DNA of 64,000 bases, taken from NCBI GenBank assembly GCA_048938855.1, contig JBHLLT010000004.1, forward strand, positions 121,497 through 185,496, in the 5' to 3' direction. Origin of the DNA: Promethearchaeota archaeon (GTDB taxonomy: Archaea; Asgardarchaeota; Lokiarchaeia; Sigyniarchaeales; SOKP01). How positions within the stretch are numbered: the stretch's first letter is position 1; each line of letters starts with the position of its first letter. Of the stretch, positions 1 to 64,000 are shown piece by piece. Under the pieces are notes generated by a model. The model was not told the DNA's origin and made no database searches. It was given only the letters and a program-made list of their open reading frames with translations. The translations under genes were made by a program, and so were the position numbers.

Positions 1-72
1 AGCTAATTATTAATGTTTTAAAATTGAAGAATTAAGATAAATTTCACATTAAAAAGATAAAAAAATAAGAAT

Positions 73-1302
73 TTAAGTATTAATTAATACCTTAGCATTA
101 TTCTGCCAGTCTGTGACTGTTTTCACTGAAGCTCCAGATATACTTACTGAAAGTTCTTCAGGATTAGCCTCTAATAAATCTGAAATAGTTATGATTCCTT
201 GATTTCGTAAATTCTCCACAGTTCCCTTTCCAATACCTTTCACTTGAAGTAATTCAATTTCTTTATTTTCAGAAGAAGTGTCACTATTTTCTGCATCAGT
301 TTCTTCATATAATGTTTCAATTTCAAAATCCAATCCAGGTGATTCAGGGAGGTCAACCTTATCAGTGTCAGCCACTCCAGCTCCAGTTATATAAAATTCT
401 GCTTCTTCTGGAGGAAGGTCTGGAGCATCTACTATAACTGCTCTTCGTTTTAGCGAGTTGTTTGAGGAAAAACCTTTTGTTTTAAACATTACTCTGAAAT
501 GACACCCATGAGCAACAATGTTGCCTCCAATTGCGTCATCTGCTGAAAACAATCCCATCATTTTAGTAGCAACTTGATTAGTAAGTAACACAGCACAATT
601 ATAAGTTTCGGCAATACGAGATAATCCATGAATCATATTATTTAAAACTGCTTGTCTAGGTGCGAGTTTTCCAATTCCTATATATTCTGCCCTTAACAGT
701 GCCATTAGACTGTCAATAATAATCAAACGAACCCCACGAGTTTTACAGAGAGCTTCAGCTTTTTGAATCATCTGTTCTTGATGATCAGAAGAATAAATCC
801 GAGCATGAAAAATTTTAGAGAGGACATCTTTAGGACTGAGTTCAAATCTTTTTGCGATACGTTTGATTTTTTCTTTTGAAAAAGTATTTTCAGTATCAAT
901 ATAAGCAACAGCGCTATTTATTCCTCCCCTTTTTTCAGGAAGTTGAACTGTTACTGAAATTGTATGCGCTAAGGCGGTCTTTCCAGACTTAAATGGGCCA
1001 TAAACTTCAGTGAGTTTTCCAGTTTGGAATCCACCTCCTAAGATACGATTTAATTCAGCTGAACCTGTAGTAAAATATTCAACATTGTCATCAATTTTTG
1101 CAGCTGGAGTAAAGTCAGTCATTCCTAACGCATTTCTCGCATTCCAGATTAACTTTTTTGCTGTCTTCTCTCCTAATCCATCAATATTAGCAACGATAGA
1201 ATGAGGACTCATTGCTAATGCTTCAGCAGTACTTATTCCATTCTCTTGTAGTAGCTTTATTTGGCGTGAATTGATTCCCTTTACTTGATCTAAATCTGCC
1301 AT
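73..1302 (-). CDS. radA: RadA/Rad51-family recombinase (probable paralog) with acidic linker and extra C-terminal HhH domain
   Basis: N-terminal HhH, FTTGSAELNRILGGG, Walker A GPFKSGKT, YIDTENTF, LIIIDS, VLLTNQV, IGGNIVAH; C-terminal VKGIGKGT HhH. Confidence 0.9.
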   Translation of the reverse strand: MADLDQVKGINSRQIKLLQENGISTAEALAMSPHSIVANIDGLGEKTAKKLIWNARNALGMTDFTPAAKIDDNVEYFTTGSAELNRILGGGFQTGKLTEVYGPFKSGKTALAHTISVTVQLPEKRGGINSAVAYIDTENTFSKEKIKRIAKRFELSPKDVLSKIFHARIYSSDHQEQMIQKAEALCKTRGVRLIIIDSLMALLRAEYIGIGKLAPRQAVLNNMIHGLSRIAETYNCAVLLTNQVATKMMGLFSADDAIGGNIVAHGCHFRVMFKTKGFSSNNSLKRRAVIVDAPDLPPEEAEFYITGAGVADTDKVDLPESPGLDFEIETLYEETDAENSDTSSENKEIELLQVKGIGKGTVENLRNQGIITISDLLEANPEELSVSISGASVKTVTDWQNNAKVLINT

Positions 1303-1309
1303 CCTTCTG

Positions 1310-1347
1310 GTATATCAACTCCATTTTTAAAAATTTTGTTGATATAC
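1310..1347. promoter_or_regulatory. 10-bp inverted repeat between radA TATA box and start codon
   Basis: GTATATCAAC (1310-1319) and GTTGATATAC (1338-1347), 18-nt spacer. Confidence 0.5.
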
Positions 1348-1361
1348 ACTTCTATTTAGTA

Positions 1362-1377
1362 TATTTAAAGAAAAAAA
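1362..1377 (-). promoter_or_regulatory. T-rich-element/TATA promoter of radA (island motif)
   Basis: minus strand TTTTTTTCTTTAAATA about 60 nt upstream of the ATG; same motif recurs before other island operons. Confidence 0.6.
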
Positions 1378-1518
1378 GTAAAGAAAAAGAAGGATATACA
1401 ACAAAAAGCTATATCAAAGAGAAAAAAATCCCAAATTTAGAAATTTATATTTCTTCTTTTTCTTGTTAAAAAAATAATTATATTAAAGCTATTTAAAGAA
1501 AAAAAAAAGGTAGATTAA

Positions 1519-1728
1519 TTATTCTTTTATTAAAAAATAACCAATTCCTCCTTGGGCTGATGTAACATTAATAACTTTAAATCCGGTTGAATCTATATGT
1601 TGTTCAATATATTGAAGAGCTTCTTGAAAGAAATCCTTCTTTTTGATTTTAATTTCTTTAGTTTCCATCGAACTATGGTGGAGTAATTGCTCAGTCATTC
1701 TGGAGAGAAAAATAATTTCAGTTTTCAT
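1519..1728 (-). CDS. small hypothetical protein
   Basis: 69-aa ORF, plausible composition, between SECIS terminator and radA promoter. Confidence 0.55.
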   Translation of the reverse strand: MKTEIIFLSRMTEQLLHHSSMETKEIKIKKKDFFQEALQYIEQHIDSTGFKVINVTSAQGGIGYFLIKE

Positions 1729-1811
1729 TCTTATCCCTTTTTTTTACAAAAATTTTACCTAAAATATCATCTAACAAATATTTATATCTATCTCATTCAT
1801 AGCGAAGGTTT

Positions 1812-1821
1812 AAAAAAAAAA
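1812..1821 (-). terminator. oligo-T terminator after SECIS-1
   Basis: 10 consecutive T on minus strand directly 3' of the element. Confidence 0.55.
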
Positions 1822-1886
1822 CTGAATCCCTCACAGGGATAATCATCCAATAACTACCATTTTTTTATTGGAATCATTTTTTCAAG
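1822..1886 (-). promoter_or_regulatory. SECIS element 1 (eukaryote-type core)
   Basis: RNA CUUGAA-AAA-AUGAU-UCCAAUAA-AAAAAUGGUAG-UUAUUGGA-UGAU-U-AUCCC-UGUGA-GGGAU-UCAG, starting right after the stop of a TGA-containing ORF. Confidence 0.85.
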
Positions 1887-1887
1887 T

Positions 1888-2091
1888 TTAAGATAAATCT
1901 ATTCTGTGAAAGAGGCTTACGTATAAAACGATCAAAACAATTGCAGTTAATAAAAAGATCACTGAAGCTATAAGATAATTAACATAAAAACCTCACGCCC
2001 CCGATTCAAGATAACAAGCTATAGATGTTATTACTGATCCTATTATGGCTACAAGAATTATTGCTTTCTTTAAGTTTTCATTCAACAGCAT
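1888..2091 (-). CDS. putative small 2-TM selenoprotein 1 (67 aa, TGA at 1993-1995)
   Basis: MLLNENLKKAIILVAIIGSVITSIACYLESGA-U-GFYVNYLIASVIFLLTAIVLIVLYVSLFHRIDLS; frame stays open and hydrophobic after TGA; SECIS follows. Confidence 0.8.
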
Positions 2092-2204
2092 CACTTTTTT
2101 CTGTTTGAGAGTTTGTTTTAATCAAATATTAATTCGATTAAATATAAAAAATTTGACTATGAAATAATCGCAAGTAGAAATATTAAAAAGGAAAAATAAA
2201 AGTA

Positions 2205-2603
2205 TTATTCATTTAGAAGAATTTTTAATCCTTGAATAAGTTCTTGAGGAGTTACTCCATATAAAAGTGCCTGATGCATCATTTTAATGTTTATATCAAT
2301 TAGAGAATCTAAGTCTTTTCCCGGTTGAAATTTCACCATTAGTTTCTTGATAATTTTATATACTGAGAATTTATTTTGCTTTAATTTCCCAAAATAGCCT
2401 CCATATGCCAAGAAGAGGTTTGCCATGAGTTCAAGGTCTTCTTGTGAGTTATTTTTATAACACTCTTCGCATACCACTCCAAAACTAAGTCCTTCCTGAT
2501 ATATTGAAGCTCCTCGTTTGATTTCATTTCTACAAATCCCACATTTTATCACATCACGAGATAAATGGGTGGTCGGTTCTATATTAATTGAATTGATTTC
2601 CAT
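2205..2603 (-). CDS. zinc-finger hypothetical protein
   Basis: CGIC...CEEC pair; island promoter motif at 2625-2639. Confidence 0.75.
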   Translation of the reverse strand: MEINSINIEPTTHLSRDVIKCGICRNEIKRGASIYQEGLSFGVVCEECYKNNSQEDLELMANLFLAYGGYFGKLKQNKFSVYKIIKKLMVKFQPGKDLDSLIDINIKMMHQALLYGVTPQELIQGLKILLNE

Positions 2604-2737
2604 AATATTCTTTAATACTAGGTATATTTAAAGAAAAAAGGGTAGAAAATAGTTTGATAAATGTATATAAAACCCGAACTATTTTCACATTTGATGTCTA
2701 AATATTAAAATAAAATAATGATTTTAGCAAAATATTA

Positions 2738-2803
2738 CCAAAATCCTGGGCGAGGATAATCATCCAATAACTACCATTTTTTTATTGGAATCATTTTTCT
2801 TGG
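2738..2803 (-). promoter_or_regulatory. SECIS element 2
   Basis: CCAAG-AAAA-AUGAU-UCCAAUAA-AAAAAUGGUAG-UUAUUGGA-UGAU-U-AUCCU-CGCCC-AGGAU-UUUGG. Confidence 0.85.
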
Positions 2804-2818
2804 ATTTAAACCTGAATT

Positions 2819-3034
2819 TTACTTATTCGATTTTCTTTTATCTTCTATGTATAACATTCTGATTACACCGAGTAACACACAAGCAATTATGAAACTAGCA
2901 AACATCACATATGGAGGAAATAATAAATAACTACCTCAAGCTGAAAGCATCGACATCACTAACATGCTAATACCAAAAATTATGAAAATAAAAGAAACAA
3001 CACCTAAAATTCCTTTAACTACTGCATTTGACAT
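2819..3034 (-). CDS. putative small 2-TM selenoprotein 2 (71 aa, TGA at 2936-2938)
   Basis: MSNAVVKGILGVVSFIFIIFGISMLVMSMLSA-U-GSYLLFPPYVMFASFIIACVLLGVIRMLYIEDKRKSNK. Confidence 0.8.
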
Positions 3035-3097
3035 AAAAATCATTCTATTTTGTTATTCACTTATCCTGAATTTTAAAATCGTTTAGATCTTTAATCT

Positions 3098-3307
3098 TTA
3101 TTTATTTTGTATTAATGGGAGCACAATATATATTACAATTGATACTATTGCAATGCTATCACTAATTATCGCGGGTATTGTGAGATATCTTATATTTCAT
3201 GATAAAACAGGGTAATAGTACGGGGAAAGTATATGTAAAACGACACCGATAACACCAAATATACATATAAGACTCAATAGAATTGTCTTGATTTTTTTAG
3301 TTTTCAT
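3098..3307 (-). CDS. putative small 2-TM selenoprotein 3 (69 aa, TGA at 3197-3199)
   Basis: MKTKKIKTILLSLICIFGVIGVVLHILSPYYYPVLS-U-NIRYLTIPAIISDSIAIVSIVIYIVLPLIQNK. Confidence 0.75.
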
Positions 3308-3432
3308 CTGAAATCTTTATTTTCTGGCATTTATATTTATTTTTGTATATTATTTTCACTAATCACTATTTTAAGTTTATTATCAAAAGTTCTATAATTT
3401 TGTATTAGTTGAAAGCTTACTTTGAATATTTC

Positions 3433-3497
3433 CCGAATCCCTCACAAGGATAATCATCCAATGACTATCATTTTTTCATTGGAATCATTTCTTTCGG
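3433..3497 (-). promoter_or_regulatory. SECIS element 3
   Basis: CCGAA-AGAA-AUGAU-UCCAAUGA-AAAAAUGAUAG-UCAUUGGA-UGAU-U-AUCCU-UGUGA-GGGAU-UCGG; A-U to G-C compensatory pair relative to copies 1 and 2. Confidence 0.85.
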
Positions 3498-3515
3498 TTT
3501 AAATTTGAGTAAGAT

Positions 3516-3740
3516 CTAGCCTCTTATATCTTCCACCACTAAAACTATTAATACAACAATATAGACCAATGCTAAAAAGAGGCCTATAATCACTGAATAA
3601 ACTGGATTTACTGATATTGTCCATGTTGTCGATGGAGCTCAAACAACAGTCATCATTGAGTCGATTATTGCTCTAAAAATGAAAAATAATGCACACATTA
3701 TTAGAACTACTTTGGTTGTCCACTTCAATTCAAATCTCAT
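3516..3740 (-). CDS. putative small 2-TM selenoprotein 4 (74 aa, TGA at 3639-3641)
   Basis: MRFELKWTTKVVLIMCALFFIFRAIIDSMMTVV-U-APSTTWTISVNPVYSVIIGLFLALVYIVVLIVLVVEDIRG; both Trp are TGG; GAGTGAG upstream. Confidence 0.8.
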
Positions 3741-3772
3741 TTTACTCACTCAACATATTAATCACAGAACAT

Positions 3773-3979
3773 TTATGTTCGTTTCGCTTTCCTAATATAA
3801 AGTATATATGCCACAACCAAGATTCCCGCAATTGAGAAGCTAATAATTGCTGGGATGGGCGTCTCTACTAGCAGATGTCCTCAAGCTAATATGTTATATC
3901 CAATTATTAATCCAACACCCATAACCAAGAAAACAACTATGAATGTGATTAAAAGCCCTTTAATTACATCCTTTCTCAT
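3773..3979 (-). CDS. putative small 2-TM selenoprotein 5 (68 aa, TGA at 3881-3883)
   Basis: MRKDVIKGLLITFIVVFLVMGVGLIIGYNILA-U-GHLLVETPIPAIISFSIAGILVVAYILYIRKAKRT; AAGTTTTATATA promoter-like site near 4031-4042. Confidence 0.8.
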
Positions 3980-4097
3980 TTTAATCATTAAATTTCTATT
4001 TAATTTATGACGATGAAAAAGAAAAATCATTATATAAAACTTGTTTAATAAAAGTTTGAAAATTTGGATTTGGTAAAAGCTGAAATAATTTTTTTAA

Positions 4098-4808
4098 TCA
4101 AATTAGTACTATTCCATTATGCTTTAGAATAAATTGAAAGTTCCATTTCATATCATTGAATTGTATAAGTAAATCTTTTTTTTCAGTATTAATTACTTTT
4201 CTCAACTCGATATCAATTGTCTGAATTCTATCATATAGCTTATAGAAGAAAGGTCTAAGCTTTTGGAGAGTTGGATTATAAGTAACTTCATGAATTATGA
4301 ACAAGATAATACCATTCCTTTTACAAAATATAATAAAAGGCATAAGAATTGTGTCGTAAAAGCTATCTAATATATATGAAACATGCTGTGGCGTATTAAA
4401 ATGAGTTATTTTATAACGTAAATGGTGGGATATATTATCAATAACCAAGTATTTAAGATATGGGGGTAAAATGAAATTTGAGTTTAATATTTTTTCTATA
4501 ATTGAAGATTGTTCTTCATATGTGCAGATTGGTCCTTTTTGAGGGATTATATAAATATTATTTACTACATATTCTAATTTTTGGGGATTATTTTCAAAAA
4601 TTTGTGATATCCGTTTTACTGGAAACCTTTCGCTTGCTTGAACCCAAATACATGAATCTTTATATGGTTCGTTTTCGGTTAAAAGGTTACCTATTAGCTG
4701 AAGTGCAAATGTAGTCTTACCGGTCCCAGATTCACCAGAGATAGAGAGTATATTATGATGAGAAAATAACTTTTCAATACCATGGAATAGGTTCAATTCT
4801 GTCTGCAT
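4098..4808 (-). CDS. RadB/Rad51-paralog-like RecA-family ATPase
   Basis: GESGTGKTTFALQL Walker A, YLVIDNIS Walker B, no N-terminal HhH; likely start MQTEL at 4808, coupled to the upstream stop. Confidence 0.8.
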   Translation of the reverse strand: MQTELNLFHGIEKLFSHHNILSISGESGTGKTTFALQLIGNLLTENEPYKDSCIWVQASERFPVKRISQIFENNPQKLEYVVNNIYIIPQKGPICTYEEQSSIIEKILNSNFILPPYLKYLVIDNISHHLRYKITHFNTPQHVSYILDSFYDTILMPFIIFCKRNGIILFIIHEVTYNPTLQKLRPFFYKLYDRIQTIDIELRKVINTEKKDLLIQFNDMKWNFQFILKHNGIVLI

Positions 4809-4809
4809 G

Positions 4810-5154
4810 TTAATCTTCTTCAAGCAGTTCAAGTACTTCTTGTTTGATTTTATCTATTTGTTGATCCTTTTCTTTTTTTTTTTCATTATCTACTTGATTG
4901 TCATTATTCTCTGAAGAAGAATTCATAAGCTGCTGTATCATCATTAACGTTATTAGGTCATCCATTCTACTGTCTTGCTGAGCATTTTTTCCACTAAAAA
5001 ATCCAAATACCCCTCTATTCGAACCCGAAGATCTCGATTTGAAAAACAAATAGACAATTATAAACAATACAATAATAATAATGGCATACATTGGATTCTG
5101 TTGATAGAAGATAAAAAATCCAAGTATTAACGCAATATAACAATATCCTTTCAT
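4810..5154 (-). CDS. small membrane protein (N-terminal TM hairpin)
   Basis: two hydrophobic segments then charged tail; GGTGGA SD-like site. Confidence 0.75.
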   Translation of the reverse strand: MKGYCYIALILGFFIFYQQNPMYAIIIIVLFIIVYLFFKSRSSGSNRGVFGFFSGKNAQQDSRMDDLITLMMIQQLMNSSSENNDNQVDNEKKKEKDQQIDKIKQEVLELLEED

Positions 5155-5175
5155 TCATTCCACCTCTTTTTTATG

Positions 5176-5919
5176 TTATTTTTCCTTCCATGGTTTTTTT
5201 GGTTTATAATGCTTACGAGAAAATTGCTTAAACTTGATCTTCTCTGGTTGTTTGAAATTTCTTGATTTTGCTTTAAATACGATTTTTCTAACCCCAATAA
5301 ACGAAAATTTTAACAGTAGGTAAATAGCGGTAATAGCTATATAATAAAAAAAATCTAAAATAAAGTAGATTTGAGTGAAAATTAAAAATAACCATAAAAT
5401 TAAAACTGATAGACAAATTAAGAGAATTTGATACCAGGAATAAGCTGGATCCTTTCTAAAAGAATGAGTTATATATTGCAAATCACCTTTAGAAGGAGAC
5501 GCAGTCAAAAGTAGGGAAATCAATATAAAGATTGCAATTATTTTCACTAAAGGATTAAAAGATGGAGTAAAAATTACTCCAAACCATAATAAAAAAATTA
5601 ACCACGTACTAATATAGAGGGGTGCGAAACTGATTATAATTGTTTGTAGAAAGCTTGGTGGTTTTTCAAGACTTATCGACCCATAAACGCCACCATTATT
5701 TTGTTCGGTTTTTTTCTGCCATTTGATATTAAAACTATATGGCATTTTGCCTACGACTAAACTCATTAAATAATGAGCAAGCTCATGGAAAAAGACGCCA
5801 AAAATACAAATTCGCAGAGCAATAGGCCTTAAAACTCCAGATCTATCACTATTTATGAAACTTGACATTATTAGAGATATGAATAATATGCCAAGAAAGA
5901 TCAATGGTTCTTCAATCAT
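5176..5919 (-). CDS. membrane zinc metalloprotease, M50-like
   Basis: HELAH motif, multiple TMs, SFAPL and PSKGD motifs. Confidence 0.75.
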   Translation of the reverse strand: MIEEPLIFLGILFISLIMSSFINSDRSGVLRPIALRICIFGVFFHELAHYLMSLVVGKMPYSFNIKWQKKTEQNNGGVYGSISLEKPPSFLQTIIISFAPLYISTWLIFLLWFGVIFTPSFNPLVKIIAIFILISLLLTASPSKGDLQYITHSFRKDPAYSWYQILLICLSVLILWLFLIFTQIYFILDFFYYIAITAIYLLLKFSFIGVRKIVFKAKSRNFKQPEKIKFKQFSRKHYKPKKPWKEK

Positions 5920-6375
5920 GAATTATTATACCATTCATCAAATATAAAGGAAAAAATGTGGAATTTAAATATTCCAAATTAGACTTAAATATAGAAAATA
6001 TCACCTTATTTATTAAAGACAACAAATTCAGAAAGAGAGGCCATTAAATTCGTTGTTTTGATACTGTGATATTAGAAATGGTAAGATTTTACTATACTTA
6101 TCTTCCAAATTTATATAAGAATCATTATAATTTTATATTTCCTTACGTTTATTGATAAGTTTTGGTTTAATCTCGTTTATTTCGAGCAATTTGCTTTCAT
6201 TGACAGAAATGTCAATGCAGAATAGAATTAAAAAAATCATAAAATTTTTGTAACTACCAAAAAACTACCCCTTGAAATTGAAGAGAAGAAAGCTTCTTTT
6301 CATCGATTAAATTTTGAAGAAAAGATTTAAAAACCAAACTCCTTCCTTATATTCTTTAGGTAAATAAAAAAAATA

Positions 6376-7617
6376 GTGATCAAAACAATGGCAACTTATA
6401 AAGCACTTCAAAATAGTCCGTTATCTATTATTAATTCTCACTTAGAATGTGATATTTGTGGTTCAGCAGATATTGTTGATACTTCAGAGGGATATGTATG
6501 TAGAAAATGTGGAATTGTTCTTGAAATTCAAAAACTCCAGTACAATCGACCTTATAATAAAGATTTGATTCAACATTCAATAGGGACTGGGAAAACTCAG
6601 ATTGGAAATAATCGCGAAAGATATGTCTCACCAAATTCAGAAAAGTTGAATAGATTAAACAGACAAAATTCAATAATTCCTAATGAACAAGCGATTATTG
6701 AAAGAGCTGATTTAGAGATATCAAGAATCTTCAGTGAATTAAACTTAAGTGAATTTGATACACTCAAAAAGATGGTTCTTAGTAAATTTAAAGAGATTAG
6801 ATCTAAATTAAGAAAAGGAGTAAAATTTCGTAATACGGATAAATTAGTTTCTATAATCATCTATTTTTGTCTTAAACTTCGAAACATATCGATAAATGCA
6901 ATTGAATTAATTAATGTTTCGAAGATTACCAAAAAGGAATTTAATGATTTTTGTTTACAAGTAAGAAAATTTATTCCTGAATATTTAGATCGAAACAGAC
7001 AAAAATATATTCTTAACCAGATTTTTGAGGTTTCTCAACATTTTGAACTTGGAATGGAATTCTTTCATCTTGCCCGGAAAATCTTAAAAAAATTATGGCA
7101 TGGCATCAAAGACACGACTGATGCCGCCCTCGCCGGATTAGTATCCTCAATCTCTCTTTTATGTTCTCAAAATGAAGAGGTAACTGTCAGTGCGATATGT
7201 AATCGATTAGGGATAAGAATGTCTACAATCCAAGCTCAAGTTAAAAAGAAAATTATTAATGAATTTCGTGTTGAAGGATTTATTAGTCTTATTAAATCTG
7301 CTGATCTTTTGGTACAAATTATGGATAAAATGGGATTAATTAACGACAGGCCTTTCATACGCCAAAAAGTGATAGCTGAAGCATCTGAAATTGTTGAGAT
7401 TGATGTTGGTAATGCTGACAGAGTGTTTAATGCCATTGATAACATAGATTATTATTATGCTTATTATGTAATTAAAGGTGATGATAATAAAGTAATATTT
7501 ATCAACGTAGCCATTTATCATTTTGATGATTCCTTTAAGAAAAATGAAAAGCCTCAAAGTATGGCATTTCTGGATTTTTTACTTTATAGGTACCCTCTTC
7601 CAACCGGACCTCCATGA
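6376..7617 (+). CDS. divergent TFB/TFIIB paralog with C-terminal extension
   Basis: Zn ribbon CDICGS..EGYVCRKCGIV, two cyclin-like repeats, VTVSAICNRLGIRMSTIQ HTH. Confidence 0.8.
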   Translation: MIKTMATYKALQNSPLSIINSHLECDICGSADIVDTSEGYVCRKCGIVLEIQKLQYNRPYNKDLIQHSIGTGKTQIGNNRERYVSPNSEKLNRLNRQNSIIPNEQAIIERADLEISRIFSELNLSEFDTLKKMVLSKFKEIRSKLRKGVKFRNTDKLVSIIIYFCLKLRNISINAIELINVSKITKKEFNDFCLQVRKFIPEYLDRNRQKYILNQIFEVSQHFELGMEFFHLARKILKKLWHGIKDTTDAALAGLVSSISLLCSQNEEVTVSAICNRLGIRMSTIQAQVKKKIINEFRVEGFISLIKSADLLVQIMDKMGLINDRPFIRQKVIAEASEIVEIDVGNADRVFNAIDNIDYYYAYYVIKGDDNKVIFINVAIYHFDDSFKKNEKPQSMAFLDFLLYRYPLPTGPP

Positions 7618-7774
7618 AGTGAAATTTAACAAACCTTAGCCCGACTTTAATTCTCAATTTTGAATTTTTTTCCTTTCTATTTCTGTTGAAATATTCTATG
7701 TTATGATTTTTTATTTATAAATATCTATCAGAATCTTCTCTCAAATATTAATTAATATAGCAAGTGAATCATAT

Positions 7775-10702
7775 ATGAATAGAAAATATCAGCATAAATT
7801 ATATGTAATACTAATTCTTTTTAGTTTAAGTATAGTTCTTACACCTTTTATAAATAACCTTTCTGGACAAGGAAAAACACAAAATATCTTGTATAATGAA
7901 ATTCCATCTCAGGATTTAACTGCCTCTACGGGAGATAACAGCGAATTATTAGATACTATCTTCAATAATAAAATACTAGGATATAACAATAAGGGGTATT
8001 TTCCCCAAATTTATGAACCTTCTTTACAGGCTACATATTATGCTTTATATACACTCAGTAGCGTTGGTAAATTGCATGAGATTAATCAATCTGATGTAAT
8101 TGAATACATTATGGAACATTATGAAGAGGGTGAAACTCGATTCATGGATATTTTATCATACAGATATTTAGATACTGATTTTTCTAAAACATATTTTCCC
8201 TTAAGTACAGTACTAGAAGTAACATGTTATGCCATACTTTCGTTAGAAATTCTTAATGCATTAGATTCAATGGATGTCCAAACAATGATAGAGTTTATAT
8301 GGAGCTGTTATAATCCTAACAGTGGAGCATTTATTGGCCAACCTTATAATACAGTTTTAGAGGATGAATTTAAGATCGCGACAGCAGATAATACTTATTT
8401 CGCTGTTATCACATTAGATTTACTTATGGATGATTGGCTCGGGTATTCTACCCAGAAAGATTCAATAATAGCATTTATGAACGGACTTCAAATAACTGGT
8501 GAGGGTGGTTGGATTACAGGAGGTTTTGATAATGATGAGGAAGGAAATTTCAATTCACTTCTCTTCCATCATGAGCCTAATTTATTATCTTCATATTATT
8601 GCATTAAAACACTAGAAGTGTTTGGAATGGTATCGAGTATCAATGAACCAGAATTTCACCAGTTTTTAACTTATCTATATGATTCAAATTATTATTTTTT
8701 CCATATATCAGAAATAGATTATGGGGTAAATTATACAAATATTGTAGCAACATCTATTGGCCTAGAGTTGTCTAATATCACAAATTTTACAGAGATAGAC
8801 AGAGTCGGGACGCTATCATTTGTTTTAGATAATCGTAATTCATTAGGTAATTGGGATCAATCCACTACGGTAGTACTCCATGAACTTATTGATACTTATC
8901 AAATTATTCGTTCATTAAACAATACTGGAGAGATTAAACTTATATCTAATGAAGATAAAAATCAGATAGGAAATGCAACATTATTCTATCAATCATATAA
9001 AGGATTTTCACATCTTTCTATGGATTATACTTCAATGAACCTAATCTATACAATTACAAGCTCTTTTGATTTATATGATCGAACTTCAGATTTGGACATT
9101 CAGCAACTTTATAGGGCTATTAGAGATTCCTATAATAATTTTCCTCCCAATAAAGCTTCTAGGTATTTTTATGGCTTTTTACGTGAATATTCTTTAATTG
9201 GCTGGTTCCGCTCATACCCTATAGAATATTATACTTCTAGTTATAAGAATTATATTGAAGAGATTACTCAGATTAACTCTCATCAATCAACATACTATGC
9301 ATTAGAATCTCTAGTTAATCTTTTTAAATTAGATGATTTCGGAAGCACATATGATTTATTGGATTTGATGAGGGATATTGTGAAAACCCAATTTCTGAAC
9401 TATTCCTATTATGATACATTTGGCGGATTCTCTTCTCTCTTAAAATATACAGAAGATATGTCTGATGTTATTAATAGTAAGATATATTGTGATTATACTT
9501 ATTATGCTATCAAAAGTCTACAAATTCTATGTGATTATTTTGGATTACCTATAGATGAGACTGGTATTGATCTAACTGCTTTGTATACGTATATTGATAG
9601 ACATATTATTGAATCTCCCACGACTCTTTATTTCGATCCTAATTATGCCAACGATATCGAATCCATACTAAAAACTACATATTACATGTTTTATGTACTA
9701 GATGCAATTGATTTATACAATAAGAACAGTCAAAAAGTTAAAAATTATATTGAGACAAATCTCAACTATTCTAATATTGAAAACATATATTACAGCTATA
9801 AACTCTCAAAACTTTTAAATTTGAGTATTGAATTTGACTTTCATCAGATTCATGCTTTAATACAAGAACTTTATACAGAAGAATTTGATGAGTTTTATTC
9901 GACTCCTGCCAATAACCTACTTAACCAAGAAATCTTTCTCTGGATCTGTGATATGGCCCGAACAAGTCAAATTGAAATTGAAGCTTATTATTCTGATATA
10001 TGTCCATTAGGTGGGGTAAATTACATGGAAGCATCTCTATATAATCTTGTTTTAAGGAATTTTGGTACGTATATTACTTTCAAATTTGAAAGCGATCAGC
10101 TTGGGACCTTTATTTTTTCAAAATTAGCAAACAATTCATATATATACAACCTCTTGATTCCCTTAAGTTCAAATAGTTATCCAATAATTGAAGGATATTT
10201 AAGAGCATATGAAGGACTAGAATTAAAAGCAGAACAATATATCTGCTTTTCGACTAATTATTCCTTAGAATATGCTGTGAGTTCTCAGACAGAAATAAGT
10301 GGTTTAGTCTTTAAGATTAATGTTTCAGTTTTAACCAATAATGAGAAATATCCAATAACGAATGGAAATGCATTTGTTCGAATCTATAGAAATGATGTAT
10401 TTTTAGGTGAAATCCAAGCAAACCATCAAATTCTTTCAGATTATAGTATATTTAGTATTAATTATAATCCTATAAAAACAGGCCATTTTTACTTTGAATT
10501 TTATCTTAATGATGGTATTTCTGATTCTTTAATGAATATCAAAAATATCCTTCTTGATATAAATGAAATTTCAGAGAGTTACAAAGAGAATATTATAACT
10601 GCAATTCCATTAACGATAGTATTTATAGCGGTTCCTGGAACTATCTTTATTGTTTCATCTAAAAAGCTAAATAAATTAAAAAAAGAATCTAAGTATAGCT
10701 AA
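7775..10702 (+). CDS. large membrane-anchored surface protein with prenyltransferase/squalene-cyclase-like alpha-barrel repeats
   Basis: signal peptide, repeated GGF...(T/S)YY(A/C)xxxL units, C-terminal TM plus basic tail. Confidence 0.7.
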   Translation: MNRKYQHKLYVILILFSLSIVLTPFINNLSGQGKTQNILYNEIPSQDLTASTGDNSELLDTIFNNKILGYNNKGYFPQIYEPSLQATYYALYTLSSVGKLHEINQSDVIEYIMEHYEEGETRFMDILSYRYLDTDFSKTYFPLSTVLEVTCYAILSLEILNALDSMDVQTMIEFIWSCYNPNSGAFIGQPYNTVLEDEFKIATADNTYFAVITLDLLMDDWLGYSTQKDSIIAFMNGLQITGEGGWITGGFDNDEEGNFNSLLFHHEPNLLSSYYCIKTLEVFGMVSSINEPEFHQFLTYLYDSNYYFFHISEIDYGVNYTNIVATSIGLELSNITNFTEIDRVGTLSFVLDNRNSLGNWDQSTTVVLHELIDTYQIIRSLNNTGEIKLISNEDKNQIGNATLFYQSYKGFSHLSMDYTSMNLIYTITSSFDLYDRTSDLDIQQLYRAIRDSYNNFPPNKASRYFYGFLREYSLIGWFRSYPIEYYTSSYKNYIEEITQINSHQSTYYALESLVNLFKLDDFGSTYDLLDLMRDIVKTQFLNYSYYDTFGGFSSLLKYTEDMSDVINSKIYCDYTYYAIKSLQILCDYFGLPIDETGIDLTALYTYIDRHIIESPTTLYFDPNYANDIESILKTTYYMFYVLDAIDLYNKNSQKVKNYIETNLNYSNIENIYYSYKLSKLLNLSIEFDFHQIHALIQELYTEEFDEFYSTPANNLLNQEIFLWICDMARTSQIEIEAYYSDICPLGGVNYMEASLYNLVLRNFGTYITFKFESDQLGTFIFSKLANNSYIYNLLIPLSSNSYPIIEGYLRAYEGLELKAEQYICFSTNYSLEYAVSSQTEISGLVFKINVSVLTNNEKYPITNGNAFVRIYRNDVFLGEIQANHQILSDYSIFSINYNPIKTGHFYFEFYLNDGISDSLMNIKNILLDINEISESYKENIITAIPLTIVFIAVPGTIFIVSSKKLNKLKKESKYS

Positions 10703-10745
10703 TTCAAAATTTTTCCTTTTTATTTAATCACTATTTAAATGTTAT

Positions 10746-11372
10746 TTGATGACTTTAACCTCAGATTTGAATAGTGCCAGACATTATAATATAGAGCAAT
10801 TTCAAAAGATTCTTAAGGTTATTAATCAAATCGTAGATTATTTAGCAAAATTTGAAAACCATTATGATAGAAAGTTTAATTTTACTAAACTAATAAAACT
10901 TTTGAATATACCGCTATCTCAAACTGATGGTATAATCTATTTATTGCTAAATTTTCAAGAGAAATTTGAAAATGTGTTTAATGAATACAGGATAAAAAAA
11001 TACTTAGCAAATAACCACGTATATCTTAAAACTGAGAGAAAGAATGAATACGAGAAAATTGATGCGCCTCAAGTAGTTCAAATATCAAGCGCCCACATAG
11101 AATTGTTAAATGATATTACCTATATTTTTAAGCACGTAAAGAGAGGAAATGGTTTTGATATTATTAAGAACGGATCAGAATTATTGGCTAAAGTAAAAAA
11201 ACTACGAGATACACACCCCTATTTGTTTGAAACAAAAGGAAATGGTGTTGTATACCCCTCTGAACTTGGATTAAAATTAGGTGAAATTATTATTTCTTAC
11301 AGCAAGAGCAACAAAAAGATTCAAACTATAGATGTTGGAAATCATAAATTTATGGTGAGGAAAGATGGGTGA
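10746..11372 (+). CDS. hypothetical protein, first gene of hef operon
   Basis: 208-aa ORF overlapping hef start; possible winged-helix elements. Confidence 0.75.
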   Translation: MMTLTSDLNSARHYNIEQFQKILKVINQIVDYLAKFENHYDRKFNFTKLIKLLNIPLSQTDGIIYLLLNFQEKFENVFNEYRIKKYLANNHVYLKTERKNEYEKIDAPQVVQISSAHIELLNDITYIFKHVKRGNGFDIIKNGSELLAKVKKLRDTHPYLFETKGNGVVYPSELGLKLGEIIISYSKSNKKIQTIDVGNHKFMVRKDG

Positions 11373-13536
11373 AGCAAGACAAACCATGGAAAAAAATGAA
11401 TCGATTTTAAACTCAGCTTATTTGGAAATTAGAGATTATCAGGTAAAAATTGCTGAAGAGTGTGCTGGAAAGAACTCATTGGTAGTGCTTCCCACGGGGT
11501 TAGGTAAAACAATAATTGCTGTTCTAGTTGCAAGTAAAGTATTAGAAAGATTTCCAACAGGTAGTAAAGTTATTGTACTCGCTCCTACAAGGCCATTAAT
11601 AAACCAACATTATCATACATTTTTGAAGTTTCTTAAGATCTCTGAAGATAAATTTGCAATCCTTACAGGAAAGTTACTCCCTGATCACCGAATAGATATT
11701 TTTAATCAGAATCAAATATTATTTTATACTCCTCAAACTCTCAGAAATGACCTAGTAAATCAAAAATATAATCTCTTGAATACAGCTTTAGTGATTTTTG
11801 ATGAAGCTCACCATGGGATAGGAGATTATCCCTATACTATGATTGCTGATGAATTTATTGATCATAATCCAGATGGGATCATTTTAGGACTTACTGCTTC
11901 TCCTGGAGCTTCAAAAAATAAAATTGCAATATTATGTAAAAATTTACATATTCCTATAGATAATATCCATATTAGAACCCGAAAAGATGAAGATGTAAAA
12001 ACTTACCTCAAACCAATGGATATCTACAAAATAGGGGTAGATTTAACCAGTCTAATGGAGGATGTGTACCAATTAATTACAAATGTCTTAGAGGAAAGAC
12101 TACATTATCTTTCCCAACTTAATTTTTTAGAACCAAAGGGAACTGAACTATATAAAAAAATCATAAGAAAAGATTTACTAAAGTTAAACTCAGAATTAGT
12201 AACTGCTATAAAAGGAAATGGAGATAAAACTGGGGTGTATAGTGCATTATCGATTAATGCCCAAGCCTTAATATTATTTCATATGCTTGAATTAGTAGAA
12301 CAGCAAGGCTTAGATGTGTTATTAGATTATTTCAATAAACTCCATCTGGATGCAAAGAAGAAAAGTAGTTCAAAAGCAACTAAAATATTATCATCGGATG
12401 GGCGATTGCATCGTATATTTTTAGAATTAAAAAAAAATATCGATTTTTTTCCTGAACAGTTGGTCCATCCCAAATATCATATTCTAGTTAAAATCATCCT
12501 CGATGAAATTAATAATAATGCAAATTCACGAATCTTAGTATTTGTAAAATTACGTAGTTCAGTAAAAAATATAACAAAAAAACTACAAAAAATTCCTTCA
12601 ATTAAAGCAGTACGATTTGTAGGACAATCAACAAAATCCATTGAAGATAAAGGAATGTCTCAAAAACAACAAATAGAAATTTTGGATCAGTTTAAAGCTG
12701 GTCAATATAATGTGCTAGTTTCTACTAACGTTGGTGAAGAGGGGTTGGATATTGCTGAATGTGATTTAGTTATATTTTATGATGTAGTTGCTTCAGATAT
12801 TAGGTTTATTCAGCGAAAGGGGCGAACTGCTCGACATAGAGAGGGTAAAGTCATCATTCTTTATAGTAAGGAAACACGAGATGAGATCTATTTAAGAATC
12901 GCTCTGAGTAAACTGAAAAGAATGAACCTTCAACTTAGAAAACCCCATCAATTAAAGACTTCTTTTAATCAAACGCCTTTCAATGTTCAAAGACCAATTA
13001 TCAAGGCGAAGAGTCAAATTACTAAACCTCAAAAAGAGAATAAACCAATCAATGTCATGAGAAACAAAGTAGGAATAAGGCAATATCAGTCAAAACTCCA
13101 AAATTTTATAGAAAAAAAAACAGATAGCGAAATTACTCCTAAAAATGTTCCTCTTAAGATAAGTAAATTTTTACCAATGAAGTTTGGATTGAGAAAAAGA
13201 TTTCAAAGAGATAATATCTCATTTAATATTATTGAAAACGGTCTTCATATTTTAATTCATAATAAAATCCTGATTCAGATCTTTAATCCTAAAATGTTTA
13301 AAGAAGATAAATTCTTGACTGAAATTGATGAGTTCAGGCAAATTTCTTCATTAGTAATCATTATTTTTGATTTTATTGACTTTTTTGAATCTATTAAGGG
13401 AGAAAAAAGAGTTATTGAAAGAAAAATACAGATATTTGCCAAACAACATAATATACAAGTGATTTGTATTGATAATGATGAAGAATTATATTTTATAATA
13501 AAAAATATATTAGAAAATCCACAATTGGAGAATTAA
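11365..13536 (+). CDS. hef: Hef/FANCM-type SF2 helicase with degenerate C-terminal domain
   Basis: RDYQ, LPTGLGKT, PTRPL, DEAHH, LTASPG, EEGLDI, QRKGRTAR. Confidence 0.9.
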   Translation: MGEARQTMEKNESILNSAYLEIRDYQVKIAEECAGKNSLVVLPTGLGKTIIAVLVASKVLERFPTGSKVIVLAPTRPLINQHYHTFLKFLKISEDKFAILTGKLLPDHRIDIFNQNQILFYTPQTLRNDLVNQKYNLLNTALVIFDEAHHGIGDYPYTMIADEFIDHNPDGIILGLTASPGASKNKIAILCKNLHIPIDNIHIRTRKDEDVKTYLKPMDIYKIGVDLTSLMEDVYQLITNVLEERLHYLSQLNFLEPKGTELYKKIIRKDLLKLNSELVTAIKGNGDKTGVYSALSINAQALILFHMLELVEQQGLDVLLDYFNKLHLDAKKKSSSKATKILSSDGRLHRIFLELKKNIDFFPEQLVHPKYHILVKIILDEINNNANSRILVFVKLRSSVKNITKKLQKIPSIKAVRFVGQSTKSIEDKGMSQKQQIEILDQFKAGQYNVLVSTNVGEEGLDIAECDLVIFYDVVASDIRFIQRKGRTARHREGKVIILYSKETRDEIYLRIALSKLKRMNLQLRKPHQLKTSFNQTPFNVQRPIIKAKSQITKPQKENKPINVMRNKVGIRQYQSKLQNFIEKKTDSEITPKNVPLKISKFLPMKFGLRKRFQRDNISFNIIENGLHILIHNKILIQIFNPKMFKEDKFLTEIDEFRQISSLVIIIFDFIDFFESIKGEKRVIERKIQIFAKQHNIQVICIDNDEELYFIIKNILENPQLEN

Positions 13537-13539
13537 AGC

Positions 13540-14064
13540 ATGGAAAATAAAACCTGGGAAAGAGATACGACTCCTTACGTAGTGTTTGCATGTGAAAAAT
13601 GCCATCAATATACATATGTAAAAAGAACTCAAAAATCTAAGAGATGTGTTAGGTGCGGGTATACTCATATAATAAATAAAATTAAGCATCAAGGTGAAAT
13701 TGTAAATGGAATCTCAAAAGCAGTTGAGTTGGTGAAACAGAAACAAAATGGACTTGCAGTAATGGAATTAGGTTCAGAACCAGAGTTTAGAACCTCAGGG
13801 GATTTTATTATTACTGGAAATGAAGTTAAACAAAACCAAAAATTACATCATAAATCAATTCATGATGATTATTCCAAAATATTTGAAGCCATGTTGTATA
13901 ATTTATCTGAAACTCATAAATCATTTCCCTACTATATTATTGAAATTATAGCAGAAAATTATGGAATCCCACAAACTGAAGTGAAACTATTGGTAAGAAA
14001 TTTTGAAAAATCTGGTGTTTTAATACGTTCAAAAAATTATTATTACCAAGTTAAATTAATCTAG
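13540..14064 (+). CDS. Zn-ribbon plus winged-helix-like protein
   Basis: YVVFACEKC...KRCVRCG; C-terminal helix-turn-helix-wing-like pattern. Confidence 0.75.
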   Translation: MENKTWERDTTPYVVFACEKCHQYTYVKRTQKSKRCVRCGYTHIINKIKHQGEIVNGISKAVELVKQKQNGLAVMELGSEPEFRTSGDFIITGNEVKQNQKLHHKSIHDDYSKIFEAMLYNLSETHKSFPYYIIEIIAENYGIPQTEVKLLVRNFEKSGVLIRSKNYYYQVKLI

Positions 14065-14204
14065 GCGTTTTATTTAATTGATAATTCTAATCTAATAGAA
14101 AATATGCTTAAAATACTAATATTTCGTGACACTCAAGTGTTGCCAACCTGATGTTAAATTCATCAAAACAAACAGCACATTTAACAATATTAAGAAAACG
14201 AAAT

Positions 14205-14429
14205 TTAAGTTATATATTTTTTAAATTCATGAGCAAATTCTATTATCAAAAGTGTTTGATAAACTGGATGCCGTTCAGAAAATGGTATTTTTTCATGTCC
14301 ATAGTAGATAAAGTCCTCAGAATTAGAAAATTTGGAAAAGGGAATAATAACGTTATTTAATTTCAGAGGTTCTGGTAAATCTTGAACAGGTATTTTTTGA
14401 TATTTTTTATTTGTTGATTTTGAACTCAT
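14205..14429 (-). CDS. small hypothetical protein (paralog A)
   Basis: shares IIPFSKF..YxGxEKIxFxERHP with neighbour; GGTGA SD. Confidence 0.75.
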   Translation of the reverse strand: MSSKSTNKKYQKIPVQDLPEPLKLNNVIIPFSKFSNSEDFIYYGHEKIPFSERHPVYQTLLIIEFAHEFKKYIT

Positions 14430-14523
14430 GCTTCTCTCACCTTTTAATATAGGATAGAATCTAAATTATATAAAGAAAAATATGGAGTCATTAGAGATTT
14501 TGTGATTTCTATTGACTTAATAC

Positions 14524-14742
14524 TTATTTTTCACTAAACTCATTTAAAAGAGTAGATTTATAAAGAGGATGCCGTTCTTTGAAGATTATCTTTTCAGGTC
14601 CTTCATAAATATATTCTGGACTTCTTGATATTCCAAACTTAGAAAAAGGAATTATTATTTTATTAAAATTAATGGAGTCCTCTTTATAGTCATCAAAACT
14701 GATGATTATTAATTCCGTTTTTTCTAAAGATTGAGAACTCAT
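14524..14742 (-). CDS. small hypothetical protein (paralog B)
   Basis: tandem paralog of 14205-14429. Confidence 0.75.
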   Translation of the reverse strand: MSSQSLEKTELIIISFDDYKEDSINFNKIIIPFSKFGISRSPEYIYEGPEKIIFKERHPLYKSTLLNEFSEK

Positions 14743-14904
14743 GATTAAAACCTTTTCATTATTTTTTATTTTATCTAAATAGAAAACCTAAATATTCTTA
14801 TAAAAAATCTATTGGAATGAAATTGAAGTTTTAGGATTCATGATTTTAAATACCAATTTAGCAAAAAGACTTAAAAAGAATGTCAAAAAGATAAATATCA
14901 AAAG

Positions 14905-15516
14905 TTGATTTTTATGAGCGAAATCAAAATCAAAAATACAACTAAATTTGTTGAATCCAAATGGTTTGGAATTAAACTCAGTCAAACATCGGTAGTTATT
15001 CTGTTTTTATTAGCATTATTCGGAATAATAGAAGAGTCAATGCTTCCTCTTTCAATTATCAGTATTATTAGATATGTTCTATTCGGATTTCGGACGTTAA
15101 GCTATATATCAACACAGATATTCTTTTTCATAACAGGAGTAATTATTTTGTTAATTTCTTGTTATACTTTTTCTATATGTGTTAAATCTAAAAATGATAA
15201 CAATGAAATTCAAGAGGACAACAATATATCAATAAATGGTATCAGATGGTTTGGTTTTATATTATCTCGAACTTCTGCCACAATTCTTATGTTTTTAGCG
15301 ATTATTGGGATAATACCTACTATTTCTTCAATATACAATCAAATAATTAGTCTAATAGATGTGATTAAATCTTTTTTAATCTATGGATTAGATTGGTATG
15401 AACTATTAGGTATAATCTTTATGTTCCATCTAATATCAATACTAATTTCTGAACTAATAATCTATTCATATTCAATAATACGATTTTCTCAATTAAAGAA
15501 AATTATTGAAAGATAA
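14905..15516 (+). CDS. 4-TM membrane protein with internal duplication
   Basis: KWFGIKLSQTS and RWFGFILSRTS repeats, each followed by two TMs. Confidence 0.7.
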   Translation: MIFMSEIKIKNTTKFVESKWFGIKLSQTSVVILFLLALFGIIEESMLPLSIISIIRYVLFGFRTLSYISTQIFFFITGVIILLISCYTFSICVKSKNDNNEIQEDNNISINGIRWFGFILSRTSATILMFLAIIGIIPTISSIYNQIISLIDVIKSFLIYGLDWYELLGIIFMFHLISILISELIIYSYSIIRFSQLKKIIER

Positions 15517-15561
15517 AATTTACTGTAAAAACGATTAATTTATAATTATAACAGAAAGATC

Positions 15562-15837
15562 TTATCCTTTTCTTTTACTTTTTAGTTTTTTTAGATACAA
15601 TTTCATGAAATATCTTTCACTTTCACAAAATTCTAGTTTTTTCTCTTTGGAAAGATTAATACAGTTGAGTAAAATAGCATGAATTTTTTTAAGAGTCGTA
15701 AGATTTTCGTCACATAAATTTTCAATATTTTTTTCTAGTTTTTCAACTGACTTACCTTCAGAATTCTTCAAACTTCTTTCTGAAGGCTCTCCATTATCTA
15801 CTTTTATATGATATTTCTTATCAATTTTAGAATCCAT
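15562..15837 (-). CDS. hypothetical protein
   Basis: 91-aa charged ORF directly downstream of helicase. Confidence 0.55.
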   Translation of the reverse strand: MDSKIDKKYHIKVDNGEPSERSLKNSEGKSVEKLEKNIENLCDENLTTLKKIHAILLNCINLSKEKKLEFCESERYFMKLYLKKLKSKRKG

Positions 15838-15864
15838 ATGCCTTAGGCATTTTTATTATTTTGA

Positions 15865-18393
15865 TTACTTATCTTTAATAATTTTTTTACATAAGTTTAT
15901 TCCCAATCCAGTTTTCTGATTAAGAACATAAGGATTTTCCTTTTTAACTTGTGTAGCTGTATGATAGCCCGCTTTATACAAAATTCTTGCCCTTACACGA
16001 GCAACATCATGTAGTCTTAATACTAAATCGAACAATTCTTCATGAATGCCATAGTGTAGTCGAATTTTAAGAGTTTCACACATTTCAGCAATTCTAGTTA
16101 ACTTATCCTGAAGATCAATCCCATTTGTGCTTAAATTAGTAGCAATGATACCAATAAAGGTAATAATTCTTTCTAAATTATCTCTTACAGAAAATAGATC
16201 TCCTGCCATTATATTATATTTATCTAAAATTTGATCAATCGGTTCCTCATCTGCCCATTCTAAAATGGGTTGTAACATTTTATAGTCTTTTACACGGGAT
16301 TCTGCTTTAAGAATATCAAAGGATTCTTTGATCAATTCTTGAAATGTATTAATTTCAACGTATTCAAGCTTAAATCTAATCATTACACCAGATACTGGAT
16401 ATAAATATAATCTTATAATTAATTTCCCAAAATGAGAACATCTGATTAAACCATCTTCATCTTTTATAATTAAACCCTTCTCGAATAAATAAGACAAGAT
16501 ATATTGATTTTTGACAGATTTTGGAACAATAGAATCGACATATTTTTGAAATTTTGGATCAGGAAGTTGGATTAAATAGAGCAAAAAAGAAGTAATATGT
16601 TTACAGAACTCGAAGGAAAATTCATCATTTGCAAAGTTATCAGAGATACCATTTTTAAATCCACAAGTGCACTGTATACCAGTTTCTATATCAAATTGGC
16701 AATAATATACTCCAAATGATGTCTTTACATATCCAGAGATATTTGAATCATTAAGTTTTGTTAATTTAACTTGATAATTACTTTCTTTTAATTCTCTTAC
16801 AGTATTCACATTAGTATGAAGTTTTAGGATATTAATTGGGGTGATTTCTTTTATCATAAGCAATTGTTCGATGGGAATCTTCTGTTCCTTCATTTTACTT
16901 TTTATTCCATACCAGAAAAACGTCTTTTCGAAGAATTGCTTAAGCTGTTCTAAATTAATCTTCTTTTCTTCATAAATTCTCAACAATACTTGTTCCTTAA
17001 GAGTATTGGTCTTGTTTAATCCTGAAGTGAGATCATTGTATCGTGGAATTGAAACATGCTTAAGCATATGATTTTGGAAAAAATAATCTTCCACCCATAT
17101 TTTCTCATCAATATCTCTAACTAATATTATACCATATCCAACAGAATCAAGGCCAGGTCTTCCGGCTCTACCCAATATCTGGAATGCTTCATTTGCGGAA
17201 AAAGGTTTGAAATAAGAAAAACCATCCCCATTTTCGAAATAGCCAGAGAAATTTTTAAGATTGTGTCCAGATGTTACATACTTCTTAAAGTCTTTTAGGA
17301 TAACTACACGAGCAGGTGTGTTTATACCGGCAGAGAGCGTTGTGGTACAGCTGATTATTTTAATAATTCGTTTTCTAAAATTATCTTCAATAATTTTCCT
17401 CTCTTTTGGAAGGAGTCCAGCATGGTGAAATGCAACACCAGACTTTATTACTTTTTTTAAATCACGATGCCCCCCTTTAATTGAAGATAGCCTTTTTTCT
17501 AATGATTTACAAACATTTAATTCATTCTCTTCAAGATATTTTTTTACAAGAATCTTAATATTTTCTGCTAGCTTCTGGGCTGCTTTCCGACGGTTAACAA
17601 AGATAAGTACTTGTCCATTTTTCTCAAGAGTATATTTAATTATTTTTTTAATCGTTGAGTCCTTGTTTTGAGTAATTTCAATTTTATAGTGGAGTGGAAC
17701 AGGACGGTTATCTGATTTAATGAGGATTGTTTTATTTCCAAGTGAAGAAAGCCATGAATTAAAAAATTCTGCATTAGCTATTGTTGCTGAAAGTCCAATA
17801 ATTTGTGGATTATGAAGGAATTCATTTAATCTAACTATTAAGGATTCTAACCTCGGACCTCTATCAGATTCACCAATAATATGAATTTCATCAATAATTA
17901 TTGTTGAAATATTAAAGATCCACTCTTTATCGTAAAAATTCCTAAGAATTGAGTCCATTTTTTCATAGGTGGTCACTATTAAATCTGCTTTTTCTAATTT
18001 GAAGTCATCTACATCGTAATCACCTATAGAAAGTTCAATTTTTAACCCAAACCTACTATAATTTTTCTTAAAATGAGAATATTTTTCTGTAGCTAATGCT
18101 TTATAAGGAACTAAATATATAGATTTTCCAAATTTTTGAAATATGTTATTTATAGCACACAATTCACCAATTAAGGTCTTACCGCTTCCAGAAGGCGCAC
18201 AAATTAAAAAGGATTTCCTAAAAAATAACCCCTTTTTGATACTGTCCATTTGAATTTGCCTTAGGTTAAAGATCTTTCCCTCAAAGAGTACACGCAGAAC
18301 CCGTTTGTCAGATATATATTTAAATATTTCTTTTTCTGGATTGATTTCTAACTCTTTTTTTTTAATTTTATCTGTAAAATCTGTTAAGGATAT
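15865..18393 (-). CDS. Hel308/Ski2-like DExH helicase with SWIM zinc-finger insertion
   Basis: APSGSGKT, DEIH, GLSAT, AFHHAGL, QILGRAGRPG, C-terminal HhH; frame open upstream of 18249 through Q-motif LRQIQ to ATA at 18393 behind GGTGA. Confidence 0.9.
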   Translation of the reverse strand: MSLTDFTDKIKKKELEINPEKEIFKYISDKRVLRVLFEGKIFNLRQIQMDSIKKGLFFRKSFLICAPSGSGKTLIGELCAINNIFQKFGKSIYLVPYKALATEKYSHFKKNYSRFGLKIELSIGDYDVDDFKLEKADLIVTTYEKMDSILRNFYDKEWIFNISTIIIDEIHIIGESDRGPRLESLIVRLNEFLHNPQIIGLSATIANAEFFNSWLSSLGNKTILIKSDNRPVPLHYKIEITQNKDSTIKKIIKYTLEKNGQVLIFVNRRKAAQKLAENIKILVKKYLEENELNVCKSLEKRLSSIKGGHRDLKKVIKSGVAFHHAGLLPKERKIIEDNFRKRIIKIISCTTTLSAGINTPARVVILKDFKKYVTSGHNLKNFSGYFENGDGFSYFKPFSANEAFQILGRAGRPGLDSVGYGIILVRDIDEKIWVEDYFFQNHMLKHVSIPRYNDLTSGLNKTNTLKEQVLLRIYEEKKINLEQLKQFFEKTFFWYGIKSKMKEQKIPIEQLLMIKEITPINILKLHTNVNTVRELKESNYQVKLTKLNDSNISGYVKTSFGVYYCQFDIETGIQCTCGFKNGISDNFANDEFSFEFCKHITSFLLYLIQLPDPKFQKYVDSIVPKSVKNQYILSYLFEKGLIIKDEDGLIRCSHFGKLIIRLYLYPVSGVMIRFKLEYVEINTFQELIKESFDILKAESRVKDYKMLQPILEWADEEPIDQILDKYNIMAGDLFSVRDNLERIITFIGIIATNLSTNGIDLQDKLTRIAEMCETLKIRLHYGIHEELFDLVLRLHDVARVRARILYKAGYHTATQVKKENPYVLNQKTGLGINLCKKIIKDK

Positions 18394-18414
18394 CCATAAT
18401 CACCTAAGATTATA

Positions 18415-18657
18415 TTAATACGGATTTGTCCATTTTTTCATGAGTTCTTGAAAAGTTTGTGAATCTCTTGAAATCTCAATACTCTCAATAACTCCTAAGT
18501 TTCTAATTTTTAAGTCTGAATTAATATAGCAAATTAAGGCATGAAGAGGTTCTCCATGTAAATGAATATGGGGAAAATAGATATCAGTATTTATCTTTTT
18601 TGTAAATTGTATCTCAATCCCAAGAGTTATCCTTTCTTTACACAAGGGACATACCAC
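18415..18657 (-). CDS. small CxxC/His protein; true start probably upstream (non-ATG)
   Basis: CPLC...HIHLHGEPLHALICYI; frame open about 20 more codons to an in-frame TGA. Confidence 0.7.
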   Translation of the reverse strand: MVCPLCKERITLGIEIQFTKKINTDIYFPHIHLHGEPLHALICYINSDLKIRNLGVIESIEISRDSQTFQELMKKWTNPY

Positions 18658-18899
18658 ATTTTGTGATTTATATTTAACTTCCTTAATATCCCTAATTTTT
18701 CCAAAAACTATAACGATAATAGATCACTTGATAATTTCTATTCAATTAACTACTTATGGGAATGAGTCAATATAAAGAAAAAAAGTCAAAATATTTATTG
18801 TCAAAATTATCTTTACCTTCGATTTTTTCTTTAAATACCAACATCAATATTTAATCTTTAAATAGAAACAATTCCATATTCTAACCTTTTACGATATAT

Positions 18900-20897
18900 A
18901 TGACAGATACTCAAGAAGGCTTAATGCAAAAAAAATCGGATTTAAAATTTTACTACAAAATGGCTCAAGAAGCCTTTCAGGCAAATGATGTAGATCAAGC
19001 ACTTAAAATATCAAAGAGTGGTCTTGAACAAGCTAAATTACAAAATAAAGGAGATTGGGTGGTTAAGTTTGATACTTTTAATATAAATGTTTCTCAACTT
19101 CAATCATTAGTTCCGAGTATTAAAAGAGAATCCCTTACAATCTTGAAAGGAATAGGTTTAAGGGTCGCCGAAAAACTAACAAAAATTGGCATTAATTCAA
19201 TTTCAGATTTAGCAGAATCATTCCCTAGAAAAATTGCTCAAATTGATGGTGTTGGATTAGTGAAAGCTCAGAAAATTATAGATAATGCGAAGAAGTATGT
19301 TGGAATGAAAAAATTAAATGATTTTTCTGATACAAATATTTCTAAAGAAGACTTAAAAGCGAAAGAAGAATCAAACAAAAAACAAGAACCTACAAGGTGG
19401 TTTGACGAAAAATTTAAAAAACTAGAAACAGAAAAATGGTATCCACCAGAAGCGGAAATTTCTGAAACCGAGATTGTTGATGAGAATTTAGAAGATTATA
19501 TGGGTACTGATGAAAATATCAATGATTTTTTCGATGAGAATATTGAAGAGCATTATGAACCAGTTGTTAATTATTATGATTCGGATACTAAGATTGATTT
19601 GGATGAACCGAGAGGATTAAGAGAACCTGACTCAAAAGATTCTTTAATAATTTCACCAGAATTAGTTCGACAATCCAATCTTAAGATACAAGAACAAGAT
19701 CCTATTTTTAAAGAGACACTTAGCCCATCTCAATTCCAGGAAAATATTACAGCAGTTATTAAAACATTTGAATTATCTGAATTCGTTACTATTAAAAAGA
19801 TTCCCAACCTGAGAAGGCTATTTACTGGAATTGACCTAATAGCAATAAAACTTGTCCAAGTAAAAGAATTCTTAGATTTAATATATATTATCCCAATTAA
19901 ATTCAGTTCTTTAAAAGGTTCTATAATTACTTCAAGTAATACTATTAAATATAGATCTGTAGAAAATTACTCTGAAAAGGATTTTCAGTTGGACCAGTTA
20001 TCCCAATCATACATTAAAGCTATTTCAAATGCTCTAAATGTTATTGAAGAAGATCTTTTGAATAATGGTAGCTTTTTTCGGTTTTTATCAAAATACTTGA
20101 AAATTAATATCTTCCTTGAAAAAACCATTACTCATAAAAAGCTTTTCTTTCGCTCCGGTCCAGTCCAATATAAAGTTTTGATTGAACCGCTTTTACTTTG
20201 CCATAATAACGTTGGATTTACTGAAAAAATCGTTCCTTTTGCATACCAAAAACGAATAAATTTGCATGTTTTATCACAATCTCAATTACAAGATTTTTTA
20301 CAATATATTGATCAAAAATATTATTTGATTGAAACATATAGCGAGCAAAATAATGCATTAGCTCTCAATTGTGAAGCAATTAATAAATTCATAAGAGATT
20401 TACGGAAGTATTCTACACCCTTCATGCTTTATGGTTTTTTATTTCTATTAATATTACTATTCCAATGGTATACAGTCTTATCTTTCTTAATTAATTTAGG
20501 TTATGGGATAATTTCACTTTACATTGTTGTAGTAGGGTATATTTATCTAAAGCTCTATAATCAAAAATCAGAAATCCAGCGTGATTTTTCTATACCATAT
20601 TATCAAAAGAACTTCGATTTCGATGAGACAAATCTTATCTTAATTAATGAAGAACTGAGCCCAAGATTTATGGAACAGTTTGTTTATGAATGTATTGAAA
20701 AAGACAGTAATCTTAATTTCATAAATCAAATAGAACAGAAAAACGCCGAAACCTTTCTTAGAAATAAATTAAATAAGATAAAAATAGATGATTCTCAGCT
20801 CTTCGAACCCGAAGACAACACTCAATCTGCAGAAAATAAAGAATCCAAGCTTAAAAACAAATTAGTAGATAAATACAGCTCATTTTTGGAGGATTAA
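18900..20897 (+). CDS. membrane-anchored protein with tandem HhH DNA-binding motifs
   Basis: LKGIGLRVA and IDGVGLVKA HhH motifs, acidic linker, TM hairpin near C-terminus. Confidence 0.75.
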   Translation: MTDTQEGLMQKKSDLKFYYKMAQEAFQANDVDQALKISKSGLEQAKLQNKGDWVVKFDTFNINVSQLQSLVPSIKRESLTILKGIGLRVAEKLTKIGINSISDLAESFPRKIAQIDGVGLVKAQKIIDNAKKYVGMKKLNDFSDTNISKEDLKAKEESNKKQEPTRWFDEKFKKLETEKWYPPEAEISETEIVDENLEDYMGTDENINDFFDENIEEHYEPVVNYYDSDTKIDLDEPRGLREPDSKDSLIISPELVRQSNLKIQEQDPIFKETLSPSQFQENITAVIKTFELSEFVTIKKIPNLRRLFTGIDLIAIKLVQVKEFLDLIYIIPIKFSSLKGSIITSSNTIKYRSVENYSEKDFQLDQLSQSYIKAISNALNVIEEDLLNNGSFFRFLSKYLKINIFLEKTITHKKLFFRSGPVQYKVLIEPLLLCHNNVGFTEKIVPFAYQKRINLHVLSQSQLQDFLQYIDQKYYLIETYSEQNNALALNCEAINKFIRDLRKYSTPFMLYGFLFLLILLFQWYTVLSFLINLGYGIISLYIVVVGYIYLKLYNQKSEIQRDFSIPYYQKNFDFDETNLILINEELSPRFMEQFVYECIEKDSNLNFINQIEQKNAETFLRNKLNKIKIDDSQLFEPEDNTQSAENKESKLKNKLVDKYSSFLED

Positions 20898-20900
20898 GAA

Positions 20901-21632
20901 ATGAAAAAAAAAATAACTCAAAGCTTTCGAATAATATATTTTATTGGTCTTATCTTGCTGTTTTTTTCACTATTCTTAGATTGGTATTCATTCCAGATCT
21001 ATGATTTTGATAATGAGCTCGTTGTCTCCTGGAGTTATTATTTTTTTATTGGATGGATAACGCCTTTTTCTGAAAGTTCTCCTCTTAATGAAGCAATTAA
21101 ACCCAAAGATGTTTCAATTCCTTTTATAGTTAATATTTTATTGCTCCTTGCTTTAATTGCCTCTGGTTATATTGTTTTACTAAAAAATGTTGATCAGGCT
21201 ACTAATATTAAGTCATATAATAAGTATGGCCATGTGAATGGATTTCTACTTTTTTTAATAGCCTATTATATCATAATATGCCCCGTGATGTATTTAATAC
21301 CAAATGAGCTTTATTATCCTCTCCTAAATATACGAAATTATGATTCAGAACTTATCAAATGGTATACTATTGGTCCAAGTTATATTTTACAGTTAATCTC
21401 ATTTCCATTAATCTTCCCTTACTCCGTTTTCTATTTTAAAACAATAAGTAAATTCATACAACAGGAACGCACTCCAGAAAAAAATTTTCATAGAATGATT
21501 CAGGAATCTCAAGAGCTACTTGATTTGGATCAATATATTGCTGAAGAAGAATTAAAGAAAGAATGCGATCCCCAAACAGCTAAAGATGATATCAACAATA
21601 TTTTAACTACATTTATAGAGGGAAAATATTGA
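20901..21632 (+). CDS. 4-TM membrane protein
   Basis: four hydrophobic segments, operonic. Confidence 0.75.
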   Translation: MKKKITQSFRIIYFIGLILLFFSLFLDWYSFQIYDFDNELVVSWSYYFFIGWITPFSESSPLNEAIKPKDVSIPFIVNILLLLALIASGYIVLLKNVDQATNIKSYNKYGHVNGFLLFLIAYYIIICPVMYLIPNELYYPLLNIRNYDSELIKWYTIGPSYILQLISFPLIFPYSVFYFKTISKFIQQERTPEKNFHRMIQESQELLDLDQYIAEEELKKECDPQTAKDDINNILTTFIEGKY

Positions 21633-22489
21633 ACTTACAAGTAATTGATGCGAAACTGAAGAATCTAATTCAAGTATGTAAAGAAACTAAGAACTATAAA
21701 AAATTAGCAGTAGTAAGTTTTGTATTAACAAGTAATAAAGTTAATGAGATTGGTATTAATCTTGGAGTAAGACCTAGAGATAAGGGTTCAGGAGAAAAAA
21801 TTTTTGAATATATGGAAACAATAAATAAAATATTTGAAACCAATTTAAAAATCCCAATCTTTCAATTAGGCCATATAGAAACAATTAGAGAATGTGAGAC
21901 TCTTTTTCTCAAAAGTAGAGGAAATATTCCCTATGATTATATCAAAACAATATTTCAAGTCTATTATGAATTAAGGAAATTGGATATACTTAATCTACAT
22001 AAAAGATTGGAATATGATGATTTTATAGAGTCCTCCAAGTTGGGTATTTTTTCTTTTTTATCTCCGAAAGCGAACCGGAAAGAGAAAAACTCAAGTGATT
22101 TACGACCATTAATTTTACAAAAGATTAGGGAACGAGAAGCTAGAATTCAAAAAAATCTTAAATTAAAATTAGATAGTCACCAATTCGAGACCGCAATCTA
22201 TTTGAGATCAATTAAAAATTCACTCATAAATAATAAAAAAGGAAAAATAACAATTCACGGAGCGCTTAAGGATAATATCAAGTATCAAAACTCAATCGAA
22301 AATATATATGGGTATTTTCTTATTGGATTGATCATTCTACTTATCTCGATAGGAGTGATAATCCTCATAGAATTAACCGTAACGCCATTTTCTTCAAGCG
22401 AGTTAAGTGTTTGGACATTATTTTTCTTTGGGGGCACAATTTTATTAATATTCATATATATAAAAATGTACAGAAGGGAGAGGCTATAA
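21629..22489 (+). CDS. protein with C-terminal TM hairpin
   Basis: TTGA start/stop overlap, two C-terminal TMs. Confidence 0.75.
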   Translation: MNLQVIDAKLKNLIQVCKETKNYKKLAVVSFVLTSNKVNEIGINLGVRPRDKGSGEKIFEYMETINKIFETNLKIPIFQLGHIETIRECETLFLKSRGNIPYDYIKTIFQVYYELRKLDILNLHKRLEYDDFIESSKLGIFSFLSPKANRKEKNSSDLRPLILQKIREREARIQKNLKLKLDSHQFETAIYLRSIKNSLINNKKGKITIHGALKDNIKYQNSIENIYGYFLIGLIILLISIGVIILIELTVTPFSSSELSVWTLFFFGGTILLIFIYIKMYRRERL

Positions 22490-22490
22490 T

Positions 22491-25400
22491 GTGACAAAAG
22501 ATTTCTCATATGAATCTGTATCAGGAATAACCAATTTTGGAAAGGAAGATAATAGAAAAAAATATATGATACTCGAAGAGAAAGAAGAAAAAAAAAGATA
22601 TTTAAGAATATGGAGCACAAATCCATCATTTAAAGATACGAATAATAAATTTTCATTAGTAAAAACTGCTTTTTTACTAATTTTATCTCTCTTTATTATT
22701 ATATCAATGTATATTTTAAATCAGCAACTAATTATTTCAATTATTACTGGACTTTTATGCGGGGTTTTATTTATCATAGTGTTTTATGATGAGATCTATA
22801 CATTGAAATACTTAATACCTTTTGTATTTAAGAACACTGTATCTTTTAATCCATTTGAGAATATTGTTTTTTGGTTAAACAAAAAAGATTCTGCTACATT
22901 ATACCTCTCTAACAGAAGAGATACGGTTCACATGGCTATTAGAATATTTCAGATAACAGTGATTCCCGAAAATATTCATTCTGCTATTCATCAGTTTATA
23001 AAAGCGCTGAGTTCTAAAAATTTAAGGTTATCATATTCATATCAAGTTATTCAAAAACCAATTATTTCTACATTGCAAGAAAATATGTCAAAGGAGACAG
23101 CTATAAGTTCCTTGGAGTCAAGAGAAGCAAAAATCTATTTCTCTATATTTTATAATTCAATTGGATTACTTACTAACCATAAATTGGATCAAATACAATA
23201 TTTTATCAAAAAACATTCTGTAGATCTTAAAAGTAATCTTGTTAGTAATTTTCACCACTTTAAAGTTAAAATACTCACAGGAAATTCATTAGTTAATGCT
23301 TTAAGAACATTTTTCATTCAAGAGAAGTCTGATCAAGATAATTTTGAAAGCAAAAAAGAAACTTTGAAAGAATTTAAACCAAGATTTTTAGCTAAATTCT
23401 TAATGTGGATTACGTTGATTGTTTATTTTGATTTTGTATTTTTTTCAATGGAACTGTTTGTTTTATACATCATTTTCATCAATTTGGGCTTAATTACAAT
23501 ACTGGTGTTAATTTGGTGGAGATCAATATTATTCCAATATACAAAATCTAAATTATTACAAGATGATGATATTTTAATTATAAATCCATTCAAGAATGTT
23601 TTTTTTTACCATTTTAGACAGTTCCCCTATACATTATTTGTTCATATTAACAATCAAATTCTCATTGGAATGAAGATGGTTAATCTCAAGTATATTTATC
23701 AAACCCCCTTTTGTCTTCTTAGTAAGTTTATTGAAAGTCTGAATAATCATAAAATATCTTTTAGTTATACACTAAAAAATCAACCCATTGATTATTATGA
23801 GTTCTATAAAAAAGGGTTGAAATACATCAATGAAAAACATAAATCACTCATACTTTGGAGAGATGATACGAAAATTAAAGATGCCATTCAAGCTGAACAT
23901 TGGTTAAGTTACCGTTATGGAATGTGGTATAGTATGCTTACTATGACCATAAATAGTTATAGATTCTCCAATTCACTTGATAATGGTATAATTTCCGAAA
24001 TGGAAGATGAGTTAACTATTAAGATTGATGCCCTAAGAGGAGCATTTAATATTAACTTTCAAGGCTATGAAATTGAGGATTTAAAAGCACACAATTTAAT
24101 TTCAGGGTACATGTTTTCGACCTTGAAGAACAACTTATTTCAGTTAATTGGTAGCCACCTTAATTATGTCATGTTACAAGGAACATCTATGTATCCCCTG
24201 TCAACGATTGTAGATATTCTTAAAAAGGGGACTAAAACAAAAATCGCAGCTGAATTTAACACTCCCCTCTATTTAGAAAATCACATCACTATTGGACACA
24301 CAATTAATACTGAAGTATTAGAACCTGAAATACCTGTAGGGTTTACTTTAGACCAATTGAAGAATTTACTTATAGTAAATGGGAAATCAGAAACAAGAGA
24401 TACCATTTCTATGAAAATTGTTTTAGAATTGATAGAGTCAAAAGTTCCTTCTCTAATTTTTGATTTTACAGGAAACTGGTCTAAGTTGTACAGCTATTTT
24501 GAAGATTCTACGTTTAAAAAGGATATATTGCATTTTAAATATGGAAGTGCTTTCATAATCGATCCTACTAAATCAGACATCCCTTATGATCCTCATAATA
24601 CAGATTATTTAGAATTTGTATTTGATGCGTTTGGATTAGCGTTTAAGAAAGGTGAGAGAACAATTGAAATGTTTCGAAATACTCTCCAAAAAAATCCTGA
24701 TATGGATTTGGGTTCAATTCGTATGGCCTTACAGAATCAAAGTGAATGGGAAAAAAGCCCAATAAATGACACTTTGCTTTCATTGTTTTCAGATTTTACC
24801 CAAGATGATTTGAGTTTCTTTCAAGTGATACAAAAAGACAGTATCGTAGCAAATCAATTCATTCAAAATTCAAAGACTATCATAATCGACCTTTCTTTTC
24901 TAAGAGAATTAAATAAGAAAATATTTTTAACGTTCATTATTCTGGCGAAAATTATTCATTATGTTAAAGAAAACAGAGATTTCCATGAAAAATTTATAAT
25001 AATTCCAAGTATTGATATTTTTTTTGATTCCTACTTCCTAGAGTTAAAAAGGAATTATGATAAAGTAGATCTTTTCTTAAAGCCTTTACTAGAAAATAAT
25101 TTTGGTCTTATTCTGTCAGCAAATCAAATACATTATCTCCATACCAACTTTTTACTTTATTTTAATAATATCATCTCACTTAAAGCCACTGATGTCAGAG
25201 ATGTTTCAATTTTGCGTAATCTAATGAATTTACAGGAAATTGAGGGCATTGGATATTATACTAAGAGCCGAAATCAGACATACCAAATAGGGTATCTAAA
25301 GAATATGAAAGATAATGAAGTTTTAATTCGGAGAGAAGATATTGACCAACCATTTCCGGCATACATAGAATGGAAAGAGATATCTGAAAAAAATCCGCTC

Positions 25401-26324
25401 TCGTATGATAAAATAGTGAAGTTAATGGAACAACAGGGATACGATATAAAATTTACAGAGAGAAGAATATTAGAACAAGCAAAAAAAATGCTTTTTGAGA
25501 TAGATCTAGGACACTATATTATTTATTTGGATGAGGTTATCAAATTTTTAGATGAGATTCAAACAATTGACCAGATTGGAAATCTCTATAAGCATAAGCT
25601 AAGATCTCAATTAAAAGAGATAATTTATCCTAAAGCATCCCAAAAAACTAGTAAAAAAGAACACATTAAAAGAATTAGAGATGATCTATTAAACATTTTA
25701 ATCAAACACGGATATTTAGTAGAAGACCATCCAAGAAGAGCGAGTGGTTCAGAAACTTTAAGAACTTCTTATTCTATAGGAGATAGATATCAAGAAGCAT
25801 TAAATGATTATTATAAAACAAAAGGACATACGCAAACAGATGTGAATATTGAAATATTAGAAAAATCTACAGAAAAATCAAATTTAGATAATATATTTCA
25901 AGAAAAAACTCGAAAATATATTGTTCAACAAAAAAATTTAAAAGATGCCTTAATGCGCGAGTTTTCTGATTTTAATTATGATTTATTTAAAATTTATAGT
26001 TATATTAACCGAGGAAATTATAAAGGTGCTTTAAAAATAGAGCAAGGTTTAATTAATAGATTTTTAAATAATGTAATTTCACATTATTATAATATAGAAA
26101 GTCCTATATCTCATGATACATTAGAGAGGTTCCTAACTCTATTAGGAAGTATTGCAGATTTTCCTTTAACAAGACAAGAACTCTTAGGTTATATAGAACA
26201 TTACCAAGTAATAGATTTAAAAAATAGCAATTTAGAAGTTTTGGCTAGAGAAATTTATCAATTTATATATAATTTCTTTGATGAAATTCAGTACTATATA
26301 TTTGAGGGGAAAAATAATAACTAG
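22491..26324 (+). CDS. membrane-bound VirB4/HerA/FtsK-superfamily-like protein with degenerate Walker motifs
   Basis: ITIG..., NLLIVNGKSETRD (Walker A position), SLIFDFTGNW, TIIIDLS, FIIIPSID (Walker B position), GLILSANQ; two TM hairpins in N-terminal half. Confidence 0.65.
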   Translation: MTKDFSYESVSGITNFGKEDNRKKYMILEEKEEKKRYLRIWSTNPSFKDTNNKFSLVKTAFLLILSLFIIISMYILNQQLIISIITGLLCGVLFIIVFYDEIYTLKYLIPFVFKNTVSFNPFENIVFWLNKKDSATLYLSNRRDTVHMAIRIFQITVIPENIHSAIHQFIKALSSKNLRLSYSYQVIQKPIISTLQENMSKETAISSLESREAKIYFSIFYNSIGLLTNHKLDQIQYFIKKHSVDLKSNLVSNFHHFKVKILTGNSLVNALRTFFIQEKSDQDNFESKKETLKEFKPRFLAKFLMWITLIVYFDFVFFSMELFVLYIIFINLGLITILVLIWWRSILFQYTKSKLLQDDDILIINPFKNVFFYHFRQFPYTLFVHINNQILIGMKMVNLKYIYQTPFCLLSKFIESLNNHKISFSYTLKNQPIDYYEFYKKGLKYINEKHKSLILWRDDTKIKDAIQAEHWLSYRYGMWYSMLTMTINSYRFSNSLDNGIISEMEDELTIKIDALRGAFNINFQGYEIEDLKAHNLISGYMFSTLKNNLFQLIGSHLNYVMLQGTSMYPLSTIVDILKKGTKTKIAAEFNTPLYLENHITIGHTINTEVLEPEIPVGFTLDQLKNLLIVNGKSETRDTISMKIVLELIESKVPSLIFDFTGNWSKLYSYFEDSTFKKDILHFKYGSAFIIDPTKSDIPYDPHNTDYLEFVFDAFGLAFKKGERTIEMFRNTLQKNPDMDLGSIRMALQNQSEWEKSPINDTLLSLFSDFTQDDLSFFQVIQKDSIVANQFIQNSKTIIIDLSFLRELNKKIFLTFIILAKIIHYVKENRDFHEKFIIIPSIDIFFDSYFLELKRNYDKVDLFLKPLLENNFGLILSANQIHYLHTNFLLYFNNIISLKATDVRDVSILRNLMNLQEIEGIGYYTKSRNQTYQIGYLKNMKDNEVLIRREDIDQPFPAYIEWKEISEKNPLSYDKIVKLMEQQGYDIKFTERRILEQAKKMLFEIDLGHYIIYLDEVIKFLDEIQTIDQIGNLYKHKLRSQLKEIIYPKASQKTSKKEHIKRIRDDLLNILIKHGYLVEDHPRRASGSETLRTSYSIGDRYQEALNDYYKTKGHTQTDVNIEILEKSTEKSNLDNIFQEKTRKYIVQQKNLKDALMREFSDFNYDLFKIYSYINRGNYKGALKIEQGLINRFLNNVISHYYNIESPISHDTLERFLTLLGSIADFPLTRQELLGYIEHYQVIDLKNSNLEVLAREIYQFIYNFFDEIQYYIFEGKNNN

Positions 26325-26676
26325 TGACCAGAGAAAAGAATTTCTTTATGAAATGTTAGAAAAGATTGTTTTTAATGAAGCTCAATTAACAATCTTGAAA
26401 AATGGAATTGAAAAGGTAGCAAATGGTTATCTTACTCCAAAAGATTTAAGAAAACAAATTATAGAACTAAGAGTGAAACTCATTGAAGACTTGATAGAGT
26501 TTTTCCCATTTTACCTTAAACAGAACTTAATTGAAAATAAGTTATTAAATTTTACTGATTCAAATGAATCATCATTAATATCAGCAGAATTAGAGGAGAG
26601 AAATAATTTACTTGAAGAAGTTGGATGTCGAATAAATAATATCTATAGAAAATTAAAAGAAAAATACAATGTATAA
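26278..26676 (+). CDS. hypothetical helical protein
   Basis: operonic ORF overlapping ATPase end; start uncertain. Confidence 0.6.
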   Translation: MMKFSTIYLRGKIITSDQRKEFLYEMLEKIVFNEAQLTILKNGIEKVANGYLTPKDLRKQIIELRVKLIEDLIEFFPFYLKQNLIENKLLNFTDSNESSLISAELEERNNLLEEVGCRINNIYRKLKEKYNV

Positions 26677-26802
26677 AAAATATATTTAAAGGAAAAAAGA
26701 TCCGTAATTCTATTTCTTTTTTATTTAAAAGTACTTGCCAAAATTTTAGTTAAATAATATTGAAACTCTATATTTGACTGAAAAAAGAGAAAACAAAATC
26801 AT

Positions 26803-28146
26803 ATGATCTCAGGAGAATTAATTTCAAATTCAGTAATATCTCTTAATGAATTATTTCCTAATTTCACAAATCAATTCATTATACCATTTGAAAAGGTAGT
26901 AGAACTAGATATCCATAATGGGATGCATCTAAATTTTAAACTATGTGACAGAGATCAAAAAAACAAAGTACCTCCTATTTTACGCTTAGCTAACATAGAA
27001 GATGCAGAGGAAATTGTTGGGATTTACAAGGAATTATATAATTGTACATATCCATACAAAGAAATGGAAGATATTAATGAAGTCCAAAAGATGATACAAA
27101 ATCCATCATTTAAATGGATAATTTATCAAGACGCTTCTTTTAAAATTGCAGGTTGTATAACTTTTGTCTTAGATTTTAACAATAGAAGAGGTTACATTCG
27201 GGGATTTATGCTTAAAAAGGAATATCAAGGATATATTGATATAACAAAAGCGATGATCGGCTCGATGTTATGCATGATCCATAGTTTTAAAGATCGAATA
27301 TTTAATTGGTATGTAGAAAACAGAACTGCTCATGCAAAATCCCAATATTCAATGTATGTATGTGGAATTGCCCCGATAGGATTTTATCCAAATAAAGATA
27401 TTTTTGAGGGAAAAGTCGAATCTGATTTAATGCAAATTTTGTATGATGAGAAAGCATTGCGTCAGTATAGATCTCCAAAAATACCTACATTAATTCATGC
27501 TGTTGAGGGATGTTATTTATTTTCTCATAAACGGTATAATTTAGGTAACTATAAAATAAAATCCCCCAAAATCGTTCTTGATTACAAAAAAATAAAAGAA
27601 TTAAAAACCAATTTAAAAAGAAATATACAAAAAGATGATTTTGGGTATGAAACTATATTATTTTCATTTAAAAAAGCAAATTCTTATTTTCAATTTTTGT
27701 ACACGCCTACAGTTTCAAATTTTGAAAAAACTATCTATGAAGTTTCATCCTTAGAAGAATTATTTGTATTTGCCCAAGAATTTATGAGATGGAAAAAAAA
27801 ATTAAGGGCTCGCTATTGTGAAATATTTGTTTCAGCCTATCAACCTGAACATCAACAAATTTTTTATGACGCAGGATTGTCTCCTCGAGGATATATTCCC
27901 AGCTGGATTTTTAATAATGAAGATCATGTGTTCGAGGATTTTATTCTTTTTAATTGCCATGATGGACAAATTGGAGACAATATAGAGTTAATCCAAGAAG
28001 GGTGGGATCTACTTGATGTCTTTCATATTAAGAGCTCACAATCATTAGTAAATAGGGAAATGAAATCAATTAATTCTAACTGTAAAAAGATATTAGAGCT
28101 AAAAAGGAAAAAAACACACGTGGGTCTTAATTTAGGGGAATTCTAA
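26803..28146 (+). CDS. tandem GNAT-fold acetyltransferase
   Basis: LRLANIEDAEEI, KKEYQG acetyl-CoA motif, second GNAT-like half (QQIFYDAGLSPRGYIP). Confidence 0.7.
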   Translation: MISGELISNSVISLNELFPNFTNQFIIPFEKVVELDIHNGMHLNFKLCDRDQKNKVPPILRLANIEDAEEIVGIYKELYNCTYPYKEMEDINEVQKMIQNPSFKWIIYQDASFKIAGCITFVLDFNNRRGYIRGFMLKKEYQGYIDITKAMIGSMLCMIHSFKDRIFNWYVENRTAHAKSQYSMYVCGIAPIGFYPNKDIFEGKVESDLMQILYDEKALRQYRSPKIPTLIHAVEGCYLFSHKRYNLGNYKIKSPKIVLDYKKIKELKTNLKRNIQKDDFGYETILFSFKKANSYFQFLYTPTVSNFEKTIYEVSSLEELFVFAQEFMRWKKKLRARYCEIFVSAYQPEHQQIFYDAGLSPRGYIPSWIFNNEDHVFEDFILFNCHDGQIGDNIELIQEGWDLLDVFHIKSSQSLVNREMKSINSNCKKILELKRKKTHVGLNLGEF

Positions 28147-28166
28147 GAAATTTTTGTTTTTTTTTA

Positions 28167-28985
28167 TTATTTCTTGTATAAACCTAAGAATATTATTATA
28201 AACACAAATATGTCTACTGATTCAACTATTATGATATACATTGCTACTTCACCTAAAATATTCTGTATAATTGGTCTTAATATATTTGAAATCAAATATA
28301 AAAAGAATCCAAGTGTTAAAACGCCTGGTTTAACAATAGTAAGACGCCTTAATCTGTAAGCTAAGAAAAAGATATACACAATTCCAATTAATGATGGAAT
28401 AACAATAGCAGGTAAAATCATACCCATAATTGTATTATTTGGAGCTATAAGAATTGCAACAGATTCAATACATATAATAATCAGTATAAGAGTAACTCGC
28501 AATTTATTCATATATTCTTTATTTTTCAATTTTTGATATCTATCTTCTAGTCTAAAAAAGATAATTTCGAAGCCCAGGTAAATTAAGGGGGCTACTTCAA
28601 ATATTATGGTAAAAAATCTGAATTTAAGGAACAATAAAACAATATCATCACTAAATGTAAAAAAAGTAAGATCCCAAAGTAAATCAATTACTTTTCCAAA
28701 AATTAGAATAAGGAAGAACAAACCTAATAGGAAGGGGATATCTGATAAATATTGTGCTTCTTGTTTAAACCATTTATTAAATAAATAAACAGTTGTGATA
28801 ATTAAGATTATTATTCTAACGGATATTACTAACAGGACCTCAAATGCGCCTTCATAGATTTGAAAGGCTTGAATAATAAGTGGCCAGTTAAGAAGATATA
28901 GAACACCAATACTAATAATAGCTAAAATAATGCATACAAGTAATAGTAATTTATAACGTCCTTTTTTTGATAATTCCATATTCAT
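28167..28985 (-). CDS. polytopic membrane protein
   Basis: 7-8 hydrophobic segments. Confidence 0.75.
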   Translation of the reverse strand: MNMELSKKGRYKLLLLVCIILAIISIGVLYLLNWPLIIQAFQIYEGAFEVLLVISVRIIILIITTVYLFNKWFKQEAQYLSDIPFLLGLFFLILIFGKVIDLLWDLTFFTFSDDIVLLFLKFRFFTIIFEVAPLIYLGFEIIFFRLEDRYQKLKNKEYMNKLRVTLILIIICIESVAILIAPNNTIMGMILPAIVIPSLIGIVYIFFLAYRLRRLTIVKPGVLTLGFFLYLISNILRPIIQNILGEVAMYIIIVESVDIFVFIIIFLGLYKK

Positions 28986-29028
28986 TGATATAAATTAGTC
29001 TTTTTAAATTGAACTAAAATAAATATAC

Positions 29029-30165
29029 CTATTTTTCAAATAAATGTATTATCGATTCTATTTGCCTTTTATTTGGATCTTGTTCAATTTGGGTATGGAT
29101 TAGTTCCATAAGTTTAGATTGCGAGATACTAATACATTCTAAAAAATCACTTACTTCTTTTTCTTTAAATTTATTCTTAAGGATAAGTGGAACTACAATC
29201 CTAAGTGTTCTCAGCCACTTTTTCCTTTCTTGAGGATTTTGGCGTACTAGTTCTGCATATTGATATGCATACAGAATTCCTCCATATCTATGTAAATCAT
29301 AAAATGTAGCTGCATGTACTACGTTACAATTCGTTAAAAGTGGATCCGCATGGCCTTTTTTGATGTAATTTTTAGATTCAACAAGATTGACAATCTTTTG
29401 TTCTCTATACGGTATTACGTGATATGGTAAAAGGACTCTAGGTAGGTTTTCAATTTTTAATTCCTCATCATTCAAGTAGCATTCTGAATCAGACTGATCA
29501 AAGAAAAGATTATTAAATAATATCATAGGTTTCCACACGTGAATTATTTCATTTCTTGGTATTTCATAATAATATCGAAAAATTTGATCAGGAGAATATC
29601 CAAATAAAACATAAGGAATATCTTTTTTTATCGCTTGTTTTACCACAATACTGTGGATTAGATCGGAACAAGAGTCACATATAACTCTCGTTAAAAAAGT
29701 ATCATTTGATTTATGATTGTAAAAATGCCATTTATAGAGCTTAGTAAATGTAGGTATGCAATCTTCTATAAGTAAATGATCTACATTAATCTTTGCTAAT
29801 GTATCTTTCATATTTTGCTTCGCAATTTGAGTCATGAAGCCCGTATCAGAAGTTACTGCTAAGGGGTTTAAACCTAAATTATTTACAAGATAGTCTAACA
29901 GAGCCGTAGAATCTTTTCCTCCAGAATATCCTAAGATACAATCATATTGAACATTTCCATGGTTTTTTTGCATATTTTTAACAATCCGATTCCAATCTAT
30001 AAGAGCTTTTTCTCTTATTTTAGAATCAATTTTAGTTCGTGACCAGTTGATATTTTTATGTTCATGATCAGAGCAAAAATCACACAACCCTTCTGAATTT
30101 AAATGAACTCCTAAGAATCCATCTGGTAATATGCATTTTCTACAAATGTTTTGTTGCTCTAACAT
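29029..30165 (-). CDS. N-type (PP-loop) ATP pyrophosphatase, WbpG-like amidotransferase family
   Basis: CRKCILP, YDCILGYSGGKDS, CDSC. Confidence 0.8.
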   Translation of the reverse strand: MLEQQNICRKCILPDGFLGVHLNSEGLCDFCSDHEHKNINWSRTKIDSKIREKALIDWNRIVKNMQKNHGNVQYDCILGYSGGKDSTALLDYLVNNLGLNPLAVTSDTGFMTQIAKQNMKDTLAKINVDHLLIEDCIPTFTKLYKWHFYNHKSNDTFLTRVICDSCSDLIHSIVVKQAIKKDIPYVLFGYSPDQIFRYYYEIPRNEIIHVWKPMILFNNLFFDQSDSECYLNDEELKIENLPRVLLPYHVIPYREQKIVNLVESKNYIKKGHADPLLTNCNVVHAATFYDLHRYGGILYAYQYAELVRQNPQERKKWLRTLRIVVPLILKNKFKEKEVSDFLECISISQSKLMELIHTQIEQDPNKRQIESIIHLFEK

Positions 30166-30360
30166 ATAAACACCTTTTATAAACTACATAATTCTGTTCT
30201 ATTTAAAGGAAAAATAAATATAAGCTGTAAAAAAGAAGGCAAATTTTGATACTAAAAATTCAGCTAAGTTTCAAGAAAATTTGATAAAAAGAATTTTTTT
30301 CTTTAAATAAAAATACCATAGATATACATCAAAGTTTCACAATATAATAGCAAGATTACA

Positions 30361-31518
30361 ATGGTTCAAGTATTAGAAAAAATAGACTTTCACAAATTAG
30401 AAATAAAAGAATCGTATGATCTGGGAGAAATAAAAGAAGTTTTAGAGTCCAAGCTATTTGTCCCTAATATTGATATAAAATCTAAAATAATTAGTGAACT
30501 TCTTTTATATTTGGATTTAAAATTTTCCGAGCCTGCATATAAGATAAAATTTTTTGTTGCGTATGGAGATTCAGAAGTACATGGATTTGTAATTAGTCAA
30601 ATTGATCCGTATTATACGAGTTATAGCCGTAAATGTGGTACATTCGGATGGCTTCATGCGGACACGTTTGAAGTATGCAAGAAATTGATATATCAATGTG
30701 AAAGTTTCATAAAGGAAAATAGAATAAGAAAATTAAGAGGAAATATAAATTTTCCAAAGAATTTAGGGGGAATTGGATTTCAATTCAAAGGATTTCATGA
30801 AAAAATGTTGTATGGAGTCGCATATAATAATCCTTCTTTAAAAATTTTTGAGTATTTAGATGCTTTAGGATATCAGAGAGAATCAGAATATTCATGTGTA
30901 CATGTTACACAAAAAAGATGGAATAAAGGGAGAAAAATTGATAAAAATATTGAATTCAGATATGTTACGATAAAAGAGATTTATGAGTATATGGATTCAA
31001 TACGTAAGCTTGCCAAAAATTCCTTTCATGAAATTTTGCCTGATGCTTCAGGAAGTAATAGAGTAACTGAATTTTTTGAAGCATTTAAAAAGATTCCAAA
31101 ATCATTCCATAAAATAAAATCTGATATCAAATCTAATTTTAAATCTTATATCCCTCAATTTATAGAAGCTTGGGAGACATGTAATCTTGAAAAAATAGAA
31201 CCATTTGCTCCAATGGCTTTTGATAAAAGTAGTGGTGAACTAATAGGCATATTATTAGGATTACCGGATATATTTGAAACATGGACAGAAAAACCTATTA
31301 CAAGATGCAATGTAGATACTGCAATGGTAAAGCAAGGGTATTTTGGGAAAGGGATTTTTTCAGCTCTTAATAATATCGGTCAACTAACATGTAACCTATT
31401 TGGTGTTAATTATTTTGAAGGAACAGGCATTTGGTCGAATAATTCACGTGCCATTGATACGATCTTTCCACATTGTAAACCAATTAGGAAACATTATGTC
31501 TTTCAAAGACGTATTTAA
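30361..31518 (+). CDS. GNAT-fold protein (YghO-like)
   Basis: GTFGW, YNNP, YFGKGI, IWSNN motifs. Confidence 0.65.
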   Translation: MVQVLEKIDFHKLEIKESYDLGEIKEVLESKLFVPNIDIKSKIISELLLYLDLKFSEPAYKIKFFVAYGDSEVHGFVISQIDPYYTSYSRKCGTFGWLHADTFEVCKKLIYQCESFIKENRIRKLRGNINFPKNLGGIGFQFKGFHEKMLYGVAYNNPSLKIFEYLDALGYQRESEYSCVHVTQKRWNKGRKIDKNIEFRYVTIKEIYEYMDSIRKLAKNSFHEILPDASGSNRVTEFFEAFKKIPKSFHKIKSDIKSNFKSYIPQFIEAWETCNLEKIEPFAPMAFDKSSGELIGILLGLPDIFETWTEKPITRCNVDTAMVKQGYFGKGIFSALNNIGQLTCNLFGVNYFEGTGIWSNNSRAIDTIFPHCKPIRKHYVFQRRI

Positions 31519-31544
31519 ATCTTCTTAATAATTAAGTAATACTT

Positions 31545-32651
31545 TTAGATGAAAGGAAATTGGTATTTATCTAGTCCAAGTTCATCTCTCATTACTTTAA
31601 TGTCATTCTGTAAGCTTTTGTTTAAAGGAATCCCTTTCTTATTTCTTTCAATTCCAGCAATATATTCTTTTTCTCCGGCTGTATAAATTCTCTCAAAATT
31701 AGGAATCTTTCTTGATCCTCTTAATCCCCGCATTATATTCCCTGCTGTTTTTTTAAACGAATCTGATCCAATAAAACTCTCAGGATTAATAACCAAGAAA
31801 AAATGGCCAACTTTTAATCTCTTTTGACCATTTTCTTCTATTCCTAACGTATCTCTTAAGTAGATACCTCCCTGCAAAGCAGCAGATAGAATTTCTACAA
31901 CTGTTGCATATCCATAGCCTTTATAACCAGCTGTATCTTCACCTTTACCTCCTAATGGTAGTAAAGCAGCTTTTCTCTCTAGCATTTTTTCTAATACTTT
32001 ATTTGGGTCAGTCATAGTCTCACCTTGATCATCAATCACAGTGTTTTCTGGGAGTGGTTTATTGATTCGAGAATTAACCTCAACCTTACCTCTTTGAATT
32101 ATAGATGTGGCGCAATCAAGAACAAACGGAAATTCCTCATCAGTAGGTGCTCCAACAGTTAAGGGATTTGTACCTAACATTGGTTCGCACCCAAACGTTG
32201 GTGGAATAGATGGTCTCGCATTAGTAACAGTTATCCCGATCATCCCCTCTTTTATAGCCATTAGAGAATAATATCCTGCAATGCCAAAATGAGTTGAGTT
32301 TCTTACCGCAACTGCACCTAATCCATATTTTTTTGCTTTTTCAATTGCCATTTTCATAGCTTTATAGGCAATCACATGCCCCATACCGCAATTTCCATCC
32401 AATAATGCTGTAGAGGGACCCTCTTTTATAATATCAATCTTGGTTTTTGATTCATAAACCCCTTGTTTTATTCTATCATAATACATCTTACATCTCTGAA
32501 TACCATGAGACTCTATACCTCTTAAATCTGAAGTAATCAAAACATCTGCAATAATTTCAGCATCTTCTTTTGGAACACCTAATCCTATGAAAACATCTCT
32601 CATGAAACTTTCAAGGATTTTAGAATCTATAAGTACAATATTATCTGACAT
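31545..32651 (-). CDS. Ldh_2-family oxidoreductase (malate/L-sulfolactate dehydrogenase-like)
   Basis: DLRGIESHG, RNSTHFG, GTNPL, LDCATS, GYKGYG. Confidence 0.9.
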   Translation of the reverse strand: MSDNIVLIDSKILESFMRDVFIGLGVPKEDAEIIADVLITSDLRGIESHGIQRCKMYYDRIKQGVYESKTKIDIIKEGPSTALLDGNCGMGHVIAYKAMKMAIEKAKKYGLGAVAVRNSTHFGIAGYYSLMAIKEGMIGITVTNARPSIPPTFGCEPMLGTNPLTVGAPTDEEFPFVLDCATSIIQRGKVEVNSRINKPLPENTVIDDQGETMTDPNKVLEKMLERKAALLPLGGKGEDTAGYKGYGYATVVEILSAALQGGIYLRDTLGIEENGQKRLKVGHFFLVINPESFIGSDSFKKTAGNIMRGLRGSRKIPNFERIYTAGEKEYIAGIERNKKGIPLNKSLQNDIKVMRDELGLDKYQFPFI

Positions 32652-32848
32652 TTTAAACTAGCCAATTTATTTTAAAGTTTACTATGTGTTTAATTTGAAT
32701 GTTTAATTTTTTTTTTACTTTTAGATTTAAAATAATTCTAGAGAATATGGTCTAGATATTATTCTTGTATTTATAGTACAAACTCTACTAAATTATGTGA
32801 TATTGTATAATCAATTATAGGATAATTAAAAATAAAGCTTCGAGAGTC

Positions 32849-33703
32849 ATGAATAAAAAAGAAAAGCTAAAATGTCCATTATGCGGCAATAAATTCATTC
32901 CTAGAACATTTTACCCTGAGGAAGCTACTTTTTCTTCTGAGGGAAAATTATTATCAGGATTTAATGGGTATATAAGTTCTAGTGGAGTAAAACCAGCTGA
33001 AGTAATTCTTGGTTCTTGGATTACTTATTGTCCGAATTGTAATTATATTATGAAGTTCGTTAAAGAAATTGTTAAGAAAGAAAAGATTCAATCTCAAACA
33101 GTTTCAGCCAAAGAAGTCAAAGAAAAATATAATAATTATTACTTCGGGTTTCAATTTGAGGATTATTCACAATATTTATCTGGTGTTTCTGAAAAAGTTA
33201 AAGCTAACATTAAAAAATCTCTTAAAGGTGTAGATCTTGACATATGGGAAAATATGTATGAAATTGAAGACACATTTAAGCTTTTAGTGAGGTTCTATGC
33301 GAATCTAGAGAAATATTGTGATGCTCAACTTCCAGATGATAATGATAAGGATTTGCCAACTAAAATTAAACTGTTGAATTTAATACCCCAATTAGAAAAT
33401 CTATTGTTAGAATTGAATAAGATAAGAGAACAAACTATACAAGGAAACTATGAGCTATCTCCAGGTGATAAAGAAAATGTTAATACAGCGGTGGTGAATT
33501 TTACTTTGAATTTAATTGAAAAACATATTAAACCGTTAGTTGATGGAAAGAAGCTAAGGGCACAATATAATTATGTCGATATTAAAGATCTTAATTCGGA
33601 AATTAAAGTCTTCCTTAGTGGATATCTTAATGGTTTATTCAATCATGGAAAGTCTGCTAATCATCAAGTAAAATCATTTTTAGATAATCTACTTATCAAT
33701 TAA
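32849..33703 (+). CDS. hypothetical protein with N-terminal Zn ribbon
   Basis: CPLCG...CPNC then helical domain. Confidence 0.75.
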   Translation: MNKKEKLKCPLCGNKFIPRTFYPEEATFSSEGKLLSGFNGYISSSGVKPAEVILGSWITYCPNCNYIMKFVKEIVKKEKIQSQTVSAKEVKEKYNNYYFGFQFEDYSQYLSGVSEKVKANIKKSLKGVDLDIWENMYEIEDTFKLLVRFYANLEKYCDAQLPDDNDKDLPTKIKLLNLIPQLENLLLELNKIREQTIQGNYELSPGDKENVNTAVVNFTLNLIEKHIKPLVDGKKLRAQYNYVDIKDLNSEIKVFLSGYLNGLFNHGKSANHQVKSFLDNLLIN

Positions 33704-33796
33704 TATCACTAAATTTTAGTTCCTTCTTTTATATTCTACGCCATATTATCACCATGCTATACGTTTTTTTGAATTCCCTTCACATAATTTAAATTC

Positions 33797-33961
33797 ATGA
33801 TTTTGAATGATTTAAACACTAAAGTGAAAGGAAAGTTTTATAAAGAGATTATAATTGAGGATGATAGCGAAGATTTTGTTTATGTTTTTCCTGATACAAA
33901 AGAATTTCTATCAATCATGAGAAGAAAAGAGATTAAAAAAGAGCTAATTTCGAAAAAGTAA
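33797..33961 (+). CDS. possible small protein (54 aa)
   Basis: MILNDLNTKVKGKFYKEIIIEDDSEDFVYVFPDTKEFLSIMRRKEIKKELISKK; below ORF-track cutoff. Confidence 0.35.
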   Translation: MILNDLNTKVKGKFYKEIIIEDDSEDFVYVFPDTKEFLSIMRRKEIKKELISKK

Positions 33962-34051
33962 TACAAGGTTTTATCTGTGAACAGGAAATACACAAAATCT
34001 TAATTTTTTTGAAAATGTAAATTTTAAATTATACTATAAATTATAGAATTT

Positions 34052-34356
34052 GGGCACCTTGGGCAACGCCTGAATCCCCTTGCTGGGAGGACAACAAAAT
34101 GCTCATAGTTGAAATTGCCTGAATTAAGAATTCATGAGTGCTATTATCCAATCTTGTGTTCCGTCGAAGCACTCCCCATAATGGTAGGTATCAGAACAGT
34201 ACCTTTTGTAGGAAAGGTATAAGTCCCTAATTAGAAAACCGGACAGGTCCGGGAGGAAGCATCCGTAACTATAGGTATTTACGCTTTATGGTAAGGGTGT
34301 GGAGGGGCATGAGATCTTATGGTCATAATAGTAGGATTGATATCGAGGTTCAGGAC
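34052..34356 (+). ncRNA. ffs: signal recognition particle RNA (archaeal 7S)
   Basis: helix 8 motif CAGGTCC-GGGA-GGAAGCA (34244-34261), helix 6 hairpin around 34199-34220, ends pair (CCTGAATC/GGTTCAGG), ~300 nt, GC-enriched, T-rich 3' flank; 5' end approximate. Confidence 0.9.
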
Positions 34357-34424
34357 TTTCTAATTTTAATTATCTTTTCTTATTATGTTAATAGACTATA
34401 AATGGATTTTGAATAATTAATGAT

Positions 34425-34514
34425 AAAAAAAAATATATAGAATTGAGGAATGTTGGTTTAGGTGTGGTCATTCGAAAAGCCATTTATCTAAACTAGTTCC
34501 TCTACATTTCTATA
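34425..34514 (-). repeat. conserved 3' hairpin/terminator element, copy A
   Basis: reverse-complement match to 44591-44692 and 49240-49342. Confidence 0.85.
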
Positions 34515-34576
34515 ATGTTAACTAAAAGTTTTTTTCCTGTTTTATGCCATAGGACTTACACTTGTTTTTACCCTTT

Positions 34577-35200
34577 TTAGTGGAAAAAGACTAATTCTAC
34601 AGGCCACAAGCCAGGATAAAATGGGTGCCCCTCTGGTTTAGTAAGACCGACCTGATTCACTTTTACGTTCGCAGTGTCCCCCGCACTGAAACCAAATGCG
34701 TCAACTAGAAATGTTCCTGTACCACTCCCAGTCAAATGCGAATATGGAGCTTCACCGGCACCATAAAACCATACATCAATAAGATTTGGGACAGGTCCCC
34801 CCATTTCACCCTCAACAATTACGATGCATGTGAAAGAGTAGTCCATTTCACCTTCAAATACAAATGGATTAACACCATAATCACCGACCAACATATAGGC
34901 ACCTTTTACATGTAAATTAATCCTATACATAATTCGTCCATCTTTCAGGTCTCTCTCGAGTACAGAACCATGATGTTCGCAATCCGAGATTAAATTTGTG
35001 CCTGGAGGAGTTACATAAAATCCATGAGGGAAAATGATTAAATTAGTTTCGGGATCCACCCAAGCTGCTACACCAGTGTAATCGTTAGTGTCTACAAAGT
35101 CCGAAATTGGTCTAGAATTTGCTGTTCCTAATACTGCTGGCATAAAACTTAACATACAAATTCCCAAAGTTGCTAGTAGAAATATTTTTGTTTTTTTCAT
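34577..35200 (-). CDS. secreted protein of unknown function (near-identical to 47316-47942)
   Basis: signal peptide MKKTKIFLLATLGICMLSFMPAVLG; GAGGT SD favours start at 35200. Confidence 0.85.
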   Translation of the reverse strand: MKKTKIFLLATLGICMLSFMPAVLGTANSRPISDFVDTNDYTGVAAWVDPETNLIIFPHGFYVTPPGTNLISDCEHHGSVLERDLKDGRIMYRINLHVKGAYMLVGDYGVNPFVFEGEMDYSFTCIVIVEGEMGGPVPNLIDVWFYGAGEAPYSHLTGSGTGTFLVDAFGFSAGDTANVKVNQVGLTKPEGHPFYPGLWPVELVFFH

Positions 35201-35554
35201 TTTTATCAAACCTCTTTTCAAATTCAATTTATCAATTTTAGAAAATGATCATTTCTTAAGGATCAAAATATGATAGATGAATAATTTTTCAATTAGACTC
35301 CGCATCCTTAATCGTTATTAAGAAATGATCAAATTAACAAAGATTTAACATAATATTTAACTTTATTGTCGTAAATTTAATTTGTAAAAAAGCTAACCTC
35401 GTTTATCCTTTTATTTTTTTATTTTTTTTTTTCAAGTTTGTAATAGATCTTGATATTTTTATGGGAGCTATTTTAGACACAAAATTGTAAAAAATAAATA
35501 GGATTGAAATATGTTTTTACTTATAAAAAAAATTTTAGAAATCCTAATAGTCAA

Positions 35555-37354
35555 ATGGAAAGGAAAGATTTAACTATAATCATATTAGCCATTGTTTTAA
35601 TTTTCTCTAGTATTGGGAATGGTATTTTAGCTTTTATATTTACTAGAATAGATAATAAAGAATACGGAGAAATTATTAAAGTAGTAAGCAGAAAAAATCC
35701 TTTTACTATGGATCCTTGTAATTCTTGGGATAGCAATTCAAATAATGTATTTAATCAAGTACTAGAGACTTTACTTGCCTATGATTTAACTGACCCTAAG
35801 TTACCTATTATAGGAAGACTTGCAGAATCCTGGGACTTTCAAAGTTCAAAATTCGGTACTAACATCACATTCCAGCTACGTGATGAAGTTTATTTTCATG
35901 ATGGTTCAAAACTTACTGGAGAATGTGTTTTACATACTTTCGAAAGAATTAATTTCTTCGGTAATGCAACAGGAACCTTAGATCCCGATCTATATGTGAT
36001 GGCTGCACCACATTCTCTTTATAAATTTCCTAATAAACCACCAGGGTTAACACCTATCTTTAATCATACCTTAAGTTTTATTAATCCTATGGATGAGTTA
36101 GAAGTTACACTAGTGTTGAATGCCCCATTTGCACCTGTTGAAGGGTTATTGGCTTATAGTGCAAGCTCAATTGTGCATCCTGATTCTACTCCAGCAGATA
36201 GAATGTTGGTTCTCGGGAAAGATTTGGTCATTGGAACTGGCCCATTCAAATTGGTAAAATATGTTCCAAATTCAGAGGTTCGATTCTCTAGATGGGAAAG
36301 GTATTGGAGGACGGGTGCATATTTTGATAGCATCGTGTATATCTATTATAGAAATGATGTCACAGCCAATAATGCTATGTTATCTGGAGATATCGACTGG
36401 CTAGGTCAGGGGATTGCCTCACTTAAAGCCCAATTTGAAGCTGATCCAGATATAACTGTGACTGGAGATGGAATCCATGCATACATTAATGATACTAAAT
36501 ATCATTACATTGAATTTAACAATGAAATTATAAATGTTACATGGAGAAAGGCAATATCATATGCATTTAACTATAGCTATCTTATTAAAGAAATACAACA
36601 AGATACAGTTGTAAGGGCCCATTCTCTAGTACCCCCTGGGTTTCCCGCACATAATGCTTCAGTAAAAGCTGCTAATTATGATATACCTAAAGCAAGACAA
36701 TATATGCAGAAGATGGGTTATGGATATACTGCTGGAGTTCCTTGGCAAGTAGGCTCTCAATTGGGAGATAAATTTTTTCCTGGTAGTGATGAAAATCTCT
36801 GGAAAGCCGCAGAATTTATTCCTACAACTAACGCATCGGGATGGACATTACCCACAGCTAATTTTAGTAATAATGCTTTTAATTTTTGGCTGGAATTGGG
36901 GGATCATTTCATGGAACTACTTATACAACGATTTACTGAAGATATGGATTTGATTGGAATTAAAATAATCCCACAATTATTATCATGGGATCAGTTATTA
37001 GATGTTGGGCTTAATCATCGTGAAAGACTCCATCTCTATTATATTTGGTGGGGCCCTGATTATTTTGAAACATTTAATATGATTGACCCTTTGGTTAATC
37101 CAGATTCTTCAATGAACTTTGGAGGAATCAATGAGGCTGAAATAACAACACTCTTGGCTGTTACTGCTGCTGAAACAGATACTCTTCAAAGATATGAGTA
37201 CTATAAGAAACTCCAATATTTAATTCATGATAAATATTTCTGTCAAATACCTTTAATGTATTTTAAACTCTACCATGTCCATGCCTCAGATTTGAAAGGG
37301 TTCCCATATAACGTAATGAGACTTCATTACTGGTATTTATGCTATCGTGAATAG
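35555..37354 (+). CDS. ABC transporter substrate-binding protein, family 5 (peptide/nickel type)
   Basis: LAESW, FQLRDEVYFHDGS, IGTGPFK, RKAISYAFN; N-terminal TM anchor. Confidence 0.9.
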   Translation: MERKDLTIIILAIVLIFSSIGNGILAFIFTRIDNKEYGEIIKVVSRKNPFTMDPCNSWDSNSNNVFNQVLETLLAYDLTDPKLPIIGRLAESWDFQSSKFGTNITFQLRDEVYFHDGSKLTGECVLHTFERINFFGNATGTLDPDLYVMAAPHSLYKFPNKPPGLTPIFNHTLSFINPMDELEVTLVLNAPFAPVEGLLAYSASSIVHPDSTPADRMLVLGKDLVIGTGPFKLVKYVPNSEVRFSRWERYWRTGAYFDSIVYIYYRNDVTANNAMLSGDIDWLGQGIASLKAQFEADPDITVTGDGIHAYINDTKYHYIEFNNEIINVTWRKAISYAFNYSYLIKEIQQDTVVRAHSLVPPGFPAHNASVKAANYDIPKARQYMQKMGYGYTAGVPWQVGSQLGDKFFPGSDENLWKAAEFIPTTNASGWTLPTANFSNNAFNFWLELGDHFMELLIQRFTEDMDLIGIKIIPQLLSWDQLLDVGLNHRERLHLYYIWWGPDYFETFNMIDPLVNPDSSMNFGGINEAEITTLLAVTAAETDTLQRYEYYKKLQYLIHDKYFCQIPLMYFKLYHVHASDLKGFPYNVMRLHYWYLCYRE

Positions 37355-37435
37355 TAAACAAGTGCAAATAAAGTGAAAATACCCTTGAATTACAGGGGAA
37401 ATTAATATAATTATAATTGTTGCCTTAAAATCATT

Positions 37436-37882
37436 TTAATTTTTCGGTTCTTTAAATAGGATATATTTGCAATGTCTATTATTAGAATTAAGAATACACT
37501 CCTTAATTTCAGCAGTGTATTTAAATTCGGGATGCGTAGAGTTTAGTATAGCTGCTGTGTATGGAATGCAAATTGTATTTTGAATAAGATCTGATTTATC
37601 AGGATTATACTTACCACCTATAGGACAAAAGCGATTCGAATACTTAAGTGATATTTCTAAAGTATTATCATCTATGCTTGTTATGCTAGTTTTTGCGTTT
37701 AATACAGCATAAATTCTTTTTAAAGTATTTTCTAAAACTGTAACTCCTTTTTTTTGCAAAATTTTTCCCAACTTTGCTCCTAAACTAGCTGAAATTGATT
37801 TAGGGAGGTTTGGACCGCCCACATCAATCATTTCTTTGATATATGCTTGAAAAAATTTTAAGGCATCTCTATTCTTTGACAT
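37436..37882 (-). CDS. V4R/methanogen-output-domain-like small protein
   Basis: RFCPIGG, ICIPYT, ECI...HC; likely start MSKNRD at 37882. Confidence 0.7.
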   Translation of the reverse strand: MSKNRDALKFFQAYIKEMIDVGGPNLPKSISASLGAKLGKILQKKGVTVLENTLKRIYAVLNAKTSITSIDDNTLEISLKYSNRFCPIGGKYNPDKSDLIQNTICIPYTAAILNSTHPEFKYTAEIKECILNSNNRHCKYILFKEPKN

Positions 37883-37999
37883 TTTAATAATTAGATATGA
37901 TAATTGAAAATTAAGAATAATATAGTTAATTTTCAGCATTAAAGTATTTAAGAATTGCTAAGAAGATTATTTGTTTGTCAATAAATTTAATAAAATGTC

Positions 38000-38452
38000 T
38001 CATTGGCCTACATTACTCTTTTCATTGAGCTTAAGAATATAATGACAAGTTCTATGATTATTAAGCGGAATACAATTTAATATATCTTCTTTGAATGTAT
38101 ATTGAGGAAAAATCTCATTTAGGAAGCCTTTTGTGTAAGGAATGCAAATATTTTCTTGAAAGATTGGAGCTCGAGCTGGGTTATAAGAACCTCCAATCGG
38201 ACAAAATCTATTAGGGTATTTTACAATGACTTCATAAGTGTTTTCATTTAATTGCTTTATCACTGGTTTCGCATTTATTACAGTATAAATTTGCCTTAAT
38301 GCCATACTAACCTCCTGAGTCAATCCTCTTTTTTTATATAATTTTCCCAATTTCGCTCCAGATTTTGCTGAAATGGCTTTTGGTAAATTACTTCCACCAA
38401 TATCAATCATTTCTTTAATATAAGCTTGAAAAAACTTTAATGCGTCTTTAAT
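38000..38452 (-). CDS. V4R-like paralog; probable ATT start
   Basis: paralogy (DALKFFQAYIKEMID) extends upstream of 38410 to ATT behind GAGGAG, with an in-frame TGA just upstream. Confidence 0.7.
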   Translation of the reverse strand: MKDALKFFQAYIKEMIDIGGSNLPKAISAKSGAKLGKLYKKRGLTQEVSMALRQIYTVINAKPVIKQLNENTYEVIVKYPNRFCPIGGSYNPARAPIFQENICIPYTKGFLNEIFPQYTFKEDILNCIPLNNHRTCHYILKLNEKSNVGQ

Positions 38453-38627
38453 GTTAATTACTCCTCAAAACATCATTAAACCCAAATTAATAAGAAAAAG
38501 GGAATAATCCAGATATATAAATGTATCCATTAATGTCCAATTGGTAATAGGAAAAAGTAGAAAACCCATTTTAATAAATCGACTTTTTTATTAGGTGGCA
38601 TTAAAAAATAATAATACCAGAAAACAA

Positions 38628-39233
38628 TTATGATTTCTCTAAGTTTAAGGTAAATCTAAGTAACCGATCTTTATCCTCTTCGGCATATGCAATTCCAATT
38701 CTTTTATTTGCAATAATTAAGTCTTTTTTGATAATTTCTCCTTCTGTGAAATATAATTTAGAGTGAGTAGCACAAGAATCTTTTCCATTAAATTCGTCCT
38801 TTTTTATATCAAAAGCCATACAAAGCTTTCCAGGGCCATCAATCAAATTTCGATAGTTTTTTCCTATTTTCGCATTTCGATTTTCTATCATCAATTCAAT
38901 TCCATCAATTGGGAACAACTGTCGAATCAATACCGCACATGGTATACTCTCTGGCTCAGTTATAACGTTTAAACAGAAATATAATCCATAAATTAGATAA
39001 ATATAGAGTGTTCCTGGTTTCATAAACATAATATTTGTTCTTTCAGTTTTTTTATAACTATACGAATGACTAGCTTTATCGGTTGGTCCAAGGTAAGCCT
39101 CAACTTCAATAATTTTTCCGATGAGTGTACCTTTAGGAGTCTCTCTTACTAAATATTTTCCCAATAAATCAGTCGCTACAATCTTAGTATTTCTTTCAAA
39201 AAATTTTCTATCTAATCTTTCGAGAATTTTCAA
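38628..39233 (-). CDS. mpg: DNA-3-methyladenine glycosylase (AAG/MPG family)
   Basis: IIEVEAYLG, YIYLIYG, AVLIR, GPGKLC, RIGI. Confidence 0.92.
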   Translation of the reverse strand: MKILERLDRKFFERNTKIVATDLLGKYLVRETPKGTLIGKIIEVEAYLGPTDKASHSYSYKKTERTNIMFMKPGTLYIYLIYGLYFCLNVITEPESIPCAVLIRQLFPIDGIELMIENRNAKIGKNYRNLIDGPGKLCMAFDIKKDEFNGKDSCATHSKLYFTEGEIIKKDLIIANKRIGIAYAEEDKDRLLRFTLNLEKS

Positions 39234-39299
39234 ATTTTAATATCTCTTGTTGTAAAGAATAATAATTAGAGATCAAATAAAATATTTAATTAAAGTAGG

Positions 39300-40841
39300 T
39301 TATTCCAAGCTATATCGTCTTTTAAGCATACGGATCAATTGATTATCAATCTGGGCTAAATCTATTAGTTCAGTTATTGCAGCTTTTGAATTGCGTAAGG
39401 TCTCCCATTTATTAATGTGCTTGTGTAATTCATTTTGTTCAATCATTATTCTTTCATTTAATTGAACTAATCCACATTTTTCAGTTACTTTTTGGGCTTG
39501 AGTTATTGATTCCTCAGCTTTTTTCAAATCTAATGTGATTAACTCTAGTTTAGCTTGCAAAATATAAGTCTCAGCTAACCACCAGTATGATTTTGCATTC
39601 TTGGAAGTCTCTAGCATCTGATTTATATAATTTTGAATATCCTTTAATAATTCTAAATTATTAGTTTTCCGCAATTCATCCAGCAATAGATCACATAGAT
39701 TTAGGAGAGCTCTATACGCGGCTTCGAAGAATATAGTAGCTTCGAATAATGTTTTTTCTTCAACCAACTTCTTTAAAATTTCCTTAGCTTTTGCCTGGTT
39801 ACTTCCTATTGGACTTGTTTTCAATAATAAAGCTTTATCTAATTGAAAGAATACATTTTTAATCTTAACATTAAAATTCGCCATTGTTTGCTCCATACGC
39901 CCCAAGTAATATTTCGCTCGTTCAAGATCATTGTTAATAAGACTAAACCAAAATAATGTATCCAAATTTTCATTCATACCGAAGATGTCTCCCATCTCCT
40001 GAGATGTCTTGACACTTTCATCTGCAAAAATTAATGCTCGTTTTAAATTTCCTTTTTGTTCATAAATGTATGCTAATCCGCCAAGCGAAAATGCAATTCC
40101 CCTTTTATAGTTAATATCTTTGGCAAGTCCAAAAGCATGGTTATAAAAATCAGAAGCTCGATCTAAATCACTATGAATAAAATGAAAATCTCCTAATCTT
40201 GTAAAGCACATTGACATTAAAGATTTGAAATCAGTTTTTTTTGCAAGGTCAAAAGCTGTCTGAATGCACTTTTGAGAATAATCCCAATCAATTCTATAGT
40301 AAAAATAAATATTACCTTTTAGATAGTAAGATAAGGCGAGTTCTCGTTCATCTCCAACTTCTTCTCGCAGTTTAAAACTATATTCCATATTTTTGATTGC
40401 TTTATTTATATTTCCTTCATATATATAAATCCAACCACTAATGTCAGCTAATCTAGCGGCTCTCTTATTTAATTCTGCTGTGTTTTCAGGACGAATTGAT
40501 TTTAATAATTCTTCACCACTCGCGATCAAATTAAAAGCATTCAATGGCTTTCCTTGTCTCCATAAAATATGGGATTTAATAATAAAAATATCAATTAAAT
40601 GGAGATTAAATTTAAGTTCTTTAATTTCTTGAGATATTTGGTCTATAGTATTAAGAGCCTTGCGATAATTACCTATTTCAAAAAGTAGAGAGCATTTGAG
40701 GACAGTGCAAGAAATTCGTTCATAAGTAGAAAGATCCTTACTTTCCTCGATATTCTCCAATGCTTGAAGAGCTTCCTCATACCTACATTTATTTTTAAGG
40801 AGTTCTATATTAGATAAATCTCTTATTCTTGAATACTGCAT
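39300..40841 (-). CDS. TPR-repeat protein (copy 1)
   Basis: TPR consensus repeats; close paralog of 41184-42725. Confidence 0.85.
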   Translation of the reverse strand: MQYSRIRDLSNIELLKNKCRYEEALQALENIEESKDLSTYERISCTVLKCSLLFEIGNYRKALNTIDQISQEIKELKFNLHLIDIFIIKSHILWRQGKPLNAFNLIASGEELLKSIRPENTAELNKRAARLADISGWIYIYEGNINKAIKNMEYSFKLREEVGDERELALSYYLKGNIYFYYRIDWDYSQKCIQTAFDLAKKTDFKSLMSMCFTRLGDFHFIHSDLDRASDFYNHAFGLAKDINYKRGIAFSLGGLAYIYEQKGNLKRALIFADESVKTSQEMGDIFGMNENLDTLFWFSLINNDLERAKYYLGRMEQTMANFNVKIKNVFFQLDKALLLKTSPIGSNQAKAKEILKKLVEEKTLFEATIFFEAAYRALLNLCDLLLDELRKTNNLELLKDIQNYINQMLETSKNAKSYWWLAETYILQAKLELITLDLKKAEESITQAQKVTEKCGLVQLNERIMIEQNELHKHINKWETLRNSKAAITELIDLAQIDNQLIRMLKRRYSLE

Positions 40842-40949
40842 AAAATTGAGAAAAGGATTAAATTCAAAATCTCAATATATTTTAAGTAAATATAAGCACT
40901 TTTTTGTATAAAAAGATATATTTCTTTACAAAAATGGAAAATGAAAGTT

Positions 40950-41097
40950 AATCTTTTTTATATCCTTTTTTTTCAATTCAAAAATCGATTTTAGAGGTAA
41001 TGAGGCATCTAAATAATTTGGGGGTATTTTTTAAATCAGACGCGACGATCTTGGTATCTTTTTCAAAAAATTCTCTATTTAATCTTTCAAAAAGCAT
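40950..41097 (-). pseudogene. chimeric duplication scar: mpg 5' fragment joined to wHTH-regulator fragments
   Basis: MLFERLNREFFEKDTKIVASDL matches mpg N-terminus; adjacent DNA matches KIPPK and YLDASLPLKSIFELKKK coding segments of 42848-43600. Confidence 0.8.
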
Positions 41098-41183
41098 CAA
41101 GTATCAATATCTCTTATCTTTGCAAATAATAATTTGATCTATATAAGATTTCACATAAAATATTCTATTGATTAAGATTTTGG

Positions 41184-42725
41184 TTATTCTAAACTATATC
41201 GTCTCTTAAGCATGCGAATTAATTGATCATCAATCTGGGCTAAATCTATTAGTTCAGTTATCGTAGCTTTTGAACCTTGCAATAGTTTCCATTTATTAAG
41301 TTGTTTATGTAAATCGTGCTGTTCAACTAATATTCTTTCACTTAATTGAATTAAACCATATTTTTCAGCTATTTTTTGAGCTTGAGTTATTGAATCCTCA
41401 GCCTTTTTTAAATCTAATGTAATTAATTCTAATTTAGATTGTAATAAATATGTCTCAGCTAACCACCAGAATGAATTTGCATTTTTAGAGATATACAACA
41501 TCTGATGTATATAAGATTTGATGTCATTTAGTAATTCTAAATTATTGGTATTTCGTAATTCATTTAATAATAAATCACAAAGAGTAAGGAGCGCTCTAAA
41601 AATAGTTTCGAAGAATAGAGAGGTTTCAGAGATAGTTTTTTCTTGGACCAGCTCTATCAATATTTCTTTAGCTTTTACTTGGTTACTAGCTAAAGGACTA
41701 GTTTTTAAAAATAAGGCCTTATTCACTTGAAATAATACTTTAGTCATTTTATATTCAAAAGTCTCCATTATTTGTTCCATACGATTAATATAATATTTTG
41801 CTCGCTCAAGATCATTGTCATTGAGAGTAAACAATATACAATAATCCAGATTTTCGGTCAGACCGAAACTGTCTCCCATTTCTTCATAAATATTATTACT
41901 CTTATCTAGCAATTTTAAAGCTCTTTTTAAATCACCTTTTTCCTCATAAAAGTAAGCAAGTCCCTCAAGTGCCCATGCAGTTCCCCTCTTATGGCCTATA
42001 TCTTTTAAAACGTTATAACTTTGGGTATAATACTCAAAAGCTCTATCAAGATTACCTCCAAAAAAACAAAAATCTCCTAATCTTCCAAAACATAATCCCA
42101 TTAAGTATTTGAAATCAATTTTTTCTGCTAACTCTAATGCTTTTTGTATGCATTTTTTAGAATATTTCCAATCAATTTTATGGTAAAAATAAATATTTCC
42201 TTTTAAATAAGTAGATAAAGCAATTGCTCGGTCATCACCGATTAGTTCTCGCAGTTTAAGACTATTTTCCATGTTTTTTCTAGCTTTGTTAATGTCTCCT
42301 TCATATATATAAATCCAACCTTTAATATCTGACATTAGAGCCCATCTTTTCATTATTTCTGTAGGGTTTTCATGAGATATTTTCTCTAATAACTTTTCAA
42401 TATTCGTAATTAAATCGAAAATTTCTTTTAGTTTTCCTTTTCTCCATAAAATCTGTGATTTAGTAATCAAAGCGTCTATTAAATGGATATTGGGTTTCAA
42501 TTTCTGACTATGTTGACTTACTTTGTCTATGAACTCAAGCGCTTTGTTATAATTTCCTAATTCAAAAAGGAGAGAACTCTTAATAGTATAGCAAAAAATT
42601 TGTTCATAAATTGAAAGATCCTTATTTTCCTCGAGTTTACTTATTTCATGGAGAGCTTCCTTATACCTACATTTATTCTTAAGTAGTTCTATATTGGAAA
42701 ATTCCTTAGTCTTTGAATATAACAT
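41184..42725 (-). CDS. TPR-repeat protein (copy 2)
   Basis: same length (513 aa) and same KRRYSLE end as copy 1. Confidence 0.85.
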   Translation of the reverse strand: MLYSKTKEFSNIELLKNKCRYKEALHEISKLEENKDLSIYEQIFCYTIKSSLLFELGNYNKALEFIDKVSQHSQKLKPNIHLIDALITKSQILWRKGKLKEIFDLITNIEKLLEKISHENPTEIMKRWALMSDIKGWIYIYEGDINKARKNMENSLKLRELIGDDRAIALSTYLKGNIYFYHKIDWKYSKKCIQKALELAEKIDFKYLMGLCFGRLGDFCFFGGNLDRAFEYYTQSYNVLKDIGHKRGTAWALEGLAYFYEEKGDLKRALKLLDKSNNIYEEMGDSFGLTENLDYCILFTLNDNDLERAKYYINRMEQIMETFEYKMTKVLFQVNKALFLKTSPLASNQVKAKEILIELVQEKTISETSLFFETIFRALLTLCDLLLNELRNTNNLELLNDIKSYIHQMLYISKNANSFWWLAETYLLQSKLELITLDLKKAEDSITQAQKIAEKYGLIQLSERILVEQHDLHKQLNKWKLLQGSKATITELIDLAQIDDQLIRMLKRRYSLE

Positions 42726-42847
42726 ATGATTGAAGTTAAGGTTGAATTTATAATCTTAACTACTTTTGCAGTTAAGTAATTATAAATACATTTATGTATA
42801 AATAATTATATTTCTTTACAAAAAAGACAAATTAAGTTACCTTAATT

Positions 42848-43600
42848 TTAAGCCTTCTTATGAGATTTTTTTTTCAATTCAAAAATAGATTTTAACGGTA
42901 ATGAGGCATCTAAATAAACAAATGCGTTATTTGCATTTAGTTCTTGTTCCCTTGCTAGTTTTTCCAATCTTAATAAATATTCTATACGTATATCTAAAAA
43001 TTTTTCATATCGTTCATCATCAAAATACATAATATTAAACCAAGGCTCATTTGCTCCTGATAAATATGAATCATATATTCTTTTCGCTTTACCTATATCA
43101 TCCATTTGATCCTCGAAAACATTGAATAAAGGATTTAGAAGATCAAGCAATTTATGTATATTATAAATAGCATTTCTGTAATTCTTAATTTCTGAAATAT
43201 AGAATTCACGAAGTTTTTGGGGATCTTTCGGAGGTTCTAATTCTTTTACTTTTAGTTCACTCTTTTTATGATATTTCTCATTTATGCGGTAATATTTTGG
43301 GGGTATTTTTTCTCCTTCTCCCTCTTTTTTTTCCCCTCTTCTTGATAAAACGAGTCCATCCTTTTTCATGGAAATTAAAACTCTTGATACGGTCGACATA
43401 CTTTTCTTTACTAAATGGGAAATTTGAGTAACGTTTAATTCATGATATAACTGAAGTATCGCCCAAATTTCATATCTTAATTCGTGCTTATCAATTAAAG
43501 ATAACCATTCTTCCTCTAAAATAATATCTCCATACATTTCTCTCTTAGCATATTTACTTTTTAAATTTTCTTCATCATATCTATTATTCTTTTCATTCAT
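42848..43600 (-). CDS. winged-helix (ArsR-like) transcriptional regulator
   Basis: ELNVTQISHLVKKSMSTVSRVL HTH. Confidence 0.8.
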   Translation of the reverse strand: MNEKNNRYDEENLKSKYAKREMYGDIILEEEWLSLIDKHELRYEIWAILQLYHELNVTQISHLVKKSMSTVSRVLISMKKDGLVLSRRGEKKEGEGEKIPPKYYRINEKYHKKSELKVKELEPPKDPQKLREFYISEIKNYRNAIYNIHKLLDLLNPLFNVFEDQMDDIGKAKRIYDSYLSGANEPWFNIMYFDDERYEKFLDIRIEYLLRLEKLAREQELNANNAFVYLDASLPLKSIFELKKKSHKKA

Positions 43601-43847
43601 CTTAGTCTATTTCTATGGTTAACTGTTTATATTAAAGATAAATAAAGTACTTTTTGAAATTAATTTGATACACGGGTTTTCCATGCTATTACGGAAATAA
43701 AATTTTATTTCCTCTATATAAAAGATCACAATATTTAAATATAAATCTTTCCCATTATATAATGATAAAGAGCCCTCTCATAATTACCATATCATTGGGA
43801 CGGCTTATATCAAAAATTTGATTTCATAAAAAAGAGCCTGAAAAAAA

Positions 43848-44537
43848 ATGAAAAGATCTAATTTATTAAAAATATCGATACCTTTAGTGATAGCAATAGT
43901 TTTCCTTTGTTGTGCATCTACAGTATATGCAGTAAGTGACGACTCTAAAGTGACTTTTAGACCATTAAGTGATTGGGAGCTAAACAATCCAAGTATCTTT
44001 TATACTTGGGGAGGGTGGCCTCCTGGAGCAGACACTCCTGTTTATCGAATATTGCTTGCTGATTTTTTCGCAGGTATCCCTCCCCCAGAAGGTACCTATG
44101 ATGGATATATTAAGGAACGTGAATTATCTGATGGACGAGCTTTAGTTACTGTGTATTTAAGCCTTGAAGATGCCCCATTCTGGTTAGGTGTTGTTCCAAA
44201 TTTTCCATTTCCCTCAGATCCATCTGTACAAATATTTGAAAATGGGAAAATAATTAATTATCGTGAAGTAGTTGAATTTTATATCCCATACCCTGGTGCT
44301 CCAATACCAAGTTTATTTGATATAGGTTGGGAGGATTATACATTTATGAGTGGAGTTGGGCATGGTATAGGAATTTTTACCGATTATGCTGAAAACTTTG
44401 GATTTACTTCCGGAGAAAAGGGTATGATGACAATTAATCAGAGAGGCCTTGTTCATGCTGGATTTCAAAATGGTTTCAAAGGAGCTTTGAGGGATTTCTT
44501 CCCAGCAGAAATTATAAATGTTCATCAAATAAGCTAG
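43848..44537 (+). CDS. secreted protein, distant paralog of 47316-47942
   Basis: signal peptide; shared RPxSD, ERxLxDGR, NQxGL, PxE..H motifs. Confidence 0.8.
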   Translation: MKRSNLLKISIPLVIAIVFLCCASTVYAVSDDSKVTFRPLSDWELNNPSIFYTWGGWPPGADTPVYRILLADFFAGIPPPEGTYDGYIKERELSDGRALVTVYLSLEDAPFWLGVVPNFPFPSDPSVQIFENGKIINYREVVEFYIPYPGAPIPSLFDIGWEDYTFMSGVGHGIGIFTDYAENFGFTSGEKGMMTINQRGLVHAGFQNGFKGALRDFFPAEIINVHQIS

Positions 44538-44590
44538 ATTTACGATAAAAGGAGAGATAGCAAAAGAAGAGGGTGAATCTTAAATTAAAT

Positions 44591-44692
44591 TATAGAAAAG
44601 GAGGAAAAAGTTTAGATAATTGGCTTCTCGAATGACCACACCTAAACCAATATTCCTCCATTCTATATATCTTTTTTTTTTTATTTAAACTT
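44591..44692 (+). repeat. conserved 3' hairpin/terminator element, copy B
   Basis: TATAGAA..GGAGGAA..GTTTAG..TGG..CCA..CTAAAC..TTCCTCC..TTCTATA followed by a long T run. Confidence 0.85.
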
Positions 44693-44774
44693 GGTTAAGA
44701 AAATAATATTATTAACTCTTTTTTTTGACAAATTCATCTTTAAGGAAGTAAACTTATAAACTAGTTTCAAATTA

Positions 44775-46307
44775 CTAAGATTTTCTTAAACTAATTCTTT
44801 TTTTGAGCAAACGTCTAATCTGCTCTTCTAAACCGGCTAACTCTATTCGGGTGGCAATTTTTGTTTTAGATTGTTTTAATTCCTCCCAATTATTAAGTTT
44901 CTTAGACAATTCCTCTTGTTCTTCTGAAACTTGTTCAGCTAAAAGATTTAGGTTATACTTTTCAGCAATATGGGCTGCTTGAGTTAATAATTGCTGAGTT
45001 TCGTTAAATTCGAACGTTATTAACTTCAATTTAGCTAGCAATAAATATGATTCTGCTAGCAGCCAATAGGAGTGCGAATTTTTAGCAGCATTCCTTATTT
45101 GATTTACATAATCTTGTATCTCATCCAGTACTTTTAAATTACCGGTATTGCTTAGCTTAATTAGAAGTAACTCACATAAGTGAAGTAGAGACAGTATAGA
45201 AAATTCATAAATTGTATCCTCATCCTTAATAACTAGCCTTAATATTTCTTCAGCTTTATCTCGATTGCGAGCTTGAGAACTAGATTTCAATATTAAAGCC
45301 TTAGTAAGAAGATACTCTATATTTAATATTTTATTTTCCAATTTATCTTTCATTGGCTTCCACTCGAGAAGACGTTGTTGTGCTTGTTTAAGATCGCCCT
45401 TTTCAACTAATATTTGAATTAAAAAACTGTAAATTCCAGCTTTGTATTTTAAATTTCCCAACTTATTGCATAGTGCTAAACTCTGTTCTAAGCACTCTAG
45501 AGCACGGTCTAATTCTCCTTTCTTTCTATAAGAATCCCCCATATTATTAAGAACCATAGCCATCCTCTCTTTATTGTTAAGATCCTTGAAGATCGTTAAA
45601 CTTTGTTCGCTAAATAAAATACTTCGATCTAGGTCCCCTTTAAAATGATATATAGCTGCCATATCTTTAAGTCCATCCGCAATATTGTATTTCCAATTGC
45701 TATCCTTGGCAATAACCAAACCTTGGTTCACATATTCTAAAGCACGGTCTAATTCACCCCCATCAATACCAATTCTCCATCCAAGTTTTAAAAGGGATTT
45801 AGAAACTTTCTTTGTAGCACCAAACTTTTCTTGCAATGCTAAAACGCGTTTATAGTGCTCTACAGCCAAATCAGAGTTATAATTACGAGCATAAAACCAT
45901 CCTTTAACATAAGCCATAGAAGCTTCTCTTTGTGGATTGCTTTTGGGTAATTCTCGTGATAGTATTTTTAATAACTCTTCTCCCTGCTCAATGATTTTAG
46001 CAGCTTTTTCAAATTCCCAAAGGTGAATAAAAGTCTCGGCCATTATAAGTAAGGTATTAAAAGATAAAACATTATTTCCTAAGTCCAAACTCTTTTTGTA
46101 TGTTTTTTGAGTAAGCTTGACAACTTTTTCATATAAACCCTGCTGGAAAAAAAGCTCACATTTAAGGAGATTGCATGATATTATCTCATAAAGAGTGTGC
46201 TCTTCTTTTTCTTCAAGAAGCTTTATTAATTGAATAGCTTCATCATGGTTACCTTCATCAATGAGTCTTTCTACTTGATTTAATTCTATTGATTTTGAAT
46301 TTAACAT
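44775..46307 (-). CDS. TPR-repeat protein (copy 3, divergent)
   Basis: clear TPRs (LNNMGDSYRKKGELDRALECLEQSL) and the same C-terminal domain. Confidence 0.85.
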   Translation of the reverse strand: MLNSKSIELNQVERLIDEGNHDEAIQLIKLLEEKEEHTLYEIISCNLLKCELFFQQGLYEKVVKLTQKTYKKSLDLGNNVLSFNTLLIMAETFIHLWEFEKAAKIIEQGEELLKILSRELPKSNPQREASMAYVKGWFYARNYNSDLAVEHYKRVLALQEKFGATKKVSKSLLKLGWRIGIDGGELDRALEYVNQGLVIAKDSNWKYNIADGLKDMAAIYHFKGDLDRSILFSEQSLTIFKDLNNKERMAMVLNNMGDSYRKKGELDRALECLEQSLALCNKLGNLKYKAGIYSFLIQILVEKGDLKQAQQRLLEWKPMKDKLENKILNIEYLLTKALILKSSSQARNRDKAEEILRLVIKDEDTIYEFSILSLLHLCELLLIKLSNTGNLKVLDEIQDYVNQIRNAAKNSHSYWLLAESYLLLAKLKLITFEFNETQQLLTQAAHIAEKYNLNLLAEQVSEEQEELSKKLNNWEELKQSKTKIATRIELAGLEEQIRRLLKKRISLRKS

Positions 46308-46328
46308 ATACTAAACCCTCTGCTTCTG

Positions 46329-47036
46329 TTAGTAAATAGATTTTTTCATTTTTAACTTTTTTGTAAGTTTGAATAAAGCTGAATAAGGCAATGACATATC
46401 AAAATAGACAATAGCGTTATCTTCATCCAACTCATGCCTCATTAGTAATTTCTGAAGTTTCATCATGTACTCTATGCGTAAATCTAAGAAATCTTTATAA
46501 CGTTTTTCATCAATATGCACAATAGAACATGTAATTTCATTTATATCTGATAAGAATTCTTTATAAATACTTTTTGCAGATTCGATATTCTCAACATCTG
46601 CTACTTGTTCTCTAAAATACTTTAGTAATATTTTCAAATATTCAAATCGTTTTTCCAGGTCTTTTATTATTTTTCTGTATTCATCAATCTTTGAATTATA
46701 AAATTCTTGAAGTTCTTCTGGTTCTTCAGGTAAATTCTCTTCATCCCATTTATCTTCCAATTTTTGAAATTTTGGATTGATTTGAAAAAATTTTGGTGGA
46801 ATTTTTTCTCCTTTTCCCTTTTTTGCCCTCCTTGATATTAGAAGTTCATCATTTTCCATTCCAATTAAAACTCGTGATACTGTCGATTTGCTTCGCTTTA
46901 CATATTGAGTTATTTCAGTAACATTTAATTCATTATACAGTTCCAGAACCATCCAAATATCATGACGCAAAGGATGTTCATTAATTAATTCTAACCAAGT
47001 TTTTTCTTTTTTACCTTCAGTTTTGCTTTCTAACAA
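46329..47036 (-). CDS. winged-helix transcriptional regulator (paralog of 42848-43600)
   Basis: ELNVTEITQYVKRSKSTVSRVL, GEKIPPK; GGTGA SD. Confidence 0.8.
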   Translation of the reverse strand: MLESKTEGKKEKTWLELINEHPLRHDIWMVLELYNELNVTEITQYVKRSKSTVSRVLIGMENDELLISRRAKKGKGEKIPPKFFQINPKFQKLEDKWDEENLPEEPEELQEFYNSKIDEYRKIIKDLEKRFEYLKILLKYFREQVADVENIESAKSIYKEFLSDINEITCSIVHIDEKRYKDFLDLRIEYMMKLQKLLMRHELDEDNAIVYFDMSLPYSALFKLTKKLKMKKSIY

Positions 47037-47315
47037 TATCTCACCTTATCGATTTCACATTCACATGTAATTTAGTTTAATTCTTATTATTGGGATGTAA
47101 TCAATATTTTGTCGGTTTTAATTCATTTTTTCCTACGTAAAACATAAAGATCTCTTATATTTAATGAGGTTTATTTTCCTCAAATATATATTAGTGACCA
47201 TAACATTTAAATATGACCCTTCCCATAATGAATATTGGATAGGTCGTCCCATCTGGGTATGATTATAGGACGACTTATTAAAGAAATTTAATCTGTAAAA
47301 AAAGGTGTAAAGAAA

Positions 47316-47942
47316 ATGAATAGAAAAACAAGAATAAGTCTTTTAGCAACTTTAGGAATTTGTATGTTAAGTTTTATGCCAGCAGTATTAGGAACAGCAG
47401 ATTCTAGACCAATTTCGGACTTTGTAGACACTAACGATTACACTGGTGTAGCAGCTTGGGTGGATCCCGAAACCAATTTAATCATTTTCCCTCATGGATT
47501 TTATGTAACTCCTCCAGGCACAAATTTAATCTCGGATTGCGAACATCATGGTTCTGTACTCGAGAGAGACCTGAAAGATGGACGAATTATGTATAGGATT
47601 AATTTACATGTAAAAGGTGCCTATATGTTGGTCGGTGATTATGGTGTTAATCCATTTGTATTTGAAGGTGAAATGGACTACTCTTTCACATGCATCGTAA
47701 TTGTTGAGGGTGAAATGGGGGGACCTGTCCCAAATCTTATTGATGTATGGTTTTATGGTGCCGGTGAAGCTCCATATTCGCATTTGACTGGGAGTGGTAC
47801 AGGGACATTTCTAGTTGATGCATTTGGTTTCAGTGCGGGGGACACTGCGAACGTAAAAGTGAACCAAATTGGTCTTACTAAACCAGAGGGCCATCCATTT
47901 TATCCCGGATTGTGGCCAGTTGAATTGGTATTTCTTCATTAA
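47316..47942 (+). CDS. secreted protein of unknown function
   Basis: signal peptide, AGGTG SD, near-identical to 34577-35200. Confidence 0.85.
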   Translation: MNRKTRISLLATLGICMLSFMPAVLGTADSRPISDFVDTNDYTGVAAWVDPETNLIIFPHGFYVTPPGTNLISDCEHHGSVLERDLKDGRIMYRINLHVKGAYMLVGDYGVNPFVFEGEMDYSFTCIVIVEGEMGGPVPNLIDVWFYGAGEAPYSHLTGSGTGTFLVDAFGFSAGDTANVKVNQIGLTKPEGHPFYPGLWPVELVFLH

Positions 47943-47954
47943 AGAACGAAAAAG

Positions 47955-49157
47955 GTGTTACTAATTACTAAGCGCAATGTAAAATTAGTTATGGTAGGAA
48001 TTTCTTTTACCGTTATTATCCTGCTTGGCCTTTTAACTTCTCAGGCACTTGCGTGCTCTAGATCTCAATACTGGCCTAGTTGGTATATTTGGAGAGAAAC
48101 AAGTCCTGAAGAACAGGAGATGGATTCAAGTAAGATAGAGGAAATGTATGATTTTATCGAAGCAAACGAGATAAATATGCAAAGTGTACTGATTATTCGT
48201 AATGGGTACATAATTAATGAGGAATATCTTAATAACTCCATACGTATGGAACAAAAGAGTTATTATTGGCCTGAAGCCGATCCAGTTTGGGAACTTCGTG
48301 ATGGAAGACTACACCATATTTATAGTGCAACGAAATCTGTCGTCTCTCTGCTTACTGGGATAGCTATTGAAATGGGACTTTTCGACTTAGACACAAAATT
48401 CTTCGATGTTTTCCCAGATAGGTGGGACTCTGATTATTATGGTGACGTAAGAAAAAAAGATATAACTGTGGAAAATCTGCTATTACAAAACGCTGGTATT
48501 CAATGGAATGCGTGGGACCCGGTATTAAGTGAGGAATGGGCGGCTACTGATTATAGTATCGACTTCTATCTTCTGCAGCCAATGGCTTATACACCTGGAG
48601 AAGAGGACCCTTGGGCATGGACATATTCAAGTGCAAATACAGAAATGTTGTCCGTGATTATCGCAAATAGATCCGGGATGACAATGGCCGATTTTGCTCG
48701 AAAACATTTATTCAAACCGCTTAAAATTCGAGATAGCGAATGGGATTGGTTGTATGGTCCTTCGGCATGGGGAACAGGAGATCTTGCGAGTAAAAATTTC
48801 GGCGGATTCGGGCTTTTCATGACACATAAAGCGATGGCACGCATTGGATTGATGTGTTTAAATGGGGGAAATTGGCGTGGAAGAGAAGTTGTTACAGAAG
48901 AATGGGTTGAAACATCAACCAGTGCTCTAATAGAAAGAACATTTTTTGGGATGTTTGTATTTAATTATGGGTATTTATGGTGGGTTAATCCTGGTAAATA
49001 TTATCAAGCTTTTGGAGCATTTACACAACGGATAATTGTACTTCCAGAATATGATATTGTGGTGGTCTTCACTGCCAATGACCCAGATGATTTGATTTGG
49101 TCTGGTCCCGTCGATAGTGGGCTCATTGACGGTTTTATAATACCGGCTGTTTTTTAG
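47955..49157 (+). CDS. secreted serine hydrolase, beta-lactamase class C/AmpC-like family
   Basis: SATK (SxxK), WTYSS, YGYLWW, LFKPLKI. Confidence 0.88.
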   Translation: MLLITKRNVKLVMVGISFTVIILLGLLTSQALACSRSQYWPSWYIWRETSPEEQEMDSSKIEEMYDFIEANEINMQSVLIIRNGYIINEEYLNNSIRMEQKSYYWPEADPVWELRDGRLHHIYSATKSVVSLLTGIAIEMGLFDLDTKFFDVFPDRWDSDYYGDVRKKDITVENLLLQNAGIQWNAWDPVLSEEWAATDYSIDFYLLQPMAYTPGEEDPWAWTYSSANTEMLSVIIANRSGMTMADFARKHLFKPLKIRDSEWDWLYGPSAWGTGDLASKNFGGFGLFMTHKAMARIGLMCLNGGNWRGREVVTEEWVETSTSALIERTFFGMFVFNYGYLWWVNPGKYYQAFGAFTQRIIVLPEYDIVVVFTANDPDDLIWSGPVDSGLIDGFIIPAVF

Positions 49158-49239
49158 TAGAGAATATGAGTGTTATTAATAGCTAAAATTAGGAGTAAAA
49201 GAGAAATTGCATATGAGGGTTGAAATCTTTAAATTATAA

Positions 49240-49342
49240 TATAGAAAAAGGAGGAAGAAGGGTAGATAAATGGCTTCTCGAATGACCACACCTAAACCAA
49301 TATTCCTCCATTCTATATATCTTTTTTTTTTTATTTAAACTT
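49240..49342 (+). repeat. conserved 3' hairpin/terminator element, copy C
   Basis: about 70 nt identical to copy B. Confidence 0.85.
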
Positions 49343-49367
49343 AGTTAACATTATAGCACTATTGACT

Positions 49368-50192
49368 CTATTTTTTGACAAATTCTTCTTTAAGGAATGG
49401 TTCTAGTTTATTATTAGAGGCAATAAATGGAAATTTCACGTTAATGGATAATTCATGATCAATTTCTTTACCATCAATAGAATAAATTTTACCTCCTGCT
49501 TCTTTTAAAATTAACATACCTGCTGCTACATCTACTAATCTATTATTAGGTCTTAAATTAATAAAAGCTTCCATACTGCCTCTTGCTAGTTGGCATAAAG
49601 TTAGCGCACTACTACCGAGTATTCTTATTCGATAGAATCTTTGTATTAATGGACTTAATTCCTGGAGATTTTTCATTAAGTTTTTCATTGGAAGATTTAG
49701 TTCAAAAAAACAATTTTCAGTAATATCTAAGTCCGATACATAAATCTGTGAATCATTAAAATAAGCTCCTTTTCCTTTTTCTGCCCAATATATATCTTTT
49801 GTATTCAGATTAAGTACTACTGCTTTTATAATGTCATTTATCCGATTTCCAGTTGCTAAAGCGATTGAGACAGAACAGTAGGGAACGCCTCTAACAGCGT
49901 TATTAGAGCCATCCAATGGGTCTACAATTAATACATTTTGATCAATTTTGGCTTTTTCTACATCTCCTATGTATTTTTCTCCGATTTCTTCACTTATTAA
50001 TAATAAATTAGCGTCTGCTTTTTCTATTGAATTAATAATTACTTTTTCCGCAATTAGATCAATTTCCATTGATAAGTCCCCACCAGCACCTCTTCGCTTC
50101 TTTATTGCAGCTTCTTTTGTGCCTAAAAGAGGATTCACAGCATCAAATACATTATAAGTAATTTGCTTTAAGAAGTTGATATCCAATTCCAT
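49368..50192 (-). CDS. inositol monophosphatase/FBPase family protein
   Basis: SEE, IVDPLDGS, RILGS, DVAAG. Confidence 0.9.
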   Translation of the reverse strand: MELDINFLKQITYNVFDAVNPLLGTKEAAIKKRRGAGGDLSMEIDLIAEKVIINSIEKADANLLLISEEIGEKYIGDVEKAKIDQNVLIVDPLDGSNNAVRGVPYCSVSIALATGNRINDIIKAVVLNLNTKDIYWAEKGKGAYFNDSQIYVSDLDITENCFFELNLPMKNLMKNLQELSPLIQRFYRIRILGSSALTLCQLARGSMEAFINLRPNNRLVDVAAGMLILKEAGGKIYSIDGKEIDHELSINVKFPFIASNNKLEPFLKEEFVKK

Positions 50193-50338
50193 TGAAATCA
50201 GAGTAAAATATAATTATAAAAAGAAATCTAAATAATTACTTAATTTTTATGGAGATTCTATATGTGTTAATTCAAAATTTATTATTACAGTTTAAAATAT
50301 GGGACGTCGATAATACTTCAGATTTTCACTAGTGTCAA

Positions 50339-51064
50339 TCATTTTAGAATTACGTGTTTTTCGATAACCCATTTATCTACAATGAATTTTTGAGTAGTCT
50401 TTTTTTCCGTCACATTATATTCACTATGGATAGTGCTTTTTGGAATCCAAAATTCTTCTCCAGAATCTAAAGTTATTAACAAAGCCTTGGGACTGTCTAC
50501 TTTAATTATAGCTTCTATTTCAATAGTATCCCTCGAAGCGCTAAATTCTGTAGTTTCAACGATGTGCAATCCATCTCTAGCTGTGATGTGTTCTGAGAAA
50601 ACACCGTATTCACTTTCCTCATCAACAGTTTTCTTTTCAATTGTTTTTGCCTCAAAAGTTCCACTTGTAGCATGCTCAATTTTTTCACTTAAGATATGAC
50701 TCAGCATTAAGGTCAGAAAATTTATGTTTGGAAATCTAAGTTTTTTCTTATATTCTCCTACTTTCACTTGTAAAACCTGACGAGATTCATCCTCCCATCC
50801 TACATAAATATCTGTTTTTCGTTCCTTAAAAACGTGATAACCTCTCCAATTTGCACTCCTTCTATGAAGAACTTCTAAAATACAGATAATTTCTTCAATT
50901 GATAATCTTACTGTCTTTCCCTCTCCTTCAGTTGATTTCTCCCAAGTTCCATCTTCTTTTCTATTAATAAAACTTAAGAAAATATATGGTACTTGTTTTG
51001 ATGGACTTGTCACTCTAACGCTCGTCTTTTGACCATAAAAAGTTTTCGTATGAAAATCTGCCAA
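50339..51064 (-). CDS. hypothetical protein
   Basis: 241-aa ORF; C-terminal SPKALL..FWIPKS small beta domain. Confidence 0.75.
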   Translation of the reverse strand: MADFHTKTFYGQKTSVRVTSPSKQVPYIFLSFINRKEDGTWEKSTEGEGKTVRLSIEEIICILEVLHRRSANWRGYHVFKERKTDIYVGWEDESRQVLQVKVGEYKKKLRFPNINFLTLMLSHILSEKIEHATSGTFEAKTIEKKTVDEESEYGVFSEHITARDGLHIVETTEFSASRDTIEIEAIIKVDSPKALLITLDSGEEFWIPKSTIHSEYNVTEKKTTQKFIVDKWVIEKHVILK

Positions 51065-51247
51065 TATTATACACTTATGAGTTAATAGGTTAATAATCTT
51101 TCAATTGACTAAGAAAATTATAGTAATTCAATGATTTAAATCTGATTAATAAGATTTCTTTTTTTTTTTTAGATGATAAATAGGTAAAAGTTTTATTAAG
51201 TTTGATTTTATATAACCCTAAATCAATTAATTTTCTAGTGTATTTAT

Positions 51248-52006
51248 ATGGAAAAAAGAAATGATAAATCCAATGAGAAAATTGAAAAGAGAATTAGCGT
51301 TACTAGTTCAGGAGATTTGCAAGAATTCGATGAACATATAAGTATTATGGGATCTTCTAAAATCTCTGGTGGAAAAACACATAAATCTTTACGAGTATCA
51401 GGTTCGGGAAAAATCAATGGAGATTTAGAATGTAATGGTCTTACTTCATCTGGTTCTTTAACAGGATCTGGAAATTTAACATCTCATAGTGATATTAGTG
51501 GTTCAGGTTCGTTCAATATCGCTGGATTTCTTTATGGAGATCAAAATGCTGATTTTGCTGGTTCTACTCAAATAGGTAATCTCGTTAACATTCAAGGTAA
51601 CTTGATTGCTTCAGGCTCTTTTGAAGCAGGACATTTTGTTAGAGCTGAACAAGGAATTGAACTTTCCGGCTCTTCTGAAATAAATGGAAATCTTTCTTCT
51701 GAGAAAAGTATTAGGATTGATGGCTCAACTAATATTGCGGGAAATGTAGTTGGAGAAGATATTCTTTTTGGTGTCTCTGAAGGCACTAAAAAAAGACAAC
51801 ATTATAAAGTACATGGAAGTTTATTAGCCAAGAATAAAGTTGAAGTTAATAAAACCCATATCGATGGAGATGTTAAAGGGAAAGAGATATTTGTTGGTAA
51901 AGGGTCAGAAATTCTCGGTACTATATATTATGTTAATAAGATTGAAGTTGATAAGAAGGCAAAATTAGCTAATGAGCCCTCACAGATTCGAATTGATGAA
52001 TTATAA
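51248..52006 (+). CDS. bactofilin-like beta-helical polymer-forming protein
   Basis: repeated (V/I)SGSGxIxGxL units. Confidence 0.75.
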   Translation: MEKRNDKSNEKIEKRISVTSSGDLQEFDEHISIMGSSKISGGKTHKSLRVSGSGKINGDLECNGLTSSGSLTGSGNLTSHSDISGSGSFNIAGFLYGDQNADFAGSTQIGNLVNIQGNLIASGSFEAGHFVRAEQGIELSGSSEINGNLSSEKSIRIDGSTNIAGNVVGEDILFGVSEGTKKRQHYKVHGSLLAKNKVEVNKTHIDGDVKGKEIFVGKGSEILGTIYYVNKIEVDKKAKLANEPSQIRIDEL

Positions 52007-52043
52007 TCTTTAATATTTAATTATTTACTGAAATCAATTTTTA

Positions 52044-52349
52044 TTACATTAATTCAATTTCTACGAGAACTGATTCAGGAATCTGAATTTTCATAATAAG
52101 ATGCATACTGCGCTCATTTGCAATAATCTCAAAAAGTCTTTTATGAATACGCATCTCAAATTTAGCCCATGTACTGGTTCCCTGCCCACTAGGAGCTTTC
52201 ATAACAGGTACACGCAGTCTTTTTGTAGGAAGAGGAATAGGTCCATTTTTTCTGATACCCTGACTAGCACAAACGGATTCGATCTGTCCGCATACGGATT
52301 TAAGTGCCTCTAATTGAGTAGATGATAACCGTATGCGTGCTTTCTGTAT
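52044..52349 (-). CDS. rps10: 30S ribosomal protein uS10, ATA start (missed by ORF track)
   Basis: (M)QKARIRLSS...GPIPLPTKRLRVPVMKAPSGQGTSTWAKFEMRIHKRL...VLVEIELM; GGTGAG SD. Confidence 0.95.
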   Translation of the reverse strand: MQKARIRLSSTQLEALKSVCGQIESVCASQGIRKNGPIPLPTKRLRVPVMKAPSGQGTSTWAKFEMRIHKRLFEIIANERSMHLIMKIQIPESVLVEIELM

Positions 52350-52449
52350 GTTTCACTCACCTATAGCAATAGTATTTAAAATTTATGGTTCTTGCTTAAA
52401 TTTTATGGTTTTTATAATTATTACTCGTAAATAAATTTTTTTATCTAAT

Positions 52450-53583
52450 CTAAGAAATCCCTAATAAAAATTTGTTCCCCAAATGCACATTTTTTAAATA
52501 TTTTTTTGCAATATCTAAACTTTTTAAAGCTTGATTACGAGGTGTAATACCTAAATCCCTCATTTGATAATCTCCATGAAAAATTAATAGACTATAAGGG
52601 ATTTTAGGATTGATATTGTTAACAAATTTAGCAATCTGCTCGACTTCTTCATGATTTGTATATCCTGGAACCATCAATGTACAACCACTCATTTCAAATA
52701 AGCCTTTCCGTGTTCCAAAATAATTTTCCGCAAGAAATTTAAAGTTCTTTAACGTTCTTTTATTACTTATGCCACATAAAGCAAGATTTAGTTTCTCGTT
52801 AAAACTTTTTAAATCGATTTTGATATTTCCTCCTGTCTTAATTGCGATTTGCATACATCTTTCAAGCCAATCTTTATTAGCACTTCCGTTGATTTCCCAG
52901 CATATTCTCATAATTCTCTTTTTATCATTAATTTTATCGAGAATTGTTTCAGCAAGATTAATAGTGAATGGTAACTGCGCTTCGGGAGTACCTCCAAAAT
53001 AACAAAGACATGTGATCTTCTCATTTTTAACTATTTGATTAGCTAATGTTTCTACATCAAACAAATTACGTTTTGAAAATAGTTTGTGAGAGGCATTCTG
53101 GCAAAATAAGCAATCAAATGTACAACCATATAAAAAAGCAGCATAACTATAAGTCCCTAATTCAGGACCATTATAATTTGAAAATTCGGGATAACCAAAG
53201 GAAGTTCCTGCTGGGCAAAACCATCCATTACAACAATTTGTTGGATTGGGATCTATATACCCATGGATATACCCTTTCGATTTTGAAGGATATGGCAATT
53301 GACCAGATGTTCTTAATTGAATATTTCGCAACCCGCAATAGCTAACATCATTTTCAGAAAGTCTGCATTCATTAATACATAAATTACATCTTAATTTGAT
53401 ATTTGGTCTTTCCGCTTTTGGGGGTTTTTCTGGAAGTTCTACAAGCTTACGTACTTCCCTATGAACGTTCAATATATGTGGTTCAATTATACTCCAGTCT
53501 CCTTTTAGAATACATTTTCGACAAACTTGAAGAACCTCTGAAATTACCTTTTCAGATTTTCCGCAAAATTTACAGACTCCCAT
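52450..53583 (-). CDS. radical SAM protein (PFL-activating-enzyme-like)
   Basis: GCTFDCLFCQN, FGGTP, IDLK. Confidence 0.88.
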   Translation of the reverse strand: MGVCKFCGKSEKVISEVLQVCRKCILKGDWSIIEPHILNVHREVRKLVELPEKPPKAERPNIKLRCNLCINECRLSENDVSYCGLRNIQLRTSGQLPYPSKSKGYIHGYIDPNPTNCCNGWFCPAGTSFGYPEFSNYNGPELGTYSYAAFLYGCTFDCLFCQNASHKLFSKRNLFDVETLANQIVKNEKITCLCYFGGTPEAQLPFTINLAETILDKINDKKRIMRICWEINGSANKDWLERCMQIAIKTGGNIKIDLKSFNEKLNLALCGISNKRTLKNFKFLAENYFGTRKGLFEMSGCTLMVPGYTNHEEVEQIAKFVNNINPKIPYSLLIFHGDYQMRDLGITPRNQALKSLDIAKKYLKNVHLGNKFLLGIS

Positions 53584-53787
53584 AATTACATAGACTTTCT
53601 ATAATGAAAATATTGTTGATATTTATTTTTTTTATAAGCAATATTACAATTAAAATAGAGTAATGTTCTGCTTTTCTTTATTTCTGTAGATCTCAAAGAA
53701 TAATTAAAATTTGATACAAAGATTTAAATTATTATCAAATCAAAGATAACTATTACAAAATTTGACAAAAATATAGGTAGACATTAT

Positions 53788-54897
53788 ATGTGGAAAAAAA
53801 CAGCTTATTTTTTTCACCTTATCTTATTATTGACTTCTGTCATTAGCATATTCCTTTTCTCAACTTCAGTGCTAATCAATAATAATATGAAAATTCTTTA
53901 TGATAATTCTATTAATGTAAATGATTTAAGATCGAGTGACCCAGATATAACTATTATTACTCCTGAAAATAGGTCATATTCCCACCCAATGAATGGCTAT
54001 TATCCTGCAACCTTTGGTTTTGAGGATGAGGTTGATGGTACGTCTCGAACAGATATAAGATATGTTGATAACACAAATGCAATTCAATCTAACTGTTATG
54101 TGGATATTCAGAATAATTATCAAGGACATATTAAAGTTTTAAGAGTATATGATGGAAATACCGCCGGAAATGCTGAAGCTCAACACTATTTTACCTCTAA
54201 TCATACATCTGGGACCATTGAATGGTGGTGGTGTACTGCGATGGGGGGATCAGGCGCGATGTGGTATCATTTTCATGAGGGAACAATGGGTACCATAGCA
54301 GGATCCCTTGTAATGGCAAATGGCGAATTTCGAGATATGGATGGTAATATGGTTCAACTTATTACCACTAATCGATGGTATCACCATAAATTAACCTTCA
54401 ATACAGCTTTAGATACATACGATTGGTATATAGATAATGTATTAATGGTACATGATGGAAATTTTACCACACCAGTTAGCAATATTGGAAGTACAATTAT
54501 AAAAGGTTCCTGGGCAAATAATGGATCTTGTTATGTGGACGCAATTAGTTATTCATGGGATCCAGATTATACTCTAGGGGATAATCTAAATGTAGGATTA
54601 TTGCTTAGTTTTGACACTAGTTTCACTCCAGATTGGCTTGGATATTCCTTAGATGAACAAACTATTAGAACTATATTTGGAAATTATACATTTCCATATC
54701 CTCTGGTTAATGGAAAGCATTCAATACAAGTCTTCGGGAATAATACAATAGGAACAATGTATCAATCGGATATTAGATATTTTACAATAGGGAGTTCACC
54801 AACAATCCCTCCAGGAATACCCGGATTTGATGTACTCTTAATATTAGGCACTTTAAGTATAACTTCAGGTATATTAATTAAGAAGAAATCCAAGTAA
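53788..54897 (+). CDS. surface protein with ConA/LamG-like domain and C-terminal PGF-type sorting anchor
   Basis: signal peptide, SGTIEWW, RWYH, PGIPGFD plus TM and KKKSK. Confidence 0.75.
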   Translation: MWKKTAYFFHLILLLTSVISIFLFSTSVLINNNMKILYDNSINVNDLRSSDPDITIITPENRSYSHPMNGYYPATFGFEDEVDGTSRTDIRYVDNTNAIQSNCYVDIQNNYQGHIKVLRVYDGNTAGNAEAQHYFTSNHTSGTIEWWWCTAMGGSGAMWYHFHEGTMGTIAGSLVMANGEFRDMDGNMVQLITTNRWYHHKLTFNTALDTYDWYIDNVLMVHDGNFTTPVSNIGSTIIKGSWANNGSCYVDAISYSWDPDYTLGDNLNVGLLLSFDTSFTPDWLGYSLDEQTIRTIFGNYTFPYPLVNGKHSIQVFGNNTIGTMYQSDIRYFTIGSSPTIPPGIPGFDVLLILGTLSITSGILIKKKSK

Positions 54898-54990
54898 TTA
54901 TTTTAGATCAAATTTTTTTTTTATAATTTATGAGAATATGATAAACTGGATTATATTATAATTATTCCTGCAACTTCCAAAATCCCATTT

Positions 54991-55650
54991 TTACTTCTTT
55001 TTCTTTAGCATTAAAAAAGTTTGACCCGATTTCTGGTTAGGATTATTTTTAACCATAAATCCTTCAAAAGCGTTATTAATAAATGATTTATTAAACATTT
55101 TTAATTCTTGATCATCCTTAGGATAAAATTCTATAACAATTCTACCATTTTGTTTTAAAATATTGCTCAGATATTTACTTGTATCATTTATAAGTTTCAC
55201 TTTTTCACCAAAATTTTCCAAGCCATATGTGATAAAATTGTAAGACGATATTGAAATTATATGATCAACTGTATTGACCCTAATAGGTAAGAAATTAATA
55301 TCTGCTAAAATTAATTCTAAACTTAAAAAATCTTTTGAAAGCCTTTTTTTTTGTCGGGCTTTTGATAACATATCATTTAAGATATCTATACCTACCACTC
55401 GAAAGCCATGTTGAATTAAAACTTCTGAAGAATAGCCCGTTCCACAACCTAAGTCTAAAATTAAATATTCCCCTCCCATTTCAATTCCAGAATTATTCAT
55501 ATCATTTAATTTTTCATCGAAAAGATATTGTAAAGTTAAGAAAGTAGTTCGCTTTTGGTTGCGTTCCATCCATTTTGAACTATCGTATTCTTCCGCTTTT
55601 TCCTCAATATAATCGTCTGGGAAAATCGGAAGTTGATTTTTTCTTACCAA
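54991..55650 (-). CDS. class I SAM methyltransferase, Bud23/WBSCR22-like
   Basis: ILDLGCGTG, IISISS, VIEFYP motifs. Confidence 0.75.
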   Translation of the reverse strand: MVRKNQLPIFPDDYIEEKAEEYDSSKWMERNQKRTTFLTLQYLFDEKLNDMNNSGIEMGGEYLILDLGCGTGYSSEVLIQHGFRVVGIDILNDMLSKARQKKRLSKDFLSLELILADINFLPIRVNTVDHIISISSYNFITYGLENFGEKVKLINDTSKYLSNILKQNGRIVIEFYPKDDQELKMFNKSFINNAFEGFMVKNNPNQKSGQTFLMLKKKK

Positions 55651-55756
55651 TGATGATCACAAATGTAAAAATCATTTAAGTTTATATAAATTATAAACTC
55701 AATATTACATAAAAAAAATTAAATGTCGTTATAAGACAAAAAAAAGGATTTGGGAT

Positions 55757-56152
55757 TTGGTTATGGCGAGAAAGAATACCATCCTCATTGTTGATGATGA
55801 ACCTGATATTGTAAATCTTACCGAGAAATTTTTAAAATTGGGGGAATTTGACACAATTACAAGTAGTAATGCGAAAGAAGCGATGAAGGTCATTGAGGAA
55901 AGTTATGATAAAATCGCTCTTATACTTCTTGATATTATGATGCCTGGTCGAAGTGGGTATTCTGTATTGGAGGAAGTAAAAAATAATGAGAAATACAAGG
56001 ATATCCTTGTAGTTTTATTTACTGTTAAAAGTTTCAATGAAGACGTTCAAAAGGGAAAAAAGTTGGGCGCTGACGCCTATATAACTAAACCTTTTTCTGG
56101 TAAGGAACTTTTGAACAGAATAAAAGAGATTTTAGGGAATAATAATCATTAA
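55757..56152 (+). CDS. stand-alone response regulator receiver protein
   Basis: ILIVDDE, LLDIMMP, YITKPF. Confidence 0.92.
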   Translation: MVMARKNTILIVDDEPDIVNLTEKFLKLGEFDTITSSNAKEAMKVIEESYDKIALILLDIMMPGRSGYSVLEEVKNNEKYKDILVVLFTVKSFNEDVQKGKKLGADAYITKPFSGKELLNRIKEILGNNNH

Positions 56153-56274
56153 ACGTTTAGTTTTCTTTTTTTTTTCTTGATTTATTTCCATTAAACTAAA
56201 AATTTTTATATCACTTGAGCAAAATATCTTCACCTAATTAATTTAAAATTAAAATACAAATAGAGTTAATTATA

Positions 56275-56952
56275 ATGGTATATGAGGCAGAATCTGATAA
56301 GATTCCTTTGTTTAAACAATACTTTTCTGTAATCATATTAGCTGCAAATATCATAGTATTTATTTGGCAATTATTAGATCCTACTCAAGGAATGCGTATT
56401 ACTGAAGCTGCATTTGTCCCCGCTGAATTTTTTGCTGGTCAAAAATTATGGACGATTATAACATCAATGTTCATGCATGGAGATATTGTTCATATTGTCA
56501 TGAATATGTGGTTTTTTATCATCATAACAGATAATTGTGAACATGCAATGGGTCATATTTTATATTTAATCACTTATTTTGTATCGGGATTTTTTGGTAC
56601 ATTATTGCATGCTTTAAGTACTTTAATTTGGCCACCTTTAGCTACTATTCCATCGTTAGGTGCTTCTGGAGCGATATTTGGTTTAATGGGTGTTTATCTA
56701 ATATTATATCCAAAAAATAAATTTTATTTACCCTCCGCTTCAGGCAGTTCAATGAGAAAAGTGAATGCGGGTTATTTTATCCTCACATATTTTATAGCAG
56801 AATTATCATATGCTCTTTATTCGTTAATTGATCCTTTTAGTGTTGGATCAACGGCACATTTTGCCCACGTGGGAGGGTTTATTGCGGGAGCTATCATTGC
56901 GGGAATATTTAAAGGTGTAAAAGGCACATCTTATAAGAAGAAAAAACCCTAA
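56275..56952 (+). CDS. rhomboid intramembrane serine protease
   Basis: HxxxNM, GASG, AHVGGF. Confidence 0.92.
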   Translation: MVYEAESDKIPLFKQYFSVIILAANIIVFIWQLLDPTQGMRITEAAFVPAEFFAGQKLWTIITSMFMHGDIVHIVMNMWFFIIITDNCEHAMGHILYLITYFVSGFFGTLLHALSTLIWPPLATIPSLGASGAIFGLMGVYLILYPKNKFYLPSASGSSMRKVNAGYFILTYFIAELSYALYSLIDPFSVGSTAHFAHVGGFIAGAIIAGIFKGVKGTSYKKKKP

Positions 56953-57050
56953 TTTCTTCATTTTTTATTTTTATTTTTTATAAACTTTTTTCAGTAATGA
57001 GTTATTTAGAACCTTATTAATATAGATTGAAATCTGAAGTGTAAGATCTA

Positions 57051-58439
57051 TTGGAAAATTGGAAATCTTTAATAGAAAATAGAGAGTTAATTGTAAGTGT
57101 TGTAGGTATAGGGCGTATTGGATTACCTACAGCATTATTGATATCAAATGAAGGATTTAAAACATATGGGATTGATATTGATGAAAAATTAGTGGAAAAA
57201 GTAAACATAGGAGGAGGAAATCCTCCAATACCATACATAGTAGATGAACCAGAACTTGAAGATTTACTAAAAAAAGCTATATTAAATAATAAGTTGAAAG
57301 CAACAACAAAATTTAGAGAATTTGTTCCACTCTCGAATTTTATAATCATTTGCATTCCTACGCTCATAACAGAACAAAAAGTTCCAGACTATAGTGCCAT
57401 TAATGAAGTACTAAATCAAATAGGTTTGTTGAAAACGAAATTAGAAAGTAAAATTATTATCTTCGAATCCACAGTAGGTCCAAATTATATTGAAAAAGTA
57501 GCAATTCCATTTATTGAGCAAGTCTCAGAATTAAAAGTGAATAAAGATTTCTGGATAGCTTCTTGTCCTGAACGTGCGAATCCTGGAGATATTATAAAAA
57601 GTCTAACCACATTTACTCGAATTGTAGGTGCAAGCAATAAAGATACTCGCAATATTGTATCGAATTTTTATGAAACTGTTTTCAAAGTGGATATTTTTAA
57701 AGTTACTAATATCCGAACAGCAAATTCAGTTAAGCTTATAGAGAATATTTTCAGAGTTGTAAATATAGCATTTGCAAATGAAATTGGTCAATTAATGAGG
57801 AAATTAGACATTGATTATATGGAAGTGTTAAAAGGCGCAGCAACAAAGTATAATTTTTTATCCCATTTTCCTGGACCAGGTGTTGGAGGCCCTTGTCTCC
57901 CTAGTAATCCGTATTATCTTATTGATGATGGATATAAAGTCTCATTTACTCCAAATCTAGTGAGAGCTGCCACGGAAGTAAATCAACGACAACCCTTCCA
58001 TATAATCGAATTGATTTTTGAGGGTCTTAATAAAATAAATAAAACAATTGCAAATACAAAAATAGCGATATTAGGTATTAGTTATAAAGCAAATGTAAAA
58101 GATATTCAAATTTCTAGTGTTATACCTATTATAAGTGAATTGCAAAAGAATAAAGCGATAATAGGAATTTATGATCCCTACTACAAAGAAGAAGAAGCAT
58201 TAGGGTTTAAAATTGAAAGAAATTATGAATTTATAAAACAGGAATACCCCATGATTATTATTCACACTGATCATAATGAATTTAAATCAAAAAATTTTAG
58301 AGAGTTTCTTGGTGTTTGTGAGGATCTTGAAGTTATTGTAGATTGTCATAATACTTTTGAAGATGGAGAGATCCCTAACAATATTTATTATTTCGGGGTT
58401 GGGAGACCAATGAAATATATAAATAAGGAAAAAAGTTAG
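57051..58439 (+). CDS. nucleotide-sugar dehydrogenase (UDP-glucose/UDP-ManNAc family)
   Basis: GIGRIG, ESTV, CPER, KLIEN, GPGVGGPC, GISYK. Confidence 0.92.
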   Translation: MENWKSLIENRELIVSVVGIGRIGLPTALLISNEGFKTYGIDIDEKLVEKVNIGGGNPPIPYIVDEPELEDLLKKAILNNKLKATTKFREFVPLSNFIIICIPTLITEQKVPDYSAINEVLNQIGLLKTKLESKIIIFESTVGPNYIEKVAIPFIEQVSELKVNKDFWIASCPERANPGDIIKSLTTFTRIVGASNKDTRNIVSNFYETVFKVDIFKVTNIRTANSVKLIENIFRVVNIAFANEIGQLMRKLDIDYMEVLKGAATKYNFLSHFPGPGVGGPCLPSNPYYLIDDGYKVSFTPNLVRAATEVNQRQPFHIIELIFEGLNKINKTIANTKIAILGISYKANVKDIQISSVIPIISELQKNKAIIGIYDPYYKEEEALGFKIERNYEFIKQEYPMIIIHTDHNEFKSKNFREFLGVCEDLEVIVDCHNTFEDGEIPNNIYYFGVGRPMKYINKEKS

Positions 58440-58462
58440 AAAGATAATTGTTTTACTTTTAC

Positions 58463-58522
58463 CTCAGAATTCGTGCGGAATTCACTATTAAATCCTAACG
58501 TTTTTTGATTTAATTTGTTGAG
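58463..58522 (-). promoter_or_regulatory. SECIS-like element 4 (variant without AUGA/GA core)
   Basis: CUCA-ACAA-AUUAAAUC-AAAAAACGUUAG-GAUUUAAU-AGU-GAAUUC-CGCAC-GAAUUC-UGAG. Confidence 0.65.
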
Positions 58523-58530
58523 ATTTTTAA

Positions 58531-58668
58531 TTATTTTTTATTTTCTTCTGCTTCACTTAATTTAAGTAGTCTTTGCGCTCGTTTATACCACATATTTAAC
58601 ATGCCTCAACTTGTATTATAGCAATCATCATCAAACTCTAAATCTAGATAATCTTCTTTATCTTCCAT
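58531..58668 (-). CDS. putative soluble selenopeptide 6 (45 aa, TGA at 58606-58608)
   Basis: MEDKEDYLDLEFDDDCYNTS-U-GMLNMWYKRAQRLLKLSEAEENKK; AGGTGG SD; element 4 follows. Confidence 0.7.
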
Positions 58669-58815
58669 TATGTATAACCACCTAAATTCTATTTTTCTCA
58701 AAATAAAGAAAAGATATTAAAGTAGTGTTTATAAAAAATAAAACCTTAGATGAGAGCAAGAATATTTTATAAATACTTTTGGAGTTGTAATAATTTCCAA
58801 TAAAAGTGGATGAAT

Positions 58816-58882
58816 AATCTCAAATTCTTTGCGGAATTCATAAGAATAGATCCTAGCATTTAACGATCTTGTTCCTGAGATT
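58816..58882 (-). promoter_or_regulatory. SECIS-like element 5 (variant)
   Basis: AAUCUCA-GGAACAAGAUC-GUUAAAUGCUAG-GAUCUAUUCUU-AU-GAAUUC-CGCAAA-GAAUU-UGAGAUU. Confidence 0.65.
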
Positions 58883-59040
58883 TATTTATTTGATTTTTGT
58901 GTGTTTTTTTTCTGTCTTCTTTTTTTTATACCTCTTATACATGCCATTACACCATCAATGATACCTCAACCAGTACAATGAAGATCATCTTGGTATGAAA
59001 CTAAGACTTCCTTGTCCATTCTATTTTTCCATTCTGACAT
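58882..59040 (-). CDS. putative soluble selenopeptide 7 with CxxU motif (52 aa, TGA at 58966-58968)
   Basis: MSEWKNRMDKEVLVSYQDDLHCTG-U-GIIDGVMACIRGIKKRRQKKNTQKSNK; element 5 abuts the stop. Confidence 0.75.
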
Positions 59041-59189
59041 AGTTCTTATATTTTCTAGCTTTTATTAGAATAAAAAACAAGTAAGGAAATAAATATATTT
59101 TGATTATAGTTTTAAAGCACTTTACCATAAATTTTTAAAAACAAAATCTAACTTTTATTTAATTTACATATTTCAGAAAAGTGATTTAG

Positions 59190-59867
59190 ATGCTATTTCA
59201 ATATTGGACCGTAATCGAAGTTTTTTTTAATTGGGTTGCTGAATCTGCGGCAATAATGATGGTTTTAAGTGGGGCAATGGCTATTACTTGGTTTGGATAT
59301 GAAAGAAAACGCAGGGGATCTTTTACTAAAAGGAAGGCAGAAGTAGAAAAATTTGATGTAACTAAATTTTTAAGAGGAATGTCTTATTTAGGGCTTATAC
59401 TTGGTGTGTTTGTAATATGGAGTGGAGTAATGGGTTTAATTCTGGACATACCTCCCAGTTTTGCATATCGGGATGTAACTGAAAATGGAGCAAACCACTT
59501 CACATGTATATTTTTAATTGTGATTGGAATTGCTATGTTTTTTAAACCAATTTCAGATTTACCACTTTCTAGTATTCTTGGACTTTTGGGAGGTGCAGCA
59601 GCAGCAATCATTATCGCGCTTCTTGTTCCAGATGGTGTAGTTCAATGGATAGGTGGTTTTATCAATCCCAAATGGGTGCTTATGATAATTTTTATCATAG
59701 TCGCGGTAGTGGTGGGGCTGACTGCTAAATTTTATATAGGTACCCTTCAAAAAATATCAAAATTCCTATCTTGGCCACCAATTGCATTTATAATTATGGT
59801 TTTTTGTTTTGTCCAAGGATTCTGTTTATGGATTGGTGGATTTAGTATCTTTGCTAACCTTCTCTAA
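59190..59867 (+). CDS. polytopic membrane protein
   Basis: about 6 TM segments; GTGA SD. Confidence 0.8.
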   Translation: MLFQYWTVIEVFFNWVAESAAIMMVLSGAMAITWFGYERKRRGSFTKRKAEVEKFDVTKFLRGMSYLGLILGVFVIWSGVMGLILDIPPSFAYRDVTENGANHFTCIFLIVIGIAMFFKPISDLPLSSILGLLGGAAAAIIIALLVPDGVVQWIGGFINPKWVLMIIFIIVAVVVGLTAKFYIGTLQKISKFLSWPPIAFIIMVFCFVQGFCLWIGGFSIFANLL

Positions 59868-59982
59868 AATTGAATTTTCATTTTTTTTTAATTTTCTTTA
59901 TTATTTCAAAGTAAGCTAGTTTTCATTATTTTAATAAGGGGTAAATTTTTAATTAGGTTAATAACTTGATGTTTATGTAAAA

Positions 59983-60261
59983 ATGGCGGGAATAAAAGAG
60001 TTAAAAGAAGAAGTTTCTGAAATGCGAAAAAGTATGGAACGTTTAACAGAAGAATTACACGAAACCAACCTATCGATTAGAGAATCGTTAGAGACTACCT
60101 CAGAGGCTATTAAAGAAGCAAGTCAAATATTTTCAAAAGCTTTAGAGGATGCAATGGCAAGAATGTCTGATTTAACAATTCAGATGAATATTAGAGACAC
60201 TATCTTAAAAAGTCTCGGTATTGATGGAATGATTCCTGATTTTCTTAAGAAAAAGAAATAA
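59983..60261 (+). CDS. small coiled-coil protein
   Basis: heptad pattern. Confidence 0.7.
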   Translation: MAGIKELKEEVSEMRKSMERLTEELHETNLSIRESLETTSEAIKEASQIFSKALEDAMARMSDLTIQMNIRDTILKSLGIDGMIPDFLKKKK

Positions 60262-60264
60262 AAT

Positions 60265-60459
60265 TTAGTGTTTTTGTTGTCCTTCCCATCTTTTGCTAAC
60301 AAAATATAGGATAACAAGTGATACAATATAGATTATTGTAATTAATGACCATAACAAAACTTCATTTAGATTGCTTTCAATTACTCCAATAATTGCTTTA
60401 TATATAAAAAATATGCTGACTAATGCTAGAAGTCGAAAAGCGGATTTTGTTTTATCCAT
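60265..60459 (-). CDS. small 2-TM membrane protein
   Basis: two hydrophobic helices, no TGA. Confidence 0.6.
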   Translation of the reverse strand: MDKTKSAFRLLALVSIFFIYKAIIGVIESNLNEVLLWSLITIIYIVSLVILYFVSKRWEGQQKH

Positions 60460-60556
60460 GTTTCTCTACCAATTTTTAATTAATATTTAAAATATTATAA
60501 TACTTAAAATTAAAAGTATAATATAGTATAATTATTAACTTAAACTAATTAAGAAA

Positions 60557-60760
60557 ATGTCGGAAAGGACACCCCCAATATGTTATAGTTGTGGCAAGAG
60601 TTGTGAGAATGAAATGGAAACAACTCATTATTGTATATGTGATATTGCTATTTGTCATGATTGTATTAATTCTGTAAAAAAAAATGAAAACACGTGGATT
60701 TGTCCCAATTGTAAAGAAGAAAACGATATCGAAAAAAGCTTACTGTTTCGACCCTCTTAA
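60557..60760 (+). CDS. small Cys-rich zinc-finger protein (RING/FYVE-like spacing)
   Basis: CYSC..CxC..CHDC..WICPNC. Confidence 0.75.
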   Translation: MSERTPPICYSCGKSCENEMETTHYCICDIAICHDCINSVKKNENTWICPNCKEENDIEKSLLFRPS

Positions 60761-60810
60761 TTAGATAAAGTGAAAATTTTTTGTAAAAACTGATTTACCT
60801 ACACGACGAT

Positions 60811-60878
60811 AAGCCTATGATGAAAAAACACCTTTTATAATGATTCATATATGATTAAATTGAGGAAGACTGAGGCTT
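60811..60878 (+). ncRNA. C/D box guide sRNA
   Basis: terminal stem AAGCCT/AGGCTT, C box ATGATGA (60817), D' ATGA, C' ATGATTA, D box CTGA (60870). Confidence 0.8.
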
Positions 60879-60968
60879 GATCACTAATATCATATCAAAA
60901 ACTTAGAAAACTAAATAAGTTTTCATTATTTTAGCTACTTAAGATAATGAGAAAATTAATAACACATT

Positions 60969-61460
60969 ATGCCAGATAATATTATCTCAAAAGTTGTCGA
61001 ATTGGATAATTGCAATAAAGACATACTCGTAGACTCAATATTTAAACCAGAATTTTGGATAATGGTAAATCCTGCAAAAACAATGCACGCAGAATTTACG
61101 GCCCCAAACGTGCTATATACTAAAATTACTGATGAAATCATCAATATTAAAATTCAAATGGAAGGGGAATTAGTACTACAAGATATGGGTGAACAAGAGG
61201 GAGGAAAAGGTCGATTAATTGAAATGAATGTTCGAAACAATAAGGATGTTAGAGAATTAGAAGGTAGAATGCGAATTAAAGCTCTTTCAAATACTAAATC
61301 AAAACTTGGGGTTTTTATTAATAGCTTTAAATTAGGCAGTGATTTTCTTAACTTAATTGGCAGAAACGCAGCTGAACTCACATTAAGAACAAAAATAACC
61401 GAGATGTTAAGAAATTTAGAGAAATATGTAAAATCAAAATCTTTAGAAAATTTAGTCTAA
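60969..61460 (+). CDS. hypothetical protein (possible SRPBCC/START-like fold)
   Basis: beta-rich core with long C-terminal helix. Confidence 0.65.
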   Translation: MPDNIISKVVELDNCNKDILVDSIFKPEFWIMVNPAKTMHAEFTAPNVLYTKITDEIINIKIQMEGELVLQDMGEQEGGKGRLIEMNVRNNKDVRELEGRMRIKALSNTKSKLGVFINSFKLGSDFLNLIGRNAAELTLRTKITEMLRNLEKYVKSKSLENLV

Positions 61461-61532
61461 TATCGATTTACTAGAAATTAATTAGTATAAATACAATACA
61501 TTAATTGAATAATTTAACACAAGGGTTAAAAA

Positions 61533-62378
61533 ATGAATATCTGGATTATGGAGAGTGACTCGGGTATAACTTTGGTTTATAAACCATATATGGATTTTCC
61601 GGTTAATGAAGATCTTGTTTCTGGGTTATTAACCGCATTAAACCAATTTACCATCGTAGAATTTAAACAAGGTATCGAATCCATTGAAATGGGTGGACTT
61701 AGGTGGGTATACATTATGGATAAGGATACAAACCTTTTATTTATAGGAGCAGATTCTAAGGATGTTACCGCAGAAATTTTACGAGCCCGACTTGACGTGA
61801 TTCGGCAAACTTTCATTTCACAATATGCTCATGAAGGAAATAAATGGGGTAGTAAATGGGCGGGAAATGTAGAGATCTATAAACCCTTTGAGAATATAAT
61901 TGATGAGTATTATACTCAATGGAAACAGGCAGAACGTATAACTACAGTTGCCGAATTTTTTGATTTTATAGGGATTTTCCAACAAATCTTAAATCTAATT
62001 ATTAATGTAATAGAAGCTCATCTATCTGGAAAGAAAAAGCAAATTATTTATCGTAAAATTGAAAAAATGTTTAGACAATATTCAAATCTAGAGATAGTCA
62101 AACAAAATCCTGAATTGAGAAAAATTACATTTGAAAGAAATGTTGGTTTCAATATTATTGGGATAGATCCAATGAATAGTGATATGTATCTCGTTGAAAA
62201 GCAATTAATAAATTTAATTAGAAAAATAGTAGAAATTTTTAAAACAGAAGAAGGTTACTTCGTCAGTTTAAAATATTTTATTGAAGAGAATATCTTTGAT
62301 TATTTATTATCAAACTTTAACCTCTTGAACGATTTAAATTTGTTCACATTCTTATTACAACTTTTTCTAATAAAGTAA
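61533..62378 (+). CDS. longin-like domain protein
   Basis: IWIMESDSGITL..DLVSGLLTALNQF..IESIEMG..LLFI pattern. Confidence 0.65.
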   Translation: MNIWIMESDSGITLVYKPYMDFPVNEDLVSGLLTALNQFTIVEFKQGIESIEMGGLRWVYIMDKDTNLLFIGADSKDVTAEILRARLDVIRQTFISQYAHEGNKWGSKWAGNVEIYKPFENIIDEYYTQWKQAERITTVAEFFDFIGIFQQILNLIINVIEAHLSGKKKQIIYRKIEKMFRQYSNLEIVKQNPELRKITFERNVGFNIIGIDPMNSDMYLVEKQLINLIRKIVEIFKTEEGYFVSLKYFIEENIFDYLLSNFNLLNDLNLFTFLLQLFLIK

Positions 62379-62551
62379 TTTTTTTTTAGCCAATTTTCTA
62401 TACGTAAAAATTTTAAATGAGATTTTTATGTATTCATTGAAAAGTTTTAAATATTCCTTTTTAGAGTAAAGTAGAGGTAATTCAAATAGATTTATTAAAC
62501 GTAGTTTATTTAATTTATTTATTATCCTCTAATGATTAACTTCAAAAAATA

Positions 62552-63853
62552 ATGGAACCCTTCCTTCTAATTATCATTTTCATTTTGTTTTTTTTTATTA
62601 TTTTAAGTTATTCAAAATCCAATTTAGATTTTGTAGCAATTTCTCTTTTATGTTGTTTTATTGCTGCTACAATAACATTTTTGTGGGTAGGAACAACAAT
62701 AGATACTTTTGTCGGCTTTATTGAATGGCCAGCAATTATTATCATTCTAAGCATGAGTATTATCACAAAAATTGCTCAAGACTCTAATATATTAGAATTT
62801 GTGGCAGTAAAACTTTTTAAAATTTCTAGAGGGGAACAGAGAATCTTCTTCTGGCTGCTTTGCGTTATTACAACCCTTTTAGCGGCAATAATAAGTGATG
62901 TTGTAGTTGTTTTGATTTTAGCACCAATTGTCGTAAGGCTCTGTCATTTCCTTAAGATTAGAGCTGGCACATATCTCTTAGGAATGACTATATGCATAAA
63001 TATTGGGTCTATCATTACACCCTTCTCGAGCGGAGAAAATATTATTATATCTACATTTTTTAATCTTGACACGCTTTTTTTCATTCAGAATTATTGGATA
63101 TTTTCATTCTTCTTATTATTTGCTACAATTTTTTTAATAGATTGGTTCATTTTAAGAAAAGAACCAAGAATAGAGGAGATTCAAAGGAAATATGTTATAG
63201 ATTTAATAGATACTGATATTATGGTAAAGAACAAGAAGATGTTTTATTTTAATAGTATTGCAATAATTATAACCATTATTTTATTCGCAATACTTCCTCT
63301 ATTGTATTTAACAGCGGCAGTTTCCGCCTTAATATTAGTGATAGTAAATAAAAGCTATACAAAAAAGCCAATGAGTGAGTTATTACGAGATATAGAGTGG
63401 GAAATCATTTTTTTCTTTATTAGCCTTTACGTTGTAATAGGATGTATGATACAAGCGGGATTTGATGAGCTAATACAACTAATTCCATTTGGGGCAATAA
63501 ATCCTTTATTGGTATCTTTTATTATTCTTATTTTAATTAGTTTCATCTCAGGTTTAGTTGCGAATACTCCAACCGCGTTAATATTCATCCCAATAGTTAA
63601 CACGTTAATAGGTTCATTTGGTGTATCATCAACAGTTCCATTGCTTTTTTCTTTTATAATTGGTATTAATTTAGGAGGTAATTTTATTCCTCAAGGTGCT
63701 GCTTGTGATATGATGACATTGAAAATTGCGCGAGACTCAGGTGTTGAAAATATGAGTTATAAACGCCTATTAAAGATGGGAGCTTTATTCGCATTTATTC
63801 ATTTAGGGTTTTCAATTCTCTATTTATTGATTATAACACCTTTTTTCAGTTAG
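62552..63853 (+). CDS. ArsB/NhaD/SLC13-type ion permease
   Basis: NIGSIITP, SGLVANTP, NLGGN, about 12 TMs. Confidence 0.88.
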   Translation: MEPFLLIIIFILFFFIILSYSKSNLDFVAISLLCCFIAATITFLWVGTTIDTFVGFIEWPAIIIILSMSIITKIAQDSNILEFVAVKLFKISRGEQRIFFWLLCVITTLLAAIISDVVVVLILAPIVVRLCHFLKIRAGTYLLGMTICINIGSIITPFSSGENIIISTFFNLDTLFFIQNYWIFSFFLLFATIFLIDWFILRKEPRIEEIQRKYVIDLIDTDIMVKNKKMFYFNSIAIIITIILFAILPLLYLTAAVSALILVIVNKSYTKKPMSELLRDIEWEIIFFFISLYVVIGCMIQAGFDELIQLIPFGAINPLLVSFIILILISFISGLVANTPTALIFIPIVNTLIGSFGVSSTVPLLFSFIIGINLGGNFIPQGAACDMMTLKIARDSGVENMSYKRLLKMGALFAFIHLGFSILYLLIITPFFS

Positions 63854-63898
63854 GAAAAAAAAGATAAAGAAAACAAGAAAAAATAAAATAAGATTTGG

Positions 63899-64000
63899 TT
63901 ATAGCCAACCTCTTAAGCGCATCGCATCGATCACACGTTCAAGAGATATCATATAAGCACCCATACGATTATGAGTGTTAAATTTATGAGCTTGGTCAAC
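63899..64000 (-). CDS. C-terminal fragment of Glu/Leu/Phe/Val dehydrogenase (glutamate dehydrogenase), runs off window
   Basis: VDQAHKFNTHNRMGAYMISLERVIDAMRLRGWL-stop. Confidence 0.7.
   Translation of the reverse strand, partial: VDQAHKFNTHNRMGAYMISLERVIDAMRLRGWL

Follow-up and report, generated by a model that had tools for sequence, protein, structure and literature searches.

The window analysed here, a 64,000-nt stretch of the genome of a Lokiarchaeia-type Asgard archaeon (genome G000, 3.95 Mb), contains most of a ~45-kb chromosomal gene island that extends from about 108 to 153 kb of contig C70 (window -13,500 to 31,500). The transcription units of this island include divergent second copies of RadA, FEN1, RPA-like and Hel308-like genes, other helicases, an Arf-like GTPase operon, several small Zn-ribbon and unknown proteins, and a membrane operon with a HerA/VirB4/CedB-like protein, as well as a very divergent copy of the initiation factor TFB (P0001). 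The coordinates of the promoter motifs and associated features are collected in Table 1.

Table 1. Motif sites and associated features of the island, in window positions (negative positions lie left of the window); promoter assignments are made from sequence, and distances run from the end of the TATA box to the ATG
Position	Strand	Feature	Distance and conservation
-9157, -6464, -3974, -2508		Four strong motif sites
1362..1377	-	T-tract/C/TATA promoter of the RadA-like gene (73-1302, minus strand)	59 nt; orthologous sites lie 58-60 nt from the ATG in six other genomes
1490..1508	-	Second upstream copy of the motif (T10 C TTTAAATA), 11 nt after the stop of ORF 1519-1728; tandem promoter or terminator plus promoter	21.7 bits; among the genomes compared, seen only in G000
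2625..2639	-	Promoter of ORF 2205-2603 (132 aa, unknown)	21 nt, leaderless geometry; 21 nt in six genomes
5941..5956	-	Promoter of operon 5176-5919 / 4810-5154 / 4098-4832 (includes a P-loop NTPase); divergent from the TFB gene	21 nt; gene pair with its motif kept even in the reduced G171 copies
6199..6216	+	Inverted repeat TTGACA-N-TGTCAA upstream of the TFB gene; candidate operator	Conserved in G132 and G207
6283..6333	+	Upstream region of the TFB gene: imperfect inverted repeat (6283-6301), then purine-rich GAAGAAAAG (6316-6324) fused to ATTTAAAAA (6325-6333); no T-tract motif	Conserved in orthologues down to 44-47% protein identity
6376..7617	+	Divergent TFB paralog (413 aa, P0001): Zn ribbon, two cyclin folds, changed helix-turn-helix (IRMSTIQAQVKKK), C-terminal extension of about 90 aa
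7665..7681	+	Weak motif variant (TTTTTTTCCTTTCTATT) upstream of the 975-aa alpha-toroid protein gene (7775-10702)	93 nt; 13.3 bits; the G216 orthologue has a full motif 48 nt upstream
10710..10726	+	Variant site, TATA part TTTTTATT, upstream of operon 10746-11372 / helicase 11365-13536 / 13540-14064	22 nt to the ATG at 10749; below 12 bits; the orthologue on contig C14 of G207 has the motif
14467..14480	-	Promoter of small ORF 14205-14429, with GGTGA (Shine-Dalgarno-like) in between	37 nt; conserved in five other genomes
18769..18784	-	Promoter of 18415-18657 and the Hel308-like helicase 15865-18249; one half of a divergent promoter pair	111 nt
18823..18837	+	Promoter of the five-gene membrane operon 18900-26676, which includes an HhH protein and a 1277-aa HerA/VirB4/CedB-like protein
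26683..26698	-	Orphan copy with no ORF of 50 aa or more downstream; possible antisense or small-RNA promoter	Motif and downstream sequence conserved in G132
29158..29171	+	Site inside an ORF, probably chance
30200..30214	-	Promoter of 29029-30165 (PP-loop-like ATPase, weak Pfam hit), with AGGTG in between	34 nt
30294..30309	+	Promoter of 30361-31518 (385 aa, unknown); last unit before the flanking Ldh_2 gene

Gene content of the island and its divergent TFB

We first asked whether P0001 belongs to the archaeal TFB/eukaryotic TFIIB family. Its N-terminal Zn ribbon is present, with C25, C28, C42 and C45 invariant in 57 homologues, and aligns to the ribbons of the host TFBs, although the Pfam match (PF08271, E 3.7e-4) falls below the curated cut-off. 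The two cyclin repeats are not detected by Pfam (PF00382), but hhalign against the 12 canonical TFBs of the genome gives 97.9% (E 3e-13) over 250 columns spanning the Zn ribbon, both cyclin folds and the helix-turn-helix. The AlphaFold2 model has a core with pLDDT 85-93, while the C-terminal extension is modelled with low confidence, and the top Foldseek hits are all TFIIB, TFB or Brf, including Pyrococcus woesei TFB (1d3u_B, TM 0.77, rmsd 3.3 over 202 residues). Collectively, these results identify the protein as a true but very divergent TFB. The C-terminal helix-turn-helix, which in this family is the element that reads the BRE (PMC4581349, PMC6101591), is present and aligns, but it does not carry the canonical recognition residues: the recognition helix reads MSTIQAQVKK instead of TEVTIRNRYKE, and is among the most conserved parts of the family.

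We also examined whether the island could be an integrated mobile element, such as an ICE or provirus. No integrase or capsid hit was found by Pfam in the ORFs scanned, no conjugation signature genes were found, there is no att-like repeat apart from the two flanking Ldh_2 paralogs (70% identical), and no relative occurs in IMG/VR contigs. The cluster is syntenic in at least seven related genomes, and in G207 it lies between the same flanking genes as here, although copy number does vary from 0 to 6 per genome and broken copies exist. The term island should hence not be read as a recently acquired mobile element. For the 1277-aa protein of the membrane operon, no Pfam hit was obtained, and a protein-atlas feature search placed it nearest to DUF87/HerA/TrwB/CedB clusters (score 0.89, 178 shared features), which is a lead only.

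Distribution and conservation of the T-tract motif

A sequence-only reading of the window had listed 11 sites of a T5-7-C(C)-TTTAWATA element. All 11 are present at the coordinates and strands given there, so that this observation is confirmed, and it extends beyond the window. Ten of them match the strict pattern T{5,}C{1,2}TTTAWATW, the eleventh being the weaker variant at 10710-10726. Distances from the end of the TATA box to the start codon are 21, 21, 22, 34, 37, 51, 59 and 62 nt, with 111 nt for the minus-strand site at 18770.

Equal frequency of the motif at random intergenic sites had been named beforehand as an outcome that would speak against a regulon, and we compared the island with the remainder of the genome. 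The strict motif occurs 42 times genome-wide, and 15 of these hits lie in the island (window -9157 to 30309), which makes up 1.1% of the genome (binomial p = 5e-19). Of the 15 island hits, 13 are intergenic and mostly point at genes, whereas 20 of the 27 hits elsewhere lie inside ORFs. Among intergenic TATA-like boxes, 13 of 39 in the island are preceded by T4C, compared with 11 of 2575 elsewhere (Fisher p = 4e-19). A weight matrix trained only on other genomes likewise places 10 of its 19 best hits in G000 (20 bits or more) within the island. These results exclude chance, and define a promoter class distinct from the housekeeping class and confined to a defined gene set.

Comparative analysis further supports a promoter element. 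Across 11 regions, 60 of 82 sites have a co-oriented ORF start 10-130 nt downstream, against 23 when the sites are flipped, and only 6 lie inside ORFs although 87% of the DNA is coding. Sites are conserved at orthologous positions in genomes whose proteins are 45-90% identical, and stand at fixed distances from the start codon (21 nt in 11 cases, 58-60 nt for the RadA-like gene) while the flanking sequence has diverged. An A lies 22 nt after the TATA box in 79% of sites, and in 11 sites it is the A of a leaderless ATG. All information lies at the BRE and TATA positions, with nothing further upstream conserved, placing the T-tract and C where the BRE should be. The base before the TATA box is a C in 98% of sites, although the search pattern itself required it.

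We next compared the distribution of the motif with that of the island TFB. In seven genomes of the same genus, 8-10 strict hits occur per 40 kb around the TFB gene, and the two also co-occur in genera g2, g4, g5 and g6, for a total of five genera. The complete or near-complete genomes without this TFB (G138, G144 and G156) show no clusters and no excess, whereas G150 and G291 show small motif clusters although no TFB-like gene was found in them; these two assemblies are 94% and 88% complete, and the clusters lie on short contigs. In two more distant lineages, both the recognition helix and the promoter differ. In genus g3, the helix is MSTINYQV and the base before the TATA box is mostly A (8 A, 3 C and 1 G in 42 kb, against 0 in 115 kb of control), while in G288, from sister family f2, the helix is ASTVYSYL and two orthologous promoters read ATGTGTT-TATA with no T-tract. 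This possible co-variation rests on two lineage comparisons with few promoters, and the TFB and the motif always travel with the whole island, such that co-occurrence cannot separate this TFB from other island proteins.

The sequence-only reading had also claimed that ordinary promoters of this genome have an A-rich upstream element, which is only weakly supported. Its two examples do exist, near 51186 and 62439, but are anecdotal. A4-TATA is 2:1 sense over antisense, but host upstream regions are A-skewed anyway, and no crisp host BRE consensus could be derived. The motif is therefore non-canonical relative to other archaea and to a weak A-bias here.

A putative island-specific initiation system

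We consider it most likely, with moderate confidence, that T5-7 C(C) TTTAWATA is the core promoter of the island and that it is read by the island's own TFB. In this view, the TTTAWATA part is an ordinary TATA box for host TBP, the T-tract plus C fills positions about -37 to -30, where TFB normally reads the BRE, and transcription would start 22 nt after the TATA box at the conserved A. Nearly every transcription unit of the island carries this box, the exception being the TFB gene itself, with its purine-rich, host-type promoter preceded by conserved inverted repeats. A signal would turn on the TFB gene through the host machinery, and the new TFB, with its rewritten C-terminal recognition helix, would then recognise the T-tract/C element together with host TBP and recruit RNA polymerase to all island promoters, working as a private, sigma-factor-like switch. 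The specificity, position, orientation and conservation of the motif, the homology of the TFB, and the co-occurrence of the two are established by our analysis, whereas recognition of the element by this TFB, its binding to TBP-DNA and recruitment of RNA polymerase, the start sites, and the regulatory cascade are inferred in the absence of binding, start-site or expression data. The sequence-only interpretation, that the divergent TFB reads a pyrimidine tract in place of a purine-rich BRE much as an alternative sigma factor would, is thus partly supported: the promoter element, its position, its confinement to one island and the divergent TFB are all supported by computation, whereas the assignment of this TFB, rather than one of the 12 canonical TFBs or another island protein, as the factor that binds is inferred.

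Among alternatives, the least unlikely is that the motif is the island's promoter but is used by the host machinery, either by one of the canonical TFBs or by TBP/TFB with no base-specific BRE reading, with the rigid T-tract acting through DNA shape or by keeping chromatin proteins off. The island TFB would then have another role, for instance as a competitor, a repressor, or a factor for only a few promoters. The 12 canonical TFB paralogs and 2-3 TBPs of the host, the canonical TATA part, the inseparability of the TFB from the island, and the small clusters in G150 and G291 are compatible with this reading. However, the near-invariant C and the fixed register argue for base-specific reading, the motif is almost absent from other intergenic regions of the host, the island TFB keeps a complete and strongly conserved DNA-binding architecture, and helix and promoter both differ in g3 and f2. 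It is more doubtful still that the 15-mer is mainly an operator for an island-encoded regulator that is not a TFB, for example one of the small Zn-ribbon proteins, sitting on the BRE/TATA region to silence or activate the whole island. Repressors that cover BRE/TATA are common in archaea, but the element is asymmetric, has no dyad or repeat, and stands in one fixed register with the TATA box and the inferred start without conserved sequence outside the BRE and TATA positions, and a dedicated TFB with a changed helix-turn-helix is encoded alongside. Finally, an oligo-T terminator or insulator that happens to abut ordinary TATA boxes, or a dispersed repeat of a mobile element, is very unlikely: archaeal termination uses T-runs and three sites (1490-1508, 10710-10726 and 14467-14480) lie 8-44 nt after the end of a co-directional upstream gene, but at least five window sites (the divergent pairs 18769/18823 and 30200/30294, and 5941) have no such gene to terminate, termination explains neither the invariant C nor the fixed register with the TATA box and the ATG, and the unconserved flanks argue against a repeat unit.

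A further-reaching possibility, which remains tentative, is that Lokiarchaeia carry an orthogonal TFB-BRE pair, in which a rewired TFB reads a pyrimidine-tract BRE that no housekeeping TFB uses, giving a eukaryote-type initiation apparatus a true sigma-factor-like private code, and in which helix and promoter have co-evolved in at least three states (T6C, T-tract-A and TGTGTT). We found no publication on this system. Whether archaeal TFB paralogs have distinct promoter specificities, as sigma factors do, is still largely open, and the specificity difference predicted here is large and easy to test (a T-tract plus C against a purine-rich element), is tied to one factor with a rewritten recognition helix, and comes with natural variants in g3 and f2 suited to swap experiments. 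If correct, it would give a clean system for studying BRE recognition and promoter orientation in a TBP/TFB machinery, could provide an orthogonal expression switch for archaeal genetics, and would identify a co-regulated second recombination and DNA-translocation programme in Asgard archaea.

Comparison with known systems

In the TFB2 regulon of Sulfolobus acidocaldarius (bioRxiv 10.64898/2026.09.06.749720), a full-length TFB paralog is similarly associated with the promoters of a defined gene set, so that a general factor is used as a programme switch. That study reports the TATA boxes and BREs of TFB2 and TFB1 promoters as similar, differing in spacing, whereas here the BRE position holds a crisp sequence of opposite strand polarity and the regulon is one contiguous island. 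In the TFB3 DNA-damage response of Sulfolobales, comprising Ups pili and Ced DNA import (PMC6101591), an alternative TFB controls genes for DNA exchange and repair, including a VirB4/HerA-type ATPase (CedB), and the present island has a second recombination toolkit and, as an atlas lead only, a CedB-like protein. TFB3 lacks a DNA-binding motif, while the protein here keeps the Zn ribbon, both cyclin folds and a helix-turn-helix, with no link to UV or DNA damage on present evidence.

TFB/TFIIB homologues are also encoded on archaeal mobile elements, namely thaumarchaeal integrative-conjugative elements (PMC6563490) and Asgard wyrdviruses (bioRxiv 10.1101/2021.07.29.453957), either next to VirB4-type or type IV secretion-like genes or on an element that needs its own gene-expression programme. 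The passages of these papers that we consulted mention no element-specific promoter, and the present cluster differs in its synteny and in that no integrase, capsid or conjugation signature genes were found in the ORFs scanned. The resemblance to bacterial alternative sigma factors is by analogy only, in that a dedicated initiation factor plus a private promoter sequence gives an orthogonal regulon, and the second helix-turn-helix of TFB on the BRE is the structural counterpart of sigma region 4 on the -35 box (PMC4581349); the protein family context differs, as TBP still supplies TATA binding and no anti-factor is known. Compared with canonical archaeal TFB on BRE/TATA (P. woesei TFBc-TBP-DNA, PDB 1D3U/1AIS), the island TFB has the same fold and domain order, and its putative promoters the same geometry, with the element directly upstream of a TATA box about 26 nt before the start, but the recognition helix is rewritten, the B-reader region is divergent, about 90 residues are added at the C-terminus, and the upstream element is a pyrimidine tract rather than a purine-rich one.

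The motif and the island that carries it

The window is positions 121497-185496 of contig C70. We first asked whether the motif was present and more frequent than expected. All eleven copies listed by the sequence-only reading were found in the sequence as described, so its observation is confirmed, and the motif extends beyond them. Searching both strands of the whole genome (hereafter G000; 3.95 Mb, 30% G+C, 93 contigs, 97% complete) with the strict pattern T{5,}C{1,2}TTTAWATW, we identified 42 hits, 15 of which fall in a single stretch of contig C70 that begins about 9 kb to the left of the window and makes up 1.1% of the genome (binomial p = 5e-19). Thirteen of these 15 hits are intergenic, whereas 20 of the 27 hits outside the island lie inside ORFs, as expected for chance matches in an AT-rich genome; seven intergenic strict copies outside the island could be either remote members of the regulon or chance matches. 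Among intergenic TATA-like boxes, 13 of 39 in the island are preceded by T4C, against 11 of 2575 elsewhere. A weight matrix built only from sites in other genomes places 10 of its 19 best G000 hits (20 bits or more) in the island, and also finds weaker variants in front of further island genes.

The island is bracketed by two full-length Ldh_2 (malate/L-lactate dehydrogenase family) paralogs that are 70% identical and lie in the same orientation. It encodes an Arf-like GTPase operon, a trypsin-like protease, an OB-fold RPA-like protein, a FEN1/XPG-like nuclease, a RadA-like recombinase, a P-loop NTPase, a TFB-like protein, a 975-aa protein with an alpha-alpha toroid domain, two superfamily-2 helicases (one of them Hel308-like), an HhH protein, a 1277-aa protein and many small ORFs. 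The recombination and repair genes are divergent second copies, with housekeeping RadA, FEN1, RPA-like and Hel308-like paralogs, 31-40% identical to them, lying elsewhere in the genome on contigs C34/C93, C81, C31 and C34. The 1277-aa protein has no Pfam hit and is nearest in the protein atlas to HerA/DUF87/TrwB/CedB-type ATPase clusters (score 0.89, 178 shared features), which is a lead only, but one by which its operon may encode a membrane DNA-translocation machine.

The whole island is syntenic in seven related genomes (G255, G132, G177, G207, G192, G216 and G228), with proteins 40-90% identical, and in G207 it lies between the same flanking genes as here, although only one Ldh_2 copy was found there in the 40 kb examined, at the right flank; the Ldh_2 duplication might mark how the island was inserted or rearranged. 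In G207 the island is also split between two loci (contigs C21 and C14) with complementary gene sets, each keeping its own TFB paralog (56% and 49% identical to this one) and its own motif copies.

Coordinates of the island, its genes and its motif copies (window coordinates unless a contig or locus is named; L001 is the locus holding the left flank of the island; distances are from the motif to the start codon at orthologous genes)
Position	Strand	Feature	Observation
C70:108,000-153,000 (approximate)		Island	Bracketed by the two Ldh_2 paralogs
C70:112339-151805 (window -9157 to 30309)		Cluster of strict motif hits	15 of 42 genome-wide
L001:5286-6437	-	Ldh_2 paralog	Left of the island
L001:12286-13233	-	RPA-like gene	Divergent second copy
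L001:14306-15400	-	FEN1-like gene	Divergent second copy; weaker motif variant
-6422 to -5802		Island gene	Weaker motif variant
-2453		Island gene	45-49 nt
73-1302	-	RadA-like gene	58-60 nt; divergent second copy with an extra C-terminal HhH domain
2205-2603		ORF	21 nt
5176-5919		ORF	21 nt
6199-6216		Inverted repeat TTGACA-N-TGTCAA	Conserved; candidate operator
6283-6301		Imperfect inverted repeat centred on AAGCTT	Conserved; candidate operator
6376-7617		TFB paralog	No T-tract box
7775		Island gene	Weaker motif variant
14205-14429		ORF	36-45 nt
15865-18249	-	Hel308-like gene	Divergent second copy
18900-26676		Membrane operon	Includes the 1277-aa protein
22491-26324	+	1277-aa protein	No Pfam hit
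26683-26698	-	Full-strength motif copy	Points into the 3' end of the membrane operon; no ORF of 50 aa or more downstream
31545-32651	-	Ldh_2 paralog	Right of the island
C70:358-372	-	Intergenic strict copy	Outside the island
C70:2326-2341	+	Intergenic strict copy	Outside the island
C20:49157		Intergenic strict copy	Outside the island
C62:32990		Intergenic strict copy	Outside the island
C63:5735		Intergenic strict copy	Outside the island
C79:157949		Intergenic strict copy	Outside the island
C90:3920		Intergenic strict copy	Outside the island

Promoter geometry and contrast with the host

Next, we applied a slightly relaxed pattern to eleven regions, comprising G000 and ten loci in eight other genomes. 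Of 82 sites, 60 have a co-oriented ORF start 10-130 nt downstream, against 23 when the orientation is flipped, and only 6 lie inside ORFs although 87% of the DNA is coding. At orthologous genes the distance to the start codon is fixed, while sequence on either side of the motif has diverged freely. The promoters of the RadA-like gene and of 2205-2603 are examples of the T6C-TTTAAATA type. The base 22 nt after the TATA box is A in 79% of sites, and in the 21-nt cases it is the A of the ATG, which is the geometry of a leaderless mRNA. With that inferred start, the TATA box spans -29 to -22 and the T-tract plus C spans about -37 to -30, which are the usual places of an archaeal TATA box and BRE. 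No conserved sequence lies further upstream, so there is no separate activator site. For the motif copy that points into the membrane operon, the motif and about 45 nt downstream are conserved in G132, and it may be an antisense or small-RNA promoter.

To compare these promoters with those of the host, we sought a host consensus using TATA-anchored, GAAAA-anchored and start-codon-anchored profiles as well as an EM motif search on 1774 upstream regions, all of which gave only low-complexity A/T signals; tRNA upstream regions were too few to help, as aragorn found only 13 tRNAs. In 2445 host upstream regions, A4-N(0-2)-TTTAWAT is twice as common in sense as in antisense (103 against 51), whereas a six-pyrimidine run before TTTAWAT shows the opposite bias (17 against 40). 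In the 21 island upstream regions of the same set, none has the purine type and 7 have the T4C type in sense. The sequence-only reading had proposed that ordinary promoters here carry an A-rich upstream element, and the two examples it offered do exist, but host upstream regions are A-skewed overall, which may explain part of the orientation bias, so that a purine-rich host BRE remains weakly supported. Most host genes are led by a G-rich Shine-Dalgarno-like box at -14 to -8, whereas several island genes have the leaderless geometry (ATG 22 nt after the TATA box), such that the island differs from the host in inferred translation-start style as well.

A divergent TFB and its distribution across genomes

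The ORF encoding the TFB paralog has only a sub-threshold Zn-ribbon hit in Pfam and no BLAST-level similarity to the 12 host TFBs, and its closest database relative is labelled Candidatus Lokiarchaeia. Nevertheless, a profile of 57 homologues aligns to the host TFBs with 97.9% probability (E 3e-13) across the Zn ribbon, the linker, both cyclin repeats and the C-terminal helix-turn-helix. The AlphaFold2 model has a confident core (pLDDT 85-93), and its best structural matches are TFIIB in pre-initiation complexes and P. woesei TFB bound to TBP and BRE/TATA DNA (1d3u_B, TM 0.77, rmsd 3.3 over 202 residues); about 90 extra residues follow and are modelled with low confidence. The helix that aligns with the canonical recognition helix (TEVTIRNRYKE in the host TFBs) reads MSTIQAQVKKK, with S283 and Q286 invariant and the neighbouring residues nearly so. 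The second helix-turn-helix of TFB is established to read the BRE in the major groove (PMC4581349, PMC6101591). The 12 canonical host TFB genes carry two PF00382 repeats each and are accompanied by 2-3 TBP genes (one a single repeat in a 436-aa frame), a large set of general factors for a non-halophile; the genome also has Arf-family GTPases. From the label of the closest database relative, the Arf-family GTPases and the 12 canonical TFB genes, we read it as a Loki-type Asgard archaeon.

The TFB gene itself is the one unit with no T-tract box in any genome examined. Its upstream region is conserved even between proteins only 44-47% identical, and contains two inverted repeats, candidate operators for whatever triggers the island, followed by GAAGAAAAG fused to ATTTAAAAA, a purine-rich promoter of the type taken here as that of the host. 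This arrangement suggests a two-step cascade.

Using the island TFB as a protein query (E at most 1e-10), we found the family in 53 of 68 sampled genomes of the window's own family, in 1 of 7 genomes of the sister family, and in none of 226 genomes from 28 other families of the phylum. Copy number varies from 0 to 6 per genome, and some copies are broken. A profile search of the single-contig sister-family genome G213 found no TFB-like gene, only a RadA-like fragment. Around the TFB gene there are 8-10 strict motif hits per 40 kb in same-genus genomes and up to 9 per 20 kb in four other genera (g2, g4, g5 and g6), compared with a background in G000 of about 0.007 per kb. Three genomes that lack the gene (G138, G144 and G156) show no clusters or excess, although two others without a detected gene (G150 and G291, with assemblies 94% and 88% complete) show small clusters on short contigs. 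In the reduced copies of genome G171, the motif persists in the divergent spacer next to the TFB gene.

We also observed possible co-variation between factor and promoter. In G147, from a further genus (g3), the orthologous island is present but rearranged, the TFB helix reads MSTINYQV, and the promoters keep the T-tract, but the base before the TATA box is mostly A (8 A, 3 C and 1 G in 42 kb, against none in 115 kb of control sequence from the same contig), whereas the counts in G000 are 0 A, 11 C and 1 G. In the sister-family genome G288 (contig C183) the helix reads ASTVYSYL, and the RadA-like and FEN1-like promoters read ATGTGTT fused to a TATA box, with no T-tract. A similar RTGTT-TATA type is enriched in the g3 loci (in G147, G040 and G129). 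These are two lineage comparisons with few promoters, and are suggestive rather than proof.

Interpretation and related systems

The interpretation offered by the sequence-only reading, that the divergent TFB reads this element like an alternative sigma factor, is supported in part. The reading of the motif as an island-specific promoter class at the BRE/TATA position is well supported, and we hold it with high confidence on the basis of its clustering, orientation, spacing and conservation. That the island's own TFB reads it is the best available mechanism but is unproven; recognition of the element by this protein, the transcription start sites and the two-step cascade are inferred, and taken together with the promoter reading we consider the full explanation somewhat more likely than not.

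Of the alternatives considered, we rejected a recent mobile element as the main reading, as no att repeats, no integrase or capsid domains and no composition anomaly were found, and no relative of the TFB occurs in IMG/VR. We therefore read the island as a resident, vertically inherited cluster, although an ancient or domesticated element is not excluded. A terminator or repeat reading of the motif was also rejected, with at least five window sites lying in divergent intergenic regions, where a terminator role for the T-run makes no sense.

Our literature search found no paper on this system. The nearest published analogues are the Sulfolobus TFB2 regulon, whose promoters have a similar BRE with different spacing, and the TFB3-dependent Ups/Ced response, in which TFB3 lacks the helix-turn-helix (PMC6101591). 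TFB homologues are also known on thaumarchaeal conjugative elements and in Asgard wyrdviruses. Alternative-TFB regulation is thus already known; what is new in the island described here is the form it would take, with a predicted difference in promoter specificity that is unusually clear and directly testable, where TFB2 promoters differ in spacing.

Follow-up and report, generated by a model that had tools for sequence, protein, structure and literature searches.

Selenoprotein genes carrying a lokiSECIS, or Asgard type I eSECIS-like element, have been described in Lokiarchaeia for HdrA-VhuD/MvhD, VhuU and PrxL (Mariotti 2016 PMC4989117; Huang 2024 PMC11227280). The lokiSECIS is defined by an AUGA before and a GA (or AA) after a 9-bp stem, and by an 11-nt apical loop in which the first five nucleotides are A and the last is G; one such element is shared by the hdrA-vhuD pair (PMC4989117). 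By homology, seven selenoprotein families have been found in Asgard archaea (Huang 2024 PMC11227280). These are SelD, FrhA/VhuU, HdrA, FrhD, PrxL, AhpF-N and a DsbA-like family, all with soluble folds, and they are redox enzymes with Cys homologues across prokaryotes. The genes analysed here resemble the known Loki selenoprotein genes in SECIS geometry, in the closeness of the SECIS behind the stop codon, in the use of one SECIS per tandem pair, in the machinery and in that the upstream genes of units sharing a SECIS end in UAA or UAG. They differ from the seven families in that the predicted products are integral membrane hairpins, in being lineage-confined and arrayed, and in that a single SECIS can follow as many as three genes with four UGAs. 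When 44 members were compared with the Pfam and NCBIfam models of the described Asgard selenoprotein folds, none matched at E 0.05, and a search of the 44 against Pfam and NCBIfam gave no fitting family, only scattered weak hydrophobic matches (at most two members each). The family was not found in the open-access Asgard selenoprotein literature that we searched, outside which most subscription papers lie; the Asgard passages of a 2026 review add no family and do not contain the terms 'transmembrane' or 'membrane protein'. The original prediction had not recognised a described family, and this held in Pfam, NCBIfam and the literature searched. While Sec decoding of this type is known, the family of proteins is likely to be undescribed, as are its cassette arrays and a Sec that is embedded in the membrane and probably faces outward.

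The array lies in the window, by which we mean the whole 64,000-nt stretch of DNA that was analysed, from a genome of 3.95 Mb with 30% GC that is 97% complete. It consists of five genes on the minus strand, in each of which two helices flank a single in-frame TGA, as judged from hydropathy. The first, o1 (3773-3979), encodes 68 aa, with the TGA as codon 33 (3881-3883) in the context L-A-U-G-H and 35 further codons before a TAA; an alternative ATG lies at 3988. In o2 (3516-3740; 74 aa) the TGA is codon 34 (3639-3641), in the context V-V-U-A-P, and is followed by 40 codons and a TAG. The TGA of o3 (3098-3307; 69 aa) is codon 37 (3197-3199), in the context L-S-U-N-I, with 32 codons up to a TAA, while that of o4 (2819-3034; 71 aa; alternative ATG at 3043) is codon 33 (2936-2938), in the context S-A-U-G-S, with 38 codons up to a TAA. 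Finally, o5 (1888-2091; 67 aa) has its TGA at codon 33 (1993-1995), in the context G-A-U-G-F, and 34 codons before a TAA. The A-U-G context is thus common to o1, o4 and o5. The original prediction of five minus-strand ORFs of 67-74 codons with one in-frame TGA each between helices held fully, as did the 32-40 codons from the TGA to TAA or TAG and the three cases of A-[TGA]-G. The five are mutual paralogues with 18-38% identity. The array is split by a fixed neighbour outside the family (2205-2603, minus strand), whose 132-aa product has two CxxC motifs and no Pfam match and whose frame is free of TGA.

A scan of the whole genome for the layout of start, helix, TGA, helix and TAA or TAG returned five matches, exactly o1-o5, and tblastn in the same genome found no further copies. 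Since the length and hydrophobicity limits of the scan were set from the o1-o5 family itself, this is a measure of uniqueness rather than of discovery. A contig from an independent study spans 3314-4200, that is, o1 and o2 only, without a single difference. The orthologues of o1-o4 in other genomes retain the TGA, and in L181 the o5 slot holds a related gene with a TGA and a SECIS. As far as could be tested, with o5 not covered by the independent contig, the TGAs are therefore unlikely to be assembly errors.

A SECIS-like RNA behind each gene or gene pair had also been proposed, and this held in that three elements fit the lokiSECIS and covary. SECIS 1 (3432-3497, minus strand, AUGA at 3488) follows o1 and o2, 395 nt behind the UGA of o1 and 153 nt behind that of o2. 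SECIS 2 (2738-2803, minus strand, AUGA at 2794) follows o3 and o4, at 405 nt and 144 nt from their respective UGAs, and SECIS 3 (1821-1887, minus strand, AUGA at 1877) lies 118 nt behind the UGA of o5. A T run after SECIS 3 is a possible terminator. The distance from the last gene of a unit to its element is 13-30 nt. The elements have an AUGA, a U.U plus eight Watson-Crick pairs and an 11-nt loop (first five A, end AG) followed by GA, so that all three meet the stem and loop criteria of PMC4989117. The strict lokiSECIS pattern has nine matches in the genome as against 0, 1 and 0 in shuffled sequences. Three of them are in the array and the other six are at hdrA-mvhD (three), hdrA, prxL and one undescribed TGA gene. 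Because the layout scan gives only o1-o5 and the strict matches far exceed those in shuffles, we conclude that the array is not a chance occurrence. In an alignment of 18 family elements, changes on both sides of the stem were found at 10 of the 16 pairs, a value reached by none of 500 shuffles and far above that of slid controls; as the aligned sequences are related, the figure of 0/500 is not a probability. The architecture is that of the hdrA/mvhD SECIS of the same genome. The array elements also have a lower stem and, 3' of the core, a short additional hairpin. These recur behind hdrA/mvhD; of the hairpin we found no description in the relevant sections of the literature searched. An Rfam search gave no meaningful match, and Loki SECIS elements are not recognised by it. 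Minimum-energy folds of the isolated elements were modestly stable (z -1.2 to -1.9), which says little where the core is non-canonical. A single SECIS in L195 lies behind three genes that have four UGAs between them.

The genome carries the Sec machinery, with tRNA-Sec, SecS and SelD identified and EFSec and PSTK probable. A tRNA-Sec (UCA), SecS at 200 nt from it and an EFSec-like GTPase at 4.7 kb all lie within 7 kb on one contig. The tRNA-Sec, SecS and both SelD genes, which are in tandem with a TGA inside each, score over the cut-off; the EFSec-like GTPase (E 2e-68) is just under the cut-off for bacterial SelB. A gene of the PSTK/KTI12 family is found on another contig, and its assignment as PSTK is by family only. 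Elsewhere in the genome TGA is an ordinary stop, terminating 302 of the 2291 long ORFs, after which the next TAA or TAG comes at a median distance of 8 codons.

One alternative is that the TGA is a true stop here as well, in which case the array would consist of pseudogenes or of genes for one-helix peptides of 33 residues, and the RNA elements behind them would be terminator-like repeats. Frameshifted and truncated relatives, orphan SECIS elements, the T run behind SECIS 3 and the modest fold z values could be taken to favour this. Against it, synonymous changes far outnumber replacements past the TGA, the frame remains open for 29-49 codons beyond the TGA in all 38 TGA members, and the RNA matches the SECIS of known selenoprotein genes in the genome. 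Compared with the orthologues in G007, dN/dS after the TGA is 0.05 for both o1 and o4 and 0.43 for both o2 and o3. Pooling five close pairs gives 0.22 (p 3e-12) downstream of the TGA as against 0.25 upstream of it; two close pairs have values near or above 1 with few changes. The sequence past the TGA is under purifying selection, and we regard the true-stop explanation as all but ruled out.

In an alignment of 78 distinct homologues the column holds TGA in 64, Cys (TGT) and Gly in four each, Ser in two, Pro and Asn in one each and a gap in two; Trp (TGG) is found in none. The 14 rows without TGA include a few weak matches, and the alignment of the Cys clade is loose. A second alternative, in which UGA would encode Trp under genetic code 4 or through local recoding, might draw support from nine database proteins with W at the column and from the location of the site at the membrane interface. 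Trp is common at membrane interfaces. However, the DNA of all seven W proteins that we looked up has TGA at the site, their W arising only from translation under code 4 (TGA=W), and an eighth on the same contig also has TGA in its DNA. The absence of TGG in all 78 rows, the 302 long ORFs ended by TGA and the fact that the sole UCA-anticodon tRNA found, in an incomplete tRNA set, is the tRNA-Sec also argue against it, and little room is left for this reading. Each condition set beforehand as a refutation of the original prediction was checked and failed: the Sec machinery is present, as is conservation past the TGA, and no homologue carries a Trp codon at the column. It is very likely that o1-o5 are real selenoprotein genes in which UGA is read as selenocysteine; translation and Sec incorporation are inferred, without RNA or protein data.

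Sec is not universal in the family, which refines the original prediction of an expanded family of tiny membrane selenoproteins; the prediction is otherwise supported, with function, like Sec incorporation, inferred. Some of the paralogues with Gly, Ser, Pro or Asn keep a SECIS. Since Sec is replaced in some paralogues, some of them with the SECIS kept, it is dispensable in part of the family. Other members have two or three TGAs, and at four loci there are three TGAs in the loop. CxxxxC paralogues and one CxU member also occur. In the o4 group, a second column in helix 2 shows a direct and clean exchange of Cys and TGA (Cys/Sec): o4 itself has Cys53, L180 and one L181 gene have Cys, and G007, L173, L181 and L195 have TGA.

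TGA-bearing members were found in 30 of 400 Asgard genomes. All 30 belong to the same Lokiarchaeia family, 21 to one genus, which includes the present genome, and 9 to a second genus, whereas three weak TGA-less matches outside the family are doubtful. In the genomes searched, the genes are thus likely to be confined to this one family. Locus searches with single queries each returned one locus. A profile search of 1.8 billion proteins, the only test of reach beyond Asgard and one that is blind to genes cut at the TGA, gave 18 matches, all of them family-like. Weak HMM matches of 130-190 aa in the second genus were discarded as unrelated hydrophobic proteins. Searches starting from protein and from RNA could be compared. 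Protein-first searches found the family in genomes of the same genus and the same family, and all 25 TGA members first found in this way have a SECIS 115-622 nt downstream. At 13 of 18 informative new top matches of an RNA covariance-model search there was a two-helix TGA gene upstream, the other five being a Sec-less member, an orphan element, two hdrA-mvhD loci and one-helix TGA genes. Members are 60-87 residues long. Orthologues of o1 were found in G007, G017 and L181, those of o2 in G007 and L181, and those of o3 in G007, G040, G011, L174, L181 and L195; these groups were taken from a quick tree with weak deep support, used for this purpose only. At the syntenic locus there is one copy in G017 and G011, four in G040 (one frameshifted), five here, nine in G007 and ten in L181. 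The o5 slot is variable, with a different sequence in a close strain and none in G007. Further copies have a parvulin gene and a tRNA as neighbours or occur at other loci. Some relatives have frameshifted or truncated copies or orphan SECIS elements.

The genes had been expected to be invisible to gene callers, and this also held. In G007 two TGA-less paralogues have consecutive NCBI locus tags with the o1 orthologue lying between them, and JGI gene calls on family members are fragments of 32-35 residues. That annotation misses the family is therefore seen directly.

An AlphaFold model of o4, of moderate quality (pLDDT 71, pTM 0.40), is an antiparallel hairpin with helices at 3-32 and 42-69 and Sec33 at the end of helix 1, and both helices have conserved packing residues. 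The density of K+R is 0.29 in the N-tail, 0.05 in the loop and 0.33 in the C-tail. In membrane proteins positive charge is typically retained inside (the positive-inside rule), and as the density is low in the loop and high in the tails, the loop is inferred to face outward. From this charge bias, Sec is likely to lie on the outer face of the membrane with both ends cytoplasmic. A Foldseek search against the PDB gave no match. The generic helical hairpins (Z up to 8.3) returned by a wide structural search with VIA-align were set aside, being no evidence of kinship.

We propose that EFSec and Sec-tRNA would read the mid-gene UGA, enabled by a Loki-type 3' SECIS on each mRNA. The mRNA units would be o1+o2, o3+o4 and o5, with one SECIS per pair as in hdrA-mvhD; co-transcription is inferred. 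The product would be a helical hairpin of about 70 residues with Sec at the end of helix 1, outside the cell, where the exposed selenol may react with oxidants, sulfur species or soft metals. Without a resolving Cys in most members, it may be resolved by an Se-Se or Se-S bond to a neighbouring hairpin or surface protein. The genes would have spread as gene and SECIS cassettes by tandem duplication, loss and replacement. If the gene model is accepted, we favour a surface redox or soft-metal selenol with intermolecular resolution as the leading function, at a confidence that hangs evenly in the balance; it is inferred, with no functional data. The CxxxxC, CxU and three-Sec loops fit a redox or metal role. 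No partner reductase or conserved functional neighbour was found, and the cassette occurs at several unrelated loci.

It is possible, instead, that Sec is inserted without being catalytic. The UGA would then serve as a switch or sink that depends on selenium, and the hairpins would be structural or defence proteins, for example variable surface or immunity proteins. The patchy spread, the 1-10 copies, the swaps of slot cassettes and the paralogue identities of 18-38% are reminiscent of accessory or immunity arrays, Gly or Ser is found at the site in some paralogues, and three-Sec loops could be storage. Against this, TGA is kept in 64 of 78 rows across deep branches although a single change, to GGA, TCA or TGG, would be enough to escape the cost, and the Cys clade and the second Cys/TGA column suggest chalcogen chemistry. 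Furthermore, no toxin, defence or viral gene consistently adjoins the genes in the loci examined.

Another reading treats helix 1 as a signal peptide that is cut off at a lipobox or signal-peptidase site, of which Sec would be the +1 residue; what remained would be a short C-terminally anchored peptide whose Sec is N-terminal or lipid-modified. In a bolder form, the processed peptide would sit at the surface, and its Sec would either have a free N-terminus or carry a lipid bonded via the selenium, a modification that to our knowledge is not known in any organism. Like prokaryotic lipoproteins, those made by AliA/AliB in archaea included, the family has a basic N-region, a hydrophobic helix, [LVI]-x-[GAS] before the chalcogen residue and often a Gly next (PMC12462473). 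The residue at -1 is A, G or S in 31 of 38 members, as against about 0.2 after ordinary first helices in the genome, and the +1 residue is Gly in 26 of 38. [ILV]-x-[AGS] precedes Sec in 21 of 40, with a background of about 0.05. With Sec in place of Cys, 11 of 38 members fit a strict lipobox ([LVI]-[ASTVI]-[GAS]-C after a signal helix) and 18 of 38 a PROSITE-type one; o4 fits and o2 does not. Because the members are related, this enrichment is overstated. A few secreted proteins of the genome have a similar x-A-C site, and an archaeal signal peptidase I is present. However, orthologues conserve helix 1 no less than helix 2 (dN/dS 0.06-0.14 for o1, o3 and o4), and in seven of the 38 members, o2 among them, position -1 is occupied by T, L, V or P. 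Capping would lead one to expect an Ala in front of a helix end and a Gly behind it. Searches of the 97%-complete genome for Lgt and Lsp gave nothing; AliA has been described from Euryarchaeota and DPANN, and lipoproteins are few in Asgard (PMC12462473). The family is also unlike lipoproteins in that Sec replaces Cys, mostly at position 29-43, and in that a second helix follows ten residues on, helix 1 is conserved and searches limited to Lgt and Lsp identified no lipidation enzyme. Both the signal-peptide reading and its bolder form are possible but appear less likely, and we favour the two-helix hairpin with an outward Sec.

Among small membrane selenoproteins, SELENOK and SELENOS likewise lack a CxxU motif, and SELENOK forms an intermolecular diselenide dimer (PMC9344019), which is, by analogy, the chemistry inferred for the array family. 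SELENOK and SELENOS have one helix, a Sec 2-3 residues from a cytosolic C-terminus and a Gly/Pro-rich tail, whereas the array proteins have two helices and a mid-chain Sec followed by 29-49 residues and predicted to lie outside, with no sequence match seen. On the grounds of the two helices and mid-chain Sec, identity with SELENOK or SELENOS was ruled out. Lokiarchaeial one-helix CxU/UxC candidates, with one copy in this genome on contig C66, share the lineage, size, N-terminal helix and SECIS type but have a single clear helix and a Cys adjoining Sec. As a profile comparison of the array family with the one-helix CxU family gave a probability of only 7.6% over 11 columns, which is not significant, homology between the two is not shown.

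Knowledge of the Asgard selenoproteome rests mainly on homology searches, and to it the array adds a lineage-specific family of integral membrane proteins that brings a genome five or more Sec genes and in which the selenium is inferred to be probably exposed on the cell surface. Our results bear on the origin of new selenoproteins, through the copying of gene and SECIS cassettes and through the replacement of Cys by Sec once a SECIS is present downstream, as in helix 2. They also bear on whether small membrane selenoproteins were already open to the archaeal relatives of eukaryotes, no link to SELENOK or SELENOS being shown. With genes of 200 nt and UGAs 118-405 nt from a shared SECIS, the array offers compact natural reporters for the action of a eukaryote-like SECIS across cistrons and in the absence of SBP2. 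Upstream of o1 there is a TATA-box-like element (4031-4038, minus strand), identified by pattern match only, and blocks similar to that upstream of o1 recur three times in the G007 array.

Members of the array family, the tiny two-helix membrane selenoproteins, are not limited to one in-frame TGA. In four other DNA stretches (L036:1507-1719, L159, L088:144-383 and L176:22-219) the family is represented by members whose loop contains three in-frame TGAs, and in two species this loop reads U-G-U-G-G-U. At other loci of the family there are orphan SECIS elements and broken copies (L021:3673, L165:1174, L167:1133, L164 and L052), the breaks being frameshifts or early TAA codons. It is possible that some of these breaks are assembly errors. 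The orphan elements and broken copies together show that genes at these loci turn over rapidly while the RNA element is kept. Lokiarchaeial SECIS elements have a short additional hairpin, 3' of the SECIS core within the lower stem, that creates a three-way junction. This hairpin is present in the three array elements (window 1821-1887, 2738-2803 and 3432-3497) and also in the hdrA/mvhD SECIS elements; it shows covariation, and a SECIS model that includes it has matches in 132 of the 135 genomes of the family. The array is flanked by genes for a RadA/Rad51 protein with a C-terminal helix-hairpin-helix (window 73-1302), a small ATPase of KaiC/RecA-like type, encoded on the array's upstream side (4098-4832), and a divergent TFIIB-zinc-ribbon protein (6376-7617). 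Their synteny is conserved in relatives, and no functional tie to the array was seen.

Outside the window, a gene of 158 codons on contig C49 of the source genome (L126:1804-2280, plus strand) contains two TGA codons in direct succession, in the context H-A-D-U-U-A-D, and a Lokiarchaeial-type SECIS lies 131 nt downstream. The TGA pair and the SECIS are retained in all close relatives read (10/10), homologues of the N-terminal part occur in 131/161 genomes of the class, and a Pfam search gave no match. The gene is preceded by those for a 360-aa membrane protein, which we take to be arsenite-permease-like, and a small CxC protein. It probably encodes an undescribed tandem-Sec selenoprotein. Also outside the window, on C66, a 70-codon membrane protein with C-G-U has its own SECIS (L125:1749-1958, minus strand); its relatives have CxU, CxxU or UxC after a single helix, and profile comparison did not show homology to the array family. 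Two tandem selD paralogues (C34:253707-255755) each have a TGA and their own SECIS, which is type II-like.

A few secreted proteins of the source genome (contigs C32, C43, C62 and C79) have a lipobox-like x-A-C site following the signal helix; despite these sites, neither Lgt nor Lsp was found in this genome. The NCBI title of a same-genus genome (L194, JBHLLI010000017.1) is Hermodarchaeota, a lineage reportedly without Sec use; this title is likely a naming inconsistency.

Follow-up and report, generated by a model that had tools for sequence, protein, structure and literature searches.

Covarying three-way junctions in SECIS elements behind small UGA-containing membrane genes of a Lokiarchaeial genome

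Three elements and five small genes at the locus

The window, meaning the whole 64,000-nt stretch of DNA that was analyzed, comes from a metagenome-assembled genome (MAG) of a Promethearchaeota (Lokiarchaeia) archaeon from sediment, which has 30% GC and comprises 3.95 Mb in 93 contigs. Within positions 1-6000, all relevant genes lie on the minus strand, on which the elements described here are also read. Three near-identical elements of about 65 nt with one common layout were found within 1.7 kb, and they begin 10 to 27 nt past the stop codons of the genes here called P1, P2, and P4 (Table 1). P1 to P5 are unannotated, and each contains one in-frame UGA between two hydrophobic helices, with basic residues at both ends of the predicted protein. 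P1 is served by SECIS copy 1, which begins 116 nt past the UGA. P5 lies upstream of P4 across a gap of 23 nt, and P3, which has no SECIS of its own, is separated from P2 by 54 nt. As both gaps are too short to hold a SECIS, each pair of genes probably relies on one element, like hdrA-vhuD. P3 likely uses copy 2, roughly 400 nt downstream, and P5 likely uses copy 3, roughly 395 nt downstream and common to P4.

Table 1. Positions of the genes and elements (window positions unless a contig is named)
Feature	Position	Strand	Description
P5	3773..3979	-	68-aa two-helix membrane ORF; UGA 3881-3883 (ILA-U-GH)
P4	3516..3749	-	77-aa two-helix membrane ORF; UGA 3639-3641 (TVV-U-APS); served by SECIS copy 3
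SECIS copy 3	3433..3497	-	core model R1 52.0 bits
Copy 3 outer helix	3497-3493 with 3437-3433	-	
Copy 3 AUGA	3488-3485	-	
Copy 3 helix II	3483-3476 with 3464-3457	-	one compensatory G-C pair
Copy 3 apical loop	3475-3465	-	
Copy 3 GA	3455-3454	-	
Copy 3 side hairpin	3451-3447 / loop 3446-3442 / 3441-3437	-	
P3	3098..3307	-	69-aa two-helix membrane ORF; UGA 3197-3199 (VLS-U-NIR); database entry P0006
P2	2819..3043	-	74-aa two-helix membrane ORF; UGA 2936-2938 (LSA-U-GS)
SECIS copy 2	2738..2803	-	core model R1 52.6 bits
Copy 2 outer helix	2803-2799 with 2742-2738	-	
Copy 2 AUGA	2794-2791	-	
Copy 2 helix II	2789-2782 with 2770-2763	-	
Copy 2 apical loop	2781-2771	-	
Copy 2 GA	2761-2760	-	
Copy 2 side hairpin	2757-2753 / loop 2752-2748 / 2747-2743	-	
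P1	1888..2094	-	68-aa two-helix membrane ORF; UGA 1993-1995 (SGA-U-GF)
SECIS copy 1	1822..1885	-	three-way junction; core model R1 52.6 bits
Copy 1 outer helix	1885-1881 with 1826-1822	-	
Copy 1 AUGA	1877-1874	-	
Copy 1 helix II	1872-1865 with 1853-1846	-	
Copy 1 apical loop	1864-1854	-	
Copy 1 GA	1844-1843	-	
Copy 1 side hairpin	1840-1836 / loop 1835-1831 / 1830-1826	-	
U10 tract	1812-1821		directly after SECIS copy 1
tRNA-Sec	C49:41348-41440		
Elements behind hdrA+vhuD	contigs C20, C64, C62, C74		
Element behind hdrA	contig C77		
Element behind peroxiredoxin-like protein (PrxL)	contig C34		
Element behind protein with adjacent UGA-UGA	contig C49		
Element behind one-helix membrane peptide	contig C66		
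Elements behind small two-helix membrane ORFs	three window copies		

The core of the element is the same in all three copies and consists of AUGA-U, an 8-bp Watson-Crick stem (UCCAAUAA/UUAUUGGA), an 11-nt loop (AAAAAUGGUAG), and U-GA-U. The apical loops read AAAAAUG(G/A)UAG, with AAAAAUGAUAG in copy 3, and the copy 3 stem carries a compensatory change of an A-U pair to G-C (UCCAAUGA/UCAUUGGA). When the adjoining mismatch is included, the stem amounts to 8 Watson-Crick pairs plus U.U. An A-rich linker of 3 to 4 nt separates the 5′ strand of an outer helix from the AUGA, and a UU linker follows the U-GA and leads into a side hairpin of 5 bp with the general form AUCCY / 5-nt loop / RGGAU. The side hairpins are AUCCC-UGUGA-GGGAU in copy 1, AUCCU-CGCCC-AGGAU in copy 2, and AUCCU-UGUGA-GGGAU in copy 3, and the corresponding outer helices are UUGAA/UUCAG, CCAAG/UUUGG, and CCGAA/UUCGG. 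Copies 1 and 3 use a single U both to end the hairpin and to begin the outer 3′ strand, such that the two helices are 5 and 4 or 4 and 5 bp long.

An initial annotation, made from the sequence alone, had described AUGAU, an 8-bp stem, the A-rich loop, and UGAU in every copy, the compensatory change in copy 3, a second hairpin of the form AUCCY-YGYNN-RGGAU in each copy, and an outer helix that varies in sequence while pairing is kept. All four descriptions held, the first in 3/3 copies, and the last required only the correction that copies 1 and 3 share one U. Pairing of the UAG of the apical loop with a CUA in the 3′ linker was also considered and was set aside, as the two sites lie at opposite ends of helix II; this pairing is untestable by covariation because the UAG never varies.

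Selenocysteine machinery and coding past the UGA

The source genome encodes a tRNA-Sec, a SepSecS directly adjoining it (464 bits), and a SelB-like factor at C49:35767-36657, 5 kb from the two. A covariance model, R1, was built on the core only (37 positions, 8 pairs, no flanks). The R1 scan of all 3.95 Mb gave 10 matches at 38 to 53 bits, and everything else scored at or below 25 bits, a gap which indicates that the core matches exceed chance. A pattern scan added one element with a 12-nt loop for a total of 11 elements in the genome, and an ORF with an in-frame UGA was found directly upstream of each (11/11), such that matches were confined to the 3′ sides of UGA genes. Moreover, the core was present in 129 of 131 genomes of the source's family (13 genera) and in 0 of 19 genomes from three sister families of the same order; hits in 130 genomes number roughly 700. 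The initial annotation had assigned the copies, with their AUGA/GA core and A-rich loop, to the SECIS elements, and the UGA genes upstream and the selenocysteine (Sec) machinery support that reading.

Homologues of P5 were recovered by six-frame search in genomes G150, G038, G078, G118, and G015, which represent at least two genera, and each had exactly one TGA, located at an aligned A-U-G-(H/N/S) motif, as well as a SECIS downstream. In an alignment of 16 sequences, the UGA fell in one column in 15 and was replaced by Ser in one paralogue. The P3 ortholog in G150 retains the UGA, and the P4 homologue in the same genome has a UGA at the aligned position. When codons past the UGA were compared with the G150 orthologues, P5 had 18 synonymous and 6 nonsynonymous differences (dN/dS 0.05), P2 had 14 and 3 (dN/dS 0.02), and P3 was under weak constraint (dN/dS 0.43). 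We conclude that the codons past the UGA of P2 and P5 are under purifying selection. A further residue, Cys55 of P2 (TGT, 2879-2881), is a TGA in G150 and in one metagenome contig and thus forms a Cys/Sec pair. The gene array varies in size, with one member in G038, five in the source genome, and at least eight in G150. One relative carries GGA (Gly) at the Sec site and has kept the SECIS, and thus, the presence of a SECIS is in itself no proof of current use.

Public protein sets contain these genes either as products that stop at the UGA or as translations that read TGA as W, and P5 is represented by entries truncated at the UGA (P0007 and P0008). No Pfam family passed the cutoff in searches with P1 to P5, orf132, and the "UU" protein. 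A profile search of 1.84 billion representative proteins gave 11 matches only, and no Cys form of the A-U-G motif was found among them. Neither the 7 Asgard nor the 11 archaeal selenoprotein families catalogued as of 2026 include P1 to P5. We think it likely that P1 to P5 constitute an uncatalogued family of small membrane selenoproteins, with the incorporation of Sec itself being inferred.

Covariation of a third hairpin and a closing helix

Single-sequence folding of the window copies gave z scores of -0.5, +0.3, and -1.1, indicating that the copies are no more stable than shuffled sequences, and thus, support for the junction is comparative rather than thermodynamic. For the comparison, elements were located by the core alone, independently of their flanks, and a flank test asked whether a 3′ hairpin and a helix enclosing both hairpin and core were present, relative to shuffled flanks. 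Among the elements of the source genome and its best matches, mostly from its own genus, 35 of 38 distinct elements passed at p <= 0.02, with an energy gain of -5 to -14.5 kcal/mol versus -0.3 +/- 1 for shuffles. Among elements from ten other genera, 39 of 53 passed at the same threshold, and the hairpin was present in nearly all. Over both sets, the energy gain was -5 to -17 kcal/mol versus about -0.3 to -1.4 for shuffles. Roughly one-quarter of the other-genera elements had no outer helix detectable within the limits of the search, and most of these belonged to one subclass with AU-rich flanks. Failures were mostly of two kinds: the subclass behind the "UU" gene family, in which the outer strands are AU-rich or farther off, and cases that fell just outside the gap limits of the search.

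A full model of the element, R2, was built from nine gapless seed sequences and was used to align 92 elements, 86 of them distinct. Standard pairs occupied 93% of the cells in the alignment of distinct sequences versus 58% after shuffling (0/500 shuffles as high), and only 36 to 52% of the cells paired when the partners were slid by 1 to 3 columns. Double-sided changes were observed at 7/7 pairs of the outer helix and 5/5 pairs of the side hairpin, and the covariation score was 0.78, versus 0.20 for shuffles and 0.08 to 0.22 for slid partners. As the R2 alignment is fitted to the structure, the count was repeated on a plain gapless MAFFT alignment of the seed, in which compensatory changes exceeded those of every shuffle and every slide. 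When RNAalifold was run on 9 elements and their flanks in a plain MAFFT alignment, it recovered helix II only, because the flanks were misaligned, and thus, structure-anchored search and model-based alignment were used instead. We conclude that the bases of the junction are paired, as shown by covariation.

The alignment also indicated which bases outside the helices are conserved. The AUGA was invariant in 85 of 86 aligned relatives and was preceded by G-A (G in 77/84). At the 3′ side, the first position of the G/A-A pair of bases was G in 67 and A in 19, the second was A in 84/85, and a C followed in 77/85. The loop of the side hairpin contained a G (77/80), a C (68/79), and then a purine; the hairpin loops of the window copies retain the G, with U or C variants around it. 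In most parsed elements, the hairpin abutted the outer 3′ strand with zero linker. A third model, R3, made from all 92 sequences, detected this fold in two other Asgard families, in which its helices are GC-rich. The extra hairpin and closing helix that the initial annotation had reported for the three copies thus held and covary but are not peculiar to those copies. On the evidence of covariation and the flank test, we conclude that type I SECISs of this Lokiarchaeial family generally take the form of a three-way junction, which is also present in two other Asgard families.

Interpretation and comparison with known systems

Our preferred reading, which we consider likely, is that the repeats are functional three-armed SECIS elements in the 3′ untranslated regions (3′UTRs) of three short minus-strand transcripts and that they decode the UGAs upstream. 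The transcription units are inferred and would be P5-P4-SECIS3, P3-P2-SECIS2, and P1-SECIS1, such that two of the three elements would serve two cistrons each. Each RNA would form a three-way junction closed by an outer helix of 4 to 5 bp. Arm 2 would be the lokiSECIS arm, in which the AUGA and the GA form tandem G.A/A.G pairs below the 8-bp helix and its A-rich loop of 11 nt, whose last bases are AG, and arm 3 would be the short side hairpin, placed after the 3′ GA and before the outer helix closes. The junction may set the orientation of a kink-turn-like core, a geometry that is inferred, and the core and the side-hairpin loop would be presented to the Sec machinery. The binding partners are likewise inferred and would include Sec-tRNA-Sec and the SelB-like elongation factor, and perhaps an L7Ae-type or still unknown adaptor. 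UGA codons 116 to 403 nt upstream of the elements would then be decoded as selenocysteine. The sequence features, the link to UGA genes, the presence of the Sec machinery, and coding selection past the UGA are shown. Evidence for insertion of Sec at the UGA is indirect, resting on the dN/dS of 0.02 to 0.05 for P2 and P5 and on the Cys/UGA pair, and there is no experimental evidence for insertion or for the RNA fold.

The observations could be explained in other ways. The core hairpin alone might be the SECIS, and the side hairpin and closing helix might be a separate 3′-end structure, either a terminator or an mRNA-stabilizing clamp, that merely travels with it. In favor of that explanation, the elements sit at transcript 3′ ends, a U10 tract follows copy 1, the published models require only the core, stem, and loop, and some elements lack a clear outer helix. 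Against it, one strand of the outer helix comes from before the core and the other from beyond the hairpin, and the helix, by joining both flanks, encloses the SECIS arm rather than trailing it. Moreover, the spacing from the GA to the hairpin is fixed at 2 to 4 nt, the G-C of the hairpin loop is near-invariant across genera and gene families, and the fold is also conserved in GC-rich Asgard families. Archaeal termination depends on oligo-U and not on hairpins, which also counts against a terminator. We regard a separate 3′-end structure as unlikely.

More doubtful still, in our judgment very unlikely, are explanations in which the elements are not SECISs or the UGAs are not selenocysteine codons. 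The elements could be a noncoding repeat family, either mobile or REP-like, or a small kink-turn RNA such as a C/D box sRNA, with the ORFs being chance frames or pseudogenes. Three near-identical copies do lie within 1.7 kb, the repeats mark joins between contigs of related strains, and the ORFs have no Pfam match. However, the elements occur only behind UGA genes, including bona fide hdrA, vhuD, and PrxL; they have no Rfam match at permissive thresholds and no C/D box pair; and conservation of the ORFs extends across genus boundaries, with the TGA aligned in a single column and with the low dN/dS past the UGA of P2 and P5. Alternatively, the UGA could be read as a standard amino acid (Trp, Cys, or Gly) or be reassigned without selenocysteine, and both the TGA-to-W translation of several homologues by public pipelines and the Gly (GGA) in one relative and Ser in one paralogue might suggest as much. 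Nonetheless, TGA is a real stop elsewhere in the genome, as it terminates vhuD on C20 and PrxL on C34, only genes trailed by a SECIS contain an in-frame UGA, tRNA-Sec, SepSecS, and the SelB-like factor are all present, and a Cys/UGA pair exists at a second site.

The three-armed SECIS reading may be extended to a bolder one, which as a whole is no more than possible. In that extension, the Asgard SECIS would be a k-junction, and the near-invariant G-C loop of the third hairpin would dock an unidentified SECIS-binding factor or the C-terminal part of archaeal SelB. The element would have been copied together with fast-evolving cassettes for two-helix microproteins that probably expose a selenol at the outer membrane face and that constitute a selenoprotein family confined to Lokiarchaeia. 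If the docking-hairpin reading were true, it would give a first concrete handle on how a 3′UTR SECIS communicates with the ribosome in archaea and on the precursor of SBP2.

Asgard SECIS elements are taken to connect Sec decoding in archaea with that in eukaryotes, yet published models end at the core hairpin. A conserved third helix and loop alter what to model, what to search for, and what to mutate, and they provide a defined RNA surface for capturing the archaeal SECIS-binding partner that is still missing. Working outward from the SECIS also reveals selenoprotein genes that homology surveys miss, among them P1 to P5 and several other small families in related genomes.

Among known systems, the box C/D sRNA (C box RUGAUGA, D box CUGA, guides) was rejected, as the elements have no 3′ CUGA and no snoRNA family match. 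The euryarchaeal SECIS of Methanococcus and Methanopyrus is likewise a 3′UTR element that directs archaeal Sec insertion, but in it a GAA_A bulge separates a GC-rich lower stem of 10 bp from a G/C upper stem of 3 bp (PMC4989117), and none of these bulge or stem features is found in the window copies, which therefore do not belong to this class. The type I eukaryotic SECIS (Rfam SECIS_1) resembles the copies in its AUGA/GA quartet, unpaired apical adenines, closing helix I, and 3′UTR location, but helix II of the window copies is shorter (8 bp) and the 3′ side of their internal loop holds a whole hairpin. No Rfam match was obtained at the gathering score or at E <= 10, SECIS_1 included, and membership was rejected on all three grounds. 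The claim of the initial annotation that the added hairpin lies outside the textbook eukaryotic SECIS thus held, there being no SECIS_1 match and a branched internal loop. No SBP2 homologue is known in Asgard archaea (PMC4989117).

The k-junction was described by Wang, Daldrop, Huang, and Lilley in 2014 in the TPP riboswitch and in J4/5 of the Haloarcula marismortui (H. marismortui) 23S rRNA, with a third helix that stacks on the canonical helix (PMC4005666). Solved examples have k-turn hydrogen bonds, a three- or four-nucleotide loop, and a third helix coaxial with the C helix. The elements share with them a canonical helix 5′ of the loop, G.A/A.G pairs that open the second helix, and a third helix in the nonbulged strand, but the linkers here, 5 to 7 nt on the 5′ side and 2 to 4 nt on the 3′ side, exceed those of the solved structures. 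The zero-length linker between the hairpin and the outer helix in most parsed elements is compatible with stacking, for which there are no three-dimensional data. The resemblance is one of secondary structure only, and k-turn geometry, being inferred, is not assured. At that level, the k-junction topology is met, in the order outer helix, linker, (AU)GA, helix II, GA, linker, hairpin, and outer helix.

The closest known element is the lokiSECIS of Mariotti et al. (2016, PMC4989117), renamed the type I eSECIS-like element by Huang, Xiao, and Zhang (2024, PMC11227280). In that element, an AUGA directly precedes, and GA or AA follows, an upper stem of about 9 bp (7 to 15 in the 2024 version), and the apical loop of 11 nt opens with adenines and closes with a G. 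Published Asgard models comprise the core, upper stem, and apical loop, to which the 2024 paper adds a "lower stem" and an "internal loop" without conserved bases (PMC11227280), and a 2026 review repeats the 2024 model. The 2024 authors cite the k-junction paper only for GA_AA pairing. The published descriptions differ from the elements reported here in having no side hairpin, G-C loop, or three-way junction, and P1 to P5 fall outside the published selenoprotein families. No description of a three-way-junction Asgard SECIS was found in the papers searched with "SECIS" and "three-way junction," a search that did not cover the supplement of Mariotti et al. 2016. The core is thus already known, and the junction with its conserved third hairpin is, as far as we searched, unpublished. 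The likeness of the core extends to the AUGA before the stem, the 8 bp plus U.U that make up a "9-bp" stem, the 11-nt AAAAA...AG loop, the GA after the stem, the 3′UTR location near the stop codon, and the use of one element for two genes, as at hdrA-vhuD. The initial annotation had taken the core for the eukaryotic SECIS kink-turn core, an identification that is refined here to exactly the lokiSECIS published in 2016 and is not new. We conclude that the core of the window copies is the lokiSECIS and that it meets all of the sequence and position criteria tested.

Composition and variation of the small membrane array

P1 to P5, the five small ORFs of the array, each carry a single in-frame UGA codon at a conserved A-U-G-like motif, where U denotes the UGA/selenocysteine (Sec) position. 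The presence of basic residues at both ends suggests that the Sec-bearing turn points outward. Gene number in the array varies by species, with one gene in genome G038, five in the source genome of the window, and at least eight in genome G150.

P2 residue 55 (window 2879-2881) is Cys (TGT) in the source genome and is encoded by TGA in two relatives (L095:328-552 and L170:188-412), and this residue constitutes a second site, a Cys/Sec pair within the second helix. Apart from this P2 site, a relative of the small membrane family (L171:528-818) has GGA (Gly) at the position occupied by TGA in the other members, and a three-way-junction Sec-insertion (SECIS) element (58 bits) is still found 18 nt past its stop codon. 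The Gly form appears to reflect a recent loss of Sec.

Features of the array and other UGA-containing genes
Feature	Location	Strand	Description
P1-P5 tandem array	window 1888-3979	minus	five unannotated ORFs, 68-77 aa, two-helix membrane
Conserved 132-aa ORF	window 2205-2603	minus	CxxC...CxxC; within array, between SECIS 2 and P1
UU family, source genome	L005:3804-4280, C49		just upstream of SECIS at 285288
UU family, further loci	L051, L058, L062, L066, L071, L078, L080, L082
Zinc-ribbon-like protein	L055, L079, L076/L084 (G086:C9, G130:C65, G141:C53)		73-74 aa; CPxCG...CxxCG, then SECIS
One-helix membrane peptides	L003 (source genome C66:27745-27960), L031, L036, L068, L092		51-70 aa; SECIS 3′ of each
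N/T-U-TM..CGNV proteins	L059, L065 (G097:C121, G054:C107)		131-148 aa; one UGA, then SECIS
hdrA copy, source genome	L001, C20:87500-89540		four in-frame UGA: CQ-U-G, FL-U-T, SA-U-T, AI-U-I

Cassettes between SECIS repeats

The 132-aa ORF, for which no Pfam match was found, also adjoins the lone small selenoprotein gene of G038 (L096:2006-2404). In contigs from other runs (sediment, mangrove, and metagenome), junctions or points of divergence fall exactly on the SECIS repeats (window 1880-2185 and 3432/1824), and one such contig has approximately 320 different bases replacing P1. Because the contigs join or diverge exactly at the repeats, the intervening cassettes seem to be exchanged among strains. 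Alternatively, the repeats themselves could have induced assembly breaks, which is not excluded.

Other UGA-containing genes ahead of SECIS elements

The UU family comprises conserved proteins of 110 to 158 aa, to which Pfam gave no match and whose genes have two in-frame UGA codons side by side (motifs HAD-UU-AD, GC-UU-, and U-G-UU). The UU gene is arranged in tandem in G141. UU family genes always have a SECIS element 3′ of them, of a sub-class whose side hairpin reads UAGGA-uugca-UCCUA. We note separately that two trinucleotides of SECIS alignment A6 (columns 42-44 and 57-59) are complementary to each other: the UAG with which the apical loop ends on its 3′ side, which does not vary, and the CUA that is common as the linker following the 3′ GA. 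They sit at opposite ends of helix II, the 8-bp stem.

The zinc-ribbon-like protein, present in three genera, contains four in-frame UGA codons. In the one-helix peptides, the UGA lies within a Gly-rich stretch past the helix, often near the C-terminal end (contexts CG-U-GG, TG-U-GC, GG-U-GC, and CP-U-S). A relative of the N/T-U-TM..CGNV proteins in genome G116 (L090) apparently lacks a UGA in the listed frame. Finally, the remaining hdrA copies of the source genome have two in-frame UGA codons and encode Cys at the other two of the four positions.

Follow-up and report, generated by a model that had tools for sequence, protein, structure and literature searches.

Two small minus-strand genes of a lokiarchaeal genome, here called A and B, are very likely genuine selenoprotein genes, and the structured element 3' of each, which lacks a kink-turn core, very likely provides the cis signal for the insertion of selenocysteine (Sec). 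We put the probability of this reading at roughly 0.85. It is based on comparative evidence, and no transcript, ribosome or proteomic data are available. A and B satisfy every computational criterion for selenoproteins, although Cys homologues are known for B only.

Both frames contain one TGA each and lie in the gap 58439-59190 between two plus-strand genes; coordinates refer to the window, i.e. the whole 64,000-nt stretch of DNA that was analysed. Each frame is followed by an element of ~65 nt with a three-way-junction fold, which starts directly after the stop codon of A and 6 nt past the stop codon of B. The initial annotation, made from the sequence alone, had described two tandem minus-strand ORFs of 45 and 52 codons in an apparently empty gap, each with its own structured element immediately 3'. 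Both claims held and the coordinates were confirmed; the elements, which had been left unidentified, correspond to a kink-turn-less SECIS variant. The features of the locus are:

59040 (ATG) to 58882 (TAA), minus strand: ORF A, 52 codons, with a conserved M-S-E-W-K N-terminus, a variable linker, C-T-G-U and a basic amphipathic helix
58968-58966, minus strand: in-frame TGA of ORF A (Sec25), codon 25, in the context D-D-L-H-C-T-G-U-G
58977-58975, minus strand: partner Cys22 of ORF A
58816..58881, minus strand: coreless SECIS A, with closing helix P1, P2 stem and side hairpin P3 (58839-58822)
58864-58853, minus strand: P2 loop of coreless SECIS A, 12 nt, AAA...AG
58668 (ATG) to 58531 (TAA), minus strand: ORF B, 45 codons, with an acidic arm with alternating hydrophobic residues, C-Y-x-x-x-U and a basic helix with M-W-Y-R
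58608-58606, minus strand: in-frame TGA of ORF B (Sec21), codon 21, in the context D-D-D-C-Y-N-T-S-U-G
58623-58621, minus strand: partner Cys16 of ORF B
58461..58524, minus strand: coreless SECIS B, with P1, a 9-bp P2 and side hairpin P3 (58483-58467); folding z = -2.99
58506-58495, minus strand: P2 loop of coreless SECIS B, 12 nt, AAA...AG
58725..58738, minus strand: TTTATAAA box, a conserved alignment block that may be the TATA element of a separate promoter of ORF B (role inferred)
58676..58683, minus strand: putative Shine-Dalgarno sequence of ORF B, GGTG(G/A)-type (inferred; conservation only partial)
59060..59097, minus strand: conserved AT-rich blocks 5' of ORF A, putative promoter elements common to the divergent gene (inferred)
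57051..58439, plus strand: flanking UDP-sugar dehydrogenase gene, convergent, outside the unit; synteny in 80/96 loci
59190..59867, plus strand: flanking divergent gene, outside the unit, coding for a 225-aa membrane protein that belongs to no known family

In the proposed scheme, each gene would normally be served by a separate promoter and a separate 3'-UTR SECIS. Pattern and BLAST searches of the 3.95-Mb source genome revealed no close second copy of A or B.

A conserved block 5' of A (window 59983-62378) encodes a 92-aa coiled coil and a 64-aa membrane protein, both syntenic in ~65/96 loci, a RING-like 67-aa protein with a zf-RING_4 match below cut-off, and a weak longin-like protein. Sub-threshold Rfam matches in the window include a possible C/D-box sRNA at 60809-60881 (plus strand; three weak overlapping matches) and an archaeal SRP RNA at 34038-34366 (plus strand; E 3e-14).

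Occurrence of A and B and the reading of their TGA codon

Loci homologous to A and B are mostly found in MAGs labelled Promethearchaeota/Promethearchaeia (= Lokiarchaeia). In the source genome, a tRNA-Sec was missed by ARAGORN and detected by the Rfam model (61 bits versus a cut-off of 47), and SepSecS (464 bits) and two SelD genes, with one in-frame TGA apiece, score above their cut-offs. EFSec-like and PSTK-like genes fall below the family cut-offs and are full or near full length. The known selenoproteins of this genome are four MvhD, HdrA and a Prx-like protein, with canonical lokiSECIS elements 3' of them. A pattern search of the source genome for the Sec-type VhuU motif ([D/E]-P-TGA-x-x-C-x-x-H) gave no result, possibly due to an assembly gap; the four MvhD are of the Sec type. 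TGA terminates 302 long ORFs of the source genome, and the genetic code itself is therefore unchanged.

Profile searches detected A in 105 and B in 63 of the 134 genomes of the family, without a credible match to either in other families or classes searched. B is nearly always accompanied by A, and A occurs without B in ~40 genomes. The observation goes well beyond chance: when DNA was searched without demanding an open frame, the stretch was recovered in most genomes of the same genus. In five genomes without A, a search of the syntenic site for diverged copies could not succeed because the neighbouring dehydrogenase was not found either, and the absence of A is therefore possibly the result of an assembly gap or of block loss. 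A second locus in another genome (G006:C1:190008-191482; L040) contains two extra B copies, each with an element, and an A-type element beside a masked or gapped stretch; we interpret this locus as a local duplication.

The codon at the Sec site of A is TGA in 95/95 copies, as it is in 23/23 metagenome copies. The corresponding codon of B is TGA in 59 of 63 copies and TGT (Cys) in the remaining 4, and never TAA, TAG or TGG. In 20/20 aligned loci of the same genus the TGA is invariant while flanking synonymous sites vary, and the genuine stop codons of both genes and of three out of four neighbours alternate among TAA, TAG and TGA. These copy counts are not independent, because the genomes are related. 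No natural copy of A with Cys at this site turned up in the genomes, metagenomes and database proteins searched. Database copies of A or B with Trp at the Sec site are miscalls resulting from gene calling with TGA=W; one of them, P0011, is the same as a TGA-bearing ORF (L008). Reading of TGA as Trp was rejected on the basis of these miscalled copies and of the codon pattern, which consists of TGA and TGT only.

A lack of conservation past the TGA and independent initiation at an ATG two codons after the TGA of B had been named in the initial annotation as findings that would refute the reading; neither applies. The 15 codons 3' of the TGA are under purifying selection, with pN/pS of 0.33 in A and 0.23 in B, similar to 0.35 (A) and 0.20 (B) on its 5' side. 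In shifted frames, pN/pS reaches 1.0-1.5 and stops interrupt 83-96% of the copies; in-frame openness was partly a selection criterion for HMM-found copies. The region past the TGA is thus conserved as protein. The ATG is present in only 37/63 B copies (8/95 in A) and the TGT versions of B run straight through the site, which excludes an independent start. The sequence TGAGG was also considered as a Shine-Dalgarno for re-initiation and was rejected, as the bases 3' of the TGA vary. As the first step of the proposed mechanism, the ribosome would read through the UGA and Sec from tRNA-Sec would be inserted via EFSec. This step has strong comparative support and is almost certain; the presence of Sec in the protein is inferred.

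The 3' element and its missing kink-turn core

The structure of the A/B element consists of the closing helix P1, a 10-bp P2 and a 6-bp P3. In 46 copies, 93% of cells are paired and 15 of the 21 pairs show compensatory changes; this pairing was matched by 0/500 shuffles, and slid controls reached 24-58%. P2, with 9-10 bp, is 94.6% paired and has compensatory changes in 8/10 pairs. Its loop of 11-12 nt contains an invariant AAA and an invariant G, and ends in AG in 133/144 elements (78/86 A, 55/58 B); the loop of the P3 side hairpin is GCAA/GUGA/GCC-type. When one test was used for all elements, the AUGA/GA kink-turn core ([A/G]UGA 5' of the stem and GA/AA 3' of it) was found in none of 86 A and none of 58 B elements and in 1/50 Prx-like ones, versus 8/10 canonical ones. 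The canonical SECIS of the source genome, those of SelD included, also combine a closing helix with a side hairpin on the 3' side. Therefore, both types are built on a common scaffold and differ in the core. Loops of 12 nt occur in canonical copies too, and the A/B elements adjoin selenoprotein stop codons as lokiSECIS does. Rfam contains no family that matches at the A/B element coordinates, and the GAA/A bulge between G-C clamps of euryarchaeal SECIS is absent from the covariation-supported structure.

One element was found in 40/41 genomes with A only, two or more in 50/50 genomes with A and Sec-containing B, and one in 3/4 genomes that combine A with a Cys version of B. Where A and B are ~20 nt apart, a single shared element is located 3' of B (3/3 scored). 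The Sec-to-Cys switch of B occurred in four separate lineages: three Cys lineages are closer to Sec copies than to one another or to the fourth, which is a clade of three genomes with Cys (support 0.99), with identities of 0.60-0.70 between the Cys lineages. The underlying tree was calculated from an alignment of ~95 nt and has mixed support. After the switch, the B element is gone in two lineages and decayed in one. In the youngest lineage, which is 91% identical to Sec copies, it is recognisable and contains two pair-breaking substitutions. The element of A is intact in all B Cys lineages. These repeated switches, coinciding with element loss, provide evolutionary evidence that the coreless junction works.

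Since model R1 was trained on A/B elements only, its matches on them arise partly by construction. Its next-best match in the source genome (E 0.007) is located in a 3' UTR, starting at the stop codon of an AhpC/TSA protein with U-P-x-C, a paralogue that belongs to the Sec-containing Prx-like set deposited by Huang 2024. The Prx-like TGA is conserved in ~90 genomes of the class. A coreless junction is present 3' of Prx-like genes across Lokiarchaeia, among them a complete genome (G055) and GC-rich lineages in which the sequence has turned over fully, and also in three families of other Asgard classes. A TGA-free Prx-like paralogue does not have it, and in a few Prx-like 3' UTRs, L307, L308 and L312 among them, no clear element was seen within ~100 nt. 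A core-agnostic descriptor, written post hoc when the data had already been seen, identified 14 sites in the source genome, of which 10 are directly behind TGA-containing ORFs. In the second step of the proposed mechanism, the coreless element would act as the cis signal for Sec insertion. Support for this step is strong and we consider it very likely. If the element is the signal, then the determinants common to the Asgard SECIS examined are the apical loop and the junction scaffold, and not the kink-turn.

Other TGA-containing genes were observed in addition. The minus strand of the window at ~1800-4000 contains at least four small two-helix hydrophobic ORFs with one in-frame TGA each, and three canonical lokiSECIS 3' of these ORFs, each with a side hairpin and a closing helix; it corresponds to the first locus of the initial annotation. 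In the source genome (G000), a Prx-like selenoprotein (U-P-F-C) with a coreless SECIS, conserved in several Asgard classes, is located at G000:C10:11024-11571 (L199). Two tandem SelD genes that contain Sec (G000:C34:253707-255755) each carry a type II SECIS, again with a closing helix and with a side hairpin whose loop is GCAA/GCAC. Near 27732 on the minus strand of G000:C66 there is a hidden hydrophobic ORF of 70 aa that contains G-S-C-G-U-G-G and is accompanied by a canonical three-armed SECIS. On the plus strand of G000:C49 near 285288, a 158-aa frame contains a tandem TGA-TGA (H-A-D-U-U) and is followed by a SECIS-like hairpin with the core present and a 12-nt spacing from the stop. Prx-like paralogues with two in-frame TGAs (U-x-x-U) occur as L069-type and at other loci (G069:C130, G188:C4, G197:C4, G212:C16).

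Properties of the peptides, possible function and rival explanations

A Cys residue upstream of Sec is present in 95/95 A and 63/63 B copies. Its distance to Sec in A varies (CxxU in 82, Cx3U in 1, Cx4U in 6 and Cx7U in 6 copies), and the spacing in B is 4. The residue after Sec is G56/S12/A11/V6/N5/I5 in A and S30/G21/N7/D4/A1 in B. The motifs CxxU-G and Cx4U-G proposed in the initial annotation thus held only in part. The N-terminal half, claimed to be acidic in both peptides, is strongly so in B only (mean net charge -7.8 versus -1.3 in A). The basic helix after the TGA held: its net charge is +7 (A) and +5 (B), and it is amphipathic in both, with hydrophobic moments of 0.59 versus 0.30 for shuffled sequences (A) and 0.46 versus 0.32 (B). 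An extra Cys is present in this helix in 45/95 A copies. The claimed solubility is an inference only, and the amphipathic C-terminal helix could bind a membrane; the redox role suggested by the motif is plausible and has not been shown. The statement that no family is recognisable held, as searches of Pfam, NCBIfam and ESM Atlas features gave no usable match. AF2 models were poor (pTM 0.36 and 0.38) and were used for helix position only; with low confidence, they place the Sec of A at the start of the C-terminal helix and the Sec of B inside a long helix. Prediction of an A-B complex, with the Trp-miscalled A and the Cys version of B as inputs, gave a score of 0.00, which has no evidential weight either way. 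A and B may or may not be paralogues: they have the same layout and similar elements, and hhalign aligned them on Sec (probability 21.7%, E 0.001).

The third step of the proposed mechanism concerns function and is inferred. Sec at or near the start of the basic amphipathic helix, which would dock on a membrane or a partner, and the upstream Cys on a flexible arm may close a selenenylsulfide ring after oxidation, and the peptides could thus act as peroxide or oxygen scavengers or as a redox relay in an anaerobe. Such a helix-anchored Cys/Sec redox switch is the likeliest of the functions considered, but we would not rate it above an even chance, and function has not been shown.

Several alternative explanations have to be considered. 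A and B could be metal or Fe-S chelators, in which the genes and SECIS remain as described and each peptide contributes a half-knuckle, so that both together offer two Cys and two Sec for Zn, Fe or Hg. This is supported by the resemblance of C-T-G-U-G to the C-x-x-C-G knuckle of ferredoxin and rubredoxin (weak tblastn matches, C-K-G-C-G-I motifs), by the extra helix Cys in A and by the adjacency of A and B, which are sometimes on one transcript. However, spacings of 2, 3, 4 or 7 and the variable residue after Sec fit a rigid knuckle poorly, the ferredoxin pattern C-x2-C-x2-C-x3-C-P is absent, and A frequently occurs without B, which makes chelation unlikely. It is somewhat less likely still that A and B serve as selenium-status sensors or sinks, which would be completed only if Sec-tRNA is available and would then act through the helix on a partner or store Se. 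Their minimal size, with one Sec per ~50 residues in stand-alone units, and the docking-like conserved ends (M-S-E-W-K; the acidic hydrophobic arm; M-W-Y-R), which hint at partners, favour this idea. Against it, the four Cys lineages of B have lost Se dependence and kept thiol chemistry, no copy lacks the upstream Cys, and Se-metabolism genes are not among the neighbours. As the Cys is always kept but loosely spaced and Sec-to-Cys exchange is tolerated, a reversible ring on a flexible arm is a better fit than either a rigid metal knuckle or a mere Se sensor. A function as RiPP precursors with a leader and a Sec core, like the 'selenobiotic' peptides associated with radical SAM enzymes, is very unlikely. 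Size, the acidic leader-like N-terminal half of B and the presence of a radical SAM gene at a distance of ~5 kb would agree with it, but there is no NCBIfam match, the radical SAM gene is not adjacent, and no modifying enzyme, peptidase or exporter is nearby. More generally, the conserved neighbours of A and B include no maturase, transporter, redox enzyme, peptidase or exporter, none of them hints at a function, and the flanking genes are on the opposite strand.

Two further alternatives question the reading of the TGA or the role of the element. The TGA could be a true stop, yielding a 20-24 aa peptide followed by re-initiation, or be read as Trp. This would account for the frequent ATG two codons after the TGA in B and for the W in database copies. 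It is all but excluded, since the W stems from TGA=W gene calling, long ORFs of the same genome end in TGA, the TGA is never replaced by TAA in a 30%-GC lineage and is substituted solely by TGT, and the Cys orthologues had already largely refuted it. Alternatively, the TGA could be read through and the 3' element be a stability or termination structure, with Sec inserted via another signal. The element indeed fails the published core criterion and is largely kept in one Cys lineage. Nevertheless, this possibility is very unlikely, because the element is otherwise lost with the switch to Cys, is common to both genes in bicistronic pairs, has the loop of canonical lokiSECIS, recurs behind TGA-containing ORFs at most descriptor sites, and is present behind Sec-containing Prx-like genes and not behind the TGA-free paralogue.

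A bolder version of this reading has, in our view, slightly less than an even chance of being correct. It holds that Asgard archaea can do without the kink-turn core and that the three-way junction is the working SECIS, which would present the AAA...AG loop and the side hairpin to a still unknown reader other than SBP2 and would serve a hidden layer of tiny selenoproteins, namely A, B and several membrane peptides in the source genome. If this were true, the eukaryotic SECIS would correspond to one arm of the junction, and the core would have become essential only once SBP2 arose. The case for an Asgard-to-eukaryote SECIS transition rests on the AUGA/GA core. The evolutionary evidence from the Sec-to-Cys switches narrows the likely recognition surface to the apical loop and the side hairpin, which is directly testable. 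The coreless element may also account for some of the Asgard selenoprotein genes (~15%) for which no SECIS was found (PMC11227280), and a core-agnostic search offers a route to further hidden selenoproteins. A is present in ~80% of the genomes of a large family of sediment archaea and yet is unannotated or miscalled with Trp. Both the list of selenoproteins and the model of the Asgard SECIS signal therefore appear incomplete.

Comparison with known systems

The published Asgard selenoproteome comprises seven families, SelD, FrhA/MvhA/VhuU, HdrA, FrhD/MvhD, Prx-like, an AhpF-N homologue and DsbA-like (PMC11227280; review PMC13188914), to which A and B would add two. A and B share with these proteins the in-frame UGA, the Sec/Cys pairs, a Cys-x-Sec redox-type motif and the host lineage. 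In contrast, they match none of the families, are only 45-57 aa long, contain neither a thioredoxin fold nor an enzyme domain and were found in a single family of Promethearchaeia. The published surveys relied on homology to known families or on Cys homologues, and A and B were therefore hard to detect. In the literature searched, of which coverage is incomplete, we found no description of the A/B peptides or of a three-way-junction SECIS in Asgard archaea.

VhuU, the ~50-aa Sec subunit of a NiFeSe hydrogenase, resembles A and B in size, in its single Sec and in its occurrence in Asgard archaea (PMC11291895). However, it carries U-x-x-C near the C-terminus and has hydrogenase genes nearby, whereas in A and B the Cys precedes a mid-chain Sec and no hydrogenase is among the neighbours. 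Compared with thioredoxin-fold CxxU selenoproteins (SelW/Rdx-like), A and B are too short, predicted to be all-helical and variable in spacing, and lack a Pfam match; they differ from selenobiotic-type RiPP precursors by the absence of a family HMM match and of an adjacent radical SAM maturase. SELENOK and SELENOS are small, largely disordered eukaryotic selenoproteins without a thioredoxin fold; both contain a transmembrane helix and carry Sec at the C-terminus, and SELENOS forms a Cys-Sec ring. They have no sequence relationship to A and B, and the resemblance is an analogy only.

The methanococcal (euryarchaeal) SECIS is likewise located in the 3' UTR, has no known binding protein and contains conserved adenines as likely contacts (Peiter et al. 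2025, PMC11881835). It differs from the A/B elements in architecture and by its GAA/A bulge, which is flanked by G-C clamps. The reader of SECIS elements in archaea has yet to be identified, as they lack SBP2 and their EFSec showed no binding to SECIS (PMC4989117, PMC11881835). A lokiarchaeal SECIS was non-functional in M. maripaludis (PMC11881835).

The closest relative is lokiSECIS (Mariotti et al. 2016, PMC4989117), which equals the Asgard eSECIS-like type I (Huang, Xiao & Zhang 2024, PMC11227280). LokiSECIS is characterised by an 11-nt apical loop that begins with adenines on the 5' side and ends in G, which in most cases follows an A (PMC4989117), and both studies treat AUGA before the stem and GA/AA after it as the core. 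The bearing sections of the two papers do not describe a side hairpin or a closing helix. The A/B elements are alike in their position at or just after the stop, in their ~9-bp stem and in their loop of 11-12 nt with 5' adenines and a terminal AG, and tandem A and B genes can share one element, as hdrA and vhuD do with lokiSECIS. Unlike lokiSECIS, they have AUGA before and GA/AA after the stem in 0/144 cases, and their stem rises straight from the three-way junction. The A/B element thus seems to work like lokiSECIS but lacks its defining core, and we therefore class it as a variant of lokiSECIS rather than as a member.

Follow-up and report, generated by a model that had tools for sequence, protein, structure and literature searches.

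Introduction

In Asgard archaea, selenocysteine (Sec) insertion is associated with the lokiSECIS, also called the Asgard type I eSECIS-like structure (Mariotti et al. 2016, PMC4989117; Huang, Xiao and Zhang 2024, PMC11227280). This element lies just 3' of a selenoprotein ORF that carries an in-frame UGA. It has AUGA (rarely GUGA) directly before a main stem of about 9 bp, an apical loop of about 11 nt that starts with adenines and ends in an invariant G usually preceded by A, and GA (or AA) directly after the stem, forming a tandem G.A core with the 5' GA. The eukaryotic SECIS (types I and II) is located in the 3' UTR and contains a corresponding non-Watson-Crick quartet (kink-turn), which is the binding site of SBP2. 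The euryarchaeal SECIS of Methanococcales and Methanopyrus contains a GAA_A asymmetric bulge between a GC-rich lower stem and an upper stem of three G-C pairs (PMC11881835, PMC13188914), and the bacterial SECIS is a hairpin inside the ORF, with 16-37 nt from the UGA to the apical loop (rule quoted in PMC13188914). Every published model of the Asgard and eukaryotic SECIS is anchored on the AUGA...GA quartet, and search tools require it.

Here, we examined a 64,000-nt stretch of a Lokiarchaeia genome (the window; Promethearchaeota archaeon, assembly GCA_048938855.1, contig JBHLLT010000004.1, positions 121,497 to 185,496). A first-pass annotation of the window had noted two elements, 4 and 5, that keep the outer helix and both hairpin loops of three SECIS elements about 55 kb away (elements 1-3) but lack the quartet. 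We found that two tiny, unannotated selenoprotein genes are each followed by a conserved three-armed RNA that keeps the loop and layout of the lokiSECIS without its AUGA/GA core, so that this core is probably not needed for reading UGA as selenocysteine here.

Structure of elements 4 and 5

The genome has 30% GC and 3.95 Mb. Two short ORFs, each interrupted by one in-frame TGA, lie between a convergent 462-codon gene that ends at 58439 and the next gene at 59190, both on the minus strand. Gene callers truncate these ORFs at the TGA. Each ORF is followed at once by an RNA of about 64 nt, predicted to form a three-way junction. The features, all on the minus strand, are as follows.

58882-59040: gene 5, a 52-codon ORF, MSEWKNRMDKEVLVSYQDDLHCTGUGIIDGVMACIRGIKKRR..., with the Sec codon TGA at 58966-58968 (CxxU motif)
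58817-58881: element 5, starting directly at the stop codon of gene 5; outer helix AUCUC (58877-58881) paired with GAGAU (58817-58821)
58843-58875: element 5, hairpin 1, GGAA-(CA)-AGAUC paired with GAUCU-(A)-UUCU, with the 12-nt loop GUUAAAUGCUAG at 58853-58864
58822-58839: element 5, hairpin 2, GAAUUC-CGCAAA-GAAUUU
58531-58668: gene 4, a 45-codon ORF, MEDKEDYLDLEFDDDCYNTSUGMLNMWYKRAQ..., with the Sec codon TGA at 58606-58608 (Cx4U motif)
58461-58524: element 4, starting 7 nt after the stop codon of gene 4; outer helix AUCUCA (58519-58524) paired with UGAGGU (58461-58466)
58486-58515: element 4, hairpin 1, an 8-9 bp stem (AUUAAAUC/GAUUUAAU) with the 12-nt loop AAAAAACGUUAG at 58495-58506, flanked by CAA on the 5' side and AGU on the 3' side
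58467-58483: element 4, hairpin 2, GAAUUC-CGCAC-GAAUUC
1818-1887: element 1, canonical lokiSECIS with the loop AAAAAUGGUAG, behind a 67-codon membrane ORF with TGA (1888-2091)
2735-2804: element 2, canonical lokiSECIS behind the TGA-containing membrane ORFs at 2819-3043 and 3098-3307
3429-3498: element 3, canonical lokiSECIS behind the TGA-containing membrane ORFs at 3516-3740 and 3773-4030

First, we folded the two elements. The minimum-free-energy fold of element 4 gave exactly the junction listed above (z = -2.5). In contrast, element 5 alone did not fold better than shuffled sequence (z = -1.0), and its support comes from comparison with relatives. Neither hairpin 1 was flanked by AUGA or GA. 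Elements 1-3, on the other hand, matched the published lokiSECIS point for point: AUGA, a 9-bp stem, an 11-nt loop AAAAAUGNUAG that starts with five A and ends in AG, and then GA. They also carried a second hairpin and an outer helix, as did the seven other canonical copies that we found in this genome behind vhuD-type, prxL, hdrA-type and small membrane ORFs. The three-armed layout is therefore common to both classes, and what sets elements 4 and 5 apart is the missing quartet.

Thus, the observation made in the first-pass annotation was confirmed, and all five elements indeed follow ORFs with an in-frame TGA. One detail was inexact: only elements 2, 4 and 5 have a second loop starting with CGC, whereas elements 1 and 3 have UGUGA-type loops. 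The statement that the stems differ entirely was also too strong, since stem length (about 9 bp) and loop length (11-12 nt) are the same as in the canonical element.

Pattern searches alone were of limited use. The bare 9-mer AAAYGNUAG, the loop motif proposed in the first-pass annotation, was not above chance in the window (9 matches against 6.3 expected). When a flanking stem was required, the five elements stood out among the 22 places that passed genome-wide, the rest being short-stemmed with none of the other features. A loose scan for AUGA-stem-loop-stem-GA gave 466 mostly spurious hits in this genome. No SECIS family of Rfam appeared at the gathering threshold or at E up to 10, for either the variant or the canonical elements. 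Furthermore, tblastn found no further paralogues of the two proteins in the genome, and Pfam has no family for them.

Conservation and distribution of the element

The 751-nt locus was alignable at 66-84% identity in 35 of 36 sampled species genomes of the genus. RNAalifold on a plain MAFFT alignment of both gene sets recovered only hairpin 1, because of a 1-nt shift in hairpin 2; hence, structure-aware alignments guided by a covariance model were used. On 62 copies from 31 genus loci, 95.0% of pair positions were standard pairs and 12 of 21 pairs showed compensatory double changes. For example, the hairpin 2 stem of element 4 changes from GAAUUC/GAAUUC to GAGUUC/GAACUC in relatives. Homologues of genes 4 and 5 in other genera carried the same element with different stems, such as GGUCAAGUC/GAUUUGAUC and GGUCCU/GGACUU. 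On 70 copies from 10 genera, 95.8% of positions were paired and all 21 pairs covaried, whereas sliding the 3' partners by one column dropped pairing to 64% or less. These alignments were fitted to the model and the genomes are related, so the figures overstate independent events, although the pattern is nonetheless clear. The outer helix is conserved in sequence (AUCUCA/UGAGAU), with compensatory changes in only a few of the 70 rows. In many gene-5 copies its 5' strand is coding (...NLKE stop), and part of this conservation may therefore be protein-coding.

Subsequently, the distribution was examined with covariance models. The model R1, built from 19 copies, scored element 4 at 83.7 bits and element 5 at 47.8 bits. 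It found exactly two copies per genome in 33 of 36 sampled genomes of the genus, five copies in one genome where the locus is duplicated, and none in 24 genomes of other families. Extra R1 hits in the genome under study (on contigs C62, C79 and C49; E 0.07-4.9) had no upstream TGA ORF and were dropped. A broader model, R3, scored elements 4 and 5 at 71 and 62.1 bits, respectively. It found one or two copies in 108 of 135 genomes of the family and none in 125 genomes of 26 other Asgard families. The genus-by-genus distribution of the R3 hits matched that of the gene-5 protein profile in 11 of 13 genera and was close in the other two (g1 and g18).

Association with in-frame UGA

The first-pass annotation had held that its reading would fail if the pattern were commonly found after genes without in-frame TGA. 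This was not the case: the covariance-model hits at the E-values used occurred only behind the two TGA gene families, once or twice per genome, and all 62 copies in the 31 genus loci followed a gene-4 or gene-5 ORF. In these loci the stop codon lay from 11 nt upstream of the model match to about 15 nt inside it, and in one genome of another genus (g28) it lay beyond hairpin 1.

We next examined whether the sequence after the TGA is translated. TGA was conserved in 28 of 28 gene-4 and 31 of 31 gene-5 orthologues extracted from the genus, and in every gene-5 profile match in 105 genomes of the family. It was never replaced by TAA or TAG in more than 100 genomes. The 15 codons after the TGA showed pN/pS of 0.31 for gene 4 and 0.43 for gene 5, against 0.84-1.0 in the other two frames (about 1 for gene 4 and 0.84-0.99 for gene 5). 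Residues directly next to the TGA on both sides were the best conserved (CTGUGIIDG and CYSTSUGMLNMWY).

Gene 4 has Cys at exactly this codon in four species. In one of them (genome G022) the codon is TGT and the element is still there, with a reduced score. In the other three (genomes G029, G032 and G097) the element is gone, while the neighbouring gene 5 keeps both its TGA and its element. This is the Sec/Cys exchange typical of selenoprotein families and also acts as a natural deletion test, although the three losses probably stem from one event.

The genome carries Sec machinery: tRNA-Sec lies next to SepSecS, with a SelB-like gene 5 kb away (region 35767-36657), on contig C49. We also tested whether genomes of the family that lack the locus have lost this machinery. 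SepSecS was present in 10 of 10, and there was thus no informative co-loss.

Relation to the canonical elements

A covariance model of the canonical class, R2, was built from eight canonical copies of this genome. Two further copies (C34 and C49) were misaligned by MAFFT and left out of the seed, and the outer helix was left out of the model because its register differs between copies. R2 scored canonical copies at 65-81 bits (80.1, 80.0 and 81.2 bits for elements 1, 2 and 3, respectively), whereas it scored element 4 at 10.7 bits (E = 2.3) and did not list element 5. In the 1.3-3.7 kb of each of 32 loci searched, R2 gave nothing above 18.6 bits, and 10 of its 12 weak hits were the variant elements themselves, in register. 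No canonical SECIS was therefore found near the gene pair. In the other direction, R1 ranked elements 1, 2 and 3 as hits 3, 5 and 8 in the window, at 23, 21 and 16 bits. R2 found canonical elements in 40 of 40 sampled genomes of the family, so that one Sec machinery must serve both classes.

The published loose type I rule (GA_[G/A]A with a 7-15 bp stem and up to 2 mismatches) could be satisfied by alternative pairings in 43 of 70 variant elements, and we replaced it with a test in register with the covarying hairpin 1. Here, GA_[G/A]A occurred in 3 of 70 and AUGA in 1 of 70 variant copies, against 8 of 8 canonical copies. The junction strands carried no conserved purines and no conserved GA dinucleotides. 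A kink-turn consists of tandem sheared G.A/A.G pairs next to a 3-nt bulge between two helices, and judged from sequence alone this motif is absent.

The apical loops, in contrast, are of the same kind. The variant hairpin 1 has a 9-pair helix in the model, with a loop of 11 nt (31 copies), 12 nt (38 copies) or 10 nt (1 copy). AAA lay within the first 7 loop bases in 70 of 70 copies, the final base was G in 70 of 70, and the loop ended in UAG in 66 of 70. Three loop sequences (AAAAAUGGUAG, AAAAAUAUUAG and AAAAAAGCUAG) were identical between variant copies and canonical copies of this very genome. The proposed motif AAAYGNUAG is thus too narrow, fitting 43 of 70 variant loops, and the proposed YGY hairpin held for 53 of 70.

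Discussion

Taken together, these findings suggest that elements 4 and 5 are working Sec insertion signals of a distinct class, a kink-turn-less variant of the lokiSECIS, and we consider this reading likely on comparative evidence. In this view, each element sits in the 3' end of the mRNA of a mini-selenoprotein gene, about 80 nt after the UGA, and would direct the Sec-specific elongation factor and Sec-tRNA(Sec) to read that UGA as selenocysteine. The variant keeps a 9-11 bp hairpin capped by an 11-12 nt loop that is A-rich at its 5' side and ends in (U)AG, a second small hairpin usually with a GCAA-type loop, and an outer helix that closes a three-way junction, whereas the AUGA...GA core is replaced by a tight junction with no conserved purines. 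Our comparative data show the structure, its conservation, its exclusive link to UGA genes and translation through the UGA. Sec insertion, the physical RNA fold and factor binding are predicted from sequence comparison. It remains an inference that the apical loop and junction geometry, not the kink-turn, are what the Sec machinery recognises in this lineage, and that the variant arose from the canonical type in the ancestor of this family. The latter rests on parsimony, because AUGA/GA is found across Asgard lineages and in eukaryotes (PMC4989117, PMC11227280), whereas the variant was found in one family only. Mariotti et al. found no SBP2 in Lokiarchaeota (PMC4989117), and a cell without the kink-turn reader of eukaryotes could plausibly lose the kink-turn.

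Other explanations were considered and appear unlikely. The element might be a different 3' RNA inherited with the two paralogous genes, such as a terminator, a stability element or a protein-binding site, with the UGA recoded by some other, unseen signal. Indeed, it sits at the 3' end of short transcripts and is followed by T-runs, its outer helix is conserved in sequence rather than by covariation, and one Cys-containing orthologue keeps it. However, no other SECIS candidate lay within the 32 loci searched, the element copies the lokiSECIS stem and loop dimensions, loop sequence and three-armed layout, it was not found behind other genes, and it is missing in three species where Sec became Cys while the neighbouring TGA gene keeps its own copy. 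Termination at the UGA, giving micro-peptides of 20-25 residues, perhaps with a restart at a downstream AUG, or a non-coding RNA, with a 3' structure unrelated to recoding, seems the least likely. A conserved Met 5 codons after the UGA in gene 4 (...UGMLNMWY...) makes a second micro-ORF in the same frame conceivable, but gene 5 has no conserved start codon after the UGA and is nevertheless under purifying selection in that frame, and the conserved residues around the UGA, its in-frame replacement by TGT in four species with the ORF continuing, and the absence of TAA or TAG replacements also speak against it.

It is also very unlikely, although not formally excluded, that the elements contain a G.A core in an alternative fold and are ordinary eSECIS-like elements read in the wrong register, for example by pairing of the GA at the loop/3'-arm boundary (UAG-GA) with the GA of the 3' outer strand (UGAGAU) around hairpin 2. 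The 43 of 70 elements that meet the loose rule prompted this idea, the recurrent pattern being AGGA...GA. These alternative stems need 1-2 mismatches in 7-9 AU-rich pairs, differ in register between copies, and compete with hairpins in which nearly every pair covaries. Moreover, the first GA of the alternative core is Watson-Crick paired in hairpin 1 and changes to AA or AG when the closing pair covaries, in-register GA_[G/A]A and AUGA are rare, and the canonical model scores the elements at 19 bits or less.

The interpretation in the first-pass annotation was therefore only partly supported. These are SECIS-like elements behind genuine UGA-containing genes, they share architecture and apical loop with the canonical elements 55 kb away, they lack the quartet, and, as it suggested of current SECIS finders, a model trained on canonical copies misses them. 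Its loop and hairpin motifs were too narrow, and the suggested bearing on how the eukaryotic SECIS arose is weak: the variant is confined to one Lokiarchaeial family and two lineage-specific genes, while the AUGA/GA type is present in every sampled genome of that family, and the variant is thus more likely derived than ancestral.

A broader reading is possible but tentative, and we hold it somewhat less likely than not. In Asgard archaea the kink-turn might not be what the Sec machinery reads; the true determinant would be the A-rich ...UAG apical loop, presented on a roughly 9-bp stem within a three-way junction and recognised by the archaeal SelB/eEFSec-like factor, by the ribosome or by an unknown adaptor. 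The AUGA/GA core would then be an accessory feature, perhaps an L7Ae handle or a folding aid, that can be lost without loss of function and only later became essential in eukaryotes as the SBP2 docking site.

The variant is a natural, long-maintained class of elements without the quartet, present in more than 100 species-level genomes and, on this reading, working alongside canonical copies in the same cells. The kink-turn accordingly appears dispensable for Sec insertion in a lineage that has no SBP2, which makes testable the question of which SECIS feature the conserved archaeal/eukaryotic machinery actually reads. Because the two classes share identical apical loops, they offer ready-made material for binding and mutagenesis experiments. 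It also follows that SECIS-anchored selenoproteome surveys of Asgard archaea undercount. The 2016 and 2024 papers and a 2026 review define Asgard elements by the quartet and list 11 archaeal selenoprotein families, none of them these mini-proteins. Literature searches on the lokiSECIS, and on SECIS together with three-way junctions, found no description of a quartet-less or three-armed Asgard element.

Comparison with known systems

Like the eukaryotic SECIS, the variant is located 3' of the coding sequence, would act at a distance from the UGA, and has unpaired adenines in the apical loop; it differs in having no quartet, a shorter stem and a three-armed architecture, and no match to the Rfam models. 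It shares with the euryarchaeal SECIS its position in the 3' untranslated region of an archaeal gene and the absence of a known SECIS-binding adaptor. However, there is no GAA_A internal loop and no run of three G-C pairs in the upper stem: hairpin 1 of element 4 is an uninterrupted AU-rich helix, that of element 5 has a CA/A internal loop, and the element has two hairpins within an outer helix. Unlike the bacterial SECIS, elements 4 and 5 start at or after the stop codon.

The closest system is the lokiSECIS. Both elements lie just 3' of a selenoprotein ORF, both have a main hairpin of about 9 bp with an 11-12 nt apical loop whose first bases are adenines and whose last base is an invariant G, usually preceded by A, and both have a second hairpin and an outer helix, which all canonical copies of this genome also carry. 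The variant differs in lacking the AUGA before and the GA/AA after the stem, which define the published models and give the eukaryote-like kink-turn, in its tighter junction, in the conserved sequence of its outer helix (AUCUCA/UGAGAU), in escaping a covariance model trained on canonical copies, and in its restriction to two lineage-specific mini-genes in one Lokiarchaeial family, where the two classes are found side by side in the same genomes.

In the window, a cluster of five small (67-85 codon) predicted two-helix membrane ORFs was observed at 1888-4030 on the minus strand. Each ORF contained one in-frame TGA between the hydrophobic stretches, and the TGA lay in an A-U-G context in three of them. 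These ORFs are served by only three canonical lokiSECIS elements, so two gene pairs appear to share one SECIS. A further similar ORF (…GSCGUGG…) with its own canonical SECIS was found on contig C66 of the same genome. In addition, on contig C49, a canonical-type element at 285278-285332 (plus strand) was found to follow an ORF with two adjacent in-frame TGA codons (…VVHADUUADVMKERPDYGKF…). This element was of the AA variant and scored 29 bits with R2, the covariance model built from canonical copies. We also observed that the Sec machinery of this genome is clustered on contig C49 (35767-42808), as follows.

35767-36657, minus strand: SelB-like gene
41348-41440: tRNA-Sec (anticodon tca)
41651-42808: SepSecS

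Subsequently, the position of the stop codon was compared with that of the kink-turn-less element among the orthologues of gene 4 and gene 5, the two mini-selenoprotein genes. The stop codon varied from 11 nt upstream of the element to about 15 nt inside it, as seen at the gene-4 loci L011, L014, L017, L018, and L021 and at many gene-5 loci, and it lay beyond hairpin 1 in genome G114. In many species, the 5' outer strand AUCUCA is coding (…NLKE); the ribosome must then melt the SECIS to finish the protein. In the gene-5 orthologues at L008:1866-1935 and L012:1804-1873 (loci of genomes G027 and G005, respectively), the ordinary stop codon, which lies inside the 5' part of the element, is itself TGA (…NLKE-TGA), whereas other species have TAG at that position. 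One mRNA would thus carry a Sec-UGA and a stop-UGA about 90 nt apart, the latter inside its own SECIS. Furthermore, one complete genome of the genus (G006, contig C1, 189981-191481 and 2131810-2132551) carried extra copies of the locus, namely three gene-4 copies, one gene-5 match, and five elements.

Finally, we examined the layout of the canonical lokiSECIS copies of this genome, which were located at the following positions.

Window 1818-1887: canonical lokiSECIS
Window 2735-2804: canonical lokiSECIS
Window 3429-3498: canonical lokiSECIS
Contig C20, 90900: canonical lokiSECIS
Contig C34, 438275: canonical lokiSECIS
Contig C49, 285278: canonical-type element, AA variant
Contig C64, 8526: canonical lokiSECIS
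Contig C66, 27672: canonical lokiSECIS
Contig C74, 54248: canonical lokiSECIS
Contig C77, 2604: canonical lokiSECIS

Nearly all of these copies, although this was less clear for those on C20 and C49, have a second hairpin 2-3 nt after the GA, often with a GNRA-like loop (GUGA or GCAA), and an outer helix that closes a three-way junction. By comparison, the papers that we consulted describe the element as a single hairpin with an internal loop and a lower stem.
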